The notes under the pieces were generated by a model, which was given only the letters and a program-made list of their open reading frames with translations, had not been told where the DNA came from and did not search any database. Shown here in pieces: positions 1 to 64,000 of a DNA stretch of 64,000 nucleotides. The translations under genes were made by a program, and so were the position numbers. Each line of letters opens with the position of its first letter. Positions within the stretch are counted from its first letter, which is position 1. Location of the stretch: the sequence record MK250027.1; one strand, written 5' to 3'.

Positions 1-3000
1 TCATATTAGGTTGTAATTGTTTAAATGATGTCCCAAGCTATTCTATAAAATTACCAAATGAAGCTGATACAAATATAGCAGATGTAAAGAATATAGAAGG
101 GTCAACCTATTCATATTCAGGTTTACCATTTTTATCATATCCTGTTACTATTTGCATCGTTGCAACTTTAATAACTGTATCAACAAATTTAGAAACTGCA
201 TCCATAACGGGTTCCATTACCTATCCAACAGTAGATATTGCTAACATTGCATTAACTGACATCTTATCAAACGCGTCACTTAAACATTGTAAAAATATGC
301 TAAACTATACAGATATAGCAAGAGCTGCGTTACTAAATTCTGTTGCTGTTAATTTCTTATATATTGGGTTCTTCTTATTATCATATCCTATAATATATGT
401 TCCTGTTGCTAGTTTCATTACAACATCTACAAATTTTCCAACAGTATCAATAATAGGATTAAGCGCTAATGTTAACACGCTTAATACAACAAGTTTTAAA
501 GCAACCATTGCGTTAAATCCGGCACTTAATTTAGAAATAAATGTTGTAAATCCATTTGTAACTGCTTCTGCTGCCTATTCAAATACAGTTGCTGGTAAAT
601 GTTCATACATAGGTTTACCATTATCATCATATCCTGCTATATAATTCATTGTAGCAACTTTCATTATAATATCAATATATTTTGATATTGTATTTAATAT
701 AGGTCTTAATGCTAATGAAATAACTAATGCCATTGCAGTTCCATTAAAACCGCTAAATGCTTTAACAATAGCTTGCATAGATCCTAAAACACTATTTTTA
801 TCATCATTACCTTTACCTATCATCAATTCAGAAAATGTTTGAATCATCTTAGCATTACATATTTCTGTTATATATTTCATCTCAGAAACAGTTAATGCTA
901 ATACACCAAATACTGCCATAATAATAGGTGAAAAAGCTGCTGCCGCTGTTGCCTATACCATCTATACAGGATTTGGAGCTGCTGCTTTTATAACATCAAA
1001 CATTACTTCAAATAATGTTACTGCAGTCTCCCCTGTTTTTTTAAGTTTCTCAGTATTATATGGTAACATTAATTCCAACGCTTTCATGAATAATATCATG
1101 GTTCCTGTTACAACAGTCATCACACCTGCAATTGCCGTCATTACTACAGCACCTAATGTAATAAATGGAAGAATAGGCGTCATCGCACCTAATGCAGTCA
1201 TAAATGTTCCCATAATAGTTAACAAACCTATCATTGTAGCTGCACCTAAAAATACTGCGCCACCTTTATTTAAATCATCAATTTTCTTTGCTTCCCATGC
1301 GAATAAAACCATTGTTCCTCCAACAATATCCATCACTGCACCAATAGCGGACATAACAATACCACCTATAATAGTATCTGGTAAAAATTTCTCTAATTTA
1401 GAAACACCGTACATTACCAAACCCATTAGACCTAAAACACCTGCCATAACAGCAGCACCTAAAAATACTGCACCACCTTCATTTAATTCTAATATTTTCT
1501 TAGATTCTATTGCAAATGCTAAACATGCAGTCCCTATTACTAACATAACTATTGCAACTGCAGTCATAATAACTGCACCAACTGCTAATTCAACTGCATA
1601 CTTATCTGCGAATTTTCCTATAAAGAATAATACAGTTCCAAATATCGCTAATGTTCCTATCACAACACCTGCACCTATTAATGCGTCGTCCCACATTTTA
1701 CCAATAGGAATCAATATATCTTTAACAATCAATGATATACCTAATAAAATAAATGCCATTGCCGCTGTTGCAAATATTGCATATGCTGCTTTCTTACCAT
1801 CTACTTTAGCCAAGAAATAAGTACCTGCAATAAGAGTAATAATAATGAATAATGTAATACCCATTCCTATACCTGCTTCTTTACCATTCTAACCTATAGG
1901 AATAAGTAAATCTTTTGTAATCAATGCAATACCCATATAAATAATTGCAAGAGTAGCAGTAGCAAGAACACCCCATAAGGCTTTCTTTCCATTTACCATA
2001 TTCAATACATAAACGCCTGCAACTAATCCTGCTATTATAAACATTGTTACTATTGCACCTAAATAAACTTCCGGCGCTTTCTTTCCAATAGGTATTAAAA
2101 ACGCAACAGATATAATAGCAACCAATGCAAACACAGCAGATATTTTAATAAGATTATTTACCCCTCTATCTATACGTTTACCATGTTTATCTAATGATTT
2201 AACTGCAAATATGCCTAATGCTATAATAAAAGATATAACCAACGCACCTTTTGATACATCATCTAATCTCTTGCCAATAGGTGCCAATAATGTTGCTGAC
2301 ACCAAAGCTATAATTGCAAATACAGCAGAAATCTTTAACATTGCATCTGTAGCGTATGTTAATTTCTTATTACCTATTTTAGACAATTTATTAACAATGA
2401 AAATAGTTCCTGCAGTAAATAATGTAAGTATTCCTATAGATGCAAGTATAGTTTCCGTACTATTATTTTTAACAGTTAACGATAATAATAACATTGATAC
2501 AGATAATGACATAATCATTATTCCAATACCAGTTAAAACACCCTGTACATTTTTAAGGCTCTTATCTAATTTCTTCTCTGATAAATCTTCTATCAAACTC
2601 TTAAATCCAGAAACAGCAACTCTCATAACAATTAAACTTGCTACAACTGCAGTTAATCCAACAATCTTAGTTACAATAGATAATCCTATAATAATACCGC
2701 CTATCATACCTATTGCTGAACTTAAACTTCTTATTATCACCTATGCTCCTTTTACATCTTTAACTTTTAATTTTTTAGCTAAATCTGTAATAGTATTCTT
2801 CATGAATTTAATCAAATACCTAACTACTAAAACAGATTCAATTATTGTTTTAAAAGATGTTAGCTTAATAGTTAATGCAATGAATACAATACCGTATAAT
2901 AATGTTTTCAATGCATTATTCCATGCATTCATAAAAGATGATAAAACTTTAACTTGTTTTACATCCCATTTTTCTTTTAATATTGTGTTAAAGAAATCTA

Positions 3001-4081
3001 CTATTTTCTATGCACGTTTCTGTGTTAATGATTTTACAGCAAACATGAAATTAAGAATCTATATCTTCTTAATATCAAATATTACATTTAATAGCTATAC
3101 CATACTATTAACAGTTTGTGCAACCGTTTTATTATCTGGTATTTCCGTTGCAAATGCGACAAAGAAACTCGCAAGCATTTTAGCAGTAATAGGATTCAAT
3201 ACCTTCATTACTTTAAATATAGAAAACTTCTATTCAGGATCTGCTATCTTTACTAAAGGATCTAATATACCACCAATATATTTAACGTTCTCACTTATTT
3301 CTTTTCCTTTTAAATATTTAGCGATCTATCCTATGAACTAACCTAATTGTCTGCCTAATAACCAACCTCTTATAGGATTAAGACTTATCTACATTTTAAA
3401 AACATTTGATGTTACCAATGCGGATAATCCTCCCATCAAGTCTCCAATGGGTTTAATTATTTTTTGAATATCTTTATTTTTTAATTTCGTTTTACTAATA
3501 GACGAAACTAATGCAGATATAAATTTGCCTAAACGTTGTGCAGTTTTAACATCAAGCTTCCCAATATTTTCCTATAACTTAATCATATCAAGAGCAACAA
3601 GTTTGGACATTGTTTCAACAACTGCTTTAATTATACCGACACTTCGTCCTACTGATTTAGAATTCTATATTGTTAACCCTTGTATAAAATCAACTATTTT
3701 TTTTGCGCCTTCTGCATTTATTTCTGTCATTTTATTAATAGCTTTCAGAAAACTATCAATATTTGTAAATGTATTGTCATCAACTTTAAGACTTGATAAA
3801 ACTGTATTTACATTTCCTATAGATGTGGCAACTTTATTCAAAACATCATTGTCAATCTATTCCATGGATACAAGTCCTTTTGACAACTTCTCCAACTATT
3901 CTCCAACAGTTGCTGCTGATTCCTCTTTAGCAGTCTCAACGATACCCTATAACAAACTGATTATAGTAGAATCAGCTTTCTGTTCAATAGTTTCTTTCTT
4001 TTTCTCCTATTGCTGACTTACCATAGTGTCCAAAATATTAAATATACCGTTAAGTGCTTCTTCTGAAGACATTTGTGCCAT
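1..4081 (-). CDS. Tape-measure-like large hydrophobic repeat protein (>1360 aa, runs off the window start; TAG read-through)
   Basis: Track ORFs 2741..2932, 1889..2740, 962..1864, 575..919 and 305..508 share one frame and are separated only by TAG. ATG at 4081 (MAQMSSEEALNGIF), at least 15 in-frame TAG, no TAA/TGA seen in frame. Ala/Gly/Ile-rich helical repeats of 64, 71 and 82 aa. Confidence 0.6.
120..2275 (-). repeat. Protein-level tandem repeats inside the tape-measure-like gene
   Basis: GYD-x-x-(G/K)-(K/N)-P-x-Y motif at an exact 246-nt period (ends 142, 388, 634). PIG motif at 192/192/189-nt spacing (1700, 1892, 2084, 2273). GGAVFLGAA twice, 213 nt apart. Confidence 0.85.
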
Positions 4082-4104
4082 ATCGTTTTAATGTAATTTA
4101 ATTT

Positions 4105-4464
4105 TTACTTAGATGTTGTTTTCTTCTTCTGAACAACATAAACAGATTTATCTTTTAATGATTTTACTGTATATATAATACCGGAGTTTTTATCATATAA
4201 TGTTCCATATTCATAAGCCTTATTATTGTCACCATCTTTAATAGATGTTTTTATCCATTTATCATATTGAGGTAATGAATCTGACATAATTAAAGAATCT
4301 AATTGAGTAGAATTTAATGTATCATTATTCATTGTACGTACGGATGTAATAGCAACTGAATATACAGAATCTTTTACCTAATTATTATTCTTTGTACCAC
4401 ATGAATTAAATGATACCATAAGGCTCAATAAAGAACCAACTAAAATATACTTTAAACTTTTCAT
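4105..4464 (-). CDS. Lipoprotein, 119 aa (one TAG)
   Basis: Extends track ORF 4105..4332 through one TAG to MKSLKYILVGSLLSLMVSFNSC-GTK, a signal peptide II with lipobox Cys. Confidence 0.7.
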
Positions 4465-4512
4465 ATTTTAAGTTTATTTAACTAAATATTTAATATATTT
4501 ATTTTTAGAATA

Positions 4513-4541
4513 TAGACTATATCATTATATTAATATATAAT
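4513..4541 (+). promoter_or_regulatory. Class II promoter TAGACT-N17-TATAAT
   Basis: Exact 17-nt spacer, 30 nt upstream of ATG 4571; motif recurs at least 9 times. Confidence 0.65.
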
Positions 4542-4570
4542 TTATTATAAGTAAAACTATATATTCAAAT

Positions 4571-5080
4571 ATGGCAAGAAAAAAGAAAGACAATGATGAA
4601 GAAGTTGAAAAAATAAAAACTCCTAAAGCTATTGGTCCATATGACATTATATCTATGATGTTTACTAATTTTGAAGGATTCAATAAATTATCTAATACTA
4701 TATTAGATAAGAATTTCTTTATGATTAATAGAGTATTCAGTATTAAATATCCTTTACAAGGTGCATTATTTAATAGATTGAATATTAATACGGCAGGTGT
4801 TATTAAATCATGGGCAATGTTTATATCTAATAAAGAAGGATATGGACGTGTGCCTTATTTTGTATATACAAAAGGTGCGAAAAAATCAGCAGTTTCAACA
4901 TCAAAAACTGATAAATTAGATAAAGAATTAATTAAAGAATATTGTAAACGTTATAAAATTAATCTAAAAGATTTCGATATGTTAAATTCATTATATCATG
5001 ATGAATTAATTAATGATGTTAAACGATATGAAAAATTAATTTCTATTAAAGAACAAGAAAAAAATATTACAAAAAAATAA
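4571..5080 (+). CDS. Possible T4 gp62-like clamp-loader small subunit
   Basis: 169 aa; pattern YDII...FFMINRVFS...FN...YTK...LIKEYCKRYKIN resembles the gp62 family by eye. Confidence 0.4.
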   Translation: MARKKKDNDEEVEKIKTPKAIGPYDIISMMFTNFEGFNKLSNTILDKNFFMINRVFSIKYPLQGALFNRLNINTAGVIKSWAMFISNKEGYGRVPYFVYTKGAKKSAVSTSKTDKLDKELIKEYCKRYKINLKDFDMLNSLYHDELINDVKRYEKLISIKEQEKNITKK

Positions 5081-5098
5081 AAATCATAATAAACAAAA

Positions 5099-5728
5099 AT
5101 GATGAAAATTTATCCACAAGATTTAGTTAAGTCAATTCAAAAAGTAATTGACTCAGGTAAAGTTGAAATTACAACTTTTAAGGATTACAATGAGAATTTT
5201 ATTAAAGAAATAAATTCATGTGAGATACATATTAAATTTACTATTGATAGTAATGACAAACGAGATGCAATTATAATTATTAATAATTCAGATATTACGT
5301 CTCAATTTATTAATACATGGAGGACATCAGCACCAGGTAAATTTATGGCTCGTGATTTTAAGAAAAATAATAAAGATTTTATTGGAAACACTCTTTATCA
5401 TGTAGTTAAGTTTGAACTTAATGGAGAAAAAATGATGATATTGGTTCGACTACTTAATGAGATTACTCAAGATTGTACAGTAGAGGAAACAAAAGAACTT
5501 ATTGAAGAATATGGTGACCTTACAATTAGTGGAAAAATCTTTTCCCTTATTAAAATTGTAAGAGATAACAATAGAGATGGATGGAATTCATGGGATCGTT
5601 ATAAATCACGTGATAATAATTATCATATGAACCTTTATGAATCTTCATCATACATTGATGAAACAGATAATGACAATGACAATGAAGAAATTTCAGATGA
5701 TTCTAGTGAATCTGAACCTTTATTTTAA
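5099..5728 (+). CDS. Hypothetical protein, acidic C-tail
   Basis: 209-aa ORF, TAA stop, coupled to the next gene. Confidence 0.8.
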   Translation: MMKIYPQDLVKSIQKVIDSGKVEITTFKDYNENFIKEINSCEIHIKFTIDSNDKRDAIIIINNSDITSQFINTWRTSAPGKFMARDFKKNNKDFIGNTLYHVVKFELNGEKMMILVRLLNEITQDCTVEETKELIEEYGDLTISGKIFSLIKIVRDNNRDGWNSWDRYKSRDNNYHMNLYESSSYIDETDNDNDNEEISDDSSESEPLF

Positions 5729-6777
5729 TGATTAAAGATATATCACAAATAAAGGATAAATCTGTTAGTTTTATAAAGGAATTTATTAATAACTGTACGA
5801 TAGAAGAAAAAATAGATGCTCATTATGTCATTGTTGAGATAACATCTAAACAACATATTACTATTAAAAAAGCAAATGGAAAAGTAGTTGATAGAGTTGA
5901 TATGATATTAAACAATATGTGGAGTCAATTAGTCACTGATTGGAATTTTATTAAACTTGCTAATCAGGAGTTTTTTAACACACATATTGGATATAATATA
6001 TCGATGTTTTATTTTCCTAATAATAAGCCTTTACTGACAGAATATCCAGATAATATAAAATATCTTATAGATAGAATTACATATAATGACGAATTAATTA
6101 ATGTAGATTCATTTGTAAATAAATTGAAATTAAAAGATAAGTTCAATATTCATATTAAACATAATTTAACAAAGAATTTATCAAATGAAATAGATACCAT
6201 TAATAAAATTAACGGTGATAGAAAATCAGATATTAATTATAAGTTATTATTTCAAAATATAATTGATAGATCTACATTATTAGCAAAAGAGCCTGAAGGA
6301 TTTATTTATAAATGGAAAAAGAATCTTTATCAGTTAACATATTATGATAGAAAAAAAATAATTCCAGAAAAAACTCAATATGAATATTTGCTTTGTGATT
6401 TTGTATCTTATTGTAAGTCACATAATTATCAAGATAAGATTCATCATAGTTATGTAAAAACCGTATGTTCTTTATTCAATGATTATATAATTAATTGGGA
6501 AGAGGTAAATCATAATATTGAAAATAATATAGATATAAACAGTATTCAATCACCATCATTAGGAACGACTTTTGATATGGGATATGAATATATACCTGAT
6601 ATTATTACAATGAATTTATGCAAATCAAATGAATTATATAAAAGTATATTTAAAGTATTATTAGCGAACCTTCGTAGAGGAAAAGATAATAGTAAATGTA
6701 TATACATGAATAAGAAACAAGTTGATGATTGGAATATTATAATGAAAAATATTAAGATTAGAACTTTAACTATTTAA
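5728..6777 (+). CDS. Nucleotidyltransferase (RNA/DNA ligase)-fold protein, degenerate motif I
   Basis: 349 aa; IEEKIDAHY resembles KxDG motif I, EPEGFIYK resembles motif IV. Confidence 0.45.
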   Translation: MIKDISQIKDKSVSFIKEFINNCTIEEKIDAHYVIVEITSKQHITIKKANGKVVDRVDMILNNMWSQLVTDWNFIKLANQEFFNTHIGYNISMFYFPNNKPLLTEYPDNIKYLIDRITYNDELINVDSFVNKLKLKDKFNIHIKHNLTKNLSNEIDTINKINGDRKSDINYKLLFQNIIDRSTLLAKEPEGFIYKWKKNLYQLTYYDRKKIIPEKTQYEYLLCDFVSYCKSHNYQDKIHHSYVKTVCSLFNDYIINWEEVNHNIENNIDINSIQSPSLGTTFDMGYEYIPDIITMNLCKSNELYKSIFKVLLANLRRGKDNSKCIYMNKKQVDDWNIIMKNIKIRTLTI

Positions 6778-6810
6778 TAAATATATAAAGTTAAATATTT
6801 TTATAGAATT

Positions 6811-7077
6811 ATGACCCATATTCATTATAATATAACAAGTACACATGTTAATCCAGAAATTCCAGGTGATAATATAGAAATTCATGAACCAAAGGAAAAA
6901 CCGGTTGAGAAAATACCTGGTTGGATGCATGTAGATCCTATAAGTACATAGATAGATTTAGAATCTGTTGCTTATCAATTATCAGATTATAAATTTACAC
7001 CAGGGTTTAAAGTTACTGTAGATGATTTACTTCATCCAAAACCTTTAGATTATGAGGCAACACCTAAATTTAAATAA
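6811..7077 (+). CDS. Hypothetical protein, 88 aa (one TAG; absent from track)
   Basis: MTHIHYNITSTHVNPEIPG...ST(TAG)IDLESV...ATPKFK-TAA, followed by a terminator. Confidence 0.65.
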
Positions 7078-7080
7078 ATG

Positions 7081-7112
7081 AAAGAGGAATAACAAGCAAG
7101 TTATTCCTCTTT
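7081..7112. terminator. Bidirectional intrinsic terminator
   Basis: Perfect 13-bp inverted repeat AAAGAGGAATAAC/GTTATTCCTCTTT between convergent genes. Confidence 0.8.
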
Positions 7113-7125
7113 TTATATTCTATAA

Positions 7126-7407
7126 TTAAATAGAATAATTAATATTCATAATATCAAAAAGTTGATTAAGATGATCTGTTGTTTGAACTTCTACAGATGC
7201 AACAGTATTATGTTCATCATTATCAATAATACATGTCCAATTTCTTCCTACCATATTTGTTTGTAAATTATGAATAGTTATTGTAAATGTATGATTAAGT
7301 TCTCCTACAGTTTTATAAAAGTAATCTGCTTCATCAAAATCTGCAAAACCTTTATCATGATTATATTCAAATTTATGAAATAAAAGTAAATCCTTTGTAA
7401 TATCCAT
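7126..7407 (-). CDS. Hypothetical protein
   Basis: 93-aa ORF, last gene of the operon under the promoter at 8787. Confidence 0.75.
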   Translation of the reverse strand: MDITKDLLLFHKFEYNHDKGFADFDEADYFYKTVGELNHTFTITIHNLQTNMVGRNWTCIIDNDEHNTVASVEVQTTDHLNQLFDIMNINYSI

Positions 7408-7417
7408 GTTTAATTAT

Positions 7418-8272
7418 TTAATCTTCATCATTTAAATCCTCAAATTCTTCATATGATAATAGTAATTTATCATATTCTTTAATCATTGTAGATAAAATTT
7501 GTTTTTGCTCTGATACATATTGTTTATCAAAATGCCAACATTGTCCTGCATATTTACATGGAATAAACATACCGTTTTGACTTTCTAACATTATACAGAA
7601 TGATGCCCAATTTACAACTGATTCTGAAAGTTCTTTCCAATTTATAGTTGAATTATTATAAAAACTCATAACACCATTCATTTGAGAAAATTGATTCCAA
7701 CAATAATTATATGGCATATAGTCTCTATATTCATCACTATTTAAATCTGTGACAACAAATAGTATACCTCCAGTAAATTCATTAAATACATTATCGCCTA
7801 CACCAATCAATTCCAAACATTTCTTCATCTTTGGAATTTCATATGTCATTGCTTTATATATAGAATATTTCTCATATATAACAGTATATTCATATTTTTC
7901 TGAAGTATGAAATACTGAACACATTTTTGTTATATTTTCAAAAAGTGTTTTAATATTATCTTTTTGTTCTTCATATGAAACATATTTATTATAATCTCGT
8001 AATATCGTAGATATAATATTATTAAATTTCATATTTAATTTTCCCTCTATCATTCGAGTGGTTTCATCCTCTTCATATTCAAAATCATCACTACCTCCAT
8101 ACTCATCCATATATCCTATAACAGGAATATGCATAGGTATTAATGGACTTTCTAAATAAGTAGGATTATTTCCAAGTTTATGCTTATTTCTACGACAAAT
8201 AATAGCAATTACTTTCTCTCTATTCCTTATTGGAATTCTTGAATGAAATCCAGATACACAAAAATCACCCAT
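7418..8272 (-). CDS. Hypothetical protein
   Basis: 284-aa ORF, no TAG. Confidence 0.8.
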   Translation of the reverse strand: MGDFCVSGFHSRIPIRNREKVIAIICRRNKHKLGNNPTYLESPLIPMHIPVIGYMDEYGGSDDFEYEEDETTRMIEGKLNMKFNNIISTILRDYNKYVSYEEQKDNIKTLFENITKMCSVFHTSEKYEYTVIYEKYSIYKAMTYEIPKMKKCLELIGVGDNVFNEFTGGILFVVTDLNSDEYRDYMPYNYCWNQFSQMNGVMSFYNNSTINWKELSESVVNWASFCIMLESQNGMFIPCKYAGQCWHFDKQYVSEQKQILSTMIKEYDKLLLSYEEFEDLNDED

Positions 8273-8275
8273 AAC

Positions 8276-8761
8276 TTATTTTAAATTATTAATATAATCA
8301 GCCATCTTAGTTTTCCAATTGTTTGCCTTTGCAATATGACAAATATAGTTAACTGCATACTCAAAACAATTTTCTAATGTATTCCATGTCATATCAAATG
8401 AATGTGGATTTTCACCAAGAGTTTGTGCAAACTTACTTGAATATATAATATCAAAATACCAATCTTTATGCTCTCTATTATATCCAGGCTCGATAATAAT
8501 ACCAAGATGTTTTTCTAACCAATCAACTGCGTCAAATACAGTAGGTGCTGGAATCCAATTAGGCGACGGATATTCAACTTCCCATTCTTTATCGCGTTGA
8601 CACAGATCTCCAGTATGCCATGTACGTTCAGCAACAGTTTCACCATTCTTTGATTTAACACCTTTAATACCAATTGGTGTATTCATATACAAATCTTCTG
8701 TATATTCATCGAATCCTAATTTATTAAGAATTTGTGAAGATGCAAAATTAATATGTTTCAT
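8276..8761 (-). CDS. Hypothetical protein
   Basis: 161-aa ORF directly downstream of a host-type promoter. Confidence 0.8.
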   Translation of the reverse strand: MKHINFASSQILNKLGFDEYTEDLYMNTPIGIKGVKSKNGETVAERTWHTGDLCQRDKEWEVEYPSPNWIPAPTVFDAVDWLEKHLGIIIEPGYNREHKDWYFDIIYSSKFAQTLGENPHSFDMTWNTLENCFEYAVNYICHIAKANNWKTKMADYINNLK

Positions 8762-8786
8762 AATTATTTTATTTTATATTACATTA

Positions 8787-8794
8787 CAAAGATA
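8787..8794 (-). promoter_or_regulatory. Class I host-type promoter, -7 element TATCTTTG
   Basis: Minus strand reads ATGTATCTTTGTA, matching the Bacteroidota TAnnTTTG consensus, with a T-run about 20 nt upstream. Nine copies in the window. Confidence 0.8.
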
Positions 8795-8820
8795 CATATA
8801 ATTTTGGAATATAAAAAATA

Positions 8821-9258
8821 TTACTTATCTTTTTCTTCTGCATCTACATATTTCCAATACTGATCTATTATCTTATTCCATAATAATTCATATGAAAACC
8901 CATAATTATTATCAGGTCCAAATACTTTCATTTCATTTGAAGTAACCACATAATTGATTTGATATTTTCCCCTTTTTATTTTAAAAAAATTATCTTCATT
9001 TAATTCGTCTGAACCAGTATAACTAAATATTCTAATATTATAATGTTTACTTGATGTTATATGAACGCATGCATATAAATATGGTTGATAGTTTATTTTA
9101 TATACATAATATGTATTTTCACAAATTTTATTAAATAGCAATTGTATACATTGTACATCACAAAAATCCGGTATTTCTTTATTAAATGGTGGAAATACAA
9201 TATTTTCATCCATTACAGGCTTATCTTTTTTCTTAAATATGTTATTAAACAGTTTCAT
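8821..9258 (-). CDS. Hypothetical protein
   Basis: 145-aa ORF. Confidence 0.75.
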   Translation of the reverse strand: MKLFNNIFKKKDKPVMDENIVFPPFNKEIPDFCDVQCIQLLFNKICENTYYVYKINYQPYLYACVHITSSKHYNIRIFSYTGSDELNEDNFFKIKRGKYQINYVVTSNEMKVFGPDNNYGFSYELLWNKIIDQYWKYVDAEEKDK

Positions 9259-9261
9259 TAT

Positions 9262-9930
9262 TCAATCTTCAATAATTTTTAAATCATCTGGTATATAACA
9301 ATCACTACCTAAATATTTAATATATTCTTTAACTGGTTTCTTTACTTTTTTCCAATATGGTAAGTTATTATCTTTGCTTTGATAATATATATAACTATCA
9401 AAATATGTTATTTCTTCAATATTTCCATTATGTTCAACTTTACATACTTTATAATTATCTTCATCGAAATAACTTGCAAGATCCATCCATACTAATAAAT
9501 CTTCTAATATCATTATTGACAACGGTGAAGTGTTATATGTATTAGTTTTTTTCTTTTCATATATAATATTTCCATTATTATCTTTCAATACTGTTAATCC
9601 TTTATAATCACCTGTAATTTGCCAATTTGGATTATCAATAAAATATTGTAATAAAAATTCTAATGGTTTTCGCTCTTCTTGAATTATAGAATAATCTATT
9701 GAAAAATTATATTCACTAAACCTTAAATTATCTTCTATACATTGTCGTATGTCTATAGCAAAATGTTGCTTCTAATCATGTGTTAATGTATAATATTCAT
9801 ATTTAGCAATATTTAATGCATGTTGATGTGCGGCTATTGTATGTCTACCAATTGCATATCTATATGACATCCATACTAAATCTTCATGATAACTTTTATC
9901 GAATATATTATCCTAATCTTTTTTCTTCAT
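9262..9930 (-). CDS. Hypothetical protein, 222 aa (two TAG)
   Basis: Track ORF 9262..9588 extends in frame to ATG 9930: MKKKD(TAG)DNIFDKSYHEDLVWMSYRYAIGRHT... Confidence 0.75.
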
Positions 9931-10019
9931 ATAAAATAAAAAAGTCTATTTATAATTATATAAAAATATACATAAGTTGTTTATTAATAAATATAATAAA
10001 TAAAAATAAACTAATTATC

Positions 10020-10922
10020 ATGAAATTCATTAAATTATTTGATAATAAAGAATAGTTAGATAATTATGCCAATGGAATTTCACATCGAGATGGCGCATTT
10101 ATACTATCTGAAAAAAAAAAAGAGAAACTAAGTATTATTGATGAAAGACATCCAGGTCCAAACTGTATTTATGTATAGGATTTAAATATGTCTCCATTAT
10201 CATTAGAATCAAATTCGTCGAAAGATGTAAAAGTTGGCTCAATATTATATGTAAACACTAATAATAAGTTAACATTAAATAATGAACCTGGTAATATGGC
10301 AATTGCTATATGTGTATGTCCATCAGTTACAGAAGATTTTGAAGCTGGTAATTCAACCGGTGAAAGTAAAGTAAAAACTGCACGTTTTTGTAGTCTTTAC
10401 TATATGAATTAGGATATAGTAGGTACTGCTAGTATTAATGATACAACAGTATAGTTTAATATGAAAGGATATACTATAGGAAATACATATGGTAATAGAT
10501 CTAGTACTAGTTATATTGGTGGTAAAAAAAATACATAGATATTAGTAGAAAAATCATCATATTATTATGATACTAAAAGATTATTATGTAATATATCATT
10601 TTCTGATACTTATAATGGTGTTTTTCTTGGCTGTAATGCTGCAGTTTCTGCTGCTGTATATAGTATACGTGGTACAAAAAGAGGTGATTGGTATTTACCA
10701 TCAGTGGGAGAATTAAAAGAGATGTATAGTAAAATTTCCATAATCAATCCTATTAGAAAACAACTAGTTAATGAAGAATACAAAATGTAGGGGCATTATT
10801 GGACAAGTTATGAATATAATGCAGACAATGAATCTGCAATATTATTCACCAATGGTGCTATAACATATGCTGATAAAAAAATGAGTAAAAGAGTAATACC
10901 ATTTTTAGCGGTTTCTATATAA
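10020..10922 (+). CDS. DUF1566/Lcl-C-like domain protein, 300 aa (six TAG)
   Basis: Read-through ORF containing GDWYLPSVGELKEMY...HYWTSYEY...VIPFLAV. Confidence 0.7.
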
Positions 10923-10928
10923 AATATT

Positions 10929-10961
10929 AAGGTGATAATATTTTTGAAATATTATCACCTT
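10929..10961. terminator. Bidirectional terminator
   Basis: 13-bp perfect inverted repeat AAGGTGATAATAT/ATATTATCACCTT between convergent genes. Confidence 0.8.
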
Positions 10962-10968
10962 ATTTAAT

Positions 10969-11649
10969 TTACTTCTTATATAAAATATTATCAATCATTC
11001 CTTTAGAACCATATGATTTTGCTTCTTCTGCTGTCATCCAAAAATCTCTATCTGCATCAGATTTAATTTTTTTCATTGTTTGCCCAGAATGATTTGCAAT
11101 AATATCATAAAGTTCTGTTTTTAACTTATTTATTTCTTTACATGTAATTTCTATATCACTTGCTTGGGTATGATCTCCAGTAGATGACATAGGTTGGTGA
11201 ATCATTACACGTGAATGTGGTAATGCGTATCTTTTTCCTTCAGTTCCTGCACAAAGTAATATACTAGCCATACTAGCTGCCATACCGGCACATATAGTAG
11301 ATACATCAGACCTTATAAATTGCATTGTATCATATATCTCTAATCCTGAATATACATCACCACCTGGTGAATTAATATAAATAGAAATATCAGTATTATC
11401 TACATTATCAAGATACAATAATTGAGATGTAATAATATTAGCACTTTCTGCTGTTACAGGATTACCTAAGAAAATAATTCTATCCATCATCAATCTTGAG
11501 AATACATCCATTTGTGATACGTTAAGTTGTCGTTCCTCAAGTATAGTAGGATTTTGATAACCCATATTTATACCATTCATATAATCATGTAAGTAAAGAC
11601 TACTTACATTTCTTGAATTCATAAACTTTTCAAAATCAGTTTTAATCAT
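10969..11649 (-). CDS. clpP: Clp protease proteolytic subunit (canonical, host-like)
   Basis: DVFSRLMMDRIIFLG, YINSPGG, AASMAS (Ser), MIHQP (His), DRDFWM (Asp). Confidence 0.95.
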   Translation of the reverse strand: MIKTDFEKFMNSRNVSSLYLHDYMNGINMGYQNPTILEERQLNVSQMDVFSRLMMDRIIFLGNPVTAESANIITSQLLYLDNVDNTDISIYINSPGGDVYSGLEIYDTMQFIRSDVSTICAGMAASMASILLCAGTEGKRYALPHSRVMIHQPMSSTGDHTQASDIEITCKEINKLKTELYDIIANHSGQTMKKIKSDADRDFWMTAEEAKSYGSKGMIDNILYKK

Positions 11650-12142
11650 CTATATTATAGTATTTCTTTCTAAAACATTTTTTTAGTAATGATACAACAT
11701 GAATATTAGGAAATTCACAAGGATTATTAGGATTTGTTTCATTATAAATATCGGGATAACAATCTAATATAAATTTAACAACTCCTTGAGATCTAGATAC
11801 TCCAGCTGAACAATGAACATAAATATCTTTTCCTAAATTATTCTCTATAAAATTAAATAATTCATTTGCTTGATTATCTGTTAATCCTTTAATTGAATTT
11901 GCATATTTAATTTCATCTTCTGTTATATCATCTCCATATGCATATAATAAATTATAATCTGTAATATCATAAAAGTCTAAATTAATAACATTATCTCTTG
12001 ATTTAAATATATGATATTCATCTTTTGCATTTGGTTCACATATAGATATTATTGCTATATTATCTGGTAATGTATTGTTATCCCATTTATTTTTATTCAT
12101 TAACGATTTAAATCCGTCAAATCCTGTACACCAAATTTTCAT
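11642..12142 (-). CDS. Protein-tyrosine/dual-specificity phosphatase-like protein
   Basis: CX5R P-loop VHCSAGVSRS. Confidence 0.85.
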   Translation of the reverse strand: MKIWCTGFDGFKSLMNKNKWDNNTLPDNIAIISICEPNAKDEYHIFKSRDNVINLDFYDITDYNLLYAYGDDITEDEIKYANSIKGLTDNQANELFNFIENNLGKDIYVHCSAGVSRSQGVVKFILDCYPDIYNETNPNNPCEFPNIHVVSLLKKCFRKKYYNIDD

Positions 12143-12777
12143 AATTTACTTAATTGAATTTCTAATTCATGTATATGTGATAATTCTTTATCTATCTCAT
12201 CATTTAAATAATCTATTCTATCTTGCGATTTTTTAATTAAGCGTTTAAGTTCATCTGATAATATATTATTTTCATCAAAATAATTTGAAATGATTTTTTT
12301 AATATTATCTATTCCGTTAACAAATGTTTTAAATTCATCATCTGTTAATTTAAAAGAAATTTGATTATTTAAATTATAAACATATATTTTTTCTTTTAAT
12401 GATTTACATTCTTTTAAAAAGAGTTCTATATTTTCATCTATTATAAAATCTAAATCATAATCAGTAAATTTGACAAAAGTATTAATTTCAAAATTATCAT
12501 ACTTTGGATTAATAAATACGTCGTTAAATATATAATTTACATAATAGAATAAATCAACTCCATAAATATCATGAAACGAATCTGTATGACATACTATAAA
12601 ATCTCCTAATTTCATATTAGAAAAATATCCATAATCGAAATCAAATATTTTTATTGTTCTATTTAATAAATCAATTGGTATATTATCTTTTAAAATTTTA
12701 GGAAAATCATTTTCATCAGGACATTCTAATAATTTATGAATATCCTGATATATGTTTTTTAATTTCTCATATTCCAT
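12139..12777 (-). CDS. Hypothetical protein with C-terminal coiled coil
   Basis: 212-aa ORF. Confidence 0.8.
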   Translation of the reverse strand: MEYEKLKNIYQDIHKLLECPDENDFPKILKDNIPIDLLNRTIKIFDFDYGYFSNMKLGDFIVCHTDSFHDIYGVDLFYYVNYIFNDVFINPKYDNFEINTFVKFTDYDLDFIIDENIELFLKECKSLKEKIYVYNLNNQISFKLTDDEFKTFVNGIDNIKKIISNYFDENNILSDELKRLIKKSQDRIDYLNDEIDKELSHIHELEIQLSKL

Positions 12778-12779
12778 AT

Positions 12780-13469
12780 TTAAATAAACTTTTTAATATA
12801 TTTTAATGTATCATGAATATCTTGAGAAAACTTAAACAATGCTTCCTTTGTTTTAAGATTAATATCTTTATATAGTTGTTCTTTCGTTTCAAACCCTATA
12901 GCATCATCTGATTTCATCCATGATTTCTGTATAACTGCAGTATGCCTATTACTATCATTAATAGTAATATTATCCCAATTATTACCATATATATTAATTT
13001 CTGTATATACAATAGTTACTCTATTATTAATAATATTTACATCTTCTAACATAATATAAGTATCATTAATATTATAATCAAAACCACATGGTTCTACACC
13101 ATATGTTATATCTTTATAAAAATCATTATCTACTTTTCGCATAACTTTACCAGTATCTAAATAATTATGCTGAATAAAATCACGTAATTCAATATTATAT
13201 TGAGATATAAAATTACCGCATGGACATTGTTCAGTCAAAAATATTTGCATATTATATGGTAAATATCTAAAATCTTCATTATTAACATTTAAATAACGAC
13301 GTTTTACTAATTTAAATGTATAATCAATATTATTGATATTAATAGTTACTTCTTCCTTTGCACAAAAATCTTGATATGTATGCAACTTATTTAAAAGACG
13401 TTTAAATAATGTAGCAACTCTATCACAACCTAAATCATTTACTGAAATATCATATACTTCAAAATTCAT
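12780..13469 (-). CDS. Hypothetical protein
   Basis: 229-aa ORF directly after a class I promoter. Confidence 0.8.
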   Translation of the reverse strand: MNFEVYDISVNDLGCDRVATLFKRLLNKLHTYQDFCAKEEVTININNIDYTFKLVKRRYLNVNNEDFRYLPYNMQIFLTEQCPCGNFISQYNIELRDFIQHNYLDTGKVMRKVDNDFYKDITYGVEPCGFDYNINDTYIMLEDVNIINNRVTIVYTEINIYGNNWDNITINDSNRHTAVIQKSWMKSDDAIGFETKEQLYKDINLKTKEALFKFSQDIHDTLKYIKKFI

Positions 13470-13505
13470 AGTTATATTATTTTTTAATTAAACATTCTAT
13501 TAATA

Positions 13506-13513
13506 CAAAGATA
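13506..13513 (-). promoter_or_regulatory. Class I host-type promoter TATCTTTG
   Basis: ATGTATCTTTGTA upstream of 13469. Confidence 0.8.
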
Positions 13514-13587
13514 CATAAAATTATTAAAAATAAAAAATAGTAATTAAGAAAACTAATATTAAATTTCTTAATTACTATATATTTTAA

Positions 13588-13794
13588 TTACTTTGATGAC
13601 GAGCTAGATGATGATGGAAATAATAATTTAGCAACTGTCATCAAACACAATGCATGAATATATGTAATTGTTGGTAAACCAAATAAATATGGCATAACAT
13701 AATTCCAACAAATCATAAATATAATTGCACCTAAAATAATAAATATAATTGCAACTAAAATAGTTACAATTGATGTCCATATAAAAGTTTTCAT
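13588..13794 (-). CDS. Small membrane protein
   Basis: 68 aa, two hydrophobic segments. Confidence 0.75.
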   Translation of the reverse strand: MKTFIWTSIVTILVAIIFIILGAIIFMICWNYVMPYLFGLPTITYIHALCLMTVAKLLFPSSSSSSSK

Positions 13795-13890
13795 ATAATT
13801 TATTTACTTGTAATTAATGCAAATAGAATATTTGATAATACATTAAATCTAAACTTCTTTTTTGCATATCTACCTTTATTTTTTATTTGT

Positions 13891-14115
13891 TCATACTTCA
13901 TTATTTCTATTATTATAATAATTAATCAAATCAACTTTCATTTCTTTATTAAATTGATTATTTCTTTTTCTATTTCTAATAACTCTATCTTCTGCTATTT
14001 CACAATTATAACGTTTCCATTTATTTAAAATAGAACGTCTATACTTTGGTTTAATTTTATCTTTATTATCATGCATATAATCATATACAGCTTGTTCTTT
14101 AAAATTATTACTCAT
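13891..14115 (-). CDS. Small basic hypothetical protein
   Basis: 74-aa ORF. Confidence 0.65.
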   Translation of the reverse strand: MSNNFKEQAVYDYMHDNKDKIKPKYRRSILNKWKRYNCEIAEDRVIRNRKRNNQFNKEMKVDLINYYNNRNNEV

Positions 14116-14158
14116 AGTATATTTTATAAAGATATTTTATTTTCAAAATAATAAAAAA

Positions 14159-14222
14159 TAAACATCAAAATTGTGGTTCTAAATCTTACTGCTACTTACT
14201 AAGACTACAATTTTGATGTTTA
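14159..14222 (-). terminator. Terminator closing non-coding locus 1
   Basis: 16-bp inverted repeat TAAACATCAAAATTGT/ACAATTTTGATGTTTA followed on the minus strand by TTTTTTATT. Confidence 0.7.
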
Positions 14223-14896
14223 TAAAAGCAATCATTCATTATCCTGCAGCATCCATATTAGTATAAGTTTCATTGCAATAGAACTTTACAACTATAGTGA
14301 TAATCCACTTATACATTCTTTTACTCTAAAGTCTTTTATATAACTTTATCATACATAATATATGTACTGTCCATCAATAAAAGGTTCTTTATTTCATCAT
14401 GGTTTTATATCGTATAAACAACCCTCTGTATATCACTGATTCATTTCTTTACATTTAGAAATCAGGGTCTTTAAGCCTCAACGTTTGGCTGTAACTATTA
14501 TCCTCAACCATTACCAGATAATGTCATCTTGTTTTTGTGGTGCATCTCACATACCTCCTTTAATCATAAAACAAGCAAAACTACTAAGACAAATAACGTT
14601 TCTTAGAACTTCTACGAATTTACGCTCATATCAAATCATCATCTGATATAGACACCTAAATTAAGTGAATAAAGTTTACGACTCAATATAAAATTTTATA
14701 TCTCAACCTTTATCAAAAATGATTCATTAAATTCTTTTAAGGAACTTATTTCTAATTAAATGAAGGATTCATTTAAAATAGGTTCTCCCGAAAACATGCG
14801 GTTTATCCTTACTCATTATAATTATAATAAGCGTTGTTTATAGCACTCATTAGAATTCATTATGTATTATCTAACTCTCATTTATAATATTCATAA

Positions 14897-14925
14897 TTTA
14901 TATGATATTAAAAGCAAAATGTCTA
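14897..14925 (-). promoter_or_regulatory. Class II promoter TAGACA-N17-TATAAA
   Basis: Exact spacing; second promoter for ncRNA 1. Confidence 0.5.
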
Positions 14926-14967
14926 ATATCATATTATAAATTATTTGTCTCGTTAGATATTATCAAA

Positions 14968-14981
14968 ATTTCAAAGATCTC
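14968..14981 (-). promoter_or_regulatory. rRNA-leader-type boxA antitermination motif GAGATCTTTGAAAT
   Basis: About 25 nt downstream of the class I promoter; near-identical GAGTTCTTTGAAAT heads ncRNA 2. Confidence 0.55.
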
Positions 14982-15005
14982 TTCATTGTTATTTTATTAA
15001 CAATA

Positions 15006-15013
15006 CAAAGATA
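15006..15013 (-). promoter_or_regulatory. Class I host-type promoter driving ncRNA 1
   Basis: GTGTATCTTTGTA with no ORF downstream for about 900 nt. Confidence 0.75.
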
Positions 15014-15065
15014 CACATTCTTTTTTAATAAAAAAAATATTCTAAGAAAAAATTAAAAATATTTT

Positions 15066-15866
15066 TTATCTTACAAAACATGTTGCATATCCATGTTCAA
15101 CCTTAATAAATAATACTTCACCATTTAACCACAATTTATCAAATGGCGTTTTATCACCATTTTCTTGCATATCTTTATGTTCATCAATAGCATATTTCTC
15201 AATGTCATCAATACTACCTTTATAATAATTCTTTATGTTATCAGATTCAAGATATGCAATTCGCGACTTACATTCGTCAAGAAGTTCTTCAAATACAGGA
15301 ACAGATTTATTACAAAATCTGTCATACTCATTCTGAAAATTAATATTAGATGAACAAATACCATTTGTAATAATACGAGATACATTTTCAAGTTTCTCTA
15401 GATTATCAAGGTCTACATAAAAATCATCGCATGTAATATCATTATCTTTATACATACCAATAACATGAACTTTTGCATTCCATAATTCACACCATTTATT
15501 TGCACCATCTTCTATAAGCTGTCCAAAATCATTATCATGAAAATCAAACATAATCATGAAATTTTTATCAACCTTAATATCACTAGTTTCATATGGATCA
15601 CCTTTATACTTATGACCATCATAAAGACCTGTAAGATATGAAGAACGACTTATCCTTAAAATCTCTTTCAAACAAAAATCCTTAATTTTTTTATATTCTT
15701 CATCATTTAGATTATCAGTTCCATCAAGCAAATCTAATACTGAGTCATAATATTTTTCTTCATTTTTTACATAGTCATAAGACATATCTACAAATGGCTT
15801 GCCGAACATACGAATTTCAGATTTATTCATATCTTCTTGCATCTTCTTAAGATCTATTTCTTTCAT
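15066..15866 (-). CDS. Hypothetical protein
   Basis: 266-aa ORF. Confidence 0.8.
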   Translation of the reverse strand: MKEIDLKKMQEDMNKSEIRMFGKPFVDMSYDYVKNEEKYYDSVLDLLDGTDNLNDEEYKKIKDFCLKEILRISRSSYLTGLYDGHKYKGDPYETSDIKVDKNFMIMFDFHDNDFGQLIEDGANKWCELWNAKVHVIGMYKDNDITCDDFYVDLDNLEKLENVSRIITNGICSSNINFQNEYDRFCNKSVPVFEELLDECKSRIAYLESDNIKNYYKGSIDDIEKYAIDEHKDMQENGDKTPFDKLWLNGEVLFIKVEHGYATCFVR

Positions 15867-15879
15867 ATTTCTTAATTAT

Positions 15880-16821
15880 TTACATTGTTCCATCATTAGG
15901 TTGCAAACACATAATTCCACGTTCTCGCCACATCTTAACCACTTTAGAAGAATCTTCCAATACAAACAATACATTATAATAAGGTTCAATATATTCCTTA
16001 TATAAATTATATTTACAATCTGGACCCTTTGTAAAATTCTTCAAAGGTCTCATTAACACCTTATCAACATTACCAATAAGGTTATTCTTCAACCAATCTT
16101 CTGTTGCATGTCTAATATCGTCTGTATCTTCTCTACCTGTCAATATAATGACATCCACTGATTTATCGGCAATATATGTATTAACAAGTTGGCAAAGTTG
16201 CTTACATGGTTTATCATCCCTCATGCTATCAGCAGCACCATTACCATAAAATGGCCGACCTTGAAGATTAAAACAAAGTGTAGCATCCATATCTACAAGA
16301 ATACAATTCTTCTTCGTTTCATCAAACTTCTTAAAGCTATTATATTGCTTATTATTAAGTTGTGTAGCAATAAAGTTTCTATATCGCCTATAAGTAGATT
16401 TGATAACGGATTCACCTATAGGATTAGATCTAAATGAATCTCTTCTAATACATTCCTCTACCGATACATCAAAGAAATCCTTAAATTCCAATGTATAATG
16501 ATACTCATTATGTGTCTCATTATACTTATCAATTCTATCTTGCATTTCTTTCCATCCCTTTGGATTCAGGTTCATATTATCCATAATGATATTCCAACCT
16601 TTTTCCATAGGTGATTTAAAAAATGCATCTGTCATATCTTTAATAACAGAAAGTTTCTCACGTGATTCTACCCAATACTCACCGAACATGTTTCTAAGAG
16701 AATCCCAATTAATTCTAATTCTCTCAGTTGGTTTCTCCTTTACCCAATGTTCAGCGAATGTAGACTTACCAGACGCTTGAATACCTCTTGTCAATATAAT
16801 TACCCTTTCTTTCATATTCAT
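15880..16821 (-). CDS. pseT: Polynucleotide kinase/3'-phosphatase (T4 PseT-like)
   Basis: P-loop GIQASGKST, RINWDSLR, CIRRD; HAD domain ILVDMDATL...LTGR...LEDSSKVVKMWR. Confidence 0.9.
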   Translation of the reverse strand: MNMKERVIILTRGIQASGKSTFAEHWVKEKPTERIRINWDSLRNMFGEYWVESREKLSVIKDMTDAFFKSPMEKGWNIIMDNMNLNPKGWKEMQDRIDKYNETHNEYHYTLEFKDFFDVSVEECIRRDSFRSNPIGESVIKSTYRRYRNFIATQLNNKQYNSFKKFDETKKNCILVDMDATLCFNLQGRPFYGNGAADSMRDDKPCKQLCQLVNTYIADKSVDVIILTGREDTDDIRHATEDWLKNNLIGNVDKVLMRPLKNFTKGPDCKYNLYKEYIEPYYNVLFVLEDSSKVVKMWRERGIMCLQPNDGTM

Positions 16822-16841
16822 ATTTTATTTAATTAGCAATA

Positions 16842-16849
16842 CAAAGATA
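16842..16849 (-). promoter_or_regulatory. Class I host-type promoter TATCTTTG
   Basis: ATGTATCTTTGTA upstream of pseT. Confidence 0.8.
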
Positions 16850-16991
16850 CATAATTTTTAGGAAAATAAAAAATTAATTATTATCAAATACTATATTTTC
16901 AACAAAATTAAGTTTCTTATAATTTCTATTCTTTGAATACTTATCGATTATTTTTAAAAAATCGACCATAAATCTATAATCAAATTCTGGT

Positions 16992-17210
16992 TTATTCATC
17001 TTTTAACATCATTGCAAGAATAACAGATTTCATACATGTCATATATCCTTTAAGATACATATCTTTCAACATCAACCAAATTCTTTCAAATTCATCTGGT
17101 ATCTTTTCACTTGTATCATCAGATATATTAGAGTTACCGACAATAGTTTTAAGCTCTCGCCGTGCTTGATAATCAGCCATTGCATTTAATTTATTCTTAT
17201 TAAATTCCAT
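16992..17210 (-). CDS. Hypothetical protein
   Basis: 72-aa ORF. Confidence 0.7.
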   Translation of the reverse strand: MEFNKNKLNAMADYQARRELKTIVGNSNISDDTSEKIPDEFERIWLMLKDMYLKGYMTCMKSVILAMMLKDE

Positions 17211-17213
17211 ATT

Positions 17214-17903
17214 TTATTTAGATTTTAATCCTAAACAATATTCTTTATTAATATTATCAATAAAAGAATTAATTCTAATTCTTAGTAATTCTGATTCTTC
17301 TTCAAATTCCTTAATTTTATCAATGTCTTTTTTAATATCATCTATATTATGATTTAACAAATATTCATACGTATTAGGTTTAGATACTTTAAAATAATAA
17401 ATATCTTCATTCATAATATTATTATGATTTAAAGCACATAATAAATGATAAGATTCCTCATTTGCAGATGAACCATGATAACCATATCCATCACTTTCAA
17501 AATATATACATAATGGTCCATAACTATAATGTCCACCTGGATATACAGTTGTTCTTAATGAGTTAATATGAAATGATTTACATATATTATATTTCTTATC
17601 TAAATAATCATTCAATAACTTATTAATACTCATCATTTGAAGATCTAATAATCTATCTAAATTTATATCATTATTCTTACTTATATATACACTGGAAACT
17701 TCTTTTACAACTGAATCAATATCTAATTCATAATTCTCGTCTGTATATAAATGAAGAATACAAAGAAATAATCTATGTATATATTCTTTCTTATCGTAAT
17801 TTATATATGCAGTTTTTAATTTTTCTACATAATCATCTGTCACCTTCTTATTGATGTTATATTCGATATTCTTTATAAATTCTTTTTGCTCATTCTATGT
17901 CAT
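17214..17903 (-). CDS. Hypothetical protein, 229 aa (TAG at codon 3)
   Basis: ATG ACA TAG AAT GAG... is in frame with track ORF 17214..17843, which lacks an ATG start. Confidence 0.7.
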
Positions 17904-17905
17904 AA

Positions 17906-18103
17906 TCATTGCTCTTTTATTTTTCTTAAAATAAATTTAGGTTCTTGATAATAAAAATAATCTATTGTTTTATCATCTATAATGTTCAAATTATATAATG
18001 CTTGTGAAAACCTAATATCCTTATATGTCGTAAGATACTTCTTTAATATATCTAATATTTCCATATTAGCATTGTATCTCTCAAATGTTTCTTTAGTTTC
18101 CAT
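17906..18103 (-). CDS. Hypothetical protein
   Basis: 65-aa ORF in a tightly coupled operon. Confidence 0.7.
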   Translation of the reverse strand: METKETFERYNANMEILDILKKYLTTYKDIRFSQALYNLNIIDDKTIDYFYYQEPKFILRKIKEQ

Positions 18104-18501
18104 TAGAATAACGGATTAATTTTTATCTCGTTTGTTTTACTATATTCTTGTACATCTAAATTCAATGTTTCATTTAGCCAATCAGCAATTAAATGTCTGT
18201 GACAAAATTCATCTGGTTTTTCAAAACAACATAAAGCACAATCTTTATTACCTGTTATAAACTTTAATCTATCTATAAATAAAGTTGGTTCTTTAAATAT
18301 AGATAAAACTTCAGCTTTATATCGTTTTCTAAACTCTTGATGATTGCTTCTACAATTATTCAATATATCTGGTGTAGGTGCGATACTTGCTAAGTTAACC
18401 CCTTTGAAATCATTTGGCGGATAACAACACACACCTATAGGAATAATATTATTCTTTATAAGATTATTAATATTACCAAAATAGCTTGTATATATTTTCA
18501 T
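18103..18501 (-). CDS. DUF488-like protein
   Basis: MKIYTSYF...LAPT...Y...L...ALCCFEKPDEFCHRHLIADWL pattern. Confidence 0.7.
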   Translation of the reverse strand: MKIYTSYFGNINNLIKNNIIPIGVCCYPPNDFKGVNLASIAPTPDILNNCRSNHQEFRKRYKAEVLSIFKEPTLFIDRLKFITGNKDCALCCFEKPDEFCHRHLIADWLNETLNLDVQEYSKTNEIKINPLF

Positions 18502-18710
18502 ACACGAAATAAACTATATATTTCATTATAAGTTTCTTTTGATATTGGATATGATACTATATTACAATATTCTCCGAAATTCTGATCAACATCTACCATA
18601 TAACCTTGTTTATATGTATCATAATAGCATCTTACTATATGTGAAACATTAACTAAACCTGAATATGTATCAATAAATTTATTATAATTTTTATTTTTTA
18701 ACTTAATCAT
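18498..18710 (-). CDS. Hypothetical protein, 70 aa
   Basis: Start moved from 18902 to ATG 18710 (MIKLKNK) because the upstream part overlaps a real plus-strand gene. Confidence 0.6.
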   Translation of the reverse strand: MIKLKNKNYNKFIDTYSGLVNVSHIVRCYYDTYKQGYMVDVDQNFGEYCNIVSYPISKETYNEIYSLFRV

Positions 18711-18769
18711 AATACTAAAACTATATAACTTAATGTTTATATAATATATAAATGTTTTTGTTTTATTTA

Positions 18770-19093
18770 ATGGGAGGTTTTGTTTATTTAATTTGCGATC
18801 CTGAATAGAATTGTTATAAAATAGGTGTAACAAGGAATATAGCATAGAATAGATTAAAGTAGTTATAGACTGGTAACTCATCAAAATTACATATGGTTTC
18901 AAATATATATTGTGAATATCCTTTTAGACTTGAAACAATGTTACATAATAAATTCAATCATAAACGTGCAAATGGTGAATGGTTCTATTTAGAATAGGAA
19001 GATATAAGTAATTTTAAAACTATATGTGAAGAAACAATATAGATGATTAATGTAATGAAAGATAATCCATTCTTTAGTAAAGATTTAAAATGA
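18770..19093 (+). CDS. T5orf172/MUG113-like GIY-YIG-related protein, 107 aa (six TAG; absent from track)
   Basis: MGGFVYLICD...YKIGVT...NRLK(TAG)L(TAG)TGN...ETMLHNKF...NGEWFYL; the canonical motif is RLKQLQTGN. Confidence 0.85.
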
Positions 19094-19136
19094 ATAAAGG
19101 TGATATAAGAATAATAAAACTTATATCACCTTTATT
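19093..19136. terminator. Bidirectional terminator
   Basis: 17-bp perfect inverted repeat AATAAAGGTGATATAAG/CTTATATCACCTTTATT. Confidence 0.8.
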
Positions 19137-19137
19137 T

Positions 19138-19413
19138 TTAATTATCGTTCTTTTCTAATTCCTTATTAATATAATCCATATCTTCATCTGTTAAATCGCC
19201 AAATGATGTGAATAAATCTTTATTAATAAGTCCATATCTCATAAGATATGCTAATGTCATTCTTACAGCATAATCTGCAATATCATAAGTTGTTGTAACT
19301 TCTAAATTTTGTAAATCTGGATTATTACCAACTACATTAGAAACTTTATCAACAATCTTATCACATGTTTTTTTCATTGAATTTAATTCATTATTTGTTA
19401 ATTTGGTACTCAT
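19138..19413 (-). CDS. Hypothetical protein, 91 aa
   Basis: Start reassigned to ATG 19413 (MSTKLTNNE); the track start lies inside a terminator hairpin. Confidence 0.7.
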   Translation of the reverse strand: MSTKLTNNELNSMKKTCDKIVDKVSNVVGNNPDLQNLEVTTTYDIADYAVRMTLAYLMRYGLINKDLFTSFGDLTDEDMDYINKELEKNDN

Positions 19414-19469
19414 AATATCATTAAATAATTTAATTATTATATTACAACGATATGCATAAAGTTTAGAAA

Positions 19470-19510
19470 TAAAAAATGAGTTATTAGACTTATGCACAAT
19501 CTAATAACTC
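19470..19510 (-). terminator. Intrinsic terminator closing non-coding locus 2
   Basis: GAGTTATTAGA/TCTAATAACTC stem followed by ATTTTTT on the minus strand. Confidence 0.8.
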
Positions 19511-20575
19511 ACAAACACTTTATTCTAAATTTATTATATTTACATCTTATTTAAAGATGTCCCTCATGTTGTTATTCGTACGAACATAAGTTTCTGCCTC
19601 TTATGATTCACTTTAACGTTTGCCCGTTATATAATGAATGTTCATACTGAACTTCGTTATGTCCATAAGGACAAATGGCTGAGAACTTGACCAACACCTA
19701 CTCTCAATGCTGTAACGTTGGAGTTACATGTTCACACAACTCTTATTTCTAAGAGGTTGAGAGCATACCCACGACTTTTGTAAAAAATCGTAAACTCTTA
19801 CTTGATAGGTTTCATAGAAATTCATTTCATACCAACTTCCTTGGAAGGATTCAATGTGTCCCCACATTTAGCACGATACTACTCTTACTATTCTCATGTC
19901 TTTCCTTGCGGTACTCGAATCATGTCTACATATTACAGTAGAATAAGGGTATTTTAACCACCAAGTGTCGCACACTTTTGCTTATACATAATTATATGTT
20001 AAATAAAATAATTTCCAATATTATTATTCTTATTATATATTCTTTAGACTTGAAAGACGAGGTGCGACCAATAGCATTTCTTCCTTTTGAGAAGAACCCA
20101 CTAAATCGCCTTTCTGAAATTTCGTTACACCAATGTAACCATATTTCTACTCTTATAACTTACCTATTGTTTTTCAATAGTAATCTTACCATTTCTGAAC
20201 AAGTTACCAGCTTGTATAAATTATTTGGTTTATAATTTATATAAGATTCATTATAACAATTAATATTAGCACTGGGAATTGGTATTCCGATCACTAAATA
20301 TCCATAAACTTAAACTTCTATTGTATTACTACTCACATCAGTTGTCTATCAAACTTCCAATGTATATAAACTTCATCTCAGGAATTATCCCATCAATTTC
20401 CCATTTATACAGGCACTTACTAAGTTTGGTTTTCTGTAGAATGCTCATTATTCATAAACATCGATAAACATGTCTACTGTTTACCTTTATCACATCACTG
20501 CTTTATCCTTACCCCACCGAAACCATGGGTTTATATTTCAAAGAACTCATCTTGAATAAAATAAATTCATTCAAA
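19478..20575 (-). ncRNA. Candidate large ornate ncRNA 2 (about 1.05-1.1 kb, GOLLD/ROOL-class or new)
   Basis: All three minus frames are closed by TAA/TGA within 20281-20340. Clearly raised GC. Hairpins CC-GCAA-GG, GTCC-TTAT-GGAC, GTAAC-TCCAAC-GTTAC, GTTACA-TTGG-TGTAAC, TCTAC/GTAGA. Tandem promoters, boxA and terminator. Confidence 0.7.
20535..20548 (-). promoter_or_regulatory. boxA-like motif GAGTTCTTTGAAAT
   Basis: At the 5' end of ncRNA 2; matches the motif at 14968-14981. Confidence 0.55.
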
Positions 20576-20585
20576 TTTTATACTT

Positions 20586-20614
20586 ATTATATAATCAATA
20601 ATTTAAAAAGTCTA
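20586..20614 (-). promoter_or_regulatory. Class II promoter TAGACT-N17-TATAAT (proximal promoter of ncRNA 2)
   Basis: Perfect consensus with a 17-nt spacer. Confidence 0.7.
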
Positions 20615-20701
20615 TATTTTAATAGATATATTTCAAAATTTTTATTGTTAACTGTTATTAAAAATATTAAATATTAAAATCTTTTTAAACTTGATTCTAA
20701 A

Positions 20702-20730
20702 TTTATATATTAAATTAAATAGAAAGTCTA
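20702..20730 (-). promoter_or_regulatory. Class II promoter TAGACT-N17-TATAAA (distal promoter of ncRNA 2)
   Basis: 17-nt spacer; tandem with 20586-20614. Confidence 0.55.
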
Positions 20731-20756
20731 TATTTCAATACAATATTTTTAAAAAA

Positions 20757-20933
20757 TTATTTTAAACAATATTCTAAATCAAATATAAAGTCTCCTAATA
20801 GTTCAATCTTTTTCCTAATAAGTTCTGATTCTAAATCAAATTTATGATCTATACAAAAATTTAATTCAATATATAACTTATCTCTATTAGATTTCCATTT
20901 ATCTATTAATTCTTTCTTTGTTAATTTTTCCAT
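20757..20933 (-). CDS. Small hypothetical protein, 58 aa (absent from track)
   Basis: MEKLTKKELIDKWKSNRDKL...LEYCLK-TAA, directly after the upstream stop. Confidence 0.6.
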   Translation of the reverse strand: MEKLTKKELIDKWKSNRDKLYIELNFCIDHKFDLESELIRKKIELLGDFIFDLEYCLK

Positions 20934-20934
20934 C

Positions 20935-21459
20935 TTAAAAATTCATTATATTTACACCAGCAATAGAAAGAAATTTTATATTCTTAATAATTTCACATGC
21001 TTTATCTTCTGGAAATATAATTTTAAAATCATCATAAACATCCATTACTTCTTGCCATTTACATTCATCTCTTGGTGCTTCCATAGAAGTATATATTTTA
21101 GCAATAAGCATTCTTTTTTTAAATTGATTATAAAACGTACTTCTTGGATACATCCCATGTTCATATCCTCCATTTGGATGATGTCCCATCCAATCAGGTT
21201 CAATATAATGACTCCATTTTACTCCTTCAAAATATAAAGTCTTATCTGGTTTTACACTAATAGAAATACTTTTATTTTTATCTTTTTGATATTCTATAAA
21301 TTCAAGAAAATTATTTAATGCATCAAGATATTTCTCTGCATATTCTGCTTCTTCTTTTTTATCAAAAATATAACTAAAACCAAAAGTATTATCTACAACT
21401 TCATATTTTACTTTTGTCTCAATCTTATTAATCATATTATTATTTTTATAATTAATCAT
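20935..21459 (-). CDS. Hypothetical protein
   Basis: Track ORF with start moved to ATG 21459, which overlaps the upstream stop. Confidence 0.7.
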   Translation of the reverse strand: MINYKNNNMINKIETKVKYEVVDNTFGFSYIFDKKEEAEYAEKYLDALNNFLEFIEYQKDKNKSISISVKPDKTLYFEGVKWSHYIEPDWMGHHPNGGYEHGMYPRSTFYNQFKKRMLIAKIYTSMEAPRDECKWQEVMDVYDDFKIIFPEDKACEIIKNIKFLSIAGVNIMNF

Positions 21460-21604
21460 TTTCTCCCCATGGTAATTCACTATCTGGATCTATTACATCA
21501 CCACCATGATTACCATCTACATTAAAACCTGATTGAAAATTACTCATAATATTCATGTCAACAGGAATAACATTAATATTTGGTTTTATATAATTCTTTT
21601 TCAT
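21452..21604 (-). CDS. 50-aa peptide with Bacteroidota-type MKKxYIKP N-terminus (absent from track)
   Basis: MKKNYIKPNINVIPVDMNIMSNFQSGFNVDGNHGGDVIDPDSELPWGEND-TAA. Confidence 0.6.
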   Translation of the reverse strand: MKKNYIKPNINVIPVDMNIMSNFQSGFNVDGNHGGDVIDPDSELPWGEND

Positions 21605-21647
21605 ATTAAAATTCTTCAACTCGTTATTCAAATAATGTTTTCTAAAA

Positions 21648-21926
21648 TTATTTAACTGTTACTTTAATTTTAGATTCTGTTACCTTTCCATTAACTACAG
21701 TATTTATAGTATCAATAGAAATAGAATCCAAACTCTTAATGAATACATTAGGAATTTTTTCTATAGTAATTAAACTATCTCTATATTGAATAGAATCTTT
21801 ACTCAAATTAATTGTATCATGTATAGGTTCTTGATTCAAACTAGGAATATGTTTATTAATCCAAAAATATTGAACAGCAATACCAATAATAATTCCAATA
21901 ATAAATGTCCAAAAAATATGTTTCAT
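21648..21926 (-). CDS. Membrane-anchored small protein
   Basis: 92 aa with an N-terminal TM helix. Confidence 0.75.
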   Translation of the reverse strand: MKHIFWTFIIGIIIGIAVQYFWINKHIPSLNQEPIHDTINLSKDSIQYRDSLITIEKIPNVFIKSLDSISIDTINTVVNGKVTESKIKVTVK

Positions 21927-21950
21927 TTTTCTATATTATTTAAAATAAAA

Positions 21951-22157
21951 TTAAACTTTTAAATTAACTAAATCTTTATACTTTATTTCTTTATACTTTG
22001 TTTTATTAATAGATATAAAAATAGGCTTATCAGTATAACTTTTATAATAATTTAACGATTCGTCTTTACTAATAAACCACTTTGTTTCTTTATCTAAAAT
22101 TTTTCCAGATAAACTTCTTCCTAATCCTATCCGAATAATAATATTATTTTTCAACAT
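21951..22157 (-). CDS. Hypothetical protein
   Basis: 68-aa ORF. Confidence 0.6.
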   Translation of the reverse strand: MLKNNIIIRIGLGRSLSGKILDKETKWFISKDESLNYYKSYTDKPIFISINKTKYKEIKYKDLVNLKV

Positions 22158-22199
22158 AATTAAAAATAATTTTTCAAAAAGAAATTTATAAATTAATTA

Positions 22200-22633
22200 N
22201 NNNNNNNNNNNNNNNNNNNNNNNNNNNNNNNNNNNNNNNNNNNNNNNNNNNNNNNNNNNNNNNNNNNNNNNNNNNNNNNNNNNNNNNNNNNNNNNNNNNN
22301 NNNNNNNNNNNNNNNNNNNNNNNNNNNNNNNNNNNNNNNNNNNNNNNNNNNNNNNNNNNNNNNNNNNNNNNNNNNNNNNNNNNNNNNNNNNNNNNNNNNN
22401 NNNNNNNNNNNNNNNNNNNNNNNNNNNNNNNNNNNNNNNNNNNNNNNNNNNNNNNNNNNNNNNNNNNNNNNNNNNNNNNNNNNNNNNNNNNNNNNNNNNN
22501 NNNNNNNNNNNNNNNNNNNNNNNNNNNNNNNNNNNNNNNNNNNNNNNNNNNNNNNNNNNNNNNNNNNNNNNNNNNNNNNNNNNNNNNNNNNNNNNNNNNN
22601 NNNNNNNNNNNNNNNNNNNNNNNNNNNNNNNNN
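22200..22633. other. Assembly gap
   Basis: 434 N. Confidence 1.
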
Positions 22634-22651
22634 TTTATAATTTGTTGTAAA

Positions 22652-23374
22652 TCAATTCTTTAACTTATTTACTGTATTATTAAATACATTATTAAACTCT
22701 TCTTCTGTTATATAAGACATCTTTTCATCTAAACGTTCATCCAATACGTCTTTAATATCGACTGATTCTCTTTTAATCATGAAATAATCAGATCCGTCTA
22801 ACCATGATTTTACTAATACTCTTGTAATATCTAAATTACCTTGATAATCTTTATCTATACCATGAATCTTTACATACTCATATACAGGTATAAATTTATC
22901 TGATATTTTTTCATCTTTTTCTTTATCAGATAAATTTTGTGTTTCTAAATCATCAATGAATTTAGTGAATAATGTTTTATTAAATTCTATACGAGTTGTT
23001 CTGTTCTTTAAATATGATACAGGTAAAATCGGTACTTCTGTTGTAATGGGGAAATCATCACTTAAAGGACATATTTGTTCTACAACCCAAACGATATATT
23101 CATTATTAACATTGAATTTATTTAGATTATATGTTTGTCGTTTATCATGACTTAAATTCCACACTTTATCAGAATAAGGAATGACCGCAATATATGTTTC
23201 ATTAAAAATATCTTTTCCTAATTGTTCAGATGTAACTTTACATTTATTTGATTCATCATCTCTATGATAATTGATACAATATAATTTTACTCCATCAGGA
23301 ATTAAGATTTTATTTTCACATGATTCATATGCAAATCTCCAAATCTTATATTCTTTATATTTTGCTTTACTCAT
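22652..23374 (-). CDS. Hypothetical protein
   Basis: 240-aa ORF. Confidence 0.8.
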   Translation of the reverse strand: MSKAKYKEYKIWRFAYESCENKILIPDGVKLYCINYHRDDESNKCKVTSEQLGKDIFNETYIAVIPYSDKVWNLSHDKRQTYNLNKFNVNNEYIVWVVEQICPLSDDFPITTEVPILPVSYLKNRTTRIEFNKTLFTKFIDDLETQNLSDKEKDEKISDKFIPVYEYVKIHGIDKDYQGNLDITRVLVKSWLDGSDYFMIKRESVDIKDVLDERLDEKMSYITEEEFNNVFNNTVNKLKN

Positions 23375-23391
23375 TATTTACTTATATTATT

Positions 23392-23700
23392 TTATCTTCC
23401 TATACAATCATCATCTCCCCATCGGTTTTTAATTACTAATCCATTATCATTTATAAAACAATTACATTTCATTCCAAGTTGAATATATAATGATTTTTCA
23501 TAATTTATTGTTATAGGAAGTTCACCATATATAGTGTATGTGTTATTTTTATTCATAATACATATATTACCATATGTTTCAGGATATTTTGGATATAATT
23601 TATTGCGCTTTGCAAAGGCGATATTTAATTCTAAGATATGAATTTTTATATAATTTGGTATTTCATCCATATCTTTTTGTTGAATAGTTTCGTTTTTCAT
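23392..23700 (-). CDS. Hypothetical protein
   Basis: 102-aa ORF. Confidence 0.7.
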   Translation of the reverse strand: MKNETIQQKDMDEIPNYIKIHILELNIAFAKRNKLYPKYPETYGNICIMNKNNTYTIYGELPITINYEKSLYIQLGMKCNCFINDNGLVIKNRWGDDDCIGR

Positions 23701-23854
23701 ATATTTAAAATAAAACTTAAGAAAAACTTAAGAAAATGATTAAATTCTCTATGTTTTTCTTAAGTTTTTCTAAGAAATTTTGATGTATTTTTCAAACGAG
23801 TATACTCCTACTGTAAATTTAAAAATACTCGTTTTAGATACTTAAAACAGTACA

Positions 23855-24505
23855 TTATTTTTGATTAACACTTGAGTTATATTCAGCTCTAACTTTCTCA
23901 ATTGCATCACACATATTTACAGACTTTCCTGTATTCTTATCAATCGTATTACAATCATCTTCTGGATCACCGACAAGTTCTTTGTATACTTCATATGCCT
24001 CTGGAAATTCATCCTTCAACTTATTAACAGTAGTAATATTATTCAATACACAAAGAACAGACTTTCCCCATTTTGCAATATCAAACATTTTCATAAGAAT
24101 CTGTTTGCATTCATTAAACAAATCAGGATGATTACTCTTAAGATATTTAAGAACATTCTCTGAATTATATCCTGAATTCTTTGTATCATTAAACATCTTT
24201 AAAAATACATTATGAATTTCAAAATCAGGATAATAAAAGCAATTCAAGCATTCACAACGTTTTGGCTCTTCTCCTTTCTCAAAGAAATAATGTCCATAAA
24301 TGCGAACAGTATTCATATCCATAAATTTTTCGTGGTCCTTAATAAAATCACGAACATCCTTTGGTACTTGATTAAACAAAAATCTAGAAATCTCTTCAGA
24401 CTTCTCCTTAATTTGTGGAGTAATTTCCTTTGCACAACGATTACGATACATGCGATTTGCAATATGTTCTCTTACTTCTTTAGTTAACTTCTTATATGCT
24501 ACCAT
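23855..24505 (-). CDS. Hypothetical protein (Nmad5-like helical protein possible)
   Basis: 216 aa; MxxxKLTKEVREHIA...LNNITTVNKLKDEFPEAYE pattern. Confidence 0.75.
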   Translation of the reverse strand: MVAYKKLTKEVREHIANRMYRNRCAKEITPQIKEKSEEISRFLFNQVPKDVRDFIKDHEKFMDMNTVRIYGHYFFEKGEEPKRCECLNCFYYPDFEIHNVFLKMFNDTKNSGYNSENVLKYLKSNHPDLFNECKQILMKMFDIAKWGKSVLCVLNNITTVNKLKDEFPEAYEVYKELVGDPEDDCNTIDKNTGKSVNMCDAIEKVRAEYNSSVNQK

Positions 24506-24537
24506 TTTTTACTAATAATTAAAATGTTAAATATATT

Positions 24538-25095
24538 TTATTTTTTTCTCTTTACTTTAGTATATGGATCATTCCATACGCCTTCAATAATCAATTTACC
24601 ATGTGGAATATTAAATTTTGTTTCAATATCCTCTATAGTTACCGTATATTTTTTTGAATTCTCTTTATCTGAATTAATCTTATTTCTTAATTCTTTTTCT
24701 TTTTGCTTACGATATTCATTGCATTCAATAGGATTATCAAATAATGCAATATCCCATTTATTAGGATTAACATTCCGAGATACCTGATGAATACCTAAAT
24801 TATAAGGGATCATAGATTTTACTTTTGTATATGATAATTTATTTTCACGAACAATTTTATCTATTAATGATTCTACTGCAGGTGAATATGGAGTAAAGAA
24901 AGCATACTTATTTTTATGTTCATCTAATTTTACAATTACAGGAACAATAAAATTAAAAGATACTTTCCCCTTATTCAATATAATAGGGCATGCCCATATT
25001 AACTTATTAAAATCTTTACTTAAAAAATCAACATAAGGTGTAAAATCATTAGGCATCAATAAGTTATCTAATGATTTAATATTAATAATTCTCAT
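24538..25095 (-). CDS. Hypothetical protein
   Basis: 185-aa ORF; C-terminal motif shared with the neighbouring gene. Confidence 0.75.
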   Translation of the reverse strand: MRIINIKSLDNLLMPNDFTPYVDFLSKDFNKLIWACPIILNKGKVSFNFIVPVIVKLDEHKNKYAFFTPYSPAVESLIDKIVRENKLSYTKVKSMIPYNLGIHQVSRNVNPNKWDIALFDNPIECNEYRKQKEKELRNKINSDKENSKKYTVTIEDIETKFNIPHGKLIIEGVWNDPYTKVKRKK

Positions 25096-25164
25096 ATTTT
25101 CTTATTTTGTTAAAATAATATAAACATTTTTAGTATATTTTAATATAATAATTGTTAACTGTTA

Positions 25165-25854
25165 TTAATATAAATCTCGATGAAGAGATGAATCAAATAA
25201 ACAATTCATAGATTCATATGAATCAACAATTATAAGTTCATCTGGTTTAATACCTAATAAATTTGTAATATCTGTAATTGTATATACATGATGTCCATCT
25301 GTTTGTTTCTTTAACATTTTATAGTAATTCTCAAATGCTTTACGATAACCTTCAGCATCTTCGTATGTAGCAAAAATTTTTGCATTCTTTGCAGAATTCT
25401 CTAAAAATGTTAATTTTGATTCATTATCTTTTTCATATACATTCAATGTAATCCAATCATAACGAACATTAAAAGTTAAATCGATCTTTTTCTTATTAAG
25501 TTCCTTTGCGGATATTGAAGTGATACCTAAGGTTGTACTAAATTTATTAATAAGATTATATGTACTAATTCCTATAAGTGAGTAATTTTCACGATTGGGA
25601 TATACAGAATGATCAATATTATTCTTACGAATAAATGCAGGAATAATTTTATTGTTATAAATTCTATCATTCCTATATTGAATAGTACAAACCCATACAA
25701 TACGATATGGAATATTACAAGTAACTGGATTATTCATTACTTTCTTAATATTCTCATCTGATGTGATATAATTGTCAAGTTCTTTTGTTGTATCAATAAA
25801 GAACTTATTATATGAATTTAATTCATCACGCAATTCATTTAAAGACTTTTTCAT
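25165..25854 (-). CDS. Hypothetical protein
   Basis: 229-aa ORF after a class I promoter. Confidence 0.8.
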   Translation of the reverse strand: MKKSLNELRDELNSYNKFFIDTTKELDNYITSDENIKKVMNNPVTCNIPYRIVWVCTIQYRNDRIYNNKIIPAFIRKNNIDHSVYPNRENYSLIGISTYNLINKFSTTLGITSISAKELNKKKIDLTFNVRYDWITLNVYEKDNESKLTFLENSAKNAKIFATYEDAEGYRKAFENYYKMLKKQTDGHHVYTITDITNLLGIKPDELIIVDSYESMNCLFDSSLHRDLY

Positions 25855-25884
25855 TATCTATTGTTTTTTAATTATTCATTATTA

Positions 25885-25892
25885 CAAAGATA
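25885..25892 (-). promoter_or_regulatory. Class I host-type promoter TATCTTTG
   Basis: ATGTATCTTTGTA. Confidence 0.8.
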
Positions 25893-25968
25893 CATAAATT
25901 ATATGTAAAATAAAAAAGTCTGACTAAATATTTCTATTTAATCAGACATTATTAACAATATTTAATTT

Positions 25969-27135
25969 TTATGCATATAAATATATTTTTTTCATTTCTT
26001 TACCAGAAGGTGTTGTAAATGTTATAACTGCATATTTTCTTTCAAATCCATCCCATTCGCATTCCATATCTTCACCTCTGCCATTATAACGGTCCGCATC
26101 ATCAAGGTCTCGTTTTAAATCAAGCTTTGCTTTCCAATTAGGCTTCTTTGTTGATTGAATTGATTTTTTATATTCAATACATTTTTTTGAATTATGTGCA
26201 AGCAATCTTAAATCAAACCTATCAAATATGCGAGATCGTTTTCCTGACACTCTTTCATCTGAAATATCCATTATATCTAATGGTTTACATTTCAATGTAT
26301 TCTGAATATATTTATTCAATGATAGGAATTCTTTACATGGTTTAGAAATATACTTAATGGAATCAACCCATGGTTTATCATCATTATTACTTAGCCAACT
26401 ACTATATGGTTTATGAATACCATCAATACGTGTGTAGTTAGGTAAATCTATTTTATACAATTTATATGTATAAATATCTTCCATTAATCCATCAATATCA
26501 CCATTTGGATAATATTTTTCTAATATATTTTCATTATCATAATAAAAATTATTAATATTAATATCGATAATAGGAAACTTTTCAGTTTTTTTATTTGCTA
26601 TATATTTCTTTAATAGTTTTGAAATAACTTCTTGCTTATTATTTGATGATGATGAAGTATTTCTTGAAGATGATGTACCTCTTAATGTTCCAGATAATAC
26701 ACGTTCACTTGCATTTACACCAAACTCTTGTAATGTAATATTTGAACCAATAAGTTTATTAATCCATCTAACAATTTCATTCGCTGATATAGGATTTACT
26801 CTAAATACTTTTGTAAATGCTTCTATTGTAGCATCTGTACGCTTTGGTATTTTTGCTTCTGTTTCACCTACAAATGTATAAATCAATTTTGGATTTCCAA
26901 AAGACATAAGCTTACATTTTCTTCCTTGTTTAATAATACGAAGAACATAAGATTGATTTGTTGGTGTATATACCATATACAAATAATATACAGGATAACC
27001 TGTGGTTCCATTTGATTTTAATTTTACAAGATTACATCTATAATATGCTCCATCAGCAGAAGCAATATTTTCAAATGCAAATTTAACTGCTTGCTTTTCT
27101 GTTGTATCTAAAGATTCAAATAATTTATTAATCAT
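25969..27135 (-). CDS. Hypothetical protein with LFES leader
   Basis: 388-aa ORF starting MINKLFESL; Ser-rich linker separates two domains. Confidence 0.8.
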   Translation of the reverse strand: MINKLFESLDTTEKQAVKFAFENIASADGAYYRCNLVKLKSNGTTGYPVYYLYMVYTPTNQSYVLRIIKQGRKCKLMSFGNPKLIYTFVGETEAKIPKRTDATIEAFTKVFRVNPISANEIVRWINKLIGSNITLQEFGVNASERVLSGTLRGTSSSRNTSSSSNNKQEVISKLLKKYIANKKTEKFPIIDININNFYYDNENILEKYYPNGDIDGLMEDIYTYKLYKIDLPNYTRIDGIHKPYSSWLSNNDDKPWVDSIKYISKPCKEFLSLNKYIQNTLKCKPLDIMDISDERVSGKRSRIFDRFDLRLLAHNSKKCIEYKKSIQSTKKPNWKAKLDLKRDLDDADRYNGRGEDMECEWDGFERKYAVITFTTPSGKEMKKIYLYA

Positions 27136-27186
27136 TATATTATTAAAATTATTTAAGTTTAATATAATATATTTATATCTAATTAA

Positions 27187-28347
27187 TTACCATCTATGAT
27201 AACGTTTTCTATATGAATAATTACCAGATGGATTATTTTCTGTATAATCATTTGTAATTACCCAATATGAAATTCCAACATTATATAGTAACATAATAAT
27301 AAGAATAGCAATATACCATCCTGTACTTAATTCTATATTAATATAATTAAAATCAGAAAATTCTTTCCTATTCCAATTTGTATCAATTTGTGTATCTAAC
27401 CATTCAGCATATTCTTTAAAATTAATGGTAGGATGATTAATGAAATAATCACGTGTTTTTACTTCAAGCAAAGGTTTATCACACCATGAAAATGGATTAC
27501 ACCAAATAATTTTATTATTCTTTATACCAAGACATACAATAAACTCGTTCTTATTTCCACCTTGCCAATATGCCTTTTGCATTTCTGATATTTCTATGTT
27601 AGATGTATTGTAACAACATATCAATACATGAATTTGATTCTTTGGACCTCTGTAGCCATTCAAATACCTAACAGCGTCAATATCAGATTCATTTGCGTTA
27701 TATCCAATTATTGGATTCTGATCATATAACTTAGTTTCAGGATATTCATATAAACCATTTTCTTTTGCATCTTCTTTACTTATATTAGAATATTTAAAGA
27801 TAGAATATGAAGATGCTTTTACTTTATTCTGATACATATGTGTCCATGTTACAGGATATGAATTCTCTCTTGTTCTATTCCAATATGTAATATATGCATC
27901 TCCATCTTCTAAATGATAATTTCTATGCATATCTTTAAATACTGGTTGCGTATTTAATTTTTTACATATATACTGATAATCTTTTTTAGATATTGATTCT
28001 TTATCTCCATGTATTGTTTCATAAATATATTCAGCAGGATGGTATCTTCGTTCAGGTACTGTATATGTTACGGTTCGTGTTTTACCGTTACCACATGAAA
28101 CAGTTCTAGTATGTGTTACCATAACTATTTCATCCCATGGTTCATAATATGTTACTTTACTTATTAAATCACTTAAATATTCTGTGTCTAATGATGATAT
28201 ATATACAAATGAATATTTAAGGCCAAGAAATAATAATAATGATGGTACAGCTACAATAAAATATTCCCATATTGCAGTTTGCTTACGAAATTTCCATGCT
28301 AATATTATTATTGTAATAATAGGTATTAAAAAAATTATTATTTCCAT
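27187..28347 (-). CDS. Multi-pass membrane protein
   Basis: 386 aa; two N-terminal and one C-terminal TM segments around a large soluble domain. Confidence 0.85.
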   Translation of the reverse strand: MEIIIFLIPIITIIILAWKFRKQTAIWEYFIVAVPSLLLFLGLKYSFVYISSLDTEYLSDLISKVTYYEPWDEIVMVTHTRTVSCGNGKTRTVTYTVPERRYHPAEYIYETIHGDKESISKKDYQYICKKLNTQPVFKDMHRNYHLEDGDAYITYWNRTRENSYPVTWTHMYQNKVKASSYSIFKYSNISKEDAKENGLYEYPETKLYDQNPIIGYNANESDIDAVRYLNGYRGPKNQIHVLICCYNTSNIEISEMQKAYWQGGNKNEFIVCLGIKNNKIIWCNPFSWCDKPLLEVKTRDYFINHPTINFKEYAEWLDTQIDTNWNRKEFSDFNYINIELSTGWYIAILIIMLLYNVGISYWVITNDYTENNPSGNYSYRKRYHRW

Positions 28348-28383
28348 ATATTATTATTTTATTTAAAATTAAAAATTATGTTA

Positions 28384-28391
28384 CAAAGATA
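28384..28391 (-). promoter_or_regulatory. Class I host-type promoter TATCTTTG
   Basis: ATGTATCTTTGTA. Confidence 0.8.
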
Positions 28392-28465
28392 CATATAATT
28401 TATAAAATAAAAAATCTTATAGATAAAAACTAATTTACCTATAAGATTTAAATAAGTGTTGTTAT

Positions 28466-28999
28466 TTAATAGATTCTTTTAAAGTTTTCATAAAAATCTT
28501 TCGCATGCTTTACAAAATACGGACCATCAGGACAATCATTATATACTGCTTTATATAAAACTAAATCTTCATTTTTTCTCCAGTAATAATTTGGGTGTTC
28601 TAAATATTCATCATCAAAATATTCAGGATCTAAATCAATATCTTTAAATAATAGATGTTCTTGAACTAATTCATATTCTCTATGTTCAAAATCTTTTGCA
28701 TTTTTATAGATATATCTTCCAATACCTTTATTCTCTATATTCCATTCTGTTTGATACCAATATTCACTTAAGCTTCTATCATGTTCATCAGGAAATTTAT
28801 CTTGATTCATATATTCCTTATTAACATGAAGATAATGAAACGTATCTTGAACATATCCACCAAACCAACAAATTCCTAATATAAGTTCTTTTTGTGTATC
28901 ATGAATTTCGACAACTCTCATACCTTGAGTCATTTTAGGAAATTCTTTACAACAATGAAATATATAATCTCCTTCTTTTATATCTTTTAGCTTTTTCAT
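28466..28999 (-). CDS. Hypothetical protein, C-terminus DUF1653-like
   Basis: EDLVLYKAVY...YFVKHAKDFYE resembles the DUF1653 motif. Confidence 0.5.
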   Translation of the reverse strand: MKKLKDIKEGDYIFHCCKEFPKMTQGMRVVEIHDTQKELILGICWFGGYVQDTFHYLHVNKEYMNQDKFPDEHDRSLSEYWYQTEWNIENKGIGRYIYKNAKDFEHREYELVQEHLLFKDIDLDPEYFDDEYLEHPNYYWRKNEDLVLYKAVYNDCPDGPYFVKHAKDFYENFKRIY

Positions 29000-29310
29000 T
29001 TCTTTCTAATTAAGTTTTTAATTGTATAAAAATATAAAAATTTAGTTTATTAAATATTGTTAATTAAAATATTTTTATTAATTTTTTCCCCAATATTATT
29101 ATGGTATTTTTTAATATAATAATTAAAATTATTATTTTTAACTATGAATGAAACTAATGTGAAAGAACCTAAACGTATAAAGCAATATATAGATACACAT
29201 ATATGGTTAAGTTTTTGTAAATTATTAAAAGCTTATGTTTTAATAAGTAATAATTTATATATTTATTTGCTTTATAAAAATTAAAATTTTATGAACGCAT
29301 ACATAAATTG

Positions 29311-29991
29311 TTATTTGTTTGTAATATTAAATAATAATTCTACTTCTTCTAATAAACTTACTTTATTTTCTTCTATTATTTTCTTTGAATATGATAATTT
29401 CATATTCTTCCATGTTTCTAATAGAAACTTTATATGTTCTGCTAAGAATTTATTCCAATCATGAATTCTCATCTCGTCTTTCAAACCACATGCACATTGT
29501 GTGAAATAATCAGATGAAAATGAAACTAATATATCACATTCTCTTAATATCCGTTGATATAAATTTAAATCATCATCATTAATCATATAAGGATAACATG
29601 TTGCATCTATATTATCTCCTATAATTTTAATCAAATGATTACATGATTCATCATTAATAAATTCAGTTCTAATATAATTCTTCATTACATCTTTTGCGAT
29701 ATTGATATTTGTAATATCATCATATTTTCCTGCGCTATGATTAAAATCATGAAATATTGCAGACATTAAAAGAATATATAAGCCTTCATTATCTAATTTA
29801 AATTCATAATTATCAGTTTGACTTTCTTCATATATACAACATATATGATACATCATCGCAAATGTATGGTTTATATTATGATATGGATTTGTAAGAGATA
29901 TACAATTATTAATATAATATGTAAATAATTTCTTTAAATCTTCATTTGCATTTATATATGTTAAAACTTTTACTTGATCTGTATTAATCAT
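29311..29991 (-). CDS. HD-domain phosphohydrolase, PDEase-like signature
   Basis: NPYHNINH...SAIFHDFNHSAG...ECDIL. Confidence 0.8.
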   Translation of the reverse strand: MINTDQVKVLTYINANEDLKKLFTYYINNCISLTNPYHNINHTFAMMYHICCIYEESQTDNYEFKLDNEGLYILLMSAIFHDFNHSAGKYDDITNINIAKDVMKNYIRTEFINDESCNHLIKIIGDNIDATCYPYMINDDDLNLYQRILRECDILVSFSSDYFTQCACGLKDEMRIHDWNKFLAEHIKFLLETWKNMKLSYSKKIIEENKVSLLEEVELLFNITNK

Positions 29992-30147
29992 ATTTAATAA
30001 ATTTAATTCAAATTTTATATAATAGTTTAAATAAAAAGACTTATTAAATAATGTAATTAAAATAAAAATCCAGATAATAATCTTATCAATTAAGAGAATT
30101 ATCTGGATAAAATAATATATTTAATTTATGATTTATGATTCAATATA

Positions 30148-31893
30148 TTAGAAATTATCATATGTTTGTTCAAGCATCTTAACATAATCCATATGATAAC
30201 CAAGAGGATGTTCTGATTCATTTACAGGTTTCATAATAGGTTTTTGAGAAACTTTATAACGTTTAACAAATTCTTCATTCATTATACGTTGTGCTTCTCT
30301 ATTTCTAAGACCAGTTTTCTCCCAGAACTCATCAACATCTTGTTTAGTTTCAAGAACCCAATAACGTGCCATATTCTCAATAGCATCTTGCTCTTGAAGA
30401 GAAGCATGTGTGTAAAGTTCAATATCTTTAGGATCAGCTAATCTCAACCAATTCTTAAGGATACGTTTCTCTGCAAGAAGTGGAACATTCCATTGATTGT
30501 TAATATCATCAATCTTATAGATATTATGTTCTACTACATATTTCATACATTTTTTCTTCTATGTAGGTTTAAGAGCCGCAAATTTCGCGAAGTTATCTGG
30601 TGATAATGAAACAGAGAATGGATAACGTGAAATAATCTGTTCTTTAATTGCTTCTTTCTTTTCGAGATTATCAAGAAGATCTTGGAATTCCTCCATATCT
30701 TTATCAGTTTCAGCCGCAATTCTTTCTGCTTTTTCTGTAGATGTTTTTGAATCTTCGTCAGCAGGCACAGAATCTTCTGCATCATCATTAGTTGTATCTG
30801 TATCAGAAACGTCTTCATCTTTTGAATTATCATCTGAATCAGCATCACCATCATCGGCTTTATCCTCATCAGACTATCCTTCTACATCAAGAATATCTGC
30901 ACGTTTTTCGGCTTTCTCATCATCGTCTGTATTTTCATCGGAATCACTATCAGCATCTTCTGATGTAATATCGAGGATTAATGCGCGTTTCTTTTCTTTC
31001 TCATCATCTGTAGGTTCTGATTTTGAATCTTCACTCTTATTATCTTTTGTATCATTATTTTCATCTTTATTATCAGATGAATCGTCAGAACTACTACCAT
31101 CTGGTGTTACGTCTGCTTCTGGTAATTTGAATTCTTCTTCATCTTCTTCAAGTAATGGTTTTGATAAATCTTTCAAATTAACCGGTTTGTTTTTCATTTC
31201 CATACATTTTTCATTTATTGGAGCATCTTGCTCAAGTTCATTGACTGTAACACCTTCCATAAGGACCTTATATTTCTTATTAGTTGTTTCTTTCTCTGAT
31301 TTTTGAGCTGATACTGATTCATTGAGATATGACATAGTATTAACTCCCAATGATTCATTAACCCTATCAAGTTTCGCTTCAGCGAAACCAGGAGTACAAA
31401 CAATATCATATGTGAAAATCTGAGCGATTTCTACCTCATGTGTTTTCTCATCTACATCACCTGCTGCACGAGAAGAAACAAACAATGGATAACCTGCTTC
31501 TACTAATTCCTATGCAATTTTACCATTAGGTGTATCAAGAATTTCAAGTTTACCCATTACATTATGATTTTCCTAATCATACCAAAGGTCTGTAATCTTA
31601 TGTGAAGCTTCCTTTAACTAAATATCAAAACGTCCTTCAGGATGATCCAATTCACCAAGAATTGAACCACTTTCCTTAATCATCTCTCGTAAATATCCAA
31701 GGTGACGTAAAACTTCTTTTTCTGGATAACTTCTATTATTACGGTTAATTACAACATGACCAGGAACAGAACATGCAGTAAATACACCGGAGAATATATA
31801 TTTCTTATTATTTGGTGTACTGTCAAGAGACTCGTTAAGCGTAAGAGGCTACAATGACTTACTTTTTATCATTAACTTATTACTTTTTGTCAT
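30148..31893 (-). CDS. T4 gp21-like prohead protease with acidic linker and C-terminal domain, 581 aa (six TAG)
   Basis: Read-through joins an untracked N-terminus (INRNNRSY, LGELDHP, ASHKI, DTPNG, VSSRAAG, DIVCTPGF) to track ORFs 30874..31485, 30559..30768 and 30148..30546, all in one frame. Confidence 0.85.
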
Positions 31894-31941
31894 AAAACAA
31901 AATAAATCTTATTTTTATTATTTATTTACTTTATTTATAGT

Positions 31942-33285
31942 TTATTTTCTATAAATTAACATTTTATCGATATTTGTAGATATATGTTTACTTTTAAATA
32001 ATCCAGTATTTGGATCAATAAAATCATATAAATTACTACCTAATAATAGCCAGATATTTGTAATTATAATTTTATTTTCAGATAAACTATAATCGCATAA
32101 TACATATATAGGATTAGTTGCATTATTTTTGTCTCTCTAATTCTTTGTTAAAGTTATATTTCCGAATTTTTCATTATATGATTTTATTTCAAATGTTTGT
32201 TTTAGTTCTTTATTTTTCTTGGGGTTAAATTCTATTAAAAAATCATGTACTTTTCCTCTTTTTGTAGTATTTATATTTTCTTTCTAACAATGAAATTCAG
32301 TTTTAAACATATCAATCATAAATTTAGCAACATATTGCTCTATTAACTAACCAGCAATATTAATCATAAGGTATTTATAAAAATCAGAATTAACAATATT
32401 ATTAATAGGTATCTAAATATTTAATACAATTTCTGGTTTAAATGTAGTTTGAAAATATTTGAAAATTTTATCTTTTATTTCTCCATTATTAAATTTATTT
32501 GTTAATCTTTGATCTTCTTCATTAATAATATCTTCATTAATACTTTCATATATCATCTTTAAATCATTACTAGATATTTTATGATATGATTCTTTTACAG
32601 ATATAGGTTCAACTCTACTCGTAAAATCTTCGATACATTTCTTTGTATCAAATTCTATATTTCGTCCTAAACCTCTTAATTTATCTTTATCTTTTTCTTT
32701 ATCTAATATTCCTTCTTTTACCAATTCATCGAATGCATATTTGTCATCAGAAATATATGTTGTTCCATTCTTTTTCCATTCATCTGTATATGTTTCAGTT
32801 TTACTATCATAACTAGCATCACAATTACCAAATAATCTTTTTGTATCTTTCCTGTATGCATTTCCTTTCTCTGGTATATAACATCTGAATTGCTTTCCAT
32901 CATAATAAATCATTACACATAATGGGCATTCCCAATCACCTCCAACCATCATTACAATATACGGACATCCTTTAACTGTTCGTAATCCACCGGTAATATC
33001 ATAATTTTCCCAATCAGGTTGAATTCCTTTAAAATCTTTCTTAATGATAGTTTCACCTTTCTTATCATTATAATATATTGTTCTTATAGCTCTTGGTAAT
33101 GATGATATAATTTTGGAAGTAGAATTAGTTTTATTCATTTTATCGGTAGTCCAACTATCATCTTTACATGTATCAAGAATAAATTTCTTTGCTTTCTCTC
33201 CAAACTATTTCTCTGATAATTTAGCAATCTTTCTACCACCTTTTCTTAATTTTACATCATTATATAATGAATAATATTTTCCCAT
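31942..33285 (-). CDS. Two-domain protein with C-terminal PD-(D/E)XK-like nuclease, 447 aa
   Basis: Track ORF 32413..33138 ends in TAG. Read-through adds EQYVAK...HDFLIEF...TFEIKSY, and an N-terminal extension to ATG 33285. Confidence 0.6.
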
Positions 33286-33287
33286 TG

Positions 33288-34763
33288 TTAACTATATTTT
33301 ATTTTATATTTTTTAATTTCAGATGGAACAGTATATAAGAATTTTATAAATTCATCTAACGTCCATTCTGCATATGAATCAAATTCGTCTTCATTAATAT
33401 CCAAACTTAATAATTCTCTATTAACATAATAATCAATATTTGATTTATCTATTATTAAATTATCATTTAACCATAAATCATTAATAACTTTATTCTTTAT
33501 TAATAATTTTATATTTGGATAATTTTTACCTTTATTATCTGTATCATTCATTGTAACACTATCGCATACTTCATATAATAATTCAAATTCTCTGAATGTT
33601 AATACATCAATAGACATACAATCATCATTATCATATGTGTCACTATCTTGACCATCCAAATATATAACATCTTCTAATGGGAAATAATAATCATTATCAT
33701 TTAAATTCTATATTTCATCATCAACAATAACATTATAAATTTTTGCATAATTTCCATTTGGATCACCATAACCATAATCAAATTCACCAACATCAAATGT
33801 TAATGTTCCTCTATCATATCCTAATTTTAGAAAATCCCATGAATTTAATAATCTTCCAGAATTTCCCTTATTACTCATAGGTGTACCTTTATCAAAAAAT
33901 GCAATATTATTCATGTTATATTTTCTTAAATCTATACATGAAAAATCCTAATCAAATGAACCACATAGAAATAACATATTCTTAAATGATTTTACACTAT
34001 TCATATTCCATTTCTATATAGGTTGATTAAACTTCTTACATAAACTAAACATGTTATCCATACATTCTACTTTTGATACATCCCAATTACTAATATCCTA
34101 ATTAAATAGTTCACAGTTATTAAACATATCGGTCATGTCAAGAGCATTCTCAGTATTCCATTTAGTTATATCACCATTAAATTTCCTACATGTATCAAAC
34201 ATACCTATAAAAAATTCAACATTATGAACGTCCCAATTACTTATACCATTATTACCATCATATTCTTTACAGTAAATAAACATGTTTGTCATTGTACATA
34301 CATTAGATGTATTCCATTTACTAAGATCACATATCTATATCTAATTGCCAAATACTTGTTTCATTCTTGTTACATGTGCAGTATTCCAATCCTCTACATG
34401 CCAAAATATAGGATACTTATCTCCCATCTATGGTTTGAACTAAAGTAAATAATCCAATTTCTTTACATTACGTATATCAATCCAATTAAGATTAAATTCA
34501 TGTATATCATCTTTAAATAACTAAGGTTTAATCTTATTATAAATTAAATCATGTAATTCATTATAATCCGCAACTTTATATTGAAACTATGGTGTTAATA
34601 CTAATTCTAGATCATCATCAGATACAGTAAAACCATTCTTTAACTTATTTAATATATTATCGACATCTCGACCTATTAATATATCACTATGATCAATTTC
34701 ATTATCAAATATATCGTCATCATCAAATAATGATTCCATTAAATTATATATATATTTCTTCAT
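33288..34763 (-). CDS. DUF285/BspA-like repeat protein, 491 aa (many TAG)
   Basis: Joins 34098..34292, 33708..33914 and 33288..33659. Repeats NLNWIDI, KWNTSNV, FN(TAG)DISNWDVSKV, FNQPI(TAG)KWN. Confidence 0.85.
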
Positions 34764-34792
34764 ATATTAATATAAATATTATTTTAATAAAA

Positions 34793-35119
34793 TTACCAAT
34801 GATAACCTAATTCTGCACCCATTGCGGCTAATACTAATTTAGATGTTAAAAGATTTCCTAAAGTTCCTTTTTCATCAATGCCTAAACACTTACAAATAGC
34901 TTTCATTATACTTTGTCCAATAGTTGATGAAACTGCACTTCCTAATAATGCAGTAAATAAACCTTCATCTACTACATCTTCCAGCGGTACACCTTCTTTT
35001 TTCGCAATTTCATTTGCTTCAACTATATAATCATATACTTTCTTACTATCCATTATCTATTTAGGCGTATAACCACTTAAATCAATGCCTTCAAATAAAT
35101 TATTATATTTTTCACTCAT
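34793..35119 (-). CDS. Small hydrophobic protein, 108 aa (one TAG)
   Basis: Extends to MSEKYNNLFEGIDL; contains VVDEGLFTALLG and two hydrophobic helices. Confidence 0.75.
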
Positions 35120-35240
35120 TATATTATTAAAATCAATTCTTTAAGATATTTATTTTATATATAAATAATCTGAATAAATATCTAAAAGATAATAATGAAT
35201 TATCTTATAAATGTAAAAAATAATTATCGATAATTATAAT

Positions 35241-36494
35241 ATGAAAAAACAAATGAAAACAGTTAATAAAGTTAATTCAAAGAAAGAACTTTATAACTCT
35301 ATTATGGAATCTGTTGTTCCTTAGATTGCAAAAGCATTGAGTGAAGCAGAAGATGAAGATAAAGATGTAGATTCTGCTGAAGATGATGTAAAGGATGCAG
35401 AGAAAAATGAGTGTGATAATGTAGATGAAGCGGCACTTAACGAGTTATTCGGTTTTGGTTCATCAGTGAAGAAACCTGAGAAAGCATTATCTCTTGAAAA
35501 TTCTGATGAAGAGAATGCAGATTTATTTATTGCATGGTCAGCATACTATATGTCTAAATGTAGCAATGATGCAAAGAAAGGTATGGAGATGTTCTTGAAA
35601 GAATCGGGTGAGATTATTTCAAAAGCACCTATGATGATTGTTAAGGGTATTCTTCGTTTAATGTCTGGTGCAATTAAAGGTGCAGTATTTGGTGTTGGTA
35701 CAGTTGCTGCTGTTGTTCTTGGAGGTATTTCTATGTTGGTTCGTATGGCAGTAAACGGTGTAGAGAAAGCAAAAGAAGCACTTGCTGAATTATATAAAAC
35801 TATTAAACAAGGTATTTCAACATTCTATAAGAATTTTACATCTGGCACTGATAAGATGGTTAATGATTCAAAAGATAAGTTAACTGTATGGCTTGGTGTT
35901 CTTTCAGGTGCACTTATGGCATGTGCAAATAAAATTCAAGGAGCTGCTGAAGCAATGGGTGATTTCTTCAAACAAGTTCTTGCAGACGCTAAAGAGAAGA
36001 AAGATGCAGCTGTTCTTATCGTAAAGACTTGGTTACAGGCAAAATCAGAAGCAGTTAAATCTTGGATTACAGAAACTGGTGGAGAAATTCGCAAAACTGT
36101 AATTGAAGCATGGAATGCAATGGATAAAAAAGTCCGTAATACTTATGATAAGGTAGCTAAAGCACTTGAATCATGGATGAATGATATTAAGGAGCTTGTC
36201 CAAGCAGTTTCACAGAAAGTATCAGATGCGGCAGATAAAGCTAAAGATGTTGTAATTGATAAGAAAGATAAAGCACTTGTATGGGGTATTTAGAAAGGAG
36301 TTAAAGGTCTTTCAAAGAATTATACAGAAGATCAAGTTGTAGCCCTTGTTCGTAAATGTTATAATGAGTCTGTAGTTCCTAATAAGAGAACTGGTAATAT
36401 CATTATCAATGAAGCATATATGCATGCTAAAGGAACAAGAACACGTATGCTTTATGAAAAGAGATTAGCACGTAAAGCTAGATTATTGAAGTAA
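35241..36494 (+). CDS. Helical Ala/Lys-rich protein with central hydrophobic hairpin, 417 aa (two TAG)
   Basis: Track ORF 35337..36293 extends to ATG 35241 and TAA 36494. Higher GC, amphipathic repeats, VDEAALNELFGFG. Confidence 0.8.
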
Positions 36495-36521
36495 TTTAAT
36501 TTTACAATCATATAATGAATT

Positions 36522-36550
36522 AAGGGATAAATCATTAAGATTTATCCCTT
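36522..36550. terminator. Bidirectional terminator
   Basis: AAGGGATAAATC/GATTTATCCCTT between convergent genes. Confidence 0.8.
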
Positions 36551-36555
36551 CTTTT

Positions 36556-36783
36556 TTATAATGAAAAATTTGAATATTGTTGAATTGCATCAACTGTTTG
36601 TTGTGCAACCGGTATTTTATATTTAATTAACAGTTCAATTAATTGTCTTTGAGTTAATTCAATTTTATCTGATTTAACATATACATATTTTGTTTGAACA
36701 CCAACTTTACTTAAATCGATAGGCTTACATTTTCTATCTTCTGTATCAATTGGTTTAATCTTATCAAAATTAAAAGATTTCAT
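36556..36783 (-). CDS. Hypothetical protein
   Basis: 75-aa ORF. Confidence 0.7.
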   Translation of the reverse strand: MKSFNFDKIKPIDTEDRKCKPIDLSKVGVQTKYVYVKSDKIELTQRQLIELLIKYKIPVAQQTVDAIQQYSNFSL

Positions 36784-36813
36784 TTATTCTATAAAATAAT
36801 TTTATTATTTATT

Positions 36814-37107
36814 TTAAATATATGTTGTCTCTCTTTTATGATCAAAGATTGTCATATCCATTTTTTCTGTAAATCTATGTAACTTTCTTAAAGATGCAGG
36901 CGAACTAGAAACAGATAAATCATGTATAAATATTTTTAATTCATTATTTCTTATTTCTTTTTCTCTACGTTTATTAATATTATTTTCTCTTTTAATACTT
37001 GCATGAACAATACCATTATATTGATGTTTACTTTTAAATATTGGTCGTTCATCATCTATACGATTTCGTTTATTATTAATAATACGTCTATTAAATTTTT
37101 TTATCAT
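36814..37107 (-). CDS. Basic hypothetical protein
   Basis: 97-aa ORF. Confidence 0.7.
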   Translation of the reverse strand: MIKKFNRRIINNKRNRIDDERPIFKSKHQYNGIVHASIKRENNINKRREKEIRNNELKIFIHDLSVSSSPASLRKLHRFTEKMDMTIFDHKRETTYI

Positions 37108-37110
37108 ATA

Positions 37111-37323
37111 TTATAGTATTTTATTAAGGTCATTCATAATTTTTGTTAATGAATTTGCATTCATATATGGATTAAAATTTTGTAATTTGGACTTTAATGA
37201 TTCTTGTATTTGTTGTTGTTCTTTTTTTCGTGTATATTCATTATATGAATCATTTAAAATTTTATATACAAGATTTATTAATTCATCTAAATTATTCGTA
37301 TGCTTATTTTTAAACTTTATCAT
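37111..37323 (-). CDS. Hypothetical protein
   Basis: 70-aa ORF. Confidence 0.7.
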   Translation of the reverse strand: MIKFKNKHTNNLDELINLVYKILNDSYNEYTRKKEQQQIQESLKSKLQNFNPYMNANSLTKIMNDLNKIL

Positions 37324-37892
37324 TATTTAAAAATTTTAAATATTCCTAAAAATTTCTTTTTTTTCATATCTTCAATCTGTTGTTTAAGATCTGTATTTTC
37401 ATTTTCAAGAATCTTATTTTTCTTTTTAATATCAATATAGAGATTTTCTATTTGTTCAAGGTCTTGTTTGTAATAATTAAACGCATTTTCTCTTTCTTCG
37501 TTATTACAGTGATTAAGGCATTTAATAAACATTTCAATAATTAATAGAGATGATTCTTTTTGCATATCCTCAATCATTTCTGAATGCTTATCTGGATCTG
37601 AATCTAATCCATCTTTTTCATATTCTATTGTTTTCTTTGCCAATGTAGATGTAGCTCTTATTTGATATTCATTAAATAAATCTTGAATAAATTTACGTGT
37701 TCTCTTAATGAATTCAATATCTTCTTTTGATTTACCTTCAAGTTCTTTATCATCCCATACAATCTGGGTACAAATATTATCAGGATTTACATTTTCTTTC
37801 TGGAGTATTTCATATTCTTCTTTCAAATCACTCAAATTATTTTGAAATACTTCGTTTATTAATTTATCTCGCCTTGTAACTAAACTTTCCAT
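37323..37892 (-). CDS. Coiled-coil hypothetical protein
   Basis: 189-aa ORF. Confidence 0.8.
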   Translation of the reverse strand: MESLVTRRDKLINEVFQNNLSDLKEEYEILQKENVNPDNICTQIVWDDKELEGKSKEDIEFIKRTRKFIQDLFNEYQIRATSTLAKKTIEYEKDGLDSDPDKHSEMIEDMQKESSLLIIEMFIKCLNHCNNEERENAFNYYKQDLEQIENLYIDIKKKNKILENENTDLKQQIEDMKKKKFLGIFKIFK

Positions 37893-38003
37893 TCTAACTA
37901 ATTACTCTTTTATTATAATTTATATAATACAATTAAATAAATGTCTTATTTATAAAAATAAAAGTGATATATATTGATTTATATATCACTTTTATATATT
38001 ATA

Positions 38004-38117
38004 TTATTTACATGTAGACCATCGTTGTTTCATACACATATCTACATATTCTTCTTCTAATGCATCACCAATAAAATTATTGATTGCTTCTTTGAATCTC
38101 TTTAAAAAATTTTTCAT
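38004..38117 (-). CDS. 37-aa early peptide (absent from track)
   Basis: MKKFLKRFKEAINNFIGDALEEEYVDMCMKQRWSTCK, between a class I promoter and an inverted-repeat terminator. Confidence 0.55.
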   Translation of the reverse strand: MKNFLKRFKEAINNFIGDALEEEYVDMCMKQRWSTCK

Positions 38118-38145
38118 ATAATAATTAATTTTAAATGTTATAACA

Positions 38146-38153
38146 CAAAGATA
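38146..38153 (-). promoter_or_regulatory. Class I host-type promoter TATCTTTG
   Basis: ATGTATCTTTGTG. Confidence 0.75.
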
Positions 38154-38177
38154 CATTAATTATTTTATATGAAAAAA

Positions 38178-38567
38178 TTAATTTATTAATTCATAATAAG
38201 TTAATACCTTACAATATCCAGAATCCCAAGAATCATAATAAAAACCGTTTATAGACGCAACAACGTGCCCTCTTAAATTCAATAAAAAATATCCTTTATC
38301 ATATTTTTTTACAAATTCGCTAACGGTTAATCTATGTTGACCTTTAGTCATTCGGCCAAATGAACGTTTAACATAATTATGTTCTTTTAACCATAATTCA
38401 ATTATCTTCCATTCATTAGGCATTCGTTTTTTCTTCCTACCTAATGCACATAATTCATCATAACATGTATACCAATCTCTATGAGTTAATTTCATCATAG
38501 CTCTTATTGCACAATCATCCGCATTCTTTTTCTGAGATACAAATTTAATATATCTATCATTGATCAT
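38178..38567 (-). CDS. Small papain-like (Cys-His-Asp) fold protein
   Basis: DDCAIRAM...RGHVVA...YYDSWDSG. Confidence 0.55.
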   Translation of the reverse strand: MINDRYIKFVSQKKNADDCAIRAMMKLTHRDWYTCYDELCALGRKKKRMPNEWKIIELWLKEHNYVKRSFGRMTKGQHRLTVSEFVKKYDKGYFLLNLRGHVVASINGFYYDSWDSGYCKVLTYYELIN

Positions 38568-38652
38568 AATTAATAAAATTAATTTATATAATAAAATATT
38601 AATCTATTTCTTTAAACAAAAAAATCTGGAAATTATAAACTTCCAGATTTTC

Positions 38653-39624
38653 TTACATATCATATTCATGTTTTTTATCTAATTCTGAATCGATTATCTT
38701 ATAGAAGTCATATATATATTGATTAAAGTAATCATTAAAGAAATTATATACGTTCTTTGCAATTTGCTTATCTCTTCTTGTTAACTTATAATCGAGTTTC
38801 TTAATATTTTCAATGTATTCTTTATCAATACCAAAATTATTTATATTTAATTCCGTTAAATAATATCCTAAATAAAATACTGGTCTCATTTCATTTGGGT
38901 CTTCATCCATAAAATGGAATAAGAAAAAATAAAATAAATTATAATAACTAGTATTAATAAAATAATTTATTAAACAACATATACGTTTAAATCCATGATT
39001 ACCATAACAAATTAAATTTACGTCGTCTTGAGATAATTTATCAATATTTTCTTTGATATTTTTTTCTCTATTTATTTTTTCTGAAGGTGATAGCAACGAA
39101 ATCATTCTTGTTATGAATAAAAATTCAGATGAAGATATATTTATATCATTTTTTAAGTTATGAACATATGTTATACTATCTTCAATTTTAATTCTATTAG
39201 TCAAACAGAATTCCAAATAAAATAGTTGTGTTCTTAATTGATGTTCATATTTATTAATATCAGAACTTACATAATGTAAGTTCAAAAATATAAACATTCC
39301 TTCATCATTTAATTTAATATCTGTAAATTGATAATCATCATCGTCATAATAATGAACATATATAGATACTCCTCCACCATAAGGTGTAAGCATATTCATA
39401 AATTCATATACACTATCTGCACTTAATGGATATTCACGAGATAACTTAAGTTCTATTTCAAAATTATTTTCTATTGATTTTGTAATAGCTTCATGTGCAA
39501 TATCCTTATGTAATTTAGCACATCTATCATAGAATTCTTTAATTGCTGTATATCTGTATGTTGGTATAATATCTCTTATCTTATTTACAATATTCTTATT
39601 TAACATCTTTTTACTCAATGCCAT
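38653..39624 (-). CDS. Hypothetical protein
   Basis: 323-aa ORF. Confidence 0.8.
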   Translation of the reverse strand: MALSKKMLNKNIVNKIRDIIPTYRYTAIKEFYDRCAKLHKDIAHEAITKSIENNFEIELKLSREYPLSADSVYEFMNMLTPYGGGVSIYVHYYDDDDYQFTDIKLNDEGMFIFLNLHYVSSDINKYEHQLRTQLFYLEFCLTNRIKIEDSITYVHNLKNDINISSSEFLFITRMISLLSPSEKINREKNIKENIDKLSQDDVNLICYGNHGFKRICCLINYFINTSYYNLFYFFLFHFMDEDPNEMRPVFYLGYYLTELNINNFGIDKEYIENIKKLDYKLTRRDKQIAKNVYNFFNDYFNQYIYDFYKIIDSELDKKHEYDM

Positions 39625-39636
39625 TTAATATATTTA

Positions 39637-39855
39637 TTATTTATAACGATATGAAATACGACCCTTTGTAAGATCATATGGTGACATTTCAACTTTTACC
39701 TTATCCCCTGTAATAAGTTTAATATAATTCATTCTAAGTTTACCAGCAAGAACACAGTTAATTTCAAATCCATTTTCAAGTTCAACCTTAAATCTTGTGC
39801 TAGGTAGACATTCGGTAATAACACCATTCATTTCCAATGCTTTTTCTTTCGCCAT
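39637..39855 (-). CDS. infA: Translation initiation factor IF-1
   Basis: 72 aa MAKE...LP...FKVELENG...GKLRMNYI...[21 protein letters not shown]. Confidence 0.97.
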
Positions 39856-39879
39856 TATTAAATTATTAGTTTTATAAAA

Positions 39880-40074
39880 TTATTCATATGAGACATAAAC
39901 ATTATGTGTTTTATATTCATCATTCTCATCGAACACGCATATATTTATCTTATATCCTGATATTTTCTTTATGAAAATATTCCATATATCTTTAAATGTT
40001 AATTCAACACCTTCTATATAAGGACCTTTTTCTTGAATTCTTTTTTCTACAATTTTTTTATTTAATAAATCCAT
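39880..40074 (-). CDS. Hypothetical protein
   Basis: 64-aa ORF. Confidence 0.65.
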   Translation of the reverse strand: MDLLNKKIVEKRIQEKGPYIEGVELTFKDIWNIFIKKISGYKINICVFDENDEYKTHNVYVSYE

Positions 40075-40077
40075 AAT

Positions 40078-40236
40078 TTATCTAATTAACATTTCTTCAA
40101 ATTCTAAATCAGTTGGATATACATTAACTGATAATAAATTTATTTGTTTTTTAATATTTCTTATTTCTAATTTTAAATAATTAAAATCGGAAACTACTTT
40201 TTTAAAATTATTATTTTTATTTCTAAATTTAATCAT
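40078..40236 (-). CDS. Small coiled-coil protein (MIKF family)
   Basis: Start reassigned to MIKFRNK at 40236, which overlaps the upstream stop. Confidence 0.6.
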   Translation of the reverse strand: MIKFRNKNNNFKKVVSDFNYLKLEIRNIKKQINLLSVNVYPTDLEFEEMLIR

Positions 40237-40453
40237 TACAATATGACATTTGAATTGTTGGTGTATATGTTTTATATGTATATTGTGTACCTTTTCTATG
40301 TTGATGACTATTAAATGTGTTAACCATATCATTTTGATGACATTCTAAATTCTTAAGGTGTTGTTCCAATATAGATATAGAATCTCTTAAAAATATAATT
40401 TTATCATTTAATATTTTTATTTGATTCTTCTTCGATTCTTTAAACTTAATCAT
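40229..40453 (-). CDS. Small coiled-coil protein (MIKF family)
   Basis: 74 aa; FNSHQH motif. Confidence 0.65.
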   Translation of the reverse strand: MIKFKESKKNQIKILNDKIIFLRDSISILEQHLKNLECHQNDMVNTFNSHQHRKGTQYTYKTYTPTIQMSYCND

Positions 40454-40719
40454 TTTATTAATTGCATCGGTATATCAGTTTCAAATGTTTTACTATAACC
40501 ATTATAACCTGTTTGAACATGTATATGATCATTAAATATTTTTGCATTTTCTTTCATTAAATATTTAATATTATCTATATCATTTTTGGTATTTGCTTTT
40601 AGTGATCTTAATTCACTTTCCAGTTGCTGTATTCTATTACGTAATTCCATATTGTTCCAACCAAGTTCATTAAAACGACAAGCAAGATTACGTTTATTAT
40701 AAGGTTTCTTTTTAATCAT
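40450..40719 (-). CDS. Small coiled-coil protein (MIK family)
   Basis: 89 aa; FNDHIH motif similar to its neighbour. Confidence 0.7.
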   Translation of the reverse strand: MIKKKPYNKRNLACRFNELGWNNMELRNRIQQLESELRSLKANTKNDIDNIKYLMKENAKIFNDHIHVQTGYNGYSKTFETDIPMQLIK

Positions 40720-40723
40720 TATA

Positions 40724-41227
40724 TTATCTTGTAATAGAAATATTCATATCATCAAATACATTTTGATCTGCAAGTAATATCCAGCGTCCATTATCATTAA
40801 TACAGCATCGCCCTATAACCATATTATCATTCATATAGATATAATAATAATTTTCACCGATGCCTCTTGATCCATATTGATGATTCCAATCTGTATTTTT
40901 AATAATATTATCTATATCAAATTGTTTCTTTACATTTTCATTAGTATTACCAAATATACAATACCAGTTATAATCATCATATTTCTCATGTATCACTTCC
41001 AAATTATTTTCCTTAATAACTTTACATATTTCAGAAAAAAGTGTCTTAGAAACAAAATCTGATGCCTTATATGAAGGATATTTATTAACTAATATACCAT
41101 CATTAAATGATTCAACAAATTTCTTCCAATTAACAGGATTTAAACAAACTTTTGCTTGTTCCTTTCTCTTATTTTTATTTGTTGATTCAAATAATATATT
41201 CATTGTATCTCTTATATTCTTATTCAT
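40724..41227 (-). CDS. Hypothetical protein with ILFES leader
   Basis: 167 aa, begins MNKNIRDTMNILFES. Confidence 0.8.
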   Translation of the reverse strand: MNKNIRDTMNILFESTNKNKRKEQAKVCLNPVNWKKFVESFNDGILVNKYPSYKASDFVSKTLFSEICKVIKENNLEVIHEKYDDYNWYCIFGNTNENVKKQFDIDNIIKNTDWNHQYGSRGIGENYYYIYMNDNMVIGRCCINDNGRWILLADQNVFDDMNISITR

Positions 41228-41251
41228 ATTTTTACCTTATTATAATTAACT

Positions 41252-41280
41252 ATTATAATAATTAAAAATAAAAAAGTCTA
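41252..41280 (-). promoter_or_regulatory. Class II promoter TAGACT-N17-TATAAT
   Basis: Perfect consensus, overlapping a terminator-like inverted repeat. Confidence 0.65.
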
Positions 41281-41316
41281 TAACCGTATAAAAGTTATAG
41301 ACTTATATATAATATT

Positions 41317-42162
41317 TTACTTATCGTATAATTTTGAAAGTAATGTTAATACTGTAATACTTTTTGGACCATAAGATTCATTTAAAATTTCACATGCACG
41401 TTTAATAGTCTGACCTCTACTAATAGTATTATCAATTAAAAGTATATTTTGACCATTTATAATTTTAGAATATCTTGCATACTTATCAGGTGTAATTTTT
41501 AAGGTGTCTAATAAAGTGTCTCTCATTAAATTATCAGTAACAAGATGACAAGAAAACATACCATTTCGTTCTTCATTCATTTTATCAAAATATAAATGTA
41601 ACTGATCATATGCTTCATCAAATTCTTCTTTATATACTTTTCTAAAATAAGAATCCTTTCTCATTACAATTTCATCAACCTCCTCTACTGTTAATTTACA
41701 TATTACCCCTTCAATTAATTTTGCATCTTTACTTTTTGACATTATAATATCCGCAATATGCTTATTTAATGAATTACCACTTGGTATAATAACAGTAACA
41801 CCTATAGGATATAATTTCGCAAATTTTTCTGCAATTAAATCAAATTGTTTTTCTATTAATTCTTTATCTTTTTCTGATTTGAATTTCCAATCACGTTCAC
41901 CTTTTAATGCATATATTAATGGATTTCCATCACCAGCAGTTCCTCTCTTTCTTTTAAATATAGACCATACATTAACATTAGGTACTAAGTTATTATCTAA
42001 TGATGGATTATTATCAAATGATGTATCTACATTATTTTCATGTTCAGAATTATAAGAAACAAATTTATGAATTCGGTCTATATCTATTCCTTCTATTAAT
42101 TATTTACTATTATTAATTTCTTCAAATAATAATTTCATTACATCTTTTATATTTCTATTCAT
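41317..42162 (-). pseudogene. Phosphoribosyltransferase-like protein interrupted by one in-frame TAA (42100-42102)
   Basis: MNRNIKDVMKLLFEEINNSK(TAA)LIEGIDID...GDGNPLIYALKG...IIPSGNSLN...ILLIDNTISRGQT; the frame is open on both sides. Confidence 0.65.
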
Positions 42163-42232
42163 TACTACAGTATCATTTATTTTAAAAATATCCATAATTA
42201 AAATATTTAAATTATTTATATATAATGTATTA

Positions 42233-42240
42233 CAAAGATA
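42233..42240 (-). promoter_or_regulatory. Class I host-type promoter TATCTTTG
   Basis: ATGTATCTTTGTA. Confidence 0.75.
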
Positions 42241-42371
42241 CATATATTTAATAAAATAAAAAAGTTTATAACATGTAGTTGCAAATTTACCTGTAATTAA
42301 AAAAGATACAGGTTTACCACTATTTTACATGTTGGACGAATGTCAATATTATTATATATATGATATTTATC

Positions 42372-42408
42372 AATAAAGGCAAATCTATTCCTTAGATTTG
42401 CCTTTATT
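42372..42408 (-). terminator. Terminator after polB N-terminal gene
   Basis: 16-bp perfect inverted repeat AATAAAGGCAAATCTA/TAGATTTGCCTTTATT. Confidence 0.8.
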
Positions 42409-42422
42409 CTGCTATTTAATAA

Positions 42423-43973
42423 TTATGTAATTTCTTTTCGTTTTTCAAGTATATGTTTTAATATTTCATATTCTGTATTCGCTATTTTCTTATCCATTTT
42501 TGCTGCTTTACGCAATGCAAAATAATGTGTAAGAATCGCAGGAACAACAGCATTTGGATCTTTTTTATAAACTGCGCCAGAACATGTTTTAATCTCATCA
42601 GATTTTGGGATATAATTCTTATCTTTGAATAAGAATGATTCAGGAGAAATTTGAAATTGTCTCATTATAGATGGATATAGTGACGCGAAATCTAATCCAC
42701 CTATATATTTAAATATTCCTGGTCTAGTTGGCCACACAAAAGCTCCAACATATTGATTATCAGTTAGTTCTGTGTTTTTATTAAATGGTTTTTCTGGTAT
42801 TACCTTATAATTTGGGTACACAAAGTTACACATAACAACATGTGTTGGTTGAATTGTAGAGAATGCGACATTTAGTTCAAGTCTCAATTCACATGCGAGC
42901 ATATACCAAATTTCAGCAGTCTTTAAGAATCTGTCTATATGTTCAACCAATATGGTATCGATGCAGTTATAGAAAACATATTCTTTGAAATGTTCTTCGA
43001 AGAATTCTTTGAATCCCCACGGGTGATTTACCTTCTTGATACCTAACGCTTTTTCTGCGACAAAATCAAGTGTATTATTTTCTTTTGGTTGGATAGTCAT
43101 GTCCCATGTTTTATAAACCAATAAGTAGTCATAAATTATTTTATGCATAGGGACTTTCACATTGATTGTTTTACCACCGGATCTTGGAGTAATCTTAAAG
43201 TTTGTGAATGTTCTTGTAGGAGAAATTCTTTCAATATCAATATTATTGATTTTACATCTATTATAGATATATAACCAGTCGAATCCTAGAAAATTCCATC
43301 CAGACATTGCAGGAATTGGTTCGATGAATGTTATATAGTCTTCAAGCATTTCCCGTTCTGTTGGAAAAAATCTGAATTCAAATTTATATCCTTTTGTAAT
43401 ATCTGATCCATTGTTTTCCTATGAATACTTATCGATTTGTTCTTGGACCCATTGTTGTTCTTCTAATGTTAAGTCTTTACGTGACCAAATGATAGTCCTA
43501 GGAAATTGTGTCATTGATATAGTATTGATACGAGTTGACGCTTCTTCTGGATCTGGAAATCCTTCATCTGAAACTTCTGTCTCAATATCACACCACCATG
43601 TTGGAGGAATATTCATTTCAAACAGAGGATCAACTGCATGTCCAAATGAATTAAGAATTTCATTTATTCTTAATTCAGGAAGTTTATCAACAGGATGCCT
43701 ACGAACCCATTTATTATCATAAGATTTCCATTGGTGCATAACAGGTGAACCGTCTGGATTAAACTTATAACATTTGTTTACAAAATCATATTCTTGAAAT
43801 GGAGGATCTGCATTTTGTCTGTTTGTATATTTCCATTCGAACATTGATTCTTTAGGAACAGGATATTGAAGGAATTTAACTTGTCCTTGTTTATCTATAT
43901 ATGATACTATTAATTTCTTTGTCGGTGTGCCATCAGGCAATAAATAATCTACCTATTCTTTATTAATTATCAT
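42423..43973 (-). CDS. polB: Family B DNA polymerase, N-terminal piece (exonuclease plus motif A), 516 aa (two TAG)
   Basis: Joins 43419..43940 and 42423..43349. WWCDIET (ExoI), GWNFLGFDW (ExoII), YNCID (ExoIII), DFASLYPSIM (motif A). Ends with TAA in the fingers helix. Confidence 0.9.
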
Positions 43974-43998
43974 AAATGTATAATGATATATTTTCTGA

Positions 43999-44607
43999 TT
44001 AAATTATTTTAGATATTATCTTTAATTTAAGAGCTTCTTCTGAAGTAAGAATCCAATCTTTCTTTCTTGAATAATTATCCTCAAGTTCTTTTCTTGTTAT
44101 TGCTGTTTCTTCAATGATTAATTTATATATCATTTCAGTAAGTCTCTTCGCTTCTTTAACATCATCTTCTAAATCTGCTGTTTTCCCGATTGCAACAGAA
44201 GATGCTTGATGAATTAAGAATGTTGTATTCTTGGTCGCGAATCTTTGTTCATAAGGAACAGAAAGAAGAATACAAATACCTGTAGACATACATGCGCCAG
44301 TTGCAGTGATATTTGTCTTGCAATGATTATTAAGCATTATTAACATATCATGAATTGCATAACCTTGATAACATGTTCCTCCATATGTGTCTAACCATAC
44401 ATTAACATCTGGTATTTTAATTTCTTCTTTTATATTATGACCGAAAAATTCTTTTAATGCTTTTTTATTCTCATCAATTATATTATTATCCCCTGTAATT
44501 AAATTAGTTACCCATTTAATAATATCATCTGATGTTTTTTCATCAATATCTTCTGTAATATATAAATTTCTCTTTGTTACATCAAATGTCTACAATTTAT
44601 TTTCCAT
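43999..44607 (-). CDS. clpP: Second, divergent ClpP-family protease, 202 aa (TAG at codon 6)
   Basis: WLDTYGG...ACMST (Ser)...FLIHQA (His)...KDWILTSEEAL; read-through N-terminus to ATG 44607. Confidence 0.85.
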
Positions 44608-44643
44608 ATATTAAAATTTATTAAATATAATTTTAGTTTAAAT

Positions 44644-44672
44644 ATTATAGTGAGAAAATTGCGATTTGTTTA
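44644..44672 (-). promoter_or_regulatory. Class II promoter TAAACA-N17-TATAAT
   Basis: Upstream of the clpP2-polB(N) unit. Confidence 0.6.
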
Positions 44673-44752
44673 TATATAAAAAAGAGATAATAGAATTAAA
44701 ATAAACTCTATTATCTCTAAAAATATATTTTCATTATTATAAAAAAAGATTG

Positions 44753-45391
44753 TTATCTTCTACCACCGAAATGTCCACCACCATTAAAATTACCAGGTCT
44801 TCCTTGAGTAACTCTCGTTGAACTTCTATCTGACCCAAATCCTTGAGGTCTTCTCTGTTGATTACCAAAATTAGGTCTACCGCTCTGTGGTGGGCGTTGC
44901 ATATTATTTGGTTTATTAGGTTGTTGTCCATTTCCAAATGATGGTCTATTATTAGGTCTACCATAATTCATTGGCTGATGATTATGTTTCATAGGAGGAT
45001 TTCTAAAATCATTTGGTCTTCCAGATCGCATAGGCGGTTTTCTAAATTCATAACCACGTGGTGCAGGTCTCATAAAATGTCTATAACCTGGATGGTAATG
45101 ATATACAAATCCCCTTGGTTTCATATAAGGGGATGGATAAAAATACCAATAATTATTATACCTATATGGATAATAATAGATTCCTCTATATAAGTAATAA
45201 CTTAAAATATTATCTATATAATATGGTGTTCCATACATAATGACTGTAGAAAAATCTACTGTAGTTGAAACGGTTGTATATGTATCGTCATCATACTGTT
45301 GTGTAGATGCGAATGTTGTTGAACATGCTGAAAATGAAATAACAGCAAATAACATAATCAAAAAATATTTAATCTTTTTCATAATCAACAC
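44753..45391 (-). CDS. Bacteroidota-type lipoprotein with Tyr-rich core and Pro/Gly/Arg-rich tail
   Basis: MKKIKYFLIMLFAVISFSAC lipobox; low-complexity C-terminus. Confidence 0.8.
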   Translation of the reverse strand: MLIMKKIKYFLIMLFAVISFSACSTTFASTQQYDDDTYTTVSTTVDFSTVIMYGTPYYIDNILSYYLYRGIYYYPYRYNNYWYFYPSPYMKPRGFVYHYHPGYRHFMRPAPRGYEFRKPPMRSGRPNDFRNPPMKHNHQPMNYGRPNNRPSFGNGQQPNKPNNMQRPPQSGRPNFGNQQRRPQGFGSDRSSTRVTQGRPGNFNGGGHFGGRR

Positions 45392-45466
45392 ACTTTTTAT
45401 TATTTATATGATTTAATACATAATTTCTCTACAGTAAATTCATATTTGTTAGTATGAAAATTCATA

Positions 45467-45931
45467 TTACTTAATACCAAGATGTCTGTCTATCTCATCT
45501 TGCGTCTTTACATTATAAACCATTTCATTGATACCGAAATCTTCACTACCAAATACAATACCATCTTCATCTACACTGTAATTAGAGACAGACTTCATAT
45601 ATTCAAGTTTCTTTTTATCTGATGGCATTGCTTTCGCTCTCTTATGATCATCAAAATATTGATCTTTATAAAACATCCAATAATCAAGAATATCTTTATC
45701 TGATTGTTTTTTGATTGCATCAAATGCTTCATCTTTTGTTTTATATGGACCTCCAAGTTTCCAGCCCACACGATATGCATGAATTTCATCTTGTGTCATA
45801 TCACCTGTATAAACATCTTCCATGTTAGAATACCATGTGAAGTATTCCTCTACATTCTTTGATTCATTAACAGATGTTGAATTACTATTCATTACAGCAT
45901 TGTAAAATTCATTCTTTTGCTTTGTATTCAT
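45467..45931 (-). CDS. Hypothetical protein
   Basis: 154-aa ORF after a class I promoter. Confidence 0.8.
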   Translation of the reverse strand: MNTKQKNEFYNAVMNSNSTSVNESKNVEEYFTWYSNMEDVYTGDMTQDEIHAYRVGWKLGGPYKTKDEAFDAIKKQSDKDILDYWMFYKDQYFDDHKRAKAMPSDKKKLEYMKSVSNYSVDEDGIVFGSEDFGINEMVYNVKTQDEIDRHLGIK

Positions 45932-45966
45932 AATTTCAAATATTTTAATATGTTTAACTTACAATA

Positions 45967-45974
45967 CAAAGATA
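45967..45974 (-). promoter_or_regulatory. Class I host-type promoter TATCTTTG
   Basis: ATGTATCTTTGTA. Confidence 0.8.
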
Positions 45975-45998
45975 CATAAAATATTTGATATTAAAAAA

Positions 45999-46658
45999 TT
46001 ATTGTATTGTAATATTATATGTCCAACCATCTTTATTATATATTTGAGAGTCACTGGGAAAATAAACTACTCCAGCGTTTGGTATATCATATGTTCTAGT
46101 TTGATATTTTGAGGACGATTCTCCTATATTCATTGTTAGACTTACTACAGTTTCAGAAGAAGTATATCTTATAACCATATCTACAACAATAGTATTTCCT
46201 ACTGGTGAATTATTTTTATAAAAATAATTTTTTACTAAATATGCACCATAAATCATTTTTGAACTATTCTGCATATTATACACAAACATTATATCTGCTT
46301 TTCTTTCATACACAGTAACAGTTTGCTAAACTTGGAATAATATATTTCCATTATACTTAAAAGTAATAAGGCGTGAAGATGTTGTTTCTGAGATATTATA
46401 GTATATTGACCGACCTGTTGTTTTATCTTCACTACTAGCTGCGTCACTGACACTCGCAGAGCATCCAGATGTATCGCATGTTAATGAAAAAGTATCATTT
46501 CCTAATTTATTATTAAAATTACCATCAATATCCTATAAACCAAAAAATACCTATCTTGTTGGTAGAACACCAAAAGCACTTGTATCTAACATGCCACTTT
46601 TTGCATCCTAATTTATTTGCATAATATTTGTACCTGTATATTTCTAAAAAGTTGACAT
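45999..46658 (-). CDS. Beta-rich protein, possible BACON/Ig-like domain, 219 aa (five TAG)
   Basis: Read-through from ATG 46658; N...SETTSSRLITFKYNG...V(TAG)Q resembles a BACON C-terminal strand pattern. Confidence 0.55.
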
Positions 46659-46730
46659 AAAATAAAAAGTATTTTTATATCTACACCCCAATATGAAATA
46701 CTATAACTTATTTTACATAACTAATAAATA

Positions 46731-47624
46731 ATGAAAAATAATTATTCATTTCAAATGAATTCTAAATAGATAGGGAAATTAATATATAATTTGGATTTGG
46801 GAAAATTCAATTATAAAACAAAATTATTTGAATCTAATAATAAAGATAATTGGTGGAGAAATGAAGAATCATATAATACAATAAAATATCATCCATTAAA
46901 TTCAAATACAAATAATCTATTGTATAAAGAATATGAACAAGAATATCTATATGAAGGATTAATAAGTTCAGTAGAACCAAATAAAACAAAAAATATATTA
47001 GATAGAAATGCTGGAGGATTTATACATGATATACGCATTGTATATAATCCTTTATAGTTAGATATGAAAACACCAGTTATTGATTTCTTTATATATAAAG
47101 AAGATTATTATGATTTAGAATATGGTAAAATTGCATATGATGAATTATTAACATTAATTAATAATTTAGGATATTTTGTATCAGGTAAAACAGAATTATC
47201 AGATATTATAAATGTTGTTATAATGCCAAAATTTTTATACGAAGTAACATATGAAATATATAAAGGAGATGACTTTTTATTTCATATAACTCCATTATAG
47301 AATAAAAAGAAAATATTACAAAAAGGATTAATACCAAAATATAAAAATTATAGGTTAGATAATTATCCAGATAGAATATATTTTTATACAAGTAAGCAAG
47401 AATCTAAATTAAATTTATTATGTAAAAATTTATCTAATAATACATGTATAAAAGATTGGTTAATTCTTAAAGTAAATATTAAAGATAAAAAAAGTTATAA
47501 AGAAAATGATAAATCTACAATGTACAGATTTTTTGAAGATCCAAAATCATAGTATGGCATTTTTACATATGAAAATATAGATCCTTAGTGTATATCTATA
47601 TATAAAGAAATAAGGTTATCATAA
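46731..47624 (+). CDS. ADP-ribosyltransferase-fold (Tpt1/DUF952-like) domain protein, 297 aa (five TAG)
   Basis: Joins 46791..47057 and 47064..47300 plus an untracked tail: LFHITP...KKILQKGLIP...YPDRIYF...FEDP...GIFTYENIDP. Confidence 0.65.
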
Positions 47625-47642
47625 ATATTGATAACCTTATTT
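47608..47642. terminator. Bidirectional terminator
   Basis: AAATAAGGTTATCA/TGATAACCTTATTT. Confidence 0.8.
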
Positions 47643-47648
47643 TTATAT

Positions 47649-48299
47649 TTAATAAATTCTACATTCAACTGATTGATCAACTTCTCTCTCCATACAATAA
47701 CTTGCAAAGAAATCAGCTTGCATAATCAACACTGACAAAGGAACTTTCTGATATGACTGTTGCATAGAAGGTTTTTGATAATTACTCATCCATGCTCCAA
47801 TATCACTCATACCCATATGCCACATTATAGCACACAATTCTTCACCACTCAACTTAATAAATGATTGCGCAATGAAAATAGACTTCGGTGCATGTCCAAG
47901 TGGAAGTTTCTCGTCTATCTTATATGAATAATACTTAATCCATTGGTTAGACTCATCTTTCTTAAACTTTTCATACATTACATAATTATTTGCTTTACAC
48001 AAATCATGTAACAATGCGCAAATAATTAATGAATCTTCAGAAATACTATCAATGTTTTTCTCTGGAAGTGCCAACTTTTTATATGTCTCTAAAAATCCTT
48101 TGGCCGCATAATATACATTCAATGAATGCTGACATAATCCTCCCGGATAATTACAATGATAAATCGTAGAAGACGGTGCTTCAAAGAAATCTGATTTCTC
48201 TGAAAGCCAACTAATCAAATTCTCAATACCTTCACGCTTTGTACTTCTAAGTAACTCAATAAATTCTTGTTTATTCTTCTCTTTTACTATTTGATCCAT
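47649..48299 (-). CDS. HD-domain hydrolase
   Basis: APSSTIYH...GGLCQHSLNV...LLHDLCK...GH...WHMG...QAD. Confidence 0.9.
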   Translation of the reverse strand: MDQIVKEKNKQEFIELLRSTKREGIENLISWLSEKSDFFEAPSSTIYHCNYPGGLCQHSLNVYYAAKGFLETYKKLALPEKNIDSISEDSLIICALLHDLCKANNYVMYEKFKKDESNQWIKYYSYKIDEKLPLGHAPKSIFIAQSFIKLSGEELCAIMWHMGMSDIGAWMSNYQKPSMQQSYQKVPLSVLIMQADFFASYCMEREVDQSVECRIY

Positions 48300-48335
48300 A
48301 AAATTTATTATGTTTAAAAATTAATAATTATATTC

Positions 48336-48364
48336 ATTATATAATTATACTTTATAAAAGTTTA
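48336..48364 (-). promoter_or_regulatory. Class II promoter TAAACT-N17-TATAAT
   Basis: Upstream of the HD gene. Confidence 0.6.
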
Positions 48365-48452
48365 TATAAACAATTCATATTATTTTTATATAATAATTAA
48401 ATTATAATTTTTACAATTAATATAAATAGTATAAATTAAATAATTTAGATAA

Positions 48453-49058
48453 ATGAAATACGTTACTGCAAAAGAAGCAAAGAAATATTTTTAGATTTCA
48501 GGGTAGACACTAAAAACGTGGAAAGATTCTAATAAAATCTTAACGAAACAATTTTCATACAAGAAGATTTTGTATGATATTGATTCTGTAAATAATGATA
48601 ATGTTAATTTAAATAATAGAAAAAACGTAATATATGCACGAGTTTCATGTAGTAATTAGAAATAGTCATTAGATAATCAGATAGAATTAATTAAATCATA
48701 TATGATTTCTAATGGTATTAAAGTGGATGATATATATTCAGAAATTGCTTCTGGACTAAATGAAAATAGGAAAGAATTATCTAGATTAATTCATGATATA
48801 GATAATGAATAGATTAATACTGTATATATATCATTTAAAGATAGACTAACTAGATTTGGATTTAATTATTTTAAATCAATGTTTGAAAATCATGGAACTA
48901 AAATAATTATATTAGACGAAAATGAAGAAACAAATAAAGATTATAAAACAGAATTAGTTGAAGATTTAATATCTATTATACATCATTATTCTACTAAATT
49001 ATATTCAAATAGAAGGAAAGAATTGAAAGAAATAGAAAAAATTATAAAAAATGAATAA
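48453..49058 (+). CDS. tnpA: IS607-family serine transposase, 201 aa (five TAG; absent from track)
   Basis: N-terminal HTH (TAKEAKKYF..ISG.TLKTW), IYARVSCSN(TAG)K(TAG)SLDNQ, SEIASGLN, KDRLTRFGF, ELVEDLISII. Confidence 0.9.
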
Positions 49059-49107
49059 TTTTTAAAATAATTTAGATAAATATTATAAAGATTATAAAAG
49101 TTATAAA

Positions 49108-50457
49108 ATGCAAGTATTGAAGATTAAATATCAAACAGATGATTAGTCATTAGATATTATACAGGATTATATGAGACAATATAGTTCTGTATAGCATTTT
49201 GTATATAATAGAAATCAAGAAGGTAAATCATAGAAAGATATAAAATAGCAACTTAAATCTTTAAATAATGTAGATTTATTAGATAGTTGGTTTATTCAAT
49301 GTTCTTTCTATGATATTCCAAATAAAAATAATGTAATATTTGGTGGAAAGAAAAATTACTTTTAGAGATTAAAGAATAATATTACTAAAGAACAATTTAA
49401 ATAGAAACGATTATCAGCTATATATTCAATAGGTGAAGTAGTTAATAAATCAGTTAAAGGAAACAGAAAATTTCATATAGAACAAGATTTAGAAAATATT
49501 ACTTTCAAACCTAATAAATCTACTAAAATAAATTTACAACTTATAGGACTAAATAAACGTAAATAGATTCTATCAAAACTTTATTAGAAACAAGAACAAA
49601 AAGAAATAAAGATAGCTTATAAGTTAGACTTAGAATATGTTTATATAATATTTGATGAAACTAATATTTATAATTATAAAACTAAATTTATAAAGAATAG
49701 AGTTCTCTCATTGGATTTGAATCCTAATTATATAGGATGGAGTATTGTTAATTGGAAATCAGAATCAGAATTTGATGTAGTTAAATCTGGTATTTATTCT
49801 ATTAAAAAGTTAAATGATAAAGATTTTAATTTAAAGAATAAAGGGTATAGTTCTGAATCTAATGAAAGAAAATATATAAGTAATAAACGTAATTTTGAGA
49901 CTATATAGATAGTAAAGAATTTAATTAATAAAGCAATATATTATAAATGTCAATTAATTTCTATTGAAGATTTAAATATTAAATCAAGTGATAAAGTGTT
50001 TGGTAAGAGATTTAACAAGTTAGTTAATAATTCATGGTGTAGGAATACATTTGTAAATAATTTAATTAAACGATGTAATATATTCAATATAAAGTTATTA
50101 AAAGTTAAACCGGAATATAGCTCATTTATTGGTAACTTTTTATACCGTTCATTAAATTTACCTGATATGGTATTAGCGTCAATAGAAATTGGACGTAGAG
50201 GATATGAGTTTTATAATCAATATATAAGTAAAACTAAAGAGATAAAAAAGAATATAATTCAACCTGATTTAAATATGTATCAAAGGTTGTACCTTAAGTC
50301 ATTGGAAGAATTTAAGTTACAACCTACATACAAGGATTTGATTGGACTATATTACTTCTTCAAAAAGTCGAAACTTAAATATCGACTTTCTACAGATTAG
50401 TTTAATCTGTAGTTTTACAGATTTTATTCAAATGTAAGTTTAATTACATTTATATAA
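49108..50457 (+). CDS. tnpB: TnpB-related RuvC nuclease lacking the Zn finger, 449 aa (eleven TAG)
   Basis: VLSLDLNP (RuvC-I), ISIEDL (RuvC-II), PEYSSFIGN...PDMVLASIEIGRR (RuvC-III); joins 49711..49908 and 49996..50400. Confidence 0.85.
50371..50441 (+). ncRNA. Candidate omega/reRNA scaffold overlapping the tnpB 3' end
   Basis: Perfect hairpin CTACAGATTA-GTT-TAATCTGTAG nested in AAACTTA/TAAGTTT, at the position expected for TnpB guide scaffolds. Confidence 0.45.
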
Positions 50458-50541
50458 ATTATAAATGTTATAATTTAATACAATAAAATTATTTAAATAT
50501 ATGAAAACTAAATAAAAACATAAGATAAAATAAATTTAATT

Positions 50542-52047
50542 ATGAAAACTAAATTATTGATTTTTTTAATGTGTGCATTCAGTTTTATAGGATTTACTGG
50601 ATGTTCTACAGAAGTAGAGAACAACAACACTATCATTATTCCAGGTTATAATGGAACTGAGGTGGTGAAGACAGGTTCTAACTTACTTGTCAATGTTGGA
50701 GAAAATAAGTATGGTGAGAAAACACAAGCATTATCAAGAGTAAAAGCAATAACACGTGCATCCGTTGATAAATCAACTATTTCGATTACAACAGATGATC
50801 AAATCAATACACCTACAATTGGTTTGTATTCAAACTATGCATGGAATACTTACACTAATGGTCAGCAAATCTATGTTGGTGCAAGCAATGGTTATCTTTT
50901 TGCAACAACATCATTGACAACACCTTACAAAACCGAATGGAATGTTAATAATACCATAAGTAATGGTGTACTTACATTGACATCACAGATGTTGGATGAC
51001 AAATATGCTAAGCCTGTTCCTGTGACATTCTGGGGTAATCATTCATTAGTAACATCAAGTGTAGAAAAAACAATCTTTGATCCTAATGATAATGATTGGA
51101 AGAATATGGCAGTGACAAGTACAACAAAGTCTGTTGCTATCTCAAAGTCTATTGAATACGCAAATTCAGCTGTTAGAATGAATTTGACATTAGGAACAGA
51201 AGGTGTTCTTTGTTGGTATGACAAGTATGATACATCAAAAGATGAAGCTGATGTTACAACAGTAAAGATAACAGAAGATAATATCAATACTATGCCAACT
51301 TCTGAGACAAAGACTTATGAAGTAAATGGTAAACAATATAAAATTATCAATATTGATAATATTGGTAGCAAGACCGTAGGAAATTACTTGCATTACAAAG
51401 CAGGTTATGCTATAAAGATTGCACAAACGGACAAAGGTACAGGAAACTGGCACTTCATTGGTCCTAATGAATCAGATGACATCAACTATGAAGTTCTTGA
51501 AGCACGCATTGTTTCATCTAAATCTTGTACTTATAAGAATGAATATCAATATGAACCAAGTTCAGATGAAGTTACTTATAAGTATGAGTTGAATGAATCA
51601 CTTCAATCAGGTGAGAATGCAGTATTCTCTATTATGCCAACATCAGAAAAATCATCTGTTGTCGTTTTGAAATGTAAAATCACAAAATTCCCAACGCAAG
51701 ATCATGATAGATTCCTTTGGTATATCAAAGAATCAATAAAAGATAATTCACCTTACATAAAAGTTGGTGATAACTCTACATTCTATATCATTGGAAAGAT
51801 TTCAACATCTGACAAGACAATACCTACAGGTTCACCTTACTCAACAACATGGAACAAAGGTATTTATTGTCCTGATGTAATAACTAATGTAAATGTACAT
51901 ATTGATGATCTCACGGTAAATGGTTCCGTTGTAGTTGATCCAGATGGTTCAGATGAAACAGATATTAATAAGATACATTATAATTTCGATTATGAATATG
52001 GTACTATGGATGGTGTTTGGACAACAGGAAATACAACAAAACATTAA
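50542..52047 (+). CDS. Bacteroidota lipoprotein, possibly fimbrillin (type V pilin)-like
   Basis: 501 aa, lipobox FTGC, ITRA motif after the N-terminal segment, Thr/Ser-rich beta content, higher GC, no TAG. Confidence 0.6.
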   Translation: MKTKLLIFLMCAFSFIGFTGCSTEVENNNTIIIPGYNGTEVVKTGSNLLVNVGENKYGEKTQALSRVKAITRASVDKSTISITTDDQINTPTIGLYSNYAWNTYTNGQQIYVGASNGYLFATTSLTTPYKTEWNVNNTISNGVLTLTSQMLDDKYAKPVPVTFWGNHSLVTSSVEKTIFDPNDNDWKNMAVTSTTKSVAISKSIEYANSAVRMNLTLGTEGVLCWYDKYDTSKDEADVTTVKITEDNINTMPTSETKTYEVNGKQYKIINIDNIGSKTVGNYLHYKAGYAIKIAQTDKGTGNWHFIGPNESDDINYEVLEARIVSSKSCTYKNEYQYEPSSDEVTYKYELNESLQSGENAVFSIMPTSEKSSVVVLKCKITKFPTQDHDRFLWYIKESIKDNSPYIKVGDNSTFYIIGKISTSDKTIPTGSPYSTTWNKGIYCPDVITNVNVHIDDLTVNGSVVVDPDGSDETDINKIHYNFDYEYGTMDGVWTTGNTTKH

Positions 52048-52069
52048 TTATTAAGTTATTATAAAATTA

Positions 52070-52103
52070 AAAGGAATATAAACAACTAAGTTTATATTCC
52101 TTT
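52070..52103. terminator. Bidirectional terminator
   Basis: AAAGGAATATAAAC/GTTTATATTCCTTT. Confidence 0.8.
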
Positions 52104-52109
52104 ATTTTT

Positions 52110-52370
52110 TTACTTATGACTTTCAATTTCTTTATTAATATCATCAATAGAAACAAGTCCCACCCATTTCTTTAATTCTTCACCATTATCACCTTCCAAT
52201 ACAATAACAGGAACATTTCTGATATTATACTTATCAATAACTGCAGATGTTTCATCATCTTCATCATCTACATCATATTTCTTTAATTCACATGTATTAA
52301 AGTTTTCCAACCTCTTATCCATTACATTACATGGACCACACCATGTAGCACCTACTTTAATTAATCTCAT
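52110..52370 (-). CDS. trxA: Thioredoxin
   Basis: ATWCGPC active site; IRNVPV cis-Pro loop. Confidence 0.9.
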   Translation of the reverse strand: MRLIKVGATWCGPCNVMDKRLENFNTCELKKYDVDDEDDETSAVIDKYNIRNVPVIVLEGDNGEELKKWVGLVSIDDINKEIESHK

Positions 52371-52388
52371 ATTATTTAAAAATTATTT

Positions 52389-52817
52389 TTACCAACATTC
52401 ATAATCTGTAATATCTTCAGAATCACCATTTTTGTTACATACAATACGTATACAGCTACCAATACCAGTTCCTCCTTCAATAAACGAAAATGGAAGCTTA
52501 TATTTACTTTTTACATTCCAATTATCTTTATTGTAATTCGTAACATCTTCAGATTCATTACATGTTTCACATACATATGTATGGCTAAAACCACAATTCC
52601 ACATATCAATTAAATATACAGAACCTCTACCACCATTGCACACTGCTTTATGCTTTACATAAAAATTATGTGCATTCTTTTTCTCTATATCATCCATTTC
52701 AGTAAATCCATGATTATCTTTCAATAATGCAATAGATGTGATACAAGACTGTGTACCAACATCATTCTCATGTTTATTAATAAATGATATAGACATTTCT
52801 AATTCTTTATCTGTCAT
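52389..52817 (-). CDS. Hypothetical Cys-rich protein
   Basis: 142 aa; CETC and an internal duplication (EDVTNY/EDITDY). Confidence 0.75.
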   Translation of the reverse strand: MTDKELEMSISFINKHENDVGTQSCITSIALLKDNHGFTEMDDIEKKNAHNFYVKHKAVCNGGRGSVYLIDMWNCGFSHTYVCETCNESEDVTNYNKDNWNVKSKYKLPFSFIEGGTGIGSCIRIVCNKNGDSEDITDYECW

Positions 52818-52905
52818 CTTATTAAAATTAATTCAATATTTTATATTATATGAAAAAAGGTAAGATTTGTTTCTTAATCTTACCTTTATATTTTATTTAC
52901 TATTA

Positions 52906-53880
52906 TTACCAAAGTGCGGCTGTATAACATAAGTTAGATGTTAATGTAGTATAACCAATAATAGATATAATTCTATTACAAGGTTCAAGAATCATTTTTT
53001 CAAATTGTTTATCATAATCTATTTCAGGTGCATATTCTATTGGATAAGCGCCAGGTAAAAATGCAAAACAATCATAATTTCTATCCTTTGCATAATACCA
53101 CTTAACTTTATCTGCTGTCTTAATAGGATTATACTTTACCTTATATTTCTTATTCTTTGGTTGATTCAAAATAAAGTTAGCAATTCCTGAAGCCTTAACC
53201 TGAATAGGACAATGTTCTCCGAATACCAACTTATTCTTATCATCAAGAACGAACTTTTGATAATTTCCTATTGAACTACCTTTTGAAATCTCTGATGGAT
53301 CTTTAAACATAAACTGTTGTTTATATCCCTTTATTTTCGCAATAATATCTTCATATGGTGGTCTTTCCTTATGTTCCTGATACCAATGCAACATATAACA
53401 TGTAAAGTCTTTTTGACATTCTCTTGCAAATGGTGGTGTAGAACCTTGAACGATCTCAAGTCCCTTATAAACGACTTCTTCCATTTGCTCCAAGAAAATA
53501 TTAGGTTCCTTAAAACACTCTGCCATTGCATAATGTTTCTTTGAAGTCAAGATAGTTGTATCTGCAATTTTCTCTAACTCAAGATTTTGAATATTTACAT
53601 CACAATTATATTTCTTTGCATATTCCTCATATTTCTGTTGCATATATGGTCCACAACCATAATTCCAAAGATCAACAACAAATTGTGCACATTTAGACTC
53701 TGGAATATCAAGCTGTTGACAAATTCTTCCAAATTCTACATATATTGAGTTGTGAGCCAGTATCTCATTTGCGAAGAATGTATGAGTATCATCTACCTCA
53801 ATATCATATACATACTCATCATTAAAATCTTCAAGTTGCTCTATTACATCAATATCCTCTACTTGTATATTGTAATTCAT
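52906..53880 (-). CDS. polB: PolB C-terminal piece fused to a 44-aa C-intein
   Basis: MNYNIQVEDID...VYDIEVDDTHTFFANEILAHN|SIYV..., then LELEKI, SKKHYA, YKGLEIV, CPIQVKAS, DKVKWYY. Confidence 0.92.
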   Translation of the reverse strand: MNYNIQVEDIDVIEQLEDFNDEYVYDIEVDDTHTFFANEILAHNSIYVEFGRICQQLDIPESKCAQFVVDLWNYGCGPYMQQKYEEYAKKYNCDVNIQNLELEKIADTTILTSKKHYAMAECFKEPNIFLEQMEEVVYKGLEIVQGSTPPFARECQKDFTCYMLHWYQEHKERPPYEDIIAKIKGYKQQFMFKDPSEISKGSSIGNYQKFVLDDKNKLVFGEHCPIQVKASGIANFILNQPKNKKYKVKYNPIKTADKVKWYYAKDRNYDCFAFLPGAYPIEYAPEIDYDKQFEKMILEPCNRIISIIGYTTLTSNLCYTAALW

Positions 53881-53956
53881 CTTTTTTCTCCTATTATTAA
53901 TTGTGTATTTTCAACATTATTAAAATGTTCTAATATATAATTATATAAATAATTTT

Positions 53957-54432
53957 TTATATTGTTTTTATATCTTCTCTATCTTTATGTGTTTTATAGA
54001 ATATCCAGTTATCAATAAAATATGGATAAATGAATAACATATTTAATTTATTATTTTTGCATCTTCCCATTTTTGAATATCAGTTTCTGTCCATGTATGA
54101 ATTAATCCATCATAATTATTTTTCGTATTTGTTTTAGAACATTTACTTAAAAAATAATTATACTTATCTTTATCTAATTCTTTATTATATAAACATTTAT
54201 TATGCCAAAATGATCCTTGATACTCTATATATAAATTATACTGTTTTATATAAAAATCACAATTATGATTATATTCTTTTGTTTTATAACATCTTATAAC
54301 ATCATCACCATATAATTCATTTAAAAAAACATATAAAATTTCTTCTTCAATAGATGTATGCTTATTATAAGATTCTGTGACTTTATCTTGTATTTCTGAT
54401 AACTATGAAATATAATCATCATCTATTACCAT
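53957..54432 (-). pseudogene. Vsr/DUF559-like endonuclease domain with a frameshift at the A5 run (54054-54058)
   Basis: CDFYIKQYNLYIEYQGSFWH...WTETDIQKWEDAK; the conserved NNKLNMLFIY continues only in the -1 frame. Confidence 0.6.
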
Positions 54433-54731
54433 ACTAAATTATTATGTTCATTTTCATAATTCTTTTCATTATAACAACACTCATCGAATTTTTTCACTTT
54501 TTCTATATATTCATCTATAATATCAATACCTAAATATTTTGCATATATTATTTTTGCATCTGATATATCACATTTATCATTCATTGTAATACAATTAACA
54601 TTATTATTCAATGCAAAGTATATATCTTTATATGTTGATATTATTTGTTTTAGAAAATATTTTAATAACGTATTATGTTTCTTAAACATATTATTCCTTA
54701 TAATCCTTATTTTTGAACGATAATATATCAT
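54426..54731 (-). CDS. Hypothetical protein, possibly N-terminal fragment of the degenerate endonuclease
   Basis: 101-aa ORF overlapping both neighbours. Confidence 0.45.
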   Translation of the reverse strand: MIYYRSKIRIIRNNMFKKHNTLLKYFLKQIISTYKDIYFALNNNVNCITMNDKCDISDAKIIYAKYLGIDIIDEYIEKVKKFDECCYNEKNYENEHNNLVW

Positions 54732-55846
54732 ATTTCAGTTATATCATTTAATTGATCTTTATTATTAATCATCTATATAAGTGATTTTATAGTTCCTTTC
54801 TTATCATTTTTATATGTAGATTCCCAAACTATTATAACCTTGCAATTCAATGTCTGTTGAATATCTTCAATTCTTTCTCTATCATGATTCCATTTATCTT
54901 TAACTGAACGTCCGTTTCTTAATATAAAATAATTTGTTTCATTAGCATTATATTTCTTTGGATTAAAATGATAAAAATCTCCATAAAATTCTATAACAAT
55001 ATTTAATGATTTATCGTAATAATCTACATGATAAAAATTATTATTTAATAACTTAACTGTATATTCTATATAAGTATCATTATCTTTATAATATTCTTTT
55101 AAATGAGAAAATAACTCTAATGATATATTTGACTTATTACCTATTAAATAATATTGTTCTGAACGTTTTTCTACAAATTCATTATATTTTTGTGTTCCAT
55201 CTTCTTTACCGTATTCTTCGATAAAATAATCTAATGTACATGTATATCTCTGACGTTCGATATAAGCATTCCATATTTTTAAACCATCTATTTCACCATG
55301 TCTTTTAATAAGATTTTCCTTTGTTACCGCTCTAGATTTATTGTATTCATCAAATTTATCTTGAGACATACCATATTTTTCATGTTTATATTCATATGTA
55401 TTTGTAACTGATTGTTTATTACAATATGAATTCCATTTTTCTAATCCTATATCTTTTCCATATCGTTTAATCATTTTTTCTTTGGTAACACATTGTCTTT
55501 CTTTTGCTACAGGGTTGAAATCCTTATCAGGTACTCCAAATCCATACTACGTATATTTTGCAGCTTTATGCGCAAATTTAAATTTTACATCTTTAAAATT
55601 TGGAAATTTCTTGCATACACAATCATAACACCTACATAAATGATATTCATTACCATTATAATTTCTAGTACTTAAAAATGATAACTTATTATTATCACAT
55701 ACTATTTTATGTGTTTTTGAGTTTATATGAAATGTACCATTATCATATATAAGAAATTTACCACATTCTTTACAATAACATATTGATGGATCTATATTAT
55801 TATCTTTACAATATTGAACTACGTTCTATTCACTTAAATATTTCAT
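54728..55846 (-). CDS. Free-standing Vsr-like homing endonuclease, 372 aa (three TAG)
   Basis: ATG overlaps the TAA of the Pol N-intein gene. Cys motifs, KYG repeats, HVDYYDK...IVIEFYGDFYH...IIVWE. Confidence 0.8.
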
Positions 55847-56658
55847 TATCTATCTAATGTTATAATTTTATCAGATTTTTTTATTTCTCTTGCAGGAACA
55901 GATATTAATTCATTATTTCGTATAACCATTATACTATGATCACCTGTAACTATAAGCTCTTTACCGGATTTAGTTTTTAACCTAAACTTATCTTTAGTTA
56001 CTTTATGTCTCATTATATAATTAATCGGTCGTGTAATAGTTTTATAATCATGATCCTTATATGATAATGTATCGTGATTATGTACAGGAATGACTTCAGA
56101 CCCATTTTGTAATTTTATAACAACATCGTCATTTTCATATTTTGCTTTAGTAAAAAAGCCTTCCATTGAAAATACTTTATTATCTATAACTACTTGAGTA
56201 TCAGCAGTTTGCGAATCCGTATCCCCCGCTACAGTTAGTGATTGGTTTCCATCAAGATACGAAAACTCGGGTCCGTCCAACGTACCTGTTTCAGTTGTCT
56301 TACCTTTTGCGATACTTACTCGTTTTGCTTTCTCCGAATCAATACCAAGTTTCTTATGCAATTCTGTATCATTCTGAAATATACCACTGAAATACGCGTT
56401 AACAGAATTCTCAGAATAATGGTTCAAATCCTGACCCTGAAGAGTAATAGACTCTGCAACTGCTGTGTTATGCGCAATGAAATACTTGCTCGCAGTTGCT
56501 CCATAAACACTATTGATAAATTTCTTTAACGCTAGCTGTTTAGTCTCATAAAAATCCCCTAAATTTTTTAATCTTTCTACTTCTTTTTCAAGTTCTTCAA
56601 TACTGCAATTCTCAGGGTCTACTTGGCAAAATTTATAATTCTTATGTTGTTCTTCCAT
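55846..56658 (-). CDS. polB: PolB middle piece (motifs B and C) fused to a 122-aa N-intein
   Basis: KQLALKKFINSVYG (motif B), AGDTD|SQTADTQV...VTGDHSIM (intein block B), TAA stop. Confidence 0.92.
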   Translation of the reverse strand: MEEQHKNYKFCQVDPENCSIEELEKEVERLKNLGDFYETKQLALKKFINSVYGATASKYFIAHNTAVAESITLQGQDLNHYSENSVNAYFSGIFQNDTELHKKLGIDSEKAKRVSIAKGKTTETGTLDGPEFSYLDGNQSLTVAGDTDSQTADTQVVIDNKVFSMEGFFTKAKYENDDVVIKLQNGSEVIPVHNHDTLSYKDHDYKTITRPINYIMRHKVTKDKFRLKTKSGKELIVTGDHSIMVIRNNELISVPAREIKKSDKIITLDR

Positions 56659-56682
56659 TTTATTCTAATTAACGATTTAATT

Positions 56683-56711
56683 ATTATACAAATAAAAATT
56701 CTATTTGTTTA
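56683..56711 (-). promoter_or_regulatory. Class II promoter TAAACA-N17-TATAAT
   Basis: Upstream of the polB middle gene. Confidence 0.6.
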
Positions 56712-56747
56712 TTAAAAACATTATTAACAATATTTAATATAAGATAT

Positions 56748-58406
56748 ATGGAAATTACAGATCAAATTATAATAGATAAGTTAACAGTATTTAGACATAA
56801 TAAAATACAATTAAATACATGTAGAATAAAAGAAACATGGTTAAAAGATCATGGTTTATATGAGTATTTAATTAATAGATTTAAAACCATAGATAATATT
56901 CAAGAAATTATATATAGGATATATTATAAATTACCGGATAATTTACAGTTACATTGTAATACTTGTGGTAATGAAATACCTTTACAATTTAGAGGATTCT
57001 TATATGGATATAATCAATATTGTTCTTATAAATGTTCTTTAAATGATCCAAATAAAATACATAAATTAACAAATGTAAAACAAAAAGATGATATAGATGA
57101 TAATTATGTATTGAATTTAATGATTAAAGACAATAGATTAGTTTCAGAATATTGTAAGAATAAAAAACTTAAGCAATTTGGTATATATGATTATATGATG
57201 AATAGATATGACGATTTACAGAAAAATAAATCTATTATTCAAGAAATTATATATAGAATGAAATATCATATAGATAAATCTCCTCGATGTCCAACATGTG
57301 GGAAATATGTTAACTTTTATAGATTTAGTGAAGGATTCAGACATTATTGTTCAAATGAATGTGCAAATAAGAATGAAAATAATGTTAACATAAAATTAAA
57401 TAATAAGCATAAAACTATAGAAAATAAATGGTTAAACCGTGGATATAAAATTAAATATACAGAAAATAAAAATGAATTTCTTGTATATAATCAATGTAAT
57501 TTACATAATCCATTTAAAATTAAAAAATATACATTCTTTAATAGACAAGGAAAAGATATAATTATGTGTCCTATTTGTAATCCTGAAAAAAATATGGAGA
57601 CTTCTATAGAATATAAAATTAGGTTAATATTAGAGAAACATAATATAAAATTTACGCAACATGTTAGGTATATAATATCACCAAGGGAATTAGACTTTTA
57701 TTTACCTGCTTATAAAGTAGCAATAGAATGTAATGGGATTTATTGGCATTCAGGGATAAACGGTAAAAATAGATTTAAAGTTAAATATGAACTATTATCC
57801 AAAACTGATATATAGATGTTAACTTTTTGGGAAGACGATATTCATTATAACATTGATAAGATAGAAAATATCATATTAAGAAGTTGCAATTTAGAAAAGA
57901 AATTATTTTCAAATGATACTGTTATTAGAGAAATAGATATTGATATATGTAAGTCATTTATTAATAATAACTCAATTAAAAAATATATTATATCTAATAT
58001 AAATTTAGGTTTATTTAAGGATGATAAATTATTATTTGTTATGACATTTTCAAATAATAATGATAATAATTATACATTAAATCAAATATGTTATAAAGAT
58101 AATTTATATGTTATAAATTCTGAAAAATTATTATTATATTATTTTTTTAATAATTATAAATTTAATAAATTGATAACATATTGCGATTTAAAAATTGAAA
58201 ATAATAAATTATATGAAAAATTAGGATTCAAATTAAATAGTGATAAATTAAAATTTAATCTGAATTATTATAATTATAGAACAACTGAACATAGAATTAA
58301 TAAGAAAGAAGTTAATCAATTATTGAAATTAGATGATTCTGATTCATTAGAAGATTATATGAAATGTTATTCAGGATATTTAATATATGAGAAAGAGAAT
58401 GTATAA
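56748..58406 (+). CDS. Vsr/DUF559-like homing endonuclease, 552 aa (one TAG)
   Basis: Joins 56748..57815 and 57816..58406. Two YLINR..QEIIYR-CxxC repeats, ELDFYLP...AIECNGIYWH, LTFWED. Confidence 0.85.
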
Positions 58407-58430
58407 TTTAAATTTATATACATTCTCTTT
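58392..58430. terminator. Bidirectional terminator between convergent endonuclease genes
   Basis: AAAGAGAATGTATA/TATACATTCTCTTT. Confidence 0.75.
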
Positions 58431-59634
58431 TATTATTTTCTAAATATTCATTTATTATAGTTTTTATTATTTCTATCTTATTGCTCCATATAGGAAGATA
58501 ATTCAGATTATTCATTTTCGCAGTTTGACATTTAAAAGGATCAATGATTGACCAAACATTTACAGCAGATTTATATTGTTTTGATATTTCTGCTTTTTGT
58601 TTCCACTTATTTAATAAATCAATATCATCTTTATTATCTTCATCAAATAAATGTTTCCCATGTGTCCAAAATGCGTTTATCTCTATAAATAAATCTAATG
58701 GTTTTATATAGAAATCTACATGGAATGGATAACGCTCATCAACATTTACATTAAACTATATATCATCTTTATCAAATATTGTTTGTAAATATTCATATGT
58801 TTGATATTCTGGTTTTGACATACCAAAATTATCTTTATATTTTTTCTTTATTGTTTTTACATATTGATCAAACTAATATTGATGAAAATTTTCTAATGAA
58901 CCATATTTTTTAATAACAGTTTCTTTTGTCTTTTCTTTATTATTAAATGTTGGATCCCCATATAATTCTAATTTTGTTTCTTTAATTTTGTTTTTTATTT
59001 CTTCATTTTTTGCAGGGTTATCAACGCCATATTTTTTAATAACAGTTTCTCTTGATTTTTCTTTATTATTATCTGACTAAAAACTATATTTACACCCATA
59101 TTTTTTTAAACATGTATTAATTGATTTCTATTTAACTTCTTCATTCTATCCTGAAAATTCTACANNNNNNNNNNNNNNNNNNNNNNNNNNTGTCTTCTAT
59201 AAATATTCCGATGTTTTTGTATATGATGAAACTCCATATTTTTCTAAACATGTTTGTTTTATTTTATCTTTAACTGATTTTAACTACATTTGATGTTCAA
59301 CACCATATCGTTCTTTTAATGTATTTTTTATTTTATTCTATACATTAACTGAATTCATTACACATCGTGAATTTGAACAAAATTTACGAAATCCTCTACT
59401 ATAACAATTAAATCTCACAGGTTTCCCACATGTTTCACATACTGGTCTTATTTCTATTTTATTTACAATACGGTATATTGTCTCCTATATAGATTCGCTA
59501 TCATTATATCTATTAATTAAATAATCATAAATATCTTGATGTTTATTTAACCAAGATAATCTTGTATAATTTTTTGCTAACTAATTCTTTTTTGTTATAA
59601 ATTTTTCTTTTATGTAGTCATCATTAATAATCAT
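58414..59634 (-). CDS. Vsr-like homing endonuclease with KYG repeats (many TAG; spans a 26-N gap; absent from track)
   Basis: YLINRYNDSESI(TAG)ETIYRI, CETC, TCLEKYGV repeats, YPFHVDFYIK...FIEINAFWTH...AKMNNLNYLPIW. Confidence 0.8.
59165..59190. other. Assembly gap
   Basis: 26 N inside the KYG repeat region. Confidence 1.
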
Positions 59635-59675
59635 ATCTAATAATAAATTATTATTATTTTTAATTATATAAAAAA

Positions 59676-59718
59676 TGAGGTAAATAGTTTTTAACAGAAT
59701 TAAAACTATTTACCTCAT
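59676..59718. terminator. Terminator after the RecA C-terminal gene
   Basis: 17-bp inverted repeat ATGAGGTAAATAGTTTT/AAAACTATTTACCTCAT. Confidence 0.75.
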
Positions 59719-59725
59719 TAATATA

Positions 59726-60463
59726 TTAATTAATACTTGCTTCTTTTATAGGATCTTCATCATTATCATTTTCATCTGAAATACCCATTGTTTCCTCTAA
59801 ATCTTTAACATCATCAAATGCAGATTGATCTGGTAATTGGAACATTGGGTGAATAACATGCTCATTTATATAATCAAGATATTCTGGTGTAAATACCTTA
59901 TCAGACCAAAATTCAGTAAAAGGAACTTGTTCATTAAGATGTTTTACTACAATATACCTTGCTGTATCTTTCGGTAAACAATAATGTGTTTCACCATCAT
60001 CTGTTGTCCATGTATATACTTTCTTTTTATCTGAATCTGATAATTTATCATATTCTTTTTGCGTAAGTAAATTTCCTCTACAAACACCTGAATTGTCCCA
60101 TGTCATAAATTGTTCCAAACCAACATATGGGTTAGGTTTTTTAAAATATGGAATTTGAAATTTCACTTTAATTGGTCTGCAAAAACGAGACTTAACTGGT
60201 TTTGCTGTAACTAAAACACCATTCTTTGTACCTGCATCAGAACCTTGTCTTGATTTTGCAGCTGAATCATTCTCTTTATCTTCCAGTTTAGCAGCACTTA
60301 ATTCAATTGTAATTGATGCATTATATACAATACCTGAATTATGATTTATAATACCATTTGCAGAAACATAATTATGTGTGTCTTTAACTGTTAAATCTAT
60401 TACATCCTCACTTAATTCTGACTATATCTTCTTTACAATCTTTAACTTTCTATATTTCATCAT
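59726..60463 (-). CDS. uvsX: RecA/UvsX C-terminal piece fused to a 42-aa C-intein (TAG at codon 14)
   Basis: MMKYRKLKIVKKI(TAG)SELSEDVIDLTVKDTHNYVSANGIINHN|SGIVYNASITIEL...KSRF, in frame with track ORF 59726..60166. Confidence 0.9.
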
Positions 60464-61790
60464 TTATATATTGCGTTATTTTTTTATATTCTAAATATTT
60501 AAAAACTGTTTCTGAAATTCTAACAATACCTAATACATTATTATCTATTAATAAAATATCATTATCTCTTTGCTTATCCAATTCTTCCTAATGAAATACA
60601 CCTTGTCCACCATCATATTCAAATATAATTATTTTACCTTTATATTCTAAATACCCATCACATGCATAAAATATTTTATTTCGTGTTTTATCTGATATTT
60701 CATCTGGAATTATTACTATATATGGTTTATGAATGATTTTCTTATCGATATATTTTTGTAAAAATTCAAAACATCTATTTTCTGATTCTGATATATTTGT
60801 CATCCAGCCACCTTTTATTTTACATAAAAAGTTATCACTATGTTTCCAATTTTTCCAAATATTTTTTGCTAAATTTGATTGTAATTCTTTTTTCTTTAAA
60901 TAATCTTCATATGATTTATAACCTTTATATTCCTCACATGATGGATTAATTTCATGCACTTTTAATTTAGCTTCATCATCAGAATATCCTAACTTCTTCC
61001 AATAATTAAACGTCCATACACTATGTTCTTTTGCATAATATGAAGCTTTCTTTTTTGCATCCTCTATAGTTAGCCCTAAATTTAACCAATATTTTGTTGT
61101 GCTTTTAGAACATGTTGAATTATTCTATTGAACTTTACTTACTTCTATTTTTGCGTCTTCTAATGTATAACCTTTATTTAACCAATATTCAACACAACGC
61201 GGTGATCTATTTTTATTTAATTCTCGTATAATTGATTCTGCTTCAGTATCACTATATCCTCGTGCTAAATAAAACGATTTACTACTTTTAATATATCCTT
61301 TATTCTACTTATCAGGATAATATTGTTTACACCAAATCATTAACTAATCATTAATATCTCGTTCTGTTATAAAATCAGAAAATGTTATGAAATTTATAAA
61401 TCTTTTAATAAAAGAAATATTATTCAAATTAAATGAATATTTATTATCTTTAATGAATGAATTAAATATATCATCTTTATTAAAATATACAACTGTCTTT
61501 TTATACTTATTTAATATAATTTTTTTATATTCATCAAATGAATATCCTCTAACATCCCAATATAAAAATGTTGTATTTTTATGTTTATTTGTAATATTCT
61601 TTAAATAATTTAATAATATATCTATTATTTCTTGAGAGCCATATACTTTATTTTCGCTAAATAACTATTGTAACTTATTAATATACTATGTATTATTTGT
61701 ATTAATATTAAAATTATAAAACTTATTATATTTGTTTATAAACTATATAAACTCATTTATATCAAATACATTTATTTCTACTTTTTTCAT
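60408..61790 (-). CDS. Free-standing Vsr-like homing endonuclease, about 460 aa (many TAG)
   Basis: Read-through ORF with YW-x-x-KGY repeats and CDGYL...IFEYDGG...FH; overlaps the C-intein start and ends in TGA. Confidence 0.8.
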
Positions 61791-61885
61791 ATTAAACATT
61801 TCAAATTTTTGATTATTTTATACCTTATAATATTTATTCATATATAAAGTAAAAATAATCAAAAATTAAAAAATATTTTATGGTA

Positions 61886-62860
61886 TTATTCAGAAATTGC
61901 ATAAATTTCATCATTTTCATTTAATTCTGAAACTATTTTCCATGAGCTATCCAACTCTGGTTTATCAGGATTAATAAGAAATCTATGTGTATTTGAACAT
62001 GTAATAGTCTCTCCATTATCAAATGTAAATGTATATGTCGGTTTTTTAAAATGCCAAAGTTTCTCTACATCATGATATTCACCATCATGTGACAATACTT
62101 TATCTCCAACAACAACATCTTTCATTTGTTTAATTCCATTATTTGTAATAATTTTTTCATCTGGTCGTAAACAACCCATTGCTTGTATATTCTGAGGAAT
62201 AAATGACATAGATTGATATACATGGTTCACTACAATCCAAGGAATTTGCAATTTTGCAATTGGAGTAGCACAAACTCTAAACATTGCTTTAGTATCTTTT
62301 GCTTTTGTAAAATCTGCTTTTTGTGAACCTGACAATGTATCTTCACGTTCCTTTTCAGATGTTAAATTTCCGAGAGAATCCAATACAATAATAACTTTAT
62401 CATGTTGACCATACTTATCTTGTTGTTCTTGCAATTTATCACATAAATTTGCAATAAATTGGCTTGTCTCCATAATTGTATTAACTTTTTTAATAATTAA
62501 TTTAGATGGATCTACTCCAAGACGCCTAACAAAATCAGAATCTATTGCACCTTCAGAATCAAGATAAATTGGAATATAACCTAATTTTTGAGCTTCCCTA
62601 CAACATGAACATGCTAAAAAAGATTTACCAGCGCCAGATGTACCCGAGAACGTTACAACTCTACCAGTCGGTATTGCTTTATAAATATCACCTGAACAAC
62701 ATGCATTTAAAATATAATTACCTGTTGAAATCCATTCTTTTATATTTGAATACGCTGAATCTGCAATAATTTCAGCTTGATCATCTATACTACTTACCAT
62801 TGACATTAATGAACCAATACCACCTTCAAAATCTTCGCTTGACTACTTTTTCTTTGCCAT
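61886..62860 (-). CDS. uvsX: RecA/UvsX N-terminal piece fused to a 95-aa N-intein (TAG at codon 6)
   Basis: ISTGNYILN, GTSGAGKS (Walker A), YLDSE, IVLDS (Walker B), VNHVY, QAMG|CLRPDEKI...TCSNTHRF, TAA stop. Confidence 0.92.
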
Positions 62861-62892
62861 AATATTAAATTACGTTAATTTTTATTTTATAT

Positions 62893-62921
62893 ATTATATA
62901 TGTTTTTTATTAATTTGTTTA
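62893..62921 (-). promoter_or_regulatory. Class II promoter TAAACA-N17-TATAAT
   Basis: Upstream of uvsX(N). Confidence 0.6.
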
Positions 62922-62987
62922 GAAAATAATAGCATCTAAAATTAATTTCTAATCTTAGATGCTATCTTATATTTAAGCTATAATAAA

Positions 62988-64000
62988 TTACATAATACCT
63001 CCAAGAACATCATCAAGACTCATTCCTGCTGCTGGATTTGTAGGAGCTGATGGAGCTGGTGCACCTGCATTCAAAATAGAATCAAGTTCTCCTGTACCTA
63101 CACCAGGAATATTAGCAGCATTAAAACCACCAGGAGTTGTCTGATTCATTGATGTAGCATCACTACCCATTTCAAGACCTGTTGCTGGTGCAGATGGAAT
63201 AGGATTTGCCGGAATTCCTGGACTTACCTGCGGTTGCATAGCTGGTTGCATATAAGGATTTGCTGTAGACATTGCTGCTGGTTGCATACCGGTTGCAGCT
63301 TGCATTGAAGCCTGAGGATTTGTATAAATCTTAATACATGAATTAACAAAATTAGTTGTTTCCTGTGTCCATGCATGATACTCATAAGGTTCAAGTGAAG
63401 GACAATTCTCCTTAAGATATGTAAGAATTGTAGGTTTAATATCTGGATTTGATTCAATTACTTGCTGAGTAATTGGTTGCCATGTCTCCTGACCTTGTGC
63501 ATTCTTAACCTGAATACGAAGAGCGCCATCTGCTGGTTGAAGATCAATAAACTGTGAATCATCAAAGTTATTGAAATTAGACACCAACTTACACTTTACA
63601 TAAAATGGACGTCCAACAAACATATTAAATGGATTTCTTGGAGTTCCCATAGGTGGATTCATCTCATTGTAAATCTTCTCATGAATCTTGATACCATAAC
63701 GCCATACAAGAATCTTACCTACCAACTGAGGTTCTGACTTACATGAAAGAATCTGTACAAGTGAAGCATAACGCTGACGACGTGAAAAATGCTTTGAATT
63801 TTCTTTAAGAACAGGATTCTCACTATTACGAAGTGCAAAGAATGTATCCTGTAGAATATCTGGTTGACCAATTGTAGATGGACAATCAACTTCCATCTGT
63901 GCATTTGTCAAAGGATTCTTAAGGAATACTGTATTCTTAGAAACGATAGATTTATTTGAAGGATCCTCTGGATTTGGAATAAAGCGAATTACTGCATCAT
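62988..64000 (-). CDS. Single-stranded DNA-binding protein, T4 gp32-like (5' end outside window)
   Basis: AVIRFIPNP...VDCPSTIG...RRQRYASLVQI...GKILVWRYGIKI...NFNNFDDSQF; acidic/hydrophobic tail LDDVLGGIM. Confidence 0.85.
   Translation of the reverse strand, partial: DAVIRFIPNPEDPSNKSIVSKNTVFLKNPLTNAQMEVDCPSTIGQPDILQDTFFALRNSENPVLKENSKHFSRRQRYASLVQILSCKSEPQLVGKILVWRYGIKIHEKIYNEMNPPMGTPRNPFNMFVGRPFYVKCKLVSNFNNFDDSQFIDLQPADGALRIQVKNAQGQETWQPITQQVIESNPDIKPTILTYLKENCPSLEPYEYHAWTQETTNFVNSCIKIYTNPQASMQAATGMQPAAMSTANPYMQPAMQPQVSPGIPANPIPSAPATGLEMGSDATSMNQTTPGGFNAANIPGVGTGELDSILNAGAPAPSAPTNPAAGMSLDDVLGGIM

What the first reader, a model, noticed from the sequence alone, without database searches (positions are those of the whole stretch)
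7126..62860. Stratified TAG use: none in host-promoter genes, a gate at codons 3-7 in several middle genes, dense in late and mobile genes
Seen: intact genes directly after class I promoters (8761, 13469 and its operon including clpP, pseT, 25854, 28347, 38117, 45931) have no TAG. UvsX-N (codon 6), ClpP2 (codon 6) and 17903 (codon 3) have their only TAG there; PolB-N (codon 7) and 9930 (codon 6) have one more. Tape measure, prohead protease, DUF285, tnpA/tnpB and most endonucleases have many. Known: recoded stops were proposed to time late/lysis expression. Inference: an N-terminal TAG is a switch that blocks replication and recombination proteins until the suppressor system is active. Alternative: relaxed, A-rich 5' ends.
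Basis: partly seen in the sequence, partly recalled or inferred. Interest (0 to 1): 0.68.

Follow-up and report, generated by a model that had tools for sequence, protein, structure and literature searches.

The report
Early amber codons gate phage genes
In this giant gut phage, which reads the stop codon TAG as glutamine, genes that use TAG only once or twice put it at their very beginning, which may act as a cheap lock keeping replication and capsid proteins off until the phage has switched the cell's genetic code.

Summary
The window is Prevotella megaphage Lak-B8 (positions 468001-532000), a known TAG-to-Gln recoded phage. Genes behind a host-type promoter motif (TGTATCTTTG; 9 in the window, 56 in the genome) have no internal TAG. 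UvsX-N, ClpP2 and the 17903 gene have one TAG each, at codons 6, 6 and 3. PolB-N and the 9930 gene have one early TAG plus one more. Prohead protease, DUF285 and IS607 genes have many. Tiered TAG use is already published. The early placement appears to be new, and it is real across the genome. In genes that are rich in Gln but poor in TAG, 35% of TAGs lie in the first 5% of the gene, against 0-14% for every other codon. The set also includes gp32, Mre11, FEN, a helicase, Hsp90 and the major capsid protein. About half of the raw excess may come from start-codon miscalls, but a filtered test still gives 8 observed against about 2.4 expected. AT-rich 5' ends do not explain it. Conservation is mixed: UvsX and PolB keep the TAG, ClpP2 and 17903 do not, and three genes move it but keep one. 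A translational lock is the best reading, but it is unproven; passive tolerance of the cheapest position remains a rival.

The parts
61886..62860 (-). UvsX N-part fused to an intein N-splicing domain. Its only TAG is codon 6 (62843-62845).
   Evidence: Pfam RecA 1e-12 plus Hint/Intein. The TAG is kept in Lak-A1, C1, G003 and G002. The MAKK start is kept in non-recoded relatives.
59726..60463 (-). Intein C-splicing region plus UvsX C-part. Its only TAG is codon 14 (60422-60424).
   Evidence: Pfam Intein_splicing C-end. It passes the filtered N-terminal test. No ortholog with this split exists in A1/C1.
43999..44607 (-). ClpP2. Its only TAG is codon 6 (44590-44592).
   Evidence: Pfam CLP_protease 4e-23. 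The aligned codon is CAA in A1/C1/G003, so it codes Gln and is specific to the B lineage.
42423..43973 (-). PolB N-part (exonuclease plus the start of the polymerase domain). TAG at codon 7 (43953-43955) and codon 185.
   Evidence: Pfam DNA_pol_B_exo1 and DNA_pol_B. The codon 7 TAG is kept in A1, C1 and G003. The downstream TTG is TTA there, so the first ATG is the start.
17214..17903 (-). Gene of unknown function. Its only TAG is codon 3 (17895-17897).
   Evidence: The ATG at 17903 is kept in A1/C1 (the ATG at 17909 is ATA there). The TAG is TAT there. No family hit.
9262..9930 (-). Gene of unknown function. TAG at codon 6 (9913-9915) and codon 53.
   Evidence: A1/C1/G003 carry their only TAG at codon 4 instead. 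The G002 homolog has an N-terminus of the same length without TAG.
54728..55846 (-). ORF next to the PolB intein. TAG at codons 7, 100 and 358.
   Evidence: phrog_22677 3e-48. The TAG is kept in C1/G003 and sits at codon 11 in A1.
62988..64000 (-). gp32-like ssDNA-binding protein. Its start (64124) and its only TAG (codon 21) lie just beyond the window end.
   Evidence: Pfam gp32. The TAG is kept in A1, C1 and G003 and aligns to Gln in G004.
8787..8796 (-). Class I (host-type) promoter core TGTATCTTTG. The same motif sits at 13506-13515, 15006-15015, 16842-16851, 25885-25894, 28384-28393, 38146-38155, 42233-42242 and 45967-45976.
   Evidence: Exact 10-mer, 56 times in the genome, at -70 to -30 from the ATG, 12-fold enriched. 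It fits the Bacteroidetes -7 TAnnTTTG consensus (from my own knowledge).
10969..11649 (-). ClpP, TAG-free, in the operon behind the class I promoter at 13515.
   Evidence: Pfam CLP_protease 6e-71. 0 TAG against 8 CAA/CAG.
15880..16821 (-). Polynucleotide kinase/phosphatase (pseT-like), TAG-free, behind the class I promoter at 16851.
   Evidence: Pfam HAD_PNKP 3e-25 and AAA_33.
30148..31893 (-). Prohead core protease, 6 TAG.
   Evidence: Pfam Peptidase_S77 1e-14. A late-type ATAAATA motif lies upstream.
33288..34763 (-). DUF285 repeat protein, 10 TAG.
   Evidence: Pfam DUF285 2e-61.
48453..50457 (+). IS607-type element: tnpA (48453-49058, 5 TAG) and a probable tnpB (49108-50457, 11 TAG).
   Evidence: NCBIfam IS607 transposase 1e-50. 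The neighbour has only a weak TnpB N-domain hit.
60408..61799 (-). ORF between the two UvsX/intein halves, 8 TAG, no family hit.
22200..22633 (.). Masked run of 434 N, lying between ORFs.
   Evidence: The length is exact, judged by constant offsets. Content not looked up.
59165..59190 (.). Masked run of 26 N inside the open frame 58414-59634 (-).
   Evidence: The same register is open on both sides. TAG count is a lower bound.

Best explanation
Lak-B8 reads TAG as Gln only after it has changed the translation machinery of its standard-code Prevotella host. The tools for that are a Gln-like tRNA with anticodon CUA and a phage RF2, which does not read TAG. TAG use comes in three tiers.

Tier 0: genes transcribed from host-type promoters. 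They have no TAG, so they can be translated at once.

Tier 1: about 25 Gln-rich genes with only one or two TAGs, and that TAG is usually the first Gln codon, within codons 3-30. In the window these are UvsX-N, UvsX-C, ClpP2, PolB-N and the 17903, 9930 and 55846 genes. Elsewhere they include gp32, Mre11, FEN/RNase H, a helicase, Hsp90 and the major capsid protein.

Tier 2: structural, mobile-element and endonuclease genes, where TAG makes up 30-80% of Gln codons.

Proposed working (inferred). While host RF1 wins at TAG, ribosomes on a tier 1 message stop after a few codons and release a tiny peptide. No protein is made, almost nothing is wasted, and no long truncated fragment appears. Once tRNA-CUA is charged and abundant, one TAG costs only the unsuppressed fraction of the yield. 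A gene with n TAGs yields roughly p to the power n, so it needs near-complete suppression. The number of TAGs would then set a threshold, and an early first TAG makes the lock cheap.

Shown here: the tiers, the positional bias, that the TAGs lie in coding sequence, and that the switch machinery is present. Inferred: the timing, and that the lock is adaptive.
For: - TAG means Gln: internal TAGs are CAA or CAG in 25% of Lak-A1/C1 orthologs. The tRNA-CUA has U1-A72, G2 and G3 like the phage's own tRNA-Gln genes. The RF2-like gene (SPY, GGQ) is TAG-free.
- Tier 0: 56 class I motifs. The first genes behind them hold about 200 CAA/CAG and no internal TAG.
- TAG share per gene is bimodal: 357 TAG-free genes against 153 expected.
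- Positional bias: 12 of 34 sparse TAGs lie in the first 5% of gene length, against 0-14% for the 40 other codons tested.
- The N-terminal 29-codon block holds the lone TAG in 13 genes, against 0-4 in control blocks. Lak-A1, C1 and G003 show the same.
- The filtered test gives 8 observed against about 1 artefact plus 1.4 background, P=0.003.
- The first Gln codon is TAG in 32/60 genes with 1-2 TAGs (12 expected) and 39/59 genes with 3-6 TAGs (28 expected).
- The early TAG lies inside known domains or conserved N-termini in UvsX, Mre11, FEN, the helicase, Hsp90, gp32 and the capsid protein.
- An early TAG is present in both lineages in 12 of 16 genes. In three of these (9930, 55846, 81045) it has moved to another codon.
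- No gene behind a class I promoter has an N-terminal-only TAG: 0 of 44.
Against: - There are no RNA, ribosome or protein data, and no RNA run holds the stretch.
- The exact TAG codon is no better conserved than its neighbours: 9/16, against 0.65 whole-codon and 0.78 four-fold-site identity in codons 2-40 of the same genes.
- ClpP2, the 17903 gene and the helicase have the TAG only in the B lineage.
- The capsid protein and ten other genes of this tier sit behind a late-type promoter motif, where a second lock looks redundant.
- Lak-A1, C1 and G003 are close to each other, so there are in effect only two lineages.
- An unrelated code-15 phage (phAss-1) shows only a weak form of the bias.
- The suppressor tRNA has no class I promoter directly upstream, and its timing is unknown.
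- My gene calls are simple (the first start codon after a stop).
Confidence: 0.5

Rival explanations
1. Passive tolerance, not a switch. Suppression is never complete, so every TAG costs yield and produces a truncated product. The waste and toxicity grow with the length of the aborted chain, and early terminations can sometimes be rescued by re-initiation. So selection purges TAG least near the start. In highly expressed genes the only TAGs that survive are the earliest ones.
For: - Column-level conservation of the early TAGs is not above background.
- The early TAGs come and go between lineages (ClpP2, the 17903 gene, the helicase).
- Late-promoter genes such as the capsid protein also carry one, where a timer seems unnecessary.
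- The bias fades gradually from sparse to TAG-rich genes (z 6.8, 3.0, 1.2).
- UvsX, 9930 and 77514 have in-frame ATGs shortly after the TAG.
Against: - Loss of full-length protein does not depend on where the TAG sits. If yield mattered most, early TAGs should be purged as well.
- In three of seven genes that lost the aligned TAG, the other lineage holds a new N-terminal TAG, against a base rate of about 10% (my arithmetic gives P of about 0.03).
- In Mre11, FEN and the capsid gene no start codon follows the TAG, so re-initiation cannot rescue them.
- In the UvsX of the divergent G002 there are two TAGs in the first 10 codons.
Confidence: 0.3
2. Start-codon artefact. The true start lies downstream of the TAG. 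Reading TAG as sense merely extends the ORF upstream to a chance ATG, which makes a false early TAG.
For: - Decoy frames give this pattern in 4.7% of genes, about 6 of 126 eligible, with TAG at codons 4-20.
- Clear cases exist: 19138-19518 in the window and genome genes 47718 and 181550, where orthologs have TAA or frame shifts.
- 77514 and 399123 are ambiguous.
Against: - After requiring no start codon within 12 codons of the TAG, 8 are observed against about 1 expected.
- Domain or N-terminus homology places the TAG inside the protein for UvsX, PolB, ClpP2, Mre11, FEN, the helicase, Hsp90, gp32 and the capsid protein.
- Orthologs have CAA or CAG at the aligned codon in ClpP2 and the helicase.
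Confidence: 0.07
3. Composition or rare-codon ramp. 5' ends prefer A/T-rich or rare codons, and TAG is simply one of them.
For: - AAA is strongly enriched at codons 2-6.
- ATA shows a mild early bias of 14%.
Against: - TAG and CAA have the same AT content.
- The pooled TAG share of Gln codons is flat along genes: 25.5%, 32% and 26%.
- The CAG share is unchanged with position.
- Among sparse codons TAG is the single outlier: 35% against a median of about 5%.
Confidence: 0.03

Closest known systems
Stop-codon recoding as a timer of late and lytic genes in Lak, crAss-like and other gut phages (Devoto 2019, PMC6784885; Borges 2021 preprint, 10.1101/2021.08.26.457843)
   Same: This is the same phage clade. 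TAG means Gln, and there is a suppressor tRNA-CUA and a phage RF2. TAG is absent from large parts of the genome and frequent in structural regions. The idea that recoded genes cannot be made before the code change is theirs.
   Different: Those papers describe which genes or regions use TAG, not where in the gene it sits. A text search found no mention of N-terminal placement. Here a third tier appears, with a single TAG at the first Gln codon, and it includes the major capsid protein, which is otherwise TAG-free.
Amber conditional-lethal mutants of T4 and lambda grown on suppressor hosts (textbook knowledge)
   Same: An essential phage protein is made only when an amber suppressor tRNA is present.
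   Different: Those are laboratory mutations at arbitrary positions. Here the codons are natural, the phage brings its own suppressor, and the codons cluster at the start of the gene.
N-terminal rare-codon enrichment, or 'ramp', in bacterial genes (my own knowledge: Tuller 2010; Goodman 2013)
   Same: A codon that is rare within the gene is concentrated in the first tens of codons.
   Different: In Lak-B8 no other sparse codon behaves this way. TAG is also a stop, not merely a slow codon, until the suppressor acts.
T4 late promoter TATAAATA and Bacteroidetes -7 element TAnnTTTG (my own knowledge)
   Same: Lak-B8 has [AG]ATAAATA fixed at -40 to -31 from the ATG of 127 mostly TAG-rich genes. It has TATCTTTG in front of TAG-free genes.
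   Different: No transcription data. No -33 TTTG partner is evident. The factors that would read these motifs were not sought.

Membership tests
Lak megaphage, code 15 (TAG=Gln) with its own code-switch machinery | Sequence identity to a Lak genome | tested here: met
   100% identity over 20 kb to MK250027.1.
Lak megaphage, code 15 (TAG=Gln) with its own code-switch machinery | In-frame TAG at Gln positions of conserved genes | tested here: met
   Interior TAG aligns to CAA/CAG in 25% of orthologous codons. Examples are ClpP2, the helicase and the second TAG of UvsX.
Lak megaphage, code 15 (TAG=Gln) with its own code-switch machinery | Suppressor tRNA with anticodon CUA | tested here: met
   Record 415017-415088, outside the window. 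It has Gln-like acceptor features. There is no tRNA in the window.
Lak megaphage, code 15 (TAG=Gln) with its own code-switch machinery | Phage release factor 2 | tested here: met
   PCRF 1e-49 at record 291973-293109. It has SPY and GGQ motifs and no TAG.
Lak megaphage, code 15 (TAG=Gln) with its own code-switch machinery | Host uses the standard code | not testable with these tools
   Taken from Devoto 2019 and Borges 2021.
Recoding as temporal regulator (Borges model) | Early genes readable in the standard code | tested here: met
   0 internal TAG in the first genes behind 56 host-type motifs. 'Early' itself is inferred from the motif.
Recoding as temporal regulator (Borges model) | Structural and lysis genes use the recoded codon heavily | tested here: inconclusive
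   Prohead protease has 6 and DUF285 has 10. Genes behind the late motif use TAG for 36% of Gln codons. But the major capsid protein has a single TAG at codon 11, and 21 late-motif genes have none.
Recoding as temporal regulator (Borges model) | Protein output follows the code switch in time | not testable with these tools
   No RNA run holds the stretch. There is no culture.
N-terminal nonsense codon as translational lock (proposed here) | The TAG lies inside the coding sequence | tested here: met
   Exceptions noted: 19138-19518, 77514, 181550.
N-terminal nonsense codon as translational lock (proposed here) | Early position beyond chance, beyond start-call artefact, and specific to TAG | tested here: met
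N-terminal nonsense codon as translational lock (proposed here) | Maintained by selection | tested here: inconclusive
   The same codon is kept in 9/16 genes, which is not above background. An early TAG is present in both lineages in 12/16, with three relocations.
Bacteroidetes primary-sigma promoter | -7 TAnnTTTG with a -33 TTTG partner | tested here: inconclusive
   TATCTTTG fits the -7 element. No clear -33 TTTG appears in the aligned upstream sequences. Function not tested.

The most novel reading that the evidence does not exclude
A 'first Gln codon is TAG' rule. A code-switching phage uses one amber codon in the first few codons as a cheap translational lock, one that can shift position over time, on its replication, recombination, chaperone/protease and capsid genes. 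The number of TAGs per gene then sets the level of suppression needed, so the state of the genetic code itself works as a graded clock for the infection.
Probability: 0.4. Interest if true: 0.75.

Novelty: new variant of a known kind. Interest (0 to 1): 0.6.

Why it matters
Stop-codon recoding in gut phages has been proposed as a timer for late genes, but only from which genes carry the recoded codon. A positional rule turns that idea into something testable with a short reporter: the first 30 codons, TAG against CAA, with and without the phage tRNA. The rule is a solitary TAG at the first Gln codon of genes that otherwise avoid TAG. It also suggests that the count of recoded codons tunes the order of expression. 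On the practical side, gene callers that trim starts to the first ATG after a TAG will mis-annotate the N-termini of core genes in these phages. If the pattern is instead passive, it gives a measure of how incomplete natural amber suppression is during infection.

Tried and rejected
1. A 'middle' promoter of TATAAT type, seen by eye before UvsX, ClpP2, Hsp90, RF2 and the tRNA-CUA. [AG]AGTATAAT occurs 54 times against about 68 expected from composition, and is mostly not upstream of genes. TATAATA has only a weak positional peak. Dropped.
2. Sequence context of the TAG. The base after it and the codon before it do not differ between solitary early TAGs and TAGs of rich genes.
3. Excess conservation of the exact early TAG codon. 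Not found.
4. First-gene-in-operon enrichment. Odds ratio 2.2, P=0.07, not significant.
5. Generality. The partial Lak-like contig G002 has counts no higher than its decoy rate. The unrelated code-15 phage phAss-1 (OQ749652, 44.5% GC) shows N block 8 against 3, 1, 3, and TAG is not an outlier among its codons. The pattern is weak there. My simple gene caller is also less reliable at that GC.
6. G004 and G005, GC-richer relatives, show TAG near gene ends, so they probably use TAG as a stop. I used them only as non-recoded outgroups for N-termini.
7. RNA evidence. No RNA run holds the stretch.
8. PHROGs and NCBIfam gave no names for most TAG-rich ORFs.
I rebuilt the genome from the public record around the window, leaving the N runs as N.

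Full report
WHAT THE WINDOW IS. The window is 100% identical to Prevotella phage Lak-B8 (MK250027.1, 551,627 bp, baboon faeces). Window base 1 is record base 468001. Lak phages are published as TAG-to-Gln (code 15) phages with a tRNA-CUA and a release factor 2, and with TAG absent from large parts of the genome but frequent in structural regions (Devoto 2019; Borges 2021). The genome itself shows the code, so reading TAG as Gln is justified:
- Coverage by long ORFs nearly doubles when TAG is read as sense.
- Interior TAGs align to CAA or CAG in 25% of orthologous codons in Lak-A1/C1.

THE N RUNS (TESTED FIRST). The offset of 468000 holds at three places: at the window start (an ORF of 1989 aa runs across the junction), between the two runs, and at the window end (the gp32 ORF runs into record base 532001). 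The runs therefore stand for exactly 434 and 26 letters. The first lies between ORFs. The second lies inside the frame 58414-59634 (-), which is open in the same register on both sides. I did not fetch or infer the masked letters. Of Lak-B8 only the record outside the window was taken, and TAG counts at these two places are lower bounds. Whole genomes of other Lak species were fetched for statistics. The stretches matching the N runs were not read or aligned.

THE OBSERVATION.
- The class I promoter is a striking exact motif, TGTATCTTTG, preceded by a hairpin and a T run. It lies about 30-60 nt before the ATG. There are 9 copies in the window and 56 in the genome.
- The first genes behind these motifs hold about 200 CAA/CAG and no internal TAG. 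The core TATCTTTG fits the Bacteroidetes -7 element TAnnTTTG (my own knowledge), so 'host-type, early' is a reasonable inference, though untested.
- clpP and the pseT-like kinase/phosphatase are confirmed and TAG-free.
- TAG-rich genes are confirmed for the prohead protease (6), DUF285 (10), IS607 tnpA (5) and its neighbour (11, only weakly TnpB-like).
- TAG share per gene is bimodal genome-wide. 357 of 571 genes have none (153 expected). Of the 218 genes with at least 8 Gln codons, 74 have none, 17 have under 10%, and the rest spread over 10-80%, most of them between 30 and 80%.

IS THE EARLY TAG REAL CODING SEQUENCE? The obvious trap is that reading TAG as sense lets an ORF run upstream to a chance ATG.
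- I measured this with decoy frames. It happens in 4.7% of genes, with the TAG at codons 4-20. So about half of the raw excess could be artefact.
- Some cases are artefacts: 19138-19518 in the window, and genome genes 47718 and 181550.
  - UvsX starts MAKK in all Lak lineages and in two GC-richer relatives that lack the TAG.
  - The only alternative start of PolB-N (a TTG) is TTA in A1/C1.
  - The ClpP2 TAG is CAA in A1/C1/G003.
  - In the 17903 gene the ATG is conserved and the TAG is TAT in A1/C1.
  - The 9930 gene has conserved residues upstream of the next ATG, and a G002 homolog has an N-terminus of equal length.

IS IT MORE THAN CHANCE? I rebuilt the genome and called 571 genes.
- Pooled over all genes there is no N-terminal excess. 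TAG is 25.5%, 32% and 26% of Gln codons at codons 2-10, 11-30 and beyond 30.
- The signal is in TAG-poor genes. Among genes whose remainder is TAG-free and holds at least 5 Gln codons, 13 carry a TAG in codons 2-30. Later 29-codon blocks carry 4, 0, 1, 0, and the C-terminal block 2. Lak-A1, C1 and G003 show the same.
- With an objective filter (no start codon within 12 codons after the TAG), 8 are observed against about 1 artefact plus 1.4 background, P=0.003.
- In 25 Gln-rich, TAG-sparse genes, 12 of 34 TAGs lie in the first 5% of the gene. The same statistic for 40 other codons ranges from 0 to 14%. This rejects the 'relaxed, A-rich 5' end' alternative.
The first Gln codon is TAG in 32/60 genes with 1-2 TAGs (12 expected; perhaps 10 of the 32 are artefacts). 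It is TAG in 39/59 genes with 3-6 TAGs (28 expected) and in 42/71 with 7 or more (37 expected).

WHICH GENES. The set is wider than the window and is coherent:

| Gene | Codon of early TAG |
|---|---|
| UvsX-N | 6 |
| UvsX-C | 14 |
| PolB-N | 7 |
| ClpP2 | 6 |
| Mre11/gp47-like nuclease | 9 |
| Hsp90 | 11 |
| Major capsid protein gp23 | 11 |
| gp32 | 21 |
| FEN/RNase H | 28 |
| SF2 helicase | 30 |

Several unknown genes join them. In Mre11, FEN and the helicase the TAG lies at or inside the Pfam domain. In Hsp90, gp32 and the helicase it aligns with a Gln that is conserved in the family or in non-recoded relatives.

PROMOTER CLASSES. Besides class I there is a second clear motif, [AG]ATAAATA, fixed at -40 to -31 from the ATG of 127 genes. 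In those genes TAG makes up 36% of Gln codons. It resembles the T4 late promoter (my own knowledge).
- Genes whose only TAGs are N-terminal are never behind class I (0 of 44).
- They are enriched for the late-type motif compared with TAG-free genes: 10/23 against 21/184, P=4e-4.
- I could not define a 'middle' promoter. So 'middle genes' is not established. The tier is better described as 'not early'.

CONSERVATION. The evidence is mixed.
- The same-column TAG is kept between the B lineage and the A/C/G003 lineage in UvsX, PolB, the capsid protein, Mre11, Hsp90, FEN, gp32 and two others: 9 of 16.
- That is no more than the 0.65 whole-codon identity of the same regions.
- ClpP2 (CAA), the helicase (CAG) and the 17903 gene (TAT) carry the TAG only in the B lineage.
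- In three genes the aligned TAG is lost but another N-terminal TAG is present in the other lineage. The 9930 gene has codon 6 in B8 and codon 4 in the others. The 55846 gene has codon 7 in B8 and codon 11 in A1. The 81045 gene has codon 19 in B8 and codons 30 and 37 in the others.
- The divergent G002 UvsX has TAGs at codons 5 and 10.
- Overall an early TAG is present in both lineages in 12/16 genes. This suggests selection, or a gene-specific tolerance, for having an early TAG, but it is not conclusive.

MECHANISM. The facts established here:
- A Gln-like tRNA-CUA sits at record 415017-415088.
- A TAG-free RF2-like gene is present.
- TAA (502) and TGA (69) are the stop codons in use.

From the standard-code termination of the host (literature), a TAG at codons 3-30 must abort translation until the suppressor competes with RF1. 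That costs a very short peptide rather than a long fragment.

The best reading is a cheap translational lock plus a graded threshold set by TAG number (confidence about 0.5). The main rival is passive survival of TAGs where they are least costly (about 0.3). Start artefact (0.07) and composition (0.03) are minor. One further inference is untested: early termination could also shut off downstream genes of an operon by polarity (ClpP2 is followed directly by PolB-N).

NOVELTY. Tiered TAG use, the suppressor tRNA and RF2 are already published for Lak. The positional rule, and the fact that the capsid protein and the T4-like replication and recombination core are otherwise TAG-free but carry one early TAG, were not found in the two primary papers searched or in two further searches.

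Noticed in passing
window 59726-62860 (-): UvsX is interrupted in Lak-B8 but not in Lak-A1/C1, where the protein is 430-431 aa. UvsX-N ends in an intein N-splicing domain followed by a stop. Next comes a 463-aa ORF with 8 TAGs, then an ORF that begins with an intein C-splicing motif and continues as UvsX-C. It looks like a split or decayed intein with a nested ORF. Both halves carry a solitary early TAG.
   Followed up: partly
window 42423-43973, 52906-53880, 55846-56658 (all -): PolB is in pieces that are out of order and more than 10 kb apart. The N-part holds the exonuclease and the start of the polymerase domain. A middle part is fused to an intein N-domain (55846-56658). An ORF at 52906-53880 starts with an intein C-motif. 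Class I promoter genes lie in between.
   Followed up: partly
window 15006-15015 and 42233-42242 (-): Two class I promoter motifs have no ORF of 50 aa or more directly downstream. 14116-15005 is empty, and the gene nearest the second motif starts 500 nt away. These could be small RNAs, very short genes or decayed genes.
   Followed up: no
L016:16509-16581 (record 346509-346580): A tRNA with anticodon UUA, which would read TAA, although TAA ends 502 of 571 called genes. Devoto 2019 mentions 'multiple types of suppressor tRNAs'.
   Followed up: no
record about 291800-291900, just upstream of the RF2 gene (L014): A stretch with a tRNA-like T-arm and an ACCA-like end, followed by a terminator hairpin. 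It was not called as a tRNA by the family search. It could be a tmRNA-like or tRNA-like element.
   Followed up: no
genome-wide, for example window 31925-31935 upstream of the prohead protease: The motif [AG]ATAAATA is fixed at -40 to -31 from the ATG of 127 genes, most of them TAG-rich. It resembles the T4 late promoter TATAAATA.
   Followed up: partly
record 201886-202293 and 282761-283114 (class I genes), and three others: In five genes the only TAG lies within the last 8 codons, in one case directly before the TAA. TAG may still act as the real stop of some early genes, with read-through adding a few residues after the code switch.
   Followed up: no
window 48453-50457 (+): An IS607-type element (tnpA 1e-50 and a probable tnpB) uses TAG as a sense codon 16 times. 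So this mobile element is adapted to the phage's code and could not be expressed in an uninfected host.
   Followed up: partly
L002:4828-6831 (record 54828-56831): The gp23-like major capsid protein has 26 CAA/CAG and a single TAG at codon 11. That TAG is kept in A1, C1 and G003 and lies in an N-terminal extension that the non-recoded relative G005 lacks.
   Followed up: partly

What the first reader, a model, noticed from the sequence alone, without database searches (positions are those of the whole stretch)
14160..20730. Two paralogous large non-coding RNA loci with rRNA-operon-like control
Seen: the two ORF-free minus-strand loci (14160-14990 and 19478-20575) share ordered 5' motifs. Locus 1 / locus 2: GAGATCTTTGAAAT / GAGTTCTTTGAAAT; GAGTAAGGATAAA / GGGTAAGGATAAA; TTGATAAAGGT / GTGATAAAGGT; ATGAGC in both; TTCTAAGAAA / TTCTACAGAAA; CTTAGTAG..GCTTGT / CTTAGTAAG.GCCTGT. 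Each has two promoters and a strong terminator. Known: GTTCTTTGAAA-type boxA marks rRNA leaders for Nus-dependent antitermination, and giant ornate RNAs (GOLLD, ROOL) occur in phages and form RNA-only multimeric cages. Inference: the phage transcribes two related large RNAs like rRNA, possibly a short and a long form with different timing (RNA 1 has a host-type promoter, RNA 2 only class II promoters), which might co-assemble. This is the best candidate for an undescribed system here.
Basis: partly seen in the sequence, partly recalled or inferred. Interest (0 to 1): 0.9.

Follow-up and report, generated by a model that had tools for sequence, protein, structure and literature searches.

The report
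GOLLD-type giant RNA in Lak megaphage
In this Prevotella megaphage, one gene-free stretch encodes a very abundant RNA of about 1 kb that is a divergent member of the GOLLD family (phage RNAs known to build RNA-only cages). The other stretch encodes an unrelated, unclassified abundant RNA, and both carry the boxA-like leader signal also found on the phage's tRNA operons.

Summary
The window is Prevotella megaphage Lak-B. Both loci have no long ORF in code 11 or with TAG=Q. They are more conserved between Lak clades than the neighbouring genes. In RNA libraries of several studies, assembled contigs lie on them and hardly on the genes between.

Locus 2 (about 20575-19585, minus strand) is a divergent GOLLD RNA. 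Rfam's GOLLD model matches 20114-19676 over its full length (62.8 bits, E 1e-15). This is below the 150-bit curated cut-off, so wide scans miss it. Relatives in rumen and gut contigs form a subfamily with strong covariation in both the 5' and 3' domains.

Locus 1 (about 14946-14160) has no Rfam match and no homolog outside Lak. Its structure has only modest support.

The claimed paralogy fails every test: BLAST, shuffled alignments, profile searches both ways and a covariance model.

The shared GTTCTTTGAAAT motif is real. It occurs five times in 249 kb of a sister genome, always in the leader of a stable-RNA unit (three before tRNA clusters, plus both loci). It is therefore a shared boxA-like transcription signal, not evidence of common descent.

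Verdict: a new variant of a known RNA family, plus one unexplained abundant RNA.

The parts
20701..20730 (-). Distal sigma-70-like promoter-like site of locus 2 (TAGACT-N17-TATAAA)
   Evidence: Motif scans. The same ATATAGACTTT word precedes a tRNA-Glu gene in the sister record G001. Function is inferred.
20586..20614 (-). Proximal promoter-like site of locus 2 (TAGACT-N17-TATAAT)
   Evidence: 10 of 12 consensus positions. Conserved in the Lak-A/C orthologs. Lies about 10-40 nt upstream of the start of the RNA-library contig.
20535..20546 (-). boxA-like leader motif GTTCTTTGAAAT of locus 2
   Evidence: Invariant in all Lak clades. One of five exact copies in 249 kb of G001, all in stable-RNA leaders.
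19585..20575 (-). Locus 2 RNA, about 0.99 kb: a divergent GOLLD-family RNA
   Evidence: A 971-nt contig from RNA library X1 covers exactly 19592-20561. 91% identical to Lak-A against 63-80% for neighbouring genes. GOLLD model match.
20115..20534 (-).
   Evidence: Aligns with the 5' regions of rumen and gut relatives. 67 predicted pairs, 44 with compensatory changes, 0 of 300 shuffles reach the observed values.
19676..20114 (-). 3' domain: full-length match to Rfam GOLLD (RF02032, model positions 1-416)
   Evidence: 62.8 bits, E 1e-15. 62 predicted pairs, 39 with compensatory changes, covariation score 0.534 against 0.194 +/- 0.017 in shuffles, 0 of 500 reach it.
19991..20050 (-). AT-rich variable linker inside the 3' domain (approximate limits)
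   Evidence: Aligned to the unstructured variable stretch of the Rfam model. The most variable part between Lak clades and among relatives. Corresponds to the disordered linker of solved GOLLD (PMC12286853).
19900..19917 (-). Invariant 18-mer CGAGUACCGCAAGGAAAG (GNRA-capped hairpin module)
   Evidence: Identical in all relatives of the locus-2 type. Also present in classical GOLLDs, but there directly 5' of the Rfam model start.
19476..19512 (-). Intrinsic terminator of locus 2
   Evidence: 15-pair stem followed by a T-run. Lak-A/C have a different hairpin plus T-run at the same place.
15001..15013 (-). Host-type (Bacteroidetes TAnnTTTG) promoter-like site of locus 1
   Evidence: The word TATCTTTGTATTG recurs before coding genes and before tRNA operons. 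Function is inferred.
14968..14979 (-). boxA-like leader motif of locus 1 (GATCTTTGAAAT here; GTTCTTTGAAAT in G001 and Lak-A/C)
14897..14925 (-). Second, sigma-70-like promoter-like site inside the locus 1 leader (TAGACA-N17-TATAAA)
   Evidence: Pattern scan only. Function not shown.
14160..14946 (-). Locus 1 RNA, about 0.75-0.8 kb: an abundant unclassified RNA; conserved core 14880-14225, terminator 14222-14160
   Evidence: A 770-nt contig from RNA library X1 starts near 14946, and a contig from library X3 lies on 14701-14869. Eight RNA runs of two studies hold parts of it. 83% identical to Lak-A. No Rfam match. Modest structure support.
15880..16821 (-). Polynucleotide kinase-phosphatase (an RNA end-healing enzyme) between the two RNA genes
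   Evidence: Pfam HAD_PNKP 3.2e-25 plus an AAA_33 kinase domain. Context only; no link to the RNAs is shown.
18103..18501 (-). DUF488-family protein between the two RNA genes
   Evidence: Pfam DUF488-N3a 1e-11. Context only.

Best explanation
The window comes from Prevotella megaphage Lak-B. Locus 2 is a stable RNA gene of about 0.99 kb on the minus strand. It appears to be transcribed from a sigma-70-like promoter through a boxA-like leader to an intrinsic terminator.

The RNA is a divergent member of the GOLLD family. It has a 5' domain of about 420 nt, and a 3' domain of about 440 nt that fits the whole Rfam GOLLD model, pseudoknot and conserved loops included. An AT-rich variable linker sits where the solved GOLLD has its disordered, cage-interior linker. 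By homology with the solved GOLLD 14-mer, I infer that it self-assembles into a multimeric RNA-only cage during infection. This step is not shown here. What the cage does is unknown for the whole family.

Locus 1 is a separate RNA gene of about 0.75-0.8 kb. It is abundant in RNA libraries, conserved only within Lak phages, probably structured, and of unknown class.

The two RNAs are not paralogs. What they share is a transcription signal, GTTCTTTGAAAT placed about 20-45 nt downstream of the promoter-like site. The phage also places it in front of its tRNA operons. It matches the boxA element of bacterial rRNA leaders, a recognition made from memory of the Bacillus-type boxA. The likely role is to recruit host Nus factors so that RNA polymerase reads through long, untranslated, highly structured transcripts. 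This role is inferred, not shown.
For: Identity of the genome: 100% matches to Lak-B2, B4, B7 and B8.

Non-coding status: no long ORF in either code.

Expression. In RNA library X1, the only contigs on the 6 kb examined are a 971-nt one covering 19592-20561 and two over locus 1 (770 nt on the RNA, 151 nt on its promoter region); nothing lies on 15241-19440. RNA libraries X3 and X4, from other studies, also have contigs on locus 2, and X3 on locus 1. The probable source DNA run X15 covers most of the stretch at modest depth, locus 2 no deeper than the genes. Further RNA runs hold parts of both loci. Devoto et al. reported highly expressed intergenic regions in Lak-A (10.1101/356790).

Conservation: locus 2 is 91% and locus 1 83% identical to Lak-A1, against 63-80% for four neighbouring genes.

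GOLLD assignment. RF02032 matches window 20114-19676 over model positions 1-416 at 62.8 bits, E 1e-15. A distant relative, L059 (GC 0.49), gives 56.6 bits, E 6e-14, also full length. Classical GOLLDs above the Rfam cut-off turned up in the same 18-mer scan. Covariation supports the 3' domain (39 of 62 pairs compensatory, 0 of 500 shuffles reach it) and the 5' domain (44 of 67 pairs, 0 of 300).

Family traits from PMC12286853: longer than 800 nt, phage-borne, conserved 3' region and variable 5' region, variable linker, highly expressed.

boxA-like signal: 5 of 5 exact copies in 249 kb lie in stable-RNA leaders, with 0.14 expected by composition.

Structure of locus 1. Substitutions between Lak-B and Lak-A keep predicted pairs in 34 of 74 cases, against 100 of 364 in coding controls (Fisher p 0.002). 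Two-sided changes are kept in 10 of 13 cases.
Against: The GOLLD score is far below Rfam's curated cut-off (62.8 against 150 bits), with 17.6 bits of composition bias in the AT-rich Lak sequence. Sequence-only profiles of the locus-2 subfamily do not reach classical GOLLDs beyond the 18-mer. That 18-mer sits at a different position in classical GOLLDs.

There are no tRNA genes in the 64-kb window, whereas GOLLDs usually sit near tRNA islands.

Cage formation, strand and transcript ends are not shown directly. The run evidence is assembled contigs, which give neither strand nor true ends.

Minimum-free-energy z-scores do not separate the RNAs from a coding control: -1.7 and -4.0 against -3.7.

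The structure evidence for locus 1 rests on essentially two lineages.

The boxA reading was not tested. I could not examine host rRNA leaders, and no Nus binding data exist.
Confidence: 0.8

Rival explanations
1. One reading: loci 1 and 2 are paralogs, a short and a long form of one RNA family, that may co-assemble.
For: Ordered short motifs are shared. Two of them (TAAGGATAAA, GATAAAGG) are conserved elements of the GOLLD 5' domain in relatives of locus 2. In G001, 3 of 4 copies of TAAGGATAAA lie in stable-RNA regions. The two loci keep the same orientation and conserved synteny in Lak-A/C.
Against: There is no similarity beyond chance by blastn, shuffled local alignment, reciprocal profile HMMs or a covariance model. 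Motif spacing differs about three-fold. Several motifs are not conserved in the orthologs. Locus 1 has no match to the GOLLD model. Inter-RNA duplex energy equals that of shuffles.
Confidence: 0.07
2. Locus 2 is an unrelated structured RNA, and the GOLLD model match is a chance or composition artefact.
For: The score is well under the gathering threshold. The bias term is 17.6 bits. Wide scans were blank. nhmmer does not link the subfamily to classical GOLLDs.
Against: E is 1e-15 with end-to-end model coverage. Conserved loops are kept exactly (UCAAAAG, AAGCAAAAGU, CUCAGCC) and the long-range pseudoknot helix is intact. An independent relative with normal GC and zero bias scores 56.6 bits, E 6e-14, again full length. 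Size, two-domain layout, linker, phage origin and abundance all fit. One relative, L150, sits in a tRNA island.
Confidence: 0.04
3. Locus 1 is not a functional structured RNA. It is instead a long leader or mRNA for a micropeptide, or the transcribed remnant of a decayed gene.
For: A perfect AGGAGG lies 8 nt before a 13-codon ORF that stays in frame in Lak-A, with 3 of 6 changes synonymous. Structure support is modest, rests on two lineages, and the MFE z-score is only -1.7. There is no homolog outside Lak.
Against: Nucleotide identity of 83% over about 700 nt exceeds that of the neighbouring genes. Ten compensatory pairs are seen, and 10 of 13 two-sided changes keep pairing, against 33 of 76 in coding controls. 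It carries the stable-RNA leader motif. The neighbouring genes show no evident Shine-Dalgarno sequence upstream (by eye; that Bacteroidetes rarely use one is from memory). The tiny ORF covers only 42 of about 750 nt.
Confidence: 0.12
4. The loci are self-splicing introns, mobile-element RNAs or degenerate rRNA fragments.
For: Lak phages have tRNA introns (PMC6784885). An endonuclease-like gene lies between the loci. The 18-mer resembles a 23S rRNA segment (my recollection).
Against: There is no group I or II intron, rRNA or other Rfam match at E up to 10 in targeted scans. The LSU rRNA model finds nothing in the sister genome, and there is no E. coli rRNA similarity. The flanking ORFs are complete separate genes rather than split exons. 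Each locus has its own promoter-like sites and terminator.
Confidence: 0.02

Closest known systems
GOLLD RNA (Rfam RF02032; Weinberg et al. 2009; cryo-EM 14-mer cage of GOLLD env-38, Kretsch et al. 2025, PMC12286853)
   Same: Locus 2 matches the whole covariance model, pseudoknot and signature loops included. It has the two-domain layout with a variable internal linker. It is longer than 800 nt, phage-encoded and very abundant in RNA libraries. A subfamily relative lies in a tRNA island.
   Different: The score is 57-63 bits against a 150-bit cut-off, so it escapes standard annotation. It belongs to a distinct gut and rumen subfamily. In this subfamily the invariant 18-mer module sits inside the 3' domain instead of just before it. 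There is no tRNA in the linker or nearby. It is very AT-rich, is preceded by a boxA-like leader, and resides in a 550-kb megaphage. Cage formation is untested.
ROOL RNA (Rfam RF03087), the other phage RNA known to form a cage
   Same: A large, ornate, phage-borne, abundant RNA of unknown function. This is the kind of RNA that locus 1 could turn out to be.
   Different: Neither locus matches the ROOL model at E up to 10 in targeted scans.
boxA / Nus-factor antitermination of rRNA operons (and the lambda nut site)
   Same: A 12-nt motif close to the Bacillus-type boxA (TGTTCTTTGAAAA; from memory) lies shortly after the promoter-like site of long untranslated transcripts. It is confined to stable-RNA units in this genome.
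   Different: Here it is on phage tRNA operons and on two large non-coding RNAs, not on rRNA. No boxB or boxC was identified. The host leader sequence and Nus binding were not examined.
[quoted passage not shown] 2019, PMC6784885; preprint 10.1101/356790)
   Same: [quoted passage not shown]
   Different: That work did not classify the regions. Here one is assigned to GOLLD, one is delimited but left unclassified, and their shared leader signal is described. None of the top-ranked papers in a search combining GOLLD with megaphage, jumbo phage, Prevotella or crAss terms mentions GOLLD, and the GOLLD cryo-EM paper names neither Prevotella nor megaphages.

Membership tests
GOLLD RNA (RF02032) | Score at or above Rfam's curated gathering threshold (150 bits) | tested here: not met
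   62.8 bits for locus 2 and 56.6 bits for relative L059. No hit in the gathering-mode scan of the window.
GOLLD RNA (RF02032) | Statistically significant end-to-end fit to the family's sequence-and-structure model, including the pseudoknot and conserved loops | tested here: met
   Model positions 1-416 of 416, E 1e-15. UCAAAAG, AAGCAAAAGU and CUCAGCC are kept, and the 9-pair long-range helix is intact. The result is repeated in a relative about 55% identical with zero composition bias.
GOLLD RNA (RF02032) | Conserved 3' domain, less conserved 5' domain and a variable linker; total length above 800 nt | tested here: met
   The 3' domain is 94% and the 5' domain 88% identical between Lak-B and Lak-A. 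The AT-rich linker is the most variable part. The RNA-library contig is 971 nt.
GOLLD RNA (RF02032) | Secondary structure supported by covariation | tested here: met
   3' domain: 39 of 62 pairs compensatory, 0 of 500 shuffles reach it. 5' domain: 44 of 67 pairs, 0 of 300. These structures are RNAalifold predictions on MAFFT alignments, not the published P1-P27 map.
GOLLD RNA (RF02032) | Encoded by phages or prophages, often beside tRNA islands | tested here: inconclusive
   Phage origin is met. There are no tRNAs in this 64-kb window. However, the locus uses the same leader motif as the phage's tRNA operons, and relative L150 lies after 11 tRNA genes.
GOLLD RNA (RF02032) | Self-assembly into a 14-mer RNA-only cage | not testable with these tools
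   Needs in vitro transcription followed by mass photometry or cryo-EM (PMC12286853).
ROOL RNA (RF03087) | Match to the family covariance model | tested here: not met
   No ROOL hit at E up to 10 in targeted scans of locus 1 (861 nt) or locus 2 (1061 nt).
rRNA-type boxA antitermination signal | boxA-like sequence placed in the leader of long untranslated transcripts | tested here: met
   GTTCTTTGAAAT occurs 5 times in 249 kb (0.14 expected), all within about 20-45 nt downstream of promoter-like sites of tRNA operons, locus 1 and locus 2. It is invariant at locus 2 across clades.
rRNA-type boxA antitermination signal | Same motif in the host's rRNA leaders; binding of NusB/NusE; effect on read-through | not tested
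   No Prevotella genome could be reached with the genome tools for a virus window. The literature search gave nothing for Bacteroidota.
   Best blastn E 0.036. Alignment z about 0 against shuffles. Reciprocal profile HMMs are blank. Covariance model R1 gives 10.6 bits, E 7.

The most novel reading that the evidence does not exclude
Locus 1 is the founding member of a new class of large structured phage RNA that works together with the GOLLD-type cage RNA. It could be cargo, a partner, or a second assembly. The megaphage would drive both, and its tRNA operons, through a hijacked boxA/Nus antitermination pathway. That would make GOLLD biology testable as part of a defined stable-RNA regulon in a phage that can be tracked in gut metatranscriptomes.
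Probability: 0.15. Interest if true: 0.8.

Novelty: new variant of a known kind. Interest (0 to 1): 0.6.

Why it matters
It gives an identity to one of the 'highly expressed large intergenic regions' that have been an open puzzle of Lak megaphages since 2019: it is a GOLLD-type RNA.

It shows that a whole gut and rumen branch of the GOLLD family lies below the Rfam cut-off and escapes routine annotation, so the family is broader than catalogued.

The function of GOLLD cages is unknown. A member that is abundant in animal gut metatranscriptomes, sits in a well-sampled phage lineage, and is wired to the same leader signal as the tRNA operons offers a natural system for asking what the cage does.

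The boxA-like motif confined to phage stable-RNA units is a simple, testable hypothesis for how a phage transcribes long structured RNAs without termination.

Locus 1 remains an abundant, conserved RNA of about 0.75 kb with no known relatives. It deserves structural work.

Tried and rejected
1. Wide Rfam scans (64 kb in gathering mode; 7.2 kb in E-value mode) were blank. The GOLLD match appeared only when 0.5-1 kb was scanned alone, so blank wide scans here are not evidence of absence.

2. My first idea, a degenerate 23S rRNA fragment, was prompted by the 18-mer. It was rejected: the LSU rRNA model finds nothing in the sister genome, and there is no E. coli similarity.

3. Paralogy tests were all negative: blastn, shuffled local alignments, reciprocal nhmmer profiles and covariance model R1.

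4. Inter-RNA pairing between loci 1 and 2 by duplexfold was no better than shuffles in Lak-B or Lak-A. Whole-length duplex folding is a blunt test.

5. MFE z-scores were uninformative, because a coding gene scored as low as locus 2.

6. Searches for locus 1 relatives found only Lak. These were two exact-motif scans of viral contigs, profile nhmmer on all fetched loci, and covariance model R2 of its most conserved 140 nt. The best outside hit lies inside a 390-aa ORF and is chance.

7. Sequence-only profiles of the locus-2 subfamily do not reach classical GOLLDs.

8. Most of the 90 metagenome hits to the 18-mer are coding sequences of high-GC bacteria and are irrelevant.

9. The host rRNA leader check was not possible, and the literature searches for a Bacteroidota boxA were unproductive.

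10. Neighbouring proteins are mostly without any family match.

11. The generic sigma-70 scan finds fewer sites than shuffles do in this AT-rich DNA, so it is not evidence on its own.

Full report
**What the window is.** Both loci match Prevotella megaphage Lak-B genomes at 99.6-100% and Lak-A/C at 78-90%. Lak phages read TAG as glutamine, so I checked ORFs in both codes. Neither 14160-14990 nor 19478-20575 holds a long ORF on either strand. GC rises to 0.30-0.38 in the loci against about 0.2 around them.

**Checking the observation.** As evidence of relatedness they do not hold:
- The best blastn match between the loci has E 0.036.
- Local alignment scores under three gap regimes lie within the spread of dinucleotide shuffles, with z between -1.4 and +0.2.
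- Profile HMMs built from the Lak orthologs of each locus find every ortholog but never the other locus.
- A covariance model of the locus-2 segment that carries the motifs, built from six diverse family members, gives locus 1 only 10.6 bits, E 7, rank 18 in the window.
- The motifs span 140 nt in locus 2 and 412 nt in locus 1.
- Motifs 4 and 6 are not kept in the Lak-A/C orthologs.
- In locus 1, motifs 5 and 6 are the two arms of one hairpin that shows a clean C-G to G-C swap between clades.

**The one motif that is clearly non-random.** In a 249-kb sister record (G001, sharing 82% of sampled words with the window), the exact word GTTCTTTGAAAT occurs five times against 0.14 expected. All five lie about 20-45 nt downstream of promoter-like sites, in the leaders of stable-RNA units. 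Three are in front of tRNA clusters, one at locus 2 and one at locus 1. It is invariant at locus 2 in all clades. It is therefore a shared transcription signal of the phage's stable-RNA units. It matches the boxA element of rRNA leaders as I remember it for Bacillus. I could not check the host's own rRNA leaders, so the Nus-antitermination reading is an inference.

[quoted passage not shown] Here, many RNA-library runs from several studies hold parts of locus 2, and eight runs from two studies hold parts of locus 1.

I laid the assembled contigs of three RNA libraries and one probable source DNA run on 14641-20640:
- In RNA library X1, the only contigs are a 971-nt one covering exactly 19592-20561 and two over locus 1: a 770-nt one starting near 14946 and a 151-nt one over its promoter region (14989-15041). 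Nothing lies on the genes between 15241 and 19440.
- In RNA library X3, the locus-2 contig has a word depth near 3800, the locus-1 contig near 280, and the few contigs on the genes 10-42.
- The DNA run covers most of the stretch at 2-20, locus 2 no deeper than the genes.
- Contigs cannot give strand, true ends or reliable levels. Their placement nevertheless argues for two discrete, abundant RNAs.

The strand follows from the promoter-like sites, the terminators and the model match.

**Conservation.** Against Lak-A1, locus 2 is 91% identical (3' part 94%, 5' part 88%) and locus 1 is 83% identical. Four neighbouring genes are 63-80% identical at the nucleotide level.

**What locus 2 is.** Wide Rfam scans were blank. 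A metagenome scan with the invariant core 18-mer CGAGTACCGCAAGGAAAG returned 90 stretches. Most are coding sequences of high-GC bacteria. Two groups mattered:
- One group is classical GOLLD RNAs above Rfam's cut-off (L061 at 183 bits, L080 at 152 bits), with the 18-mer directly 5' of the model start.
- The other is a set of gut and rumen contigs that nhmmer links to locus 2 over up to 830 nt.

Scanning locus 2 alone then gave a full-length match of the GOLLD model (positions 1-416) to 20114-19676 at 62.8 bits, E 1e-15. The signature loops and the long-range pseudoknot helix are kept. A distant subfamily member with ordinary GC (L059) gave 56.6 bits, E 6e-14, also full length and with no composition bias. 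A pattern specific to this subfamily found one further member in a viral contig inside a tRNA island (L150) and one in an Erysipelotrichaceae rumen MAG (L149).

On nine sequences, the 3' domain has 62 predicted pairs. Of these, 39 show compensatory changes, and the covariation score is 0.534 against 0.194 +/- 0.017 in shuffles and about 0.1 for slid partners. The 5' domain also aligns across the subfamily, with 44 of 67 pairs compensatory.

Size, the two-domain layout, the variable AT-rich linker, phage origin and abundance all fit the description of GOLLD in Kretsch et al. 2025 (PMC12286853). That work shows the RNA forming a 14-mer cage with the linker inside.

I therefore file locus 2 as a divergent GOLLD-family RNA. 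It fails the curated score threshold but meets the structural definition. Cage formation is inferred.

**What locus 1 is.** A targeted Rfam scan found nothing. Profile, motif and covariance-model searches found it only in Lak genomes.

A test that avoids circularity supports some structure. I predicted the fold from Lak-B alone and asked whether substitutions in Lak-A keep the pairs. The result was 34 of 74 kept, against 100 of 364 in four coding controls (Fisher p 0.002). Two-sided changes were kept in 10 of 13 cases, against 33 of 76 in the controls (p 0.035). On ten Lak sequences, 10 pairs show compensatory change against 3.7 +/- 1.5 in shuffles. This is modest support and rests on two lineages. 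Free-energy z-scores are useless here, because a coding gene scores as low as locus 2.

I call locus 1 an abundant, conserved, probably structured RNA of unknown class.

**How it most likely works.**
- Shown: two discrete RNA genes, the family assignment of locus 2, and the restriction of the leader motif to stable-RNA units.
- Inferred: polymerase starting at the promoter-like sites is modified at the boxA-like element and reads through the long structured RNA to the terminator.
- Inferred: the locus-2 RNA assembles into a multimeric cage, as its solved relative does.
- Unknown: the cage's role and any role of locus 1.

A polynucleotide kinase-phosphatase and a DUF488 protein lie between the loci, but nothing ties them to the RNAs. 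I found no sign of pairing between the two RNAs.

**Novelty.** None of the top-ranked papers in a search combining GOLLD with megaphage, jumbo phage, Prevotella or crAss terms mentions GOLLD. The cryo-EM paper searched GenBank phage genomes with the Rfam model at E 1e-5 but names neither Prevotella nor megaphages. Whether Lak sequences passed their filters cannot be told.

Locus 2 is a new variant of a known kind, and the existence of highly expressed Lak intergenic regions was already known. Locus 1 and the boxA-like regulon are the parts that could still prove new.

Noticed in passing
window 18752-19093 (+): A 113-codon ORF on the strand opposite to all its neighbours, with six in-frame TAG codons (read as Q). 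It matches phage endonuclease and homing-endonuclease families (best PHROG match 4e-21). By eye it looks like a T5orf172/GIY-YIG-type domain. The local GC skew flips sign here.
   Followed up: partly
L002 about 266-472 (-), equal to G001:C1 about 6985-7190: A tRNA-like element just after tRNA-Val. Matching acceptor arms and a canonical T-arm are separated by an insert of about 130 nt. ARAGORN and Rfam do not call it. It is possibly one of the intron-bearing Lak tRNAs.
   Followed up: partly
window 14504-14559 (-), inside locus 1: A perfect AGGAGG lies 8 nt before a 13-codon ORF (MHHKNKMTLSGNG). The ORF stays in frame in Lak-A/C (MHHKNKKTLSGSA), and 3 of the 6 nucleotide changes are synonymous. 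It could be a micropeptide or just a conserved hairpin region.
   Followed up: no
window 19900-19917 (-); L061 616-633; L080 830-847: The 18-mer CGAGUACCGCAAGGAAAG is identical in the locus-2 subfamily and in classical GOLLDs but sits at different places: inside the 3' domain in the former, directly before it in the latter. It looks like a movable GNRA-capped, loop-E-like module. It resembles a 23S rRNA segment from memory.
   Followed up: partly
G001:C1 1-8300 (loci L037, L002): The tRNA region of the phage holds 14 tRNA genes separated by long non-coding spacers with GC up to 0.44, for example about 400 nt between the promoter at 8142 and the first tRNA. These may be further structured RNAs transcribed behind the same boxA-like leaders.
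   Followed up: no
window 645-1085, 1888-2210, 3342-3863: Three more patches of 320-520 nt without an ATG-started ORF of 50 codons in the Lak code, with GC of 0.29-0.32. They have no boxA-like motif and were not examined further.
   Followed up: no
L116 5516-5591 and L128 7727-7800: In two Lak-A-like metagenome variants, the promoter and leader segment of locus 1 is duplicated in tandem. In L019, L116 and L128, the region upstream of the conserved core is replaced by other sequence. The 5' leader is therefore a recombination hot spot.
   Followed up: no
L052 7077-9650 and other stretches: The rumen contig that carries a locus-2-type GOLLD has several kilobases without ORFs in code 11. This suggests another genetic code or more non-coding RNA.
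   Followed up: no
window 22200-22633 and 59165-59190: Runs of N (masked or gaps).
   Followed up: no

Follow-up and report, generated by a model that had tools for sequence, protein, structure and literature searches.

Large ornate RNAs, among them GOLLD, ROOL and OLE, are a rare type whose functions are mostly unknown, and recent work has shown that they can form unexpected assemblies, either of RNA alone or as RNPs. ROOL (RF03087) and GOLLD (RF01998), which by kind and not by homology are the nearest analogues of the locus described here, are large (about 0.6-0.8 kb), multi-domain RNAs of unknown function with a conserved core and expandable peripheral hairpins, and they are often carried by phages or prophages. 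GOLLD is associated with tRNAs. The OLE and raiA RNAs are abundant and highly structured as well and are encoded on the chromosomes of Firmicutes and Actinobacteria; small proteins serve OLE as dedicated partners. A different kind of precedent is offered by the boxA of rRNA operon leaders and the nut site of phage lambda.

The Lak phages are megaphages of roughly 550 kb in which TAG is read as glutamine (PMC6784885), and the papers on them note large, highly expressed intergenic regions without describing them further (10.1101/356790; PMC6784885). We find that one intergenic region, located in the 64-kb stretch of Lak DNA that we analysed (the window), is very likely the gene for a large structured non-coding RNA, about 0.85 kb long, in which a core of about 0.7 kb is conserved. 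The RNA resembles ROOL and GOLLD in its size, its ornate multi-domain core, its expandable hairpins, its phage-borne setting and its unknown function. Unlike them, it resides in a Bacteroidota phage, its leader carries an rrn-type boxA, no sequence or structure homology to either was detected by Rfam at E = 10, and no tRNA genes lie nearby, as ARAGORN reported neither tRNA nor tmRNA in the window or at six orthologous loci. It is like OLE and raiA in being structured and apparently abundant, whereas those two are chromosomal, and no homology to them was found. As in an rRNA leader or lambda nut, the boxA word of the Bacteroidia 16S leader lies about 25 nt after the inferred start of a long untranslated transcript, but no rRNA similarity follows it and neither boxB nor boxC was identified.

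The largest ORF-free gap of the window

The window comes from a Prevotella Lak-B megaphage; the 4 kb round the gap show 100% identity with Lak-B7/B8, falling to about 80% with Lak-A and Lak-C. Of the nine Lak-B genomes, five (B1/B3/B5/B6/B9) have about 575 extra bases within the equivalent of 13000..17000, so that the match spans 4575 rather than 4001 bases in two pieces; the RNA is contiguous in these genomes and the extra bases lie outside it.

At 950 nt (15065..14116), the gap is the largest ORF-free gap in the window. As the local genes are on the minus strand, the RNA element is to be read on that strand, and its parts and neighbours are as follows.

15866-15066, minus: upstream ORF of 266 aa, adjoining the gap
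15006..15037, minus: host-type (Bacteroidota-like) promoter, with a T-run at 15037..15030 (about -33) and the -7 box TATCTTTG at 15013..15006
14968..14979, minus: boxA-like word GATCTTTGAAAT of the rRNA-leader type, GTTCTTTGAAAT in most lineages
14866..14967, minus: variable AU-rich leader, a long hairpin in the single-sequence MFE fold
about 14725..14865, minus: core domain 1 (helices 1-8), with closing helix 14859-14852 / 14735-14728 and four inner helices
14616..14721, minus: core domain 2 (helices 9-14), in which helix 14714-14708 / 14674-14668 bears the variable hairpin 14702..14685
14523..14615, minus: core domain 3, with hairpin CTAAGA/TCTTAG at 14606-14584 and a long hairpin at 14581-14523 that holds an inner hairpin at 14558-14539
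14246..14522, minus: core domain 4 (helices 15 and 19-29)
14153..14223, minus: intrinsic-terminator-like element (helices 31-32), a 16+8-pair AU-rich hairpin at 14223-14158 with a U-run at 14158-14153
14115-13891, minus: downstream ORF of 74 aa, adjoining the gap

The gap holds no ORF under code 11 or code 15, and its longest stop-to-stop frames under code 15 are 44 aa in the sense and 68 aa in the antisense direction. The neighbouring ORFs from 10969 to 17210 contain no in-frame TAG. No family match was obtained for the 266-aa upstream ORF.

Conservation without coding capacity

Orthologous loci were gathered from contigs carrying homologues of the upstream protein and by scanning viral and metagenome contigs with an invariant 18-mer, which yielded 21 non-identical copies from at least 12 samples. 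The order Pnkp, 266-aa gene, gap without a called gene and ORF of 73-80 aa is common to all 21, and the gap keeps its place and its size (925-1040 nt) in at least 12 Lak lineages. Among lineages the gap and core are 79-94% identical, and the upstream protein is 36-88% identical. Between Lak-B and Lak-A, nucleotide identity is 83% in the RNA core, 67% in the leader, 78% in Pnkp, 60% in the upstream gene (38% at the amino acid level) and 89% in the downstream ORF. As the core is more conserved than both the upstream gene and Pnkp, it evolves like a well-conserved gene.

This conservation is not that of a protein. The variable columns are spread over the three positions modulo 3 as 54/61/63 (p = 0.69), showing no codon periodicity, and between any pair of lineages 5-14 indels that are not multiples of three fall within the conserved core, breaking every frame. 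The possibility that the region encodes a protein by an unrecognised decoding rule, or small peptides, could be raised as Lak phages recode TAG (PMC6784885) and as a GGAGG word followed by an ATG occurs at 14557-14548. It is practically ruled out by the absence of a long code-15 frame, by the missing periodicity and by the many frame-breaking indels, and the ATG after GGAGG meets TGA at once in the B clade and opens a frame of only 5 codons in the A clade.

By nhmmer and by a covariance model of the most conserved sub-domain (CM R1, see below), each phage has one copy of the RNA, and its site is the same in all lineages. No paralogue was found in the window, in the nearest record (249 kb) or in the side loci; CM R1 gives a single match each in the window and in the 249-kb record. 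The region contains no detectable tandem repeats or iterons.

Two ENA scaffolds of about 168 kb (L146/L147) encode, in a different context, a protein that shares 90% identity with the product of the 266-aa gene in Lak-A, without Pnkp before it, with an IMPDH-like gene after it and with no RNA beside it. A third clade, represented by L164, has a homologue of the upstream gene at 35% identity, also without the gap beside it. In both cases only the adjacent locus could be seen, and these may be rearranged or smaller relatives. As the upstream gene is full length in them without an adjoining RNA, it is a complete gene and not an exon.

This observation bears on the idea that the region is a self-splicing intron or another mobile ribozyme located between or within genes. 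ORF-less introns of groups I and II reach a similar size and have multi-domain folds as well, and Lak phages are known for unusual tRNA introns (PMC6784885). Yet no intron family of Rfam matches even at E = 10, the element has its own promoter and terminator, the upstream protein is full length in L146 and L164, which lack the RNA at that place, the element is single copy at one site in all lineages and no RNA contig contains a joint across the region. We regard this explanation as all but eliminated.

A fold supported by compensatory changes on one strand

A consensus fold was computed with RNAalifold from a 16-sequence alignment of the core (A3). It comprises 206 pairs in 32 helices, and 98.4% of the alignment cells hold canonical pairs. 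Both sides have changed in 36 pairs, compared with 15.3 +/- 1.9 in shuffled alignments, none of which (0/500) reached 36, and when the partners were slid by 1-3 columns only 3-8 pairs were changed on both sides; the covariation score was 0.137 versus 0.02-0.03. G.U pairs make up 11.6% of the cells, and the same pairs read on the opposite strand are only 87% standard. The RNA strand deduced from the canonical and G.U pairs agrees with the strand of the promoter, the boxA and the U-run.

The sequences fall mainly into two clades, and for this reason part of the covariation represents a single clade-level event. Several compensations are independent of the A/B split and occurred in single lineages, namely G-C to U-A in helix 5 of L142, two pairs in helix 8 of L166, compensations in helix 29 of L163 and helix 16 of L140, and one pair of helix 28 that changed in two independent events, in L138 and L139 (A-U to U-A and A-U to C-G). 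Many helices remain untested since most core columns are invariant, and competing pairings were seen between runs within domain 1 and between the leader and domain 1. Two earlier RNAalifold solutions were discarded: in the first, promoter bases that precede the start were joined to the core, which we consider an artefact, and the second broke helix 14314-14307 / 14268-14261, which is supported by two independent compensations.

In domain 1, double-sided changes occur in helices 2, 4, 5 and 8. Domain 2 continues after its variable hairpin with a conserved hairpin at 14667-14653 followed by a variable region. Domain 3 comprises helices 16-18, with double-sided changes in helices 16 and 17; its stem CTAAGA/TCTTAG (14606-14601 / 14589-14584) is kept through C-G to G-C and U-A to C-G replacements, and the stem CTTGTTT/AAACAAG (14575-14569 / 14534-14528) through C-G to U-A. 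Domain 4 contains the most conserved sub-domain of the RNA (14521-14394, covariance model R1, 158.6 bits), followed by a variable hairpin at 14391-14327 and by helix 14314-14307 / 14268-14261, which encloses the hairpin 14292-14272; double-sided changes occur in its helices 20, 25, 26, 27, 28 and 29. A long-range closure pairs GUAG (14615-14612) with CUGC (14249-14246). The hairpin of the terminator-like element has 24 pairs, 11 of them changed on both sides, with a conserved loop word GUAAGUAGCAG, and ends in UUUUUU at 14158-14153. A simple consensus terminator scan misses this hairpin because its criteria demand 3 G-C pairs and a loop no longer than 8.

Three peripheral hairpins in total are expandable. 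The hairpin 14702-14685 takes inserts of 48-85 nt in L139, L140 and L166, and the relative detected in RNA libraries (see below) has an 83-nt insert at 14683/14702. In L140 the equivalent hairpin holds an 81-nt tRNA-like cloverleaf (L140:2810-2890) with the T-arm word GGTTCGAGTCC; it is sub-threshold, being reported by ARAGORN only at a relaxed threshold, and this weak insert recalls the association of GOLLD with tRNAs. A different insert of about 50-65 nt occupies the site of the cloverleaf in L139 and L166. The leader varies in sequence and length between clades, and in some lineages it is about 110 nt longer; the extra, GC-richer bases, found in an A-type sub-clade (L158:5479-5787, L159:712-1009, L161:7692-7987), lie between boxA and core.

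An element acting at the level of DNA, for instance a replication origin primed by transcription or a site of packaging or recombination, would be conserved through the binding of proteins to DNA. The region is AT-rich, its location is conserved and a strong promoter lies beside it, and some phage origins are likewise AT-rich and beside a strong promoter. Against this, the conservation takes the form of compensated pairs, many of them G.U, that fit one strand only, there are no iterons or tandem repeats, the cumulative GC skew shows no turn here and the product is present in RNA libraries. There is hardly any room left for such an element as the explanation.

Promoter, boxA and terminator on the same strand

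The Bacteroides -7 promoter consensus is TAnnTTTG. The word TATCTTTG at 15013-15006 matches it and is shared with 8 mRNA promoters in the window, and at the -33 position the T-run is found at the right distance but without TTTG. A longer word enclosing it, TGTATCTTTG, has 9 copies in the window, on the minus strand in every case, and each copy has a T-run about 17-20 nt upstream. The copies found by the window scan are located at the following positions.

45976, 42242, 38155, 28393, 25894, 16851, 15015, 13515 and 8796, minus: copies of TGTATCTTTG

In the other 8 copies an ATG lies 25-45 nt downstream, whereas none follows the copy in the gap. A block of roughly 55 nt around the promoter is present at least 15 times in the nearest record (G001); it is the sole part of the region that is repeated elsewhere in the genome, the RNA body being single copy, and the promoter is invariant across all lineages aligned. 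From its location we infer a transcription start near 15000, which has not been mapped. The restriction of the TGTATCTTTG promoters to one strand, together with the TAG-free genes of 10969-17210, would fit an early region transcribed by the host polymerase.

The word G[A/T]TCTTTGAAAT at 14979-14968 fits the rrn-type boxA consensus and is placed early in an untranslated transcript. Its core, TCTTTGAAA, is invariant in 14 lineages, and the 16S leader of a Bacteroidia genome has a matching CGTTCTTTGAAAA 133 nt before the 16S 5' end. The word is missing from all 8 TGTATCTTTG mRNA leaders. With 5 matches in the window against 1.4 expected, and 5 being reached in 3/100 shuffles, the word by itself is not statistically unusual there.

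These data bear out most of what a sequence-only reading of the window had claimed. It had noted a class I promoter box (15013-15006) that precedes ATGs elsewhere and not here, a boxA, about 800 nt without an ORF, the stems CTAAGA/TCTTAG and CTTGTTT/AAACAAG and a closing hairpin with a U-tract. All of these held: the boxA was checked against the Bacteroidia 16S leader, the stretch without an ORF under code 11 or 15 is about 850 nt, the two stems are kept by compensatory change and the closing hairpin (14223-14158) has its double-sided pairs and its U-run. The raised GC that it reported is only marginal, the core having 27.9%, the window 25.5% and the leader 17%. Its GGGA tetraloop hairpin cannot be judged as the site is an invariant stretch, where RNAalifold pairs GGG/CCU instead. 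It had also proposed comparing the fold with shuffled controls; the single-sequence MFE gave a modest z-score of -2.49, and 0/20 shuffles folded as well.

Presence in RNA libraries

In four animal-gut RNA-seq runs of one study, assembled contigs of a roughly 92% identical relative cover 14240-14946. We compared the RNA contigs over 5 kb (12500-17500) at 80% likeness, and elsewhere in these 5 kb there were only two short pieces of 39-53 nt. One contig is 770 nt in length, and the X1 contig reaches about 14946. No contig of the four runs was found on Pnkp, the 266-aa gene or the downstream ORFs, although the flanks of the relative may be too divergent to be seen at 80% likeness. Carried-over DNA would cover the flanks too; the confinement of the signal to this stretch therefore points to a transcript in large excess over its neighbours. 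The evidence consists of assembled contigs, for which neither strand nor ends nor level is given. Two of the contigs break off at 14244-14234, between the last core helix and the hairpin of the terminator; the 3' end of the mature RNA may therefore lie elsewhere than the site of termination, possibly owing to trimming. The expression agrees with our view that the locus is one of the 'large, highly expressed intergenic regions' of Lak phages (Devoto et al. 2019), to which it gives a concrete identity.

A further alternative is that the region is a very long cis-acting leader, similar to an attenuator or a riboswitch, that controls read-through into the 74-aa ORF and the small genes following it. 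In its favour, the U-run is followed 38 nt later by the start of this ORF, which adjoins the RNA at every locus, and no TGTATCTTTG promoter lies between the terminator and the ORF, the next copy being at 13515. However, no RNA contig reaches the terminator or covers any of the downstream ORFs, the long hairpin of the terminator has 11 compensated pairs and no competing antiterminator is visible, and the Rfam searches gave no riboswitch or T-box match. To our knowledge no leader approaches the size of the 700-nt four-domain core. We therefore consider this explanation very improbable.

The inference of the sequence-only reading, that the region encodes a structured non-coding RNA and is not a spacer, is thus supported by the conservation, by the covariation and by the promoter, boxA and terminator on one strand. 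Its attributes 'early' and 'stable' are still inferences, resting on the host-type promoter, on neighbours without in-frame TAG and on RNA contigs over this stretch only. It had named a conserved code-15 ORF spanning the region and the lack of a discrete transcript as results that would refute it. Neither applies: there is no long frame and no 3-periodicity, with 5-14 frame-breaking indels per pair, and the RNA-library signal is confined to the stretch, within the limits of the contig data.

An RNA family without described relatives

No family of Rfam 15 matched anywhere in the 64-kb window at the gathering threshold. When the region was searched with E up to 10 only chance-level snoRNA and miRNA matches appeared, and five orthologous loci searched with E up to 5 gave nothing. 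The unmatched families include GOLLD, ROOL, OLE, HEARO, RNase P, tmRNA, 6S, group I/II introns and riboswitches. No description of this RNA was found in the literature searched, and the Lak papers, as far as searched, contain no coordinates, family definition, structure, promoter/boxA/terminator anatomy or comparative analysis for the region. As far as Rfam and this literature reach, the RNA represents a new family that is specific to Lak megaphages of Prevotella and matches no described RNA family.

An exact 18-mer scan of bacterial and archaeal species genomes gave 12 matches, all of which were chance by CM R1, and a 14-mer scan of viral contigs gave mostly chance matches. CM R1 found no copy in 151 sampled Bacteroidia genomes, but the filters were strict and Prevotella was not targeted, so absence is unproven.

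Proposed mechanism and possible functions

Based on these data we propose that the host RNA polymerase would start at the Bacteroidota-type promoter near 15000 and transcribe the boxA word about 25 nt after the start. The boxA would probably recruit antitermination factors of the NusB/S10 type, as in rRNA operons, although we have no binding data and the dependence on Nus factors is inferred; with such factors on the boxA, the long untranslated transcript would not be cut short by Rho. Transcription would end at the long hairpin and U-run near 14153, and the RNA is predicted to form four conserved domains of several helices each, with a few hairpins at the periphery that can expand, to accumulate to a high level and to act as RNA. 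Its action in trans, like its early timing and its stability, is an inference. If the inferred role of the rrn-type boxA is correct, megaphages would borrow the host rRNA antitermination system for their own non-coding RNAs.

What the RNA does can only be guessed. It is possible, and we say so with little confidence as neither a function nor a partner has been shown, that it is a scaffold or protein-binding RNA, either in an RNP with the 74-aa protein or a host factor or in an RNA-only assembly of the ROOL/GOLLD type. According to a bolder reading, which we think unlikely, it would be the RNA subunit of a Lak-specific particle, formed with the 74-aa protein or as a ROOL/GOLLD-like RNA-only multimer, that is made early under rRNA-style antitermination and takes over or shields part of the RNA or translation machinery of the host before the switch to the TAG-recoded late genes. 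Were this reading true, the second boxA-headed RNA described below (20546-20239) would make a set of rRNA-style phage RNA genes.

Whichever function applies, a new and unrelated family of such size, conserved across many hosts, is carried by the largest phages that inhabit the guts of humans and animals, and its RNA is apparently among the most abundant phage transcripts. It provides a fresh and tractable example of a large ornate RNA, since its gene is defined (promoter, boxA, core and terminator), natural variants show which hairpins are dispensable and there is a candidate for a partner protein.

The 74-aa ORF and a second boxA-headed region

The 74-aa ORF (13891..14115) encodes a basic protein and lies directly downstream of the RNA in all loci. 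Its conservation is 73-100%, with amino acid identities of 77-93% between lineages, and between Lak-B and Lak-A its product is 87% identical at the amino acid level, compared with 38% for the upstream 266-aa gene. In the databases searched its homologues are restricted to Lak phages, there is no Pfam or PHROG match, and atlas and family searches gave no lead; the AF2 model consists of one short and one long helix (pLDDT 73). The protein could be a partner of the RNA, by analogy with the small partner proteins of OLE, or the ORF could be a read-through gene. The idea of a partnership rests on adjacency only, and the ORF has not been shown to be part of the element.

A masked stretch or assembly gap is present elsewhere in the window, where 21927..22651 includes 434 N.

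The boxA word recurs at the head of a second conserved region without an ORF, 20546..20239 on the minus strand, within the ORF-free gap 20236-20934. This region starts with the boxA word GTTCTTTGAAAT at 20546-20535, and two copies of ATATAGACTTT, rather than a TGTATCTTTG promoter, lie upstream of it. It has no Rfam match. The boxA is followed by a GC-richer stretch, and over about 340-430 nt Lak-B is 84-87% identical to Lak-A/C. We consider it likely that 20546..20239 is another non-coding RNA of the Lak phages.

Follow-up and report, generated by a model that had tools for sequence, protein, structure and literature searches.

The family B DNA polymerase (PolB) of Prevotella megaphage Lak-B8, a gut phage with a genome of 551 kb (MK250027.1), is encoded by three genes, all on the minus strand, and is very probably a three-gene enzyme in which pieces 2 and 3 are joined by protein trans-splicing and piece 1 binds non-covalently. 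The window analysed here is a stretch of 64,000 nucleotides that matches that genome at 100% identity; in it, the three pieces lie where an earlier note had placed them (Table 1). On the full-length gp43 profile phrog_262 (856 positions), pieces 1, 2 and 3 cover positions 114-500, 497-569 and 581-840, colinearly, and the catalytic motifs are all intact across them. The tripartite architecture itself is not new: the existing annotation of Aeromonas phage Aes123 shows it, as does, in similar form, that of Tenacibaculum phage PTm5, precedents that the earlier note did not mention. The peculiarity of Lak is that its polymerase genes are unlinked.

Table 1. Features of the polB pieces and their surroundings, in window coordinates
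Feature	Position	Strand	Details
16-bp hairpin directly 3' of piece 1 TAA	42372..42408	-	
polB piece 1, gp43A-like	42423..43973	-	516 codons + TAA
First fingers helix	42426-42539	-	in piece 1
Motif A	42669-42695	-	LDFASLYPS; in piece 1
Exo III	42954-42980	-	YVFYNCIDT; in piece 1
Exo II	43275-43301	-	GWNFLGFDW; in piece 1
In-frame TAG, codon 185 of piece 1	43419-43421	-	read as Gln; splits ORF under table 11
Exo I	43572-43592	-	CDIETEV; in piece 1
In-frame TAG, codon 7 of piece 1	43953-43955	-	read as Gln; TAG also in A1, A2, C1
ClpP-like protease gene	43999..44607	-	202 codons, TAG at codon 6; CLP_protease 3.5e-23
Promoter-like stretch before clpP and piece 1	44672-44644	-	TAAACA-17-TATAAT
Terminator-like hairpin before clpP and piece 1	44718-44683	-	
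Terminator-like hairpin behind piece 3	52887-52856	-	
polB piece 3, whole	52906..53880	-	C-intein + C-extein
Piece 3 C-extein	52906..53748	-	280 residues + TAA; starts with +1 Ser, SIYVEF
C-intein	53749..53880	-	44 residues; block F VYDIEVDDTHTFFAN, block G ILAHN
Two short overlapping ORFs, different frames	54043..54734	-	phrog_559 8.3e-8; weak Vsr match
Free-standing homing-endonuclease gene between intein halves	54728..55846	-	372 codons, 3 TAG
polB piece 2, whole	55846..56658	-	N-extein + N-intein
N-intein	55846..56214	-	122 residues + TAA; Intein_splicing 8.1e-11
N-intein block B	55933-55950	-	TGDH
Piece 2 N-extein	56215..56658	-	148 residues
Motif C	56215-56229	-	AGDTD; in piece 2
Motif B	56500-56541	-	KQLALKKFINSVYG; in piece 2
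Promoter-like stretch before piece 2	56683..56711	-	TAAACA-17-TATAAT; 25 nt before ATG
Vsr/DUF559-like homing-endonuclease gene	56748..58406	+	552 codons, 1 TAG; phrog_3339 2.5e-43

In Lak phages TAG encodes Gln (PMC6784885), and within the window broken frames fuse into long ORFs when TAG is read through. Piece 1 contains two in-frame TAG codons, which were absent from the earlier note on this TAG-recoded genome. Codon 7 is TAG in all four of Lak-A1, A2, B8 and C1 and aligns with the Q of the family start MII[NH]KEQ in standard-code relatives; codon 185 is Glu in other clades and AAG or AAT in related strains (public runs). With TAG read as Gln, piece 1 is thus one gene of 516 residues and not two. 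Elsewhere in the window, the prohead protease ORF contains six TAG codons.

Piece 1 comprises the N-terminal domain, the exonuclease, motif A and the first fingers helix. It matches phrog_2062, a family of N-terminal halves with 502 positions (6.6e-68), and, in Pfam, DNA_pol_B_exo1 (1.8e-11) and positions 28-153 of the DNA_pol_B profile. Residues 188-503 of RB69 gp43 align with it, a comparison that had been proposed earlier for the concatenated pieces, so that its end falls inside the first long fingers helix. The fingers helix and TAA described at this end are therefore borne out, and the terminator claimed behind them is plausible but not classical, as the hairpin has no T-run behind it on the coding strand. 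This hairpin is likely the end of the transcription unit; its Rfam match (RF02844, 40 bits against a threshold of 49) is sub-threshold and is taken as generic hairpin similarity.

Piece 2 opens with 18 residues, the short segment noted earlier, followed by the helix bearing motif B; its N-extein holds the remainder of the fingertip loop, the second fingers helix and the palm up to motif C (phrog_1918 positions 12-118). As a correction, residue 148 (DTD) is the last of the N-extein, and the Ser of DTDS comes from piece 3 as its +1 residue. Piece 3 supplies the rest of the palm, including KKHYA, and then the thumb (phrog_1918 positions 92-369). The split intein at motif C is recognisable on both sides: the N-intein begins with block A (Ser1, SQTADTQV) and aligns with residues 2-119 of PDB 9hth_A and with PI-PkoII, and the C-intein aligns with residues 143-170 of the same chain and with the PolB16 intein 8cpn. 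Both halves map on one solved PolB mini-intein of 173 residues, 9hth, which in its N-terminal part resembles the Aes123 gp43B1 intein in sequence. T238 and H241 of piece 2 are invariant in 66 homologues, and piece-2-like proteins form more than 230 clusters; of the 120 that are listed, only 4 lack the intein domain.

Between the intein halves sits a homing-endonuclease gene whose start codon shares bases with the stop codon of piece 2 (TAATG). Its product matches phrog_22677 (3.9e-48), the 'putative VSR endonuclease' of Aes123 (34% identity, 3e-34) and the ORF that L008 carries between its intein halves (38% identity, 6e-79). The second of the two short overlapping ORFs looks, from its Vsr-like motif, like a decayed second endonuclease gene; the segment 53911-54509, which takes in most of it, is without a counterpart in Lak-A1. 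The Vsr/DUF559-like gene diverges from piece 2 and hence sits at the fingertip break; it is homologous to the endonuclease gene directly behind piece 1 in the relatives L013 (34%, 4e-76) and L011 (32%, 2e-42).

A second intact polB elsewhere had been named as a finding that would speak against a split enzyme; none was found in the four genomes searched (Lak-B8, A1, A2 and C1), each of which holds exactly three PolB stretches. In the 551-kb Lak-B8 genome, the sole one searched for both, no Pfam match to PolA or Pol III alpha was obtained, and the exonuclease domain occurs only once. The three-gene PolB is the only DNA polymerase of Lak-B8 recognisable by Pfam, a wording chosen because the Pfam model would miss the additional split minimal Pol III alpha predicted for the phage group that includes Lak-B8 (Iyer et al., PMC7824862). 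The three pieces are kept in four Lak clades and hundreds of metagenomic relatives, and all are under strong purifying selection, with dN/dS of 0.04-0.09 at a near-saturated dS of about 0.9 (piece 1, 0.08 against Lak-A1 and C1; piece 2 N-extein, 0.04-0.05; piece 3 C-extein, 0.04); for the intein halves, dN/dS is 0.08-0.28.

The break without an intein lies at the fingertip, the split point of T4-like gp43A/gp43B. Set against P0107, a relative whose gene is unsplit, piece 1 reaches residue 484 and piece 2 takes up the alignment at residue 498; the gap of 13 residues compares with 11 in Lak, so that no sequence has been lost and an intein fragment would have no space, in agreement with the earlier reading of this junction. 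Among piece 1 homologues, 214 of 242 have their C-terminus no more than 30 residues from this point. A complex prediction, also suggested earlier, was made from piece 1 residues 186-516 and piece 2 residues 1-146 and scored 0.70, against 0.00 for the best of three controls; 58 of 80 solved complexes score at least this high, as do 2 of 110 mismatched pairs, counts that apply only roughly because custom alignments were used. The runs share at least 84% of contacts, with a partner pLDDT of at least 77, and the modelled interface pairs the two fingers helices (chain-1 residues 292-331, i.e., 477-516 of piece 1, with piece 2 residues 20-55). The high score may reflect single-chain PolB structures that the prediction program had learned. 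Outside Lak, the separate 43A and 43B halves of phage 25 purify together and are active (PMC2988022), and splitting Pfu polymerase at the fingertip leaves its activity undiminished (PMC3061061).

In Lak-B8, 8.9 kb separate the end of piece 3 from the start of piece 1 downstream of it, matching the roughly 9 kb given earlier, and nine independently assembled Lak-B genomes have the same layout (at least 98.8% identity). In Lak-A and Lak-C, 222-229 kb separate the N-terminal gene from the other two, and it lies on the other strand; the permuted order at close range is peculiar to the Lak-B lineage, and the 9-kb spacing is a lineage-specific accident. Piece 1 does lie behind clpP: the ClpP-like gene ends 25 nt upstream of its start, the two are probably co-transcribed, and the ClpP module is also kept beside piece 1 in Lak-A2. 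As to the claim that piece 1 is under another promoter, clpP and piece 1 are preceded by a promoter-like stretch of their own; it resembles the stretch ahead of piece 2, but such a pair is no more than chance would give. The piece 2 stretch, present also in Lak-A1, is statistically indistinguishable from chance in AT-rich DNA.

We propose that the replicative family B polymerase of Lak-B8 is built from three separately translated proteins. Pieces 2 and 3 would be translated from one locus, where a Vsr-like homing-endonuclease gene separates them in a 'fractured gene' layout; the intein halves would associate and trans-splice via Ser1, the terminal Asn and Ser+1, restoring motif C (DTD-S) and yielding a gp43B-like subunit of 428 residues that carries the second fingers helix, motifs B and C and the thumb. 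Piece 1, translated from a separate transcription unit behind clpP, would form the 516-residue gp43A-like subunit, which needs both TAG codons read as Gln. The two would join non-covalently through antiparallel pairing of the fingers helices and a shared palm sheet uniting motifs A and C. We infer splicing, association and polymerase activity in Lak, for which a search turned up no RNA run containing the locus; the uniqueness of the pieces, the split intein, the junction and the complex model support the heterodimer with one trans-spliced subunit envisaged in the earlier note, and the homologous PolB1 split intein of Aes123 trans-splices in vitro (PMC11923092).

It could be argued that the pieces never assemble, piece 1 serving alone, e.g., as an exonuclease, and the spliced product of pieces 2 and 3 having another role, given that the genes are unlinked, in different transcription units and more than 220 kb apart in Lak-A and Lak-C. 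However, the complex model scores above its controls, and in Methanothermobacter thermautotrophicus a working PolB comes from two genes separated by 85 kb. In PolB enzymes, motifs A and C both provide catalytic aspartates. Here they come from piece 1 and piece 2, respectively, so neither part can polymerise alone, and non-assembly has only a small chance of being right. The crowding of the locus by homing-endonuclease genes, together with the second, unconventional polymerase predicted by Iyer et al. (PMC7824862), would suit a polymerase broken by mobile elements, of which the pieces are remnants while the genome is replicated by a host enzyme or by the split mini Pol III alpha of that prediction; low dN/dS at near-saturated dS, intact catalytic motifs and wide retention of all three pieces make this very unlikely.

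The fingertip junction might also be healed covalently, by RNA trans-splicing of a split group I/II intron or by a cryptic, atypically split intein, to give a single chain. Phage PolB inteins with very short N-fragments exist (PolB16; PMC10189870), and an insertion in motif A seems present in close Lak relatives, so mobile elements do invade the gene. Against this, zero Rfam families reach the gathering score across the window, and in E-value mode the two junctions yield one sub-threshold sRNA-family match, on the piece 1 hairpin, and no intron. From the segments contiguous in P0107, the end of piece 1 is 2 residues away and the start of piece 2 is 9, where an intein fragment of at least 100 residues cannot fit, the junction start and stop are conserved in the 214 homologues counted above, and the phage 25 junction functions without ligation (PMC2988022); we regard covalent healing as extremely improbable. 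That the real polB is contiguous and was split by misassembly, as might be feared for a metagenome-assembled genome with short public contigs at the locus, has a practically negligible chance: the nine Lak-B genomes agree, and in Lak-A, Lak-C and many unrelated data sets the proteins end and start at the same places, with proper stop and start codons.

The non-covalent, partly trans-spliced enzyme that we favour shares features with several known systems. In Aes123 (JN377899.1), the depositors annotated gp43A, gp43B1 (N-intein), a VSR endonuclease and gp43B2 (C-intein). As in Lak, the N-terminal half ends at the fingertip without an intein, at a homologous position (Lak residue 512; residue 492 of 498 in gp43A), the N-intein of the middle piece follows DTD, the inteins are homologous (PDB 9hth), with Ser nucleophiles in both (a cysteine-less intein), and so are the endonucleases between their halves. 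The four Aes123 genes are contiguous and colinear (A, B1, endonuclease, B2), whereas the A gene of Lak lies apart at the distances given above and requires TAG as Gln; extein identity is only about 28%. PTm5 (AP019525.1; ORF-234, ORF-237, ORF-238, ORF-240), like Lak a jumbo phage whose host belongs to the Bacteroidetes, is grouped with Lak-B8 in group 2.2 (Iyer et al., PMC7824862). Its 497-residue 'DNA polymerase' lies about 2 kb ahead of an 'intein-containing split DNA polymerase precursor', after which come a VSR endonuclease and a further ORF annotated 'DNA polymerase'; identity to Lak piece 2 is 34% over 93% of the length, but the order is colinear within 7 kb and the code is standard.

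T4-like phages 25, 44RR, 31, 65 and 133 (Petrov and Karam) share the intein-less break in the loop between the fingers helices, and gp43A/gp43B halves co-purify and polymerise (PMC2988022, PMC3061061); unlike in Lak, these are two genes, described as colinear and 2 bp to 3 kb apart. The M. thermautotrophicus PolB, split in the palm rather than at the fingertip, is a precedent for non-covalent assembly from unlinked genes, and that of Nanoarchaeum equitans, with a split intein and unlinked genes, for trans-splicing, but each of these archaeal enzymes uses one mechanism at one site. The locus of piece 2, endonuclease and piece 3 fits exactly the 'fractured genes' as set out in the part of Dassa et al. 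(2009, PMC2677866) considered here, and Lak-A2, with a 343-nt gap and no endonuclease, fits the 'endonuclease lost' stage. That part of the survey names DnaE, NrdA/NrdJ, IMPDH, terminase, DNA ligase and gp41, not PolB; unlike the cases it describes, Lak adds a second, intein-less fracture.

The family B DNA polymerase (PolB) of Lak-B8, a megaphage of Prevotella, is encoded by three separate genes, all on the minus strand, and the first of them (piece 1) is a single gene when TAG is read as glutamine. The region 42000-57000 shows 100% identity to Lak-B8 (MK250027.1, 551,627 bp; window position 1 is record position 468,001) and 98.8-100% identity to eight other Lak-B genomes; the G+C content of the window is 25%, and the GenBank records of Lak phages come without gene annotation. 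With translation table 11, piece 1 is broken into two ORFs by an in-frame TAG at 43419-43421 (codon 185). Code 4 (TGA as Trp) was tried and discarded, since the interrupting stop is TAG and the two ORFs stay unjoined. Once TAG is read through, many broken frames across the window become long ORFs, and the ORF of a T4-type prohead protease contains six TAG codons. Lak phages decode TAG as Gln (Devoto et al., PMC6784885), and every complete Lak genome was reported with a tRNA of anticodon CUA and with release factor 2 (PMC6784885); a tRNA search of the 64-kb window found none.

At codon 7 of piece 1 (43953-43955), Lak-B8 has TAG, as do the genomes of other Lak clades, Lak-A1, A2 and C1, a conservation that is not significant because the latter three are near-identical in this gene and the four amount to effectively two lineages. 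Its counterpart in table-11 relatives is the Q of MII[NH]KEQ, the start shared across the family, so that piece 1 carries an in-frame TAG, in a conserved gene, opposite a Gln of standard-code relatives. On this evidence piece 1 is one gene of 516 codons with two TAG codons read as Gln and a TAA stop. An earlier note on this DNA had placed the gene, its content and its TAA end correctly but had missed the two in-frame TAG codons, which need the Gln reading. Strain variants occur at the codon-185 TAG in contigs of public runs that match the locus (50-1,600 nt long and bridging neither flank); no public run on record as RNA was found to contain the locus. The result is that the replicase genes of one of the largest phages known are modelled correctly; automated standard-code calls would give four or five fragments.

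Exo I-III and motifs A, B and C are all present and colinear across the three genes, as in family B polymerases of the T4 gp43 type. Piece 1 holds CDIETEV, GWNFLGFDW and YVFYNCIDT (Exo I-III) and LDFASLYPS (motif A), followed by the first fingers helix. Motif B, KQLALKKFINSVYG, lies in the second fingers helix of piece 2, and motif C would be composed of DTD from piece 2 and, upon the predicted splicing, S from piece 3. Pfam matches were obtained to PF03104 and PF00136. Alignment to RB69 gp43 (match 2.3e-29), which the earlier note had suggested, places piece 1 on residues 188-503, ending in the fingers. The full-length gp43 profile phrog_262 (856 positions) is covered at 114-500, 497-569 and 581-840 by pieces 1, 2 and 3, respectively; piece 1 matches phrog_2062, an N-terminal-half family of 502 positions, and pieces 2 and 3 jointly match phrog_1918, a C-terminal-half family of 382 positions. 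In four relatives of piece 1 (P0009, which is 97% identical, P0019, P0024 and P0105), the called proteins stop just past GGLDFA, within motif A (DFASLYPS), and run into unrelated sequence, LTKSGAAVA or similar. The sequences suggest that an intron or some other insertion interrupts motif A in the phages concerned; none does so in Lak-B8.

Polymerase genes, neighboring features and compared loci (window positions unless another genome or locus is named)
Feature	Location	Strand	Remarks
Piece 1	43973..42423	-	
Piece 2	56658..55846	-	18-residue head, second fingers helix with motif B, palm to AGDTD, 122-residue N-intein from Ser
Endonuclease gene between intein halves	55846..54728	-	372 codons; ATG overlaps piece 2 stop (TAATG)
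Piece 3	53880..52906	-	44-residue C-intein ending HN, Ser+1 (SIYVEF), KKHYA, thumb
Vsr/DUF559-like homing-endonuclease gene	divergent from piece 2 start		552 codons
RecA/UvsX N-part with N-intein	61886-62869	-	RecA 1e-12; Intein_splicing/Hint
ORF between recA intein halves	60408-61817	-	469 codons; 8 TAG; probably endonuclease; no Pfam match
C-intein-opening ORF	59726-60463	-	Intein_splicing positions 123-155, 1.6e-6
gp32-like SSB gene	62988-63998		adjoins recA fractured gene
TGTATCTTTGTA copies	8785, 13504, 15004, 16840, 25883, 28382, 38144, 42231, 45965	-	
Piece 1 in Lak-B8	8.9 kb downstream of piece 3	same	
Piece 1 in Lak-A1	~224 kb from pieces 2 and 3	opposite	
Piece 1 in Lak-A2	~222 kb from pieces 2 and 3	opposite	
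Piece 1 in Lak-C1	~229 kb from pieces 2 and 3	opposite	
Block 30.1-47.6 kb	Lak-A1 187.8-206.8 kb		
Block 52.1-58.4 kb	Lak-A1 430.0-424.3 kb		inverted
Block 58.4-64 kb	Lak-A1 517-522 kb		
Locus L008			pieces 1 and 2 fused with N-intein, then homologous endonuclease, then C-intein piece
Locus L013	4457-9198 (locus)		pieces 2 and 3 fused without intein (C-terminal half, 507 residues), 20 nt upstream of piece 1 (N-terminal half, 509 residues; 58% identity to piece 1), then P0003-like endonuclease
Loci L011, L012, L014, L015			piece 1 present; no second PolB piece within 6-10 kb

Pieces 2 and 3 are separated by a split intein. The N-intein has block A (S149 QTADTQV) and block B (TGDH at residues 238-241 of piece 2), and matches PF14890 (8.1e-11) and residues 2-119 of 9hth_A (6.6e-12), a solved PolB mini-intein of 173 residues. 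The C-intein has block F (VYDIEVDDTHTFFAN) and block G (ILAHN, with the terminal Asn), is followed by S45 as the +1 nucleophile, and matches residues 143-170 of 9hth_A; matches of the two halves extend to PI-PkoII and to the PolB16 intein. Their dN/dS of 0.08-0.28 indicates purifying selection on both. We infer that pieces 2 and 3 would undergo protein trans-splicing, from the intact catalytic residues, the purifying selection and the active homologue in Aeromonas phage Aes123, whose PolB1 split intein trans-splices and has been used in protein engineering (PMC11923092). Related to that intein, the Lak intein is an additional cysteine-less natural split intein and a possible tool. A gene lies between the intein halves in Lak-B8, as in a fractured gene; it is homologous to the VSR endonuclease of Aes123 (34%, 3e-34) and to the ORF between the intein halves of L008, a locus of another genome, and is followed by a decayed Vsr-like remnant before piece 3. 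In Lak-A2 the endonuclease is absent and the intein halves are separated by a 343-nt gap.

At the other junction the polymerase is broken between the two fingers helices, each half having its own start and stop: TAA at 42423-42425 ends piece 1 and ATG at 56658 opens piece 2. In P0107, an unsplit relative of 757 residues with 49% identity to piece 1, the fingertip is contiguous; its residue 484 is the last aligned with piece 1 and residue 498 the first aligned with piece 2. The junction thus comprises 13 residues in P0107 versus 2 + 9 = 11 in Lak, which leaves no missing domain and too little space for an intein fragment. Pfam gave no intein match at the end of piece 1 or the start of piece 2, and Rfam searches returned no intron-like RNA, either at gathering score in the window or in E-value mode at both junctions. 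The earlier note's claim that this split lacks an intein is borne out by the colinearity with P0107 and by these searches. A lone sub-threshold match to an Rfam sRNA family, on the hairpin behind piece 1, was disregarded. Piece 1 ends where gp43A of Aes123 ends (aligned to residue 492 of 498).

The pairing of the halves, which the earlier note had proposed to model, was predicted with piece 1 residues 186-516, which follow the second TAG, and residues 1-146 of the piece 2 extein. The two fingers helices were paired with a score of 0.70, the best of three controls scoring 0.00, and the runs had at least 84% contact agreement and a partner pLDDT of at least 77. Solved complexes attained this mark in 58 of 80 cases and mismatched pairs in 2 of 110, counts that hold only roughly because self-made alignments were used for the complex model. 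In the confident contacts, piece 1 residues ~480-516 are predicted to run antiparallel to, and pair with, residues 20-55 of piece 2, and the motif A region is also placed against piece 2 residues 57-78. Since single-chain PolB structures have been solved, the pass speaks for likeness to a normal fingers domain and not for binding, and memory of those structures is a possible source of it. Precedents come from 43A and 43B of phage 25, which co-purify and polymerise (PMC2988022), and from a fingertip-split Pfu polymerase that keeps its full activity even if it is reassembled from separate fragments (PMC3061061); both make the non-covalent fingertip mechanism credible. On this reading the two Lak halves would associate and be jointly active as a polymerase.

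An intact second polB elsewhere would have undermined this reading. HMM searches of the whole records found exactly three PolB stretches each, and no intact copy, in Lak-B8, A1, A2 and C1, and Lak-B8 has one exonuclease domain. No Pfam match to PolA or Pol III alpha was found in the whole Lak-B8 record, with the caveat that Lak-B8 belongs to a jumbo-phage group for which Iyer et al. (PMC7824862) predict a split minimal Pol III alpha. In comparisons of Lak-B8 with the other clades dS is ~0.9, and dN/dS is 0.08 for piece 1, 0.04-0.05 for the piece 2 extein and 0.04 for piece 3; with such low values the pieces are not pseudogenes.

Similar polymerases are already annotated. Aes123 (JN377899.1) has gp43A, gp43B1 (putative N-intein), a putative VSR endonuclease and gp43B2 (putative C-intein), and Tenacibaculum phage PTm5 has a 'DNA polymerase' of 497 residues, an 'intein-containing split DNA polymerase precursor', a VSR endonuclease and one more polymerase ORF. 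The heterodimer with one trans-spliced subunit put forward in the earlier note, which sequence, comparative and modelling evidence supports, is probably right, but these annotations make the mechanism already known, and beyond Aes123 Lak adds nothing mechanistic. The four genes of Aes123 are contiguous and colinear, whereas the polB genes of Lak are scattered; this scattering and the need of piece 1 for TAG suppression are the novelties of Lak. The Lak literature, as far as it is searchable, is silent on inteins and on any splitting of the polymerase, and gives no description of the enzyme.

To our knowledge, a gp43A/gp43B break at the fingertip has mostly been regarded as an oddity found in a few T4-like phages. 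Most homologues sampled from the nearest 150 sequence clusters have it: in an alignment of 242, 214 stop no more than 30 residues from the end of Lak piece 1 and 23 are fused. Nearly all of the best 120 clusters of piece 1 homologues are 485-530 residues long, on source contigs of up to 744 kb, and an exhaustive profile-free search gave 450-560 residues in 105 of the best 148 cluster representatives. More than 230 clusters consist of piece-2-like proteins (265-280 residues), with an intein domain in all but 4 of the 120 listed.

A FastTree phylogeny of 238 homologues contains at least 14 changes between the split and fused states, with Lak in an all-split clade of 73 tips and the fused P0107, P0115, P0245 and P0249 nested among split forms; as this phylogeny has no root and is weakly supported in places, the direction of change (fused ancestral or re-fused) is unreadable. 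Endonuclease invasion is proposed as the origin of other fractured genes in PMC2677866. Endonucleases of the P0003 family adjoin the fingertip break on either side, depending on the phage, which fits such an origin. The permuted, adjacent order at L013, another of the compared loci, could have arisen via tandem duplication and loss of the outer halves. For Lak-B8, block rearrangement relative to Lak-A1 accounts better than tandem duplication for the proximity of the pieces, and gene order together with the block comparison makes the permuted 9-kb layout a Lak-B-specific rearrangement. The placement of piece 1 about 9 kb away, behind clpP, holds in Lak-B8 (8.9 kb, with 25 nt between the clpP-like gene and the piece 1 start, and hairpins flanking the pair); the 9-kb spacing is not shared by A1, A2 and C1. 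The general rule across Lak is that the polB genes are unlinked, and the tripartite enzyme survives full gene scattering, from 9 kb to 229 kb and on either strand. In one public run (X5) of a 90-95% similar strain, a contig has 243 extra letters in the 25-nt spacer (43984-43998).

The TAAACA-17-TATAAT stretches ahead of clpP/piece 1 and of piece 2 are alike, but a shared promoter was rejected, since at least two copies with up to two mismatches arose by chance in 37 of 100 shuffles; the total of a sigma-70-type promoter scan was below the shuffled expectation. It is conceivable, though we think it quite improbable, that the codon-7 TAG acts as a translational gate, such that the subunit with the exonuclease and motif A, and with it any active polymerase, would appear only after the phage suppressor tRNA-Gln(CUA) takes over decoding, coupling genome replication to the code switch. 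If so, three unlinked genes would allow separate dosage or timing. By analogy with the engineered Pfu enzyme, nucleotide selection might also become less strict through the fingertip split. TAG also occurs at codon 6 of the clpP gene directly upstream of piece 1 and is absent from pieces 2 and 3; the endonuclease genes have 1-3 TAG, and there are 8 in the ORF that lies between the recA intein halves. This distribution might be tied to the code switch through expression.

The window holds a second fractured gene, at 59726-62869 (-), for a RecA/UvsX-like recombinase, and a whole-record search gave further intein-like stretches at record positions of ~164, 321 and 386-388 kb. At 2-4087 (-), a frame of 1361 codons with 22 TAG appears when TAG is read through and overlaps three TAG-free plus-strand ORFs (843-1820, 2067-3341 and 3468-4016); none of these has a Pfam match. 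The 12-mer TGTATCTTTGTA occurs nine times versus 1.3 expected, and nine or more copies were seen in 0 of 100 shuffles. None of the nine lies ahead of a polB piece; those inspected are directly upstream of minus-strand genes. Within it is TAnnTTTG, which we take to be the Bacteroidetes -7 promoter consensus, and 70-90 nt around it are also scattered across the Lak-A1 genome.
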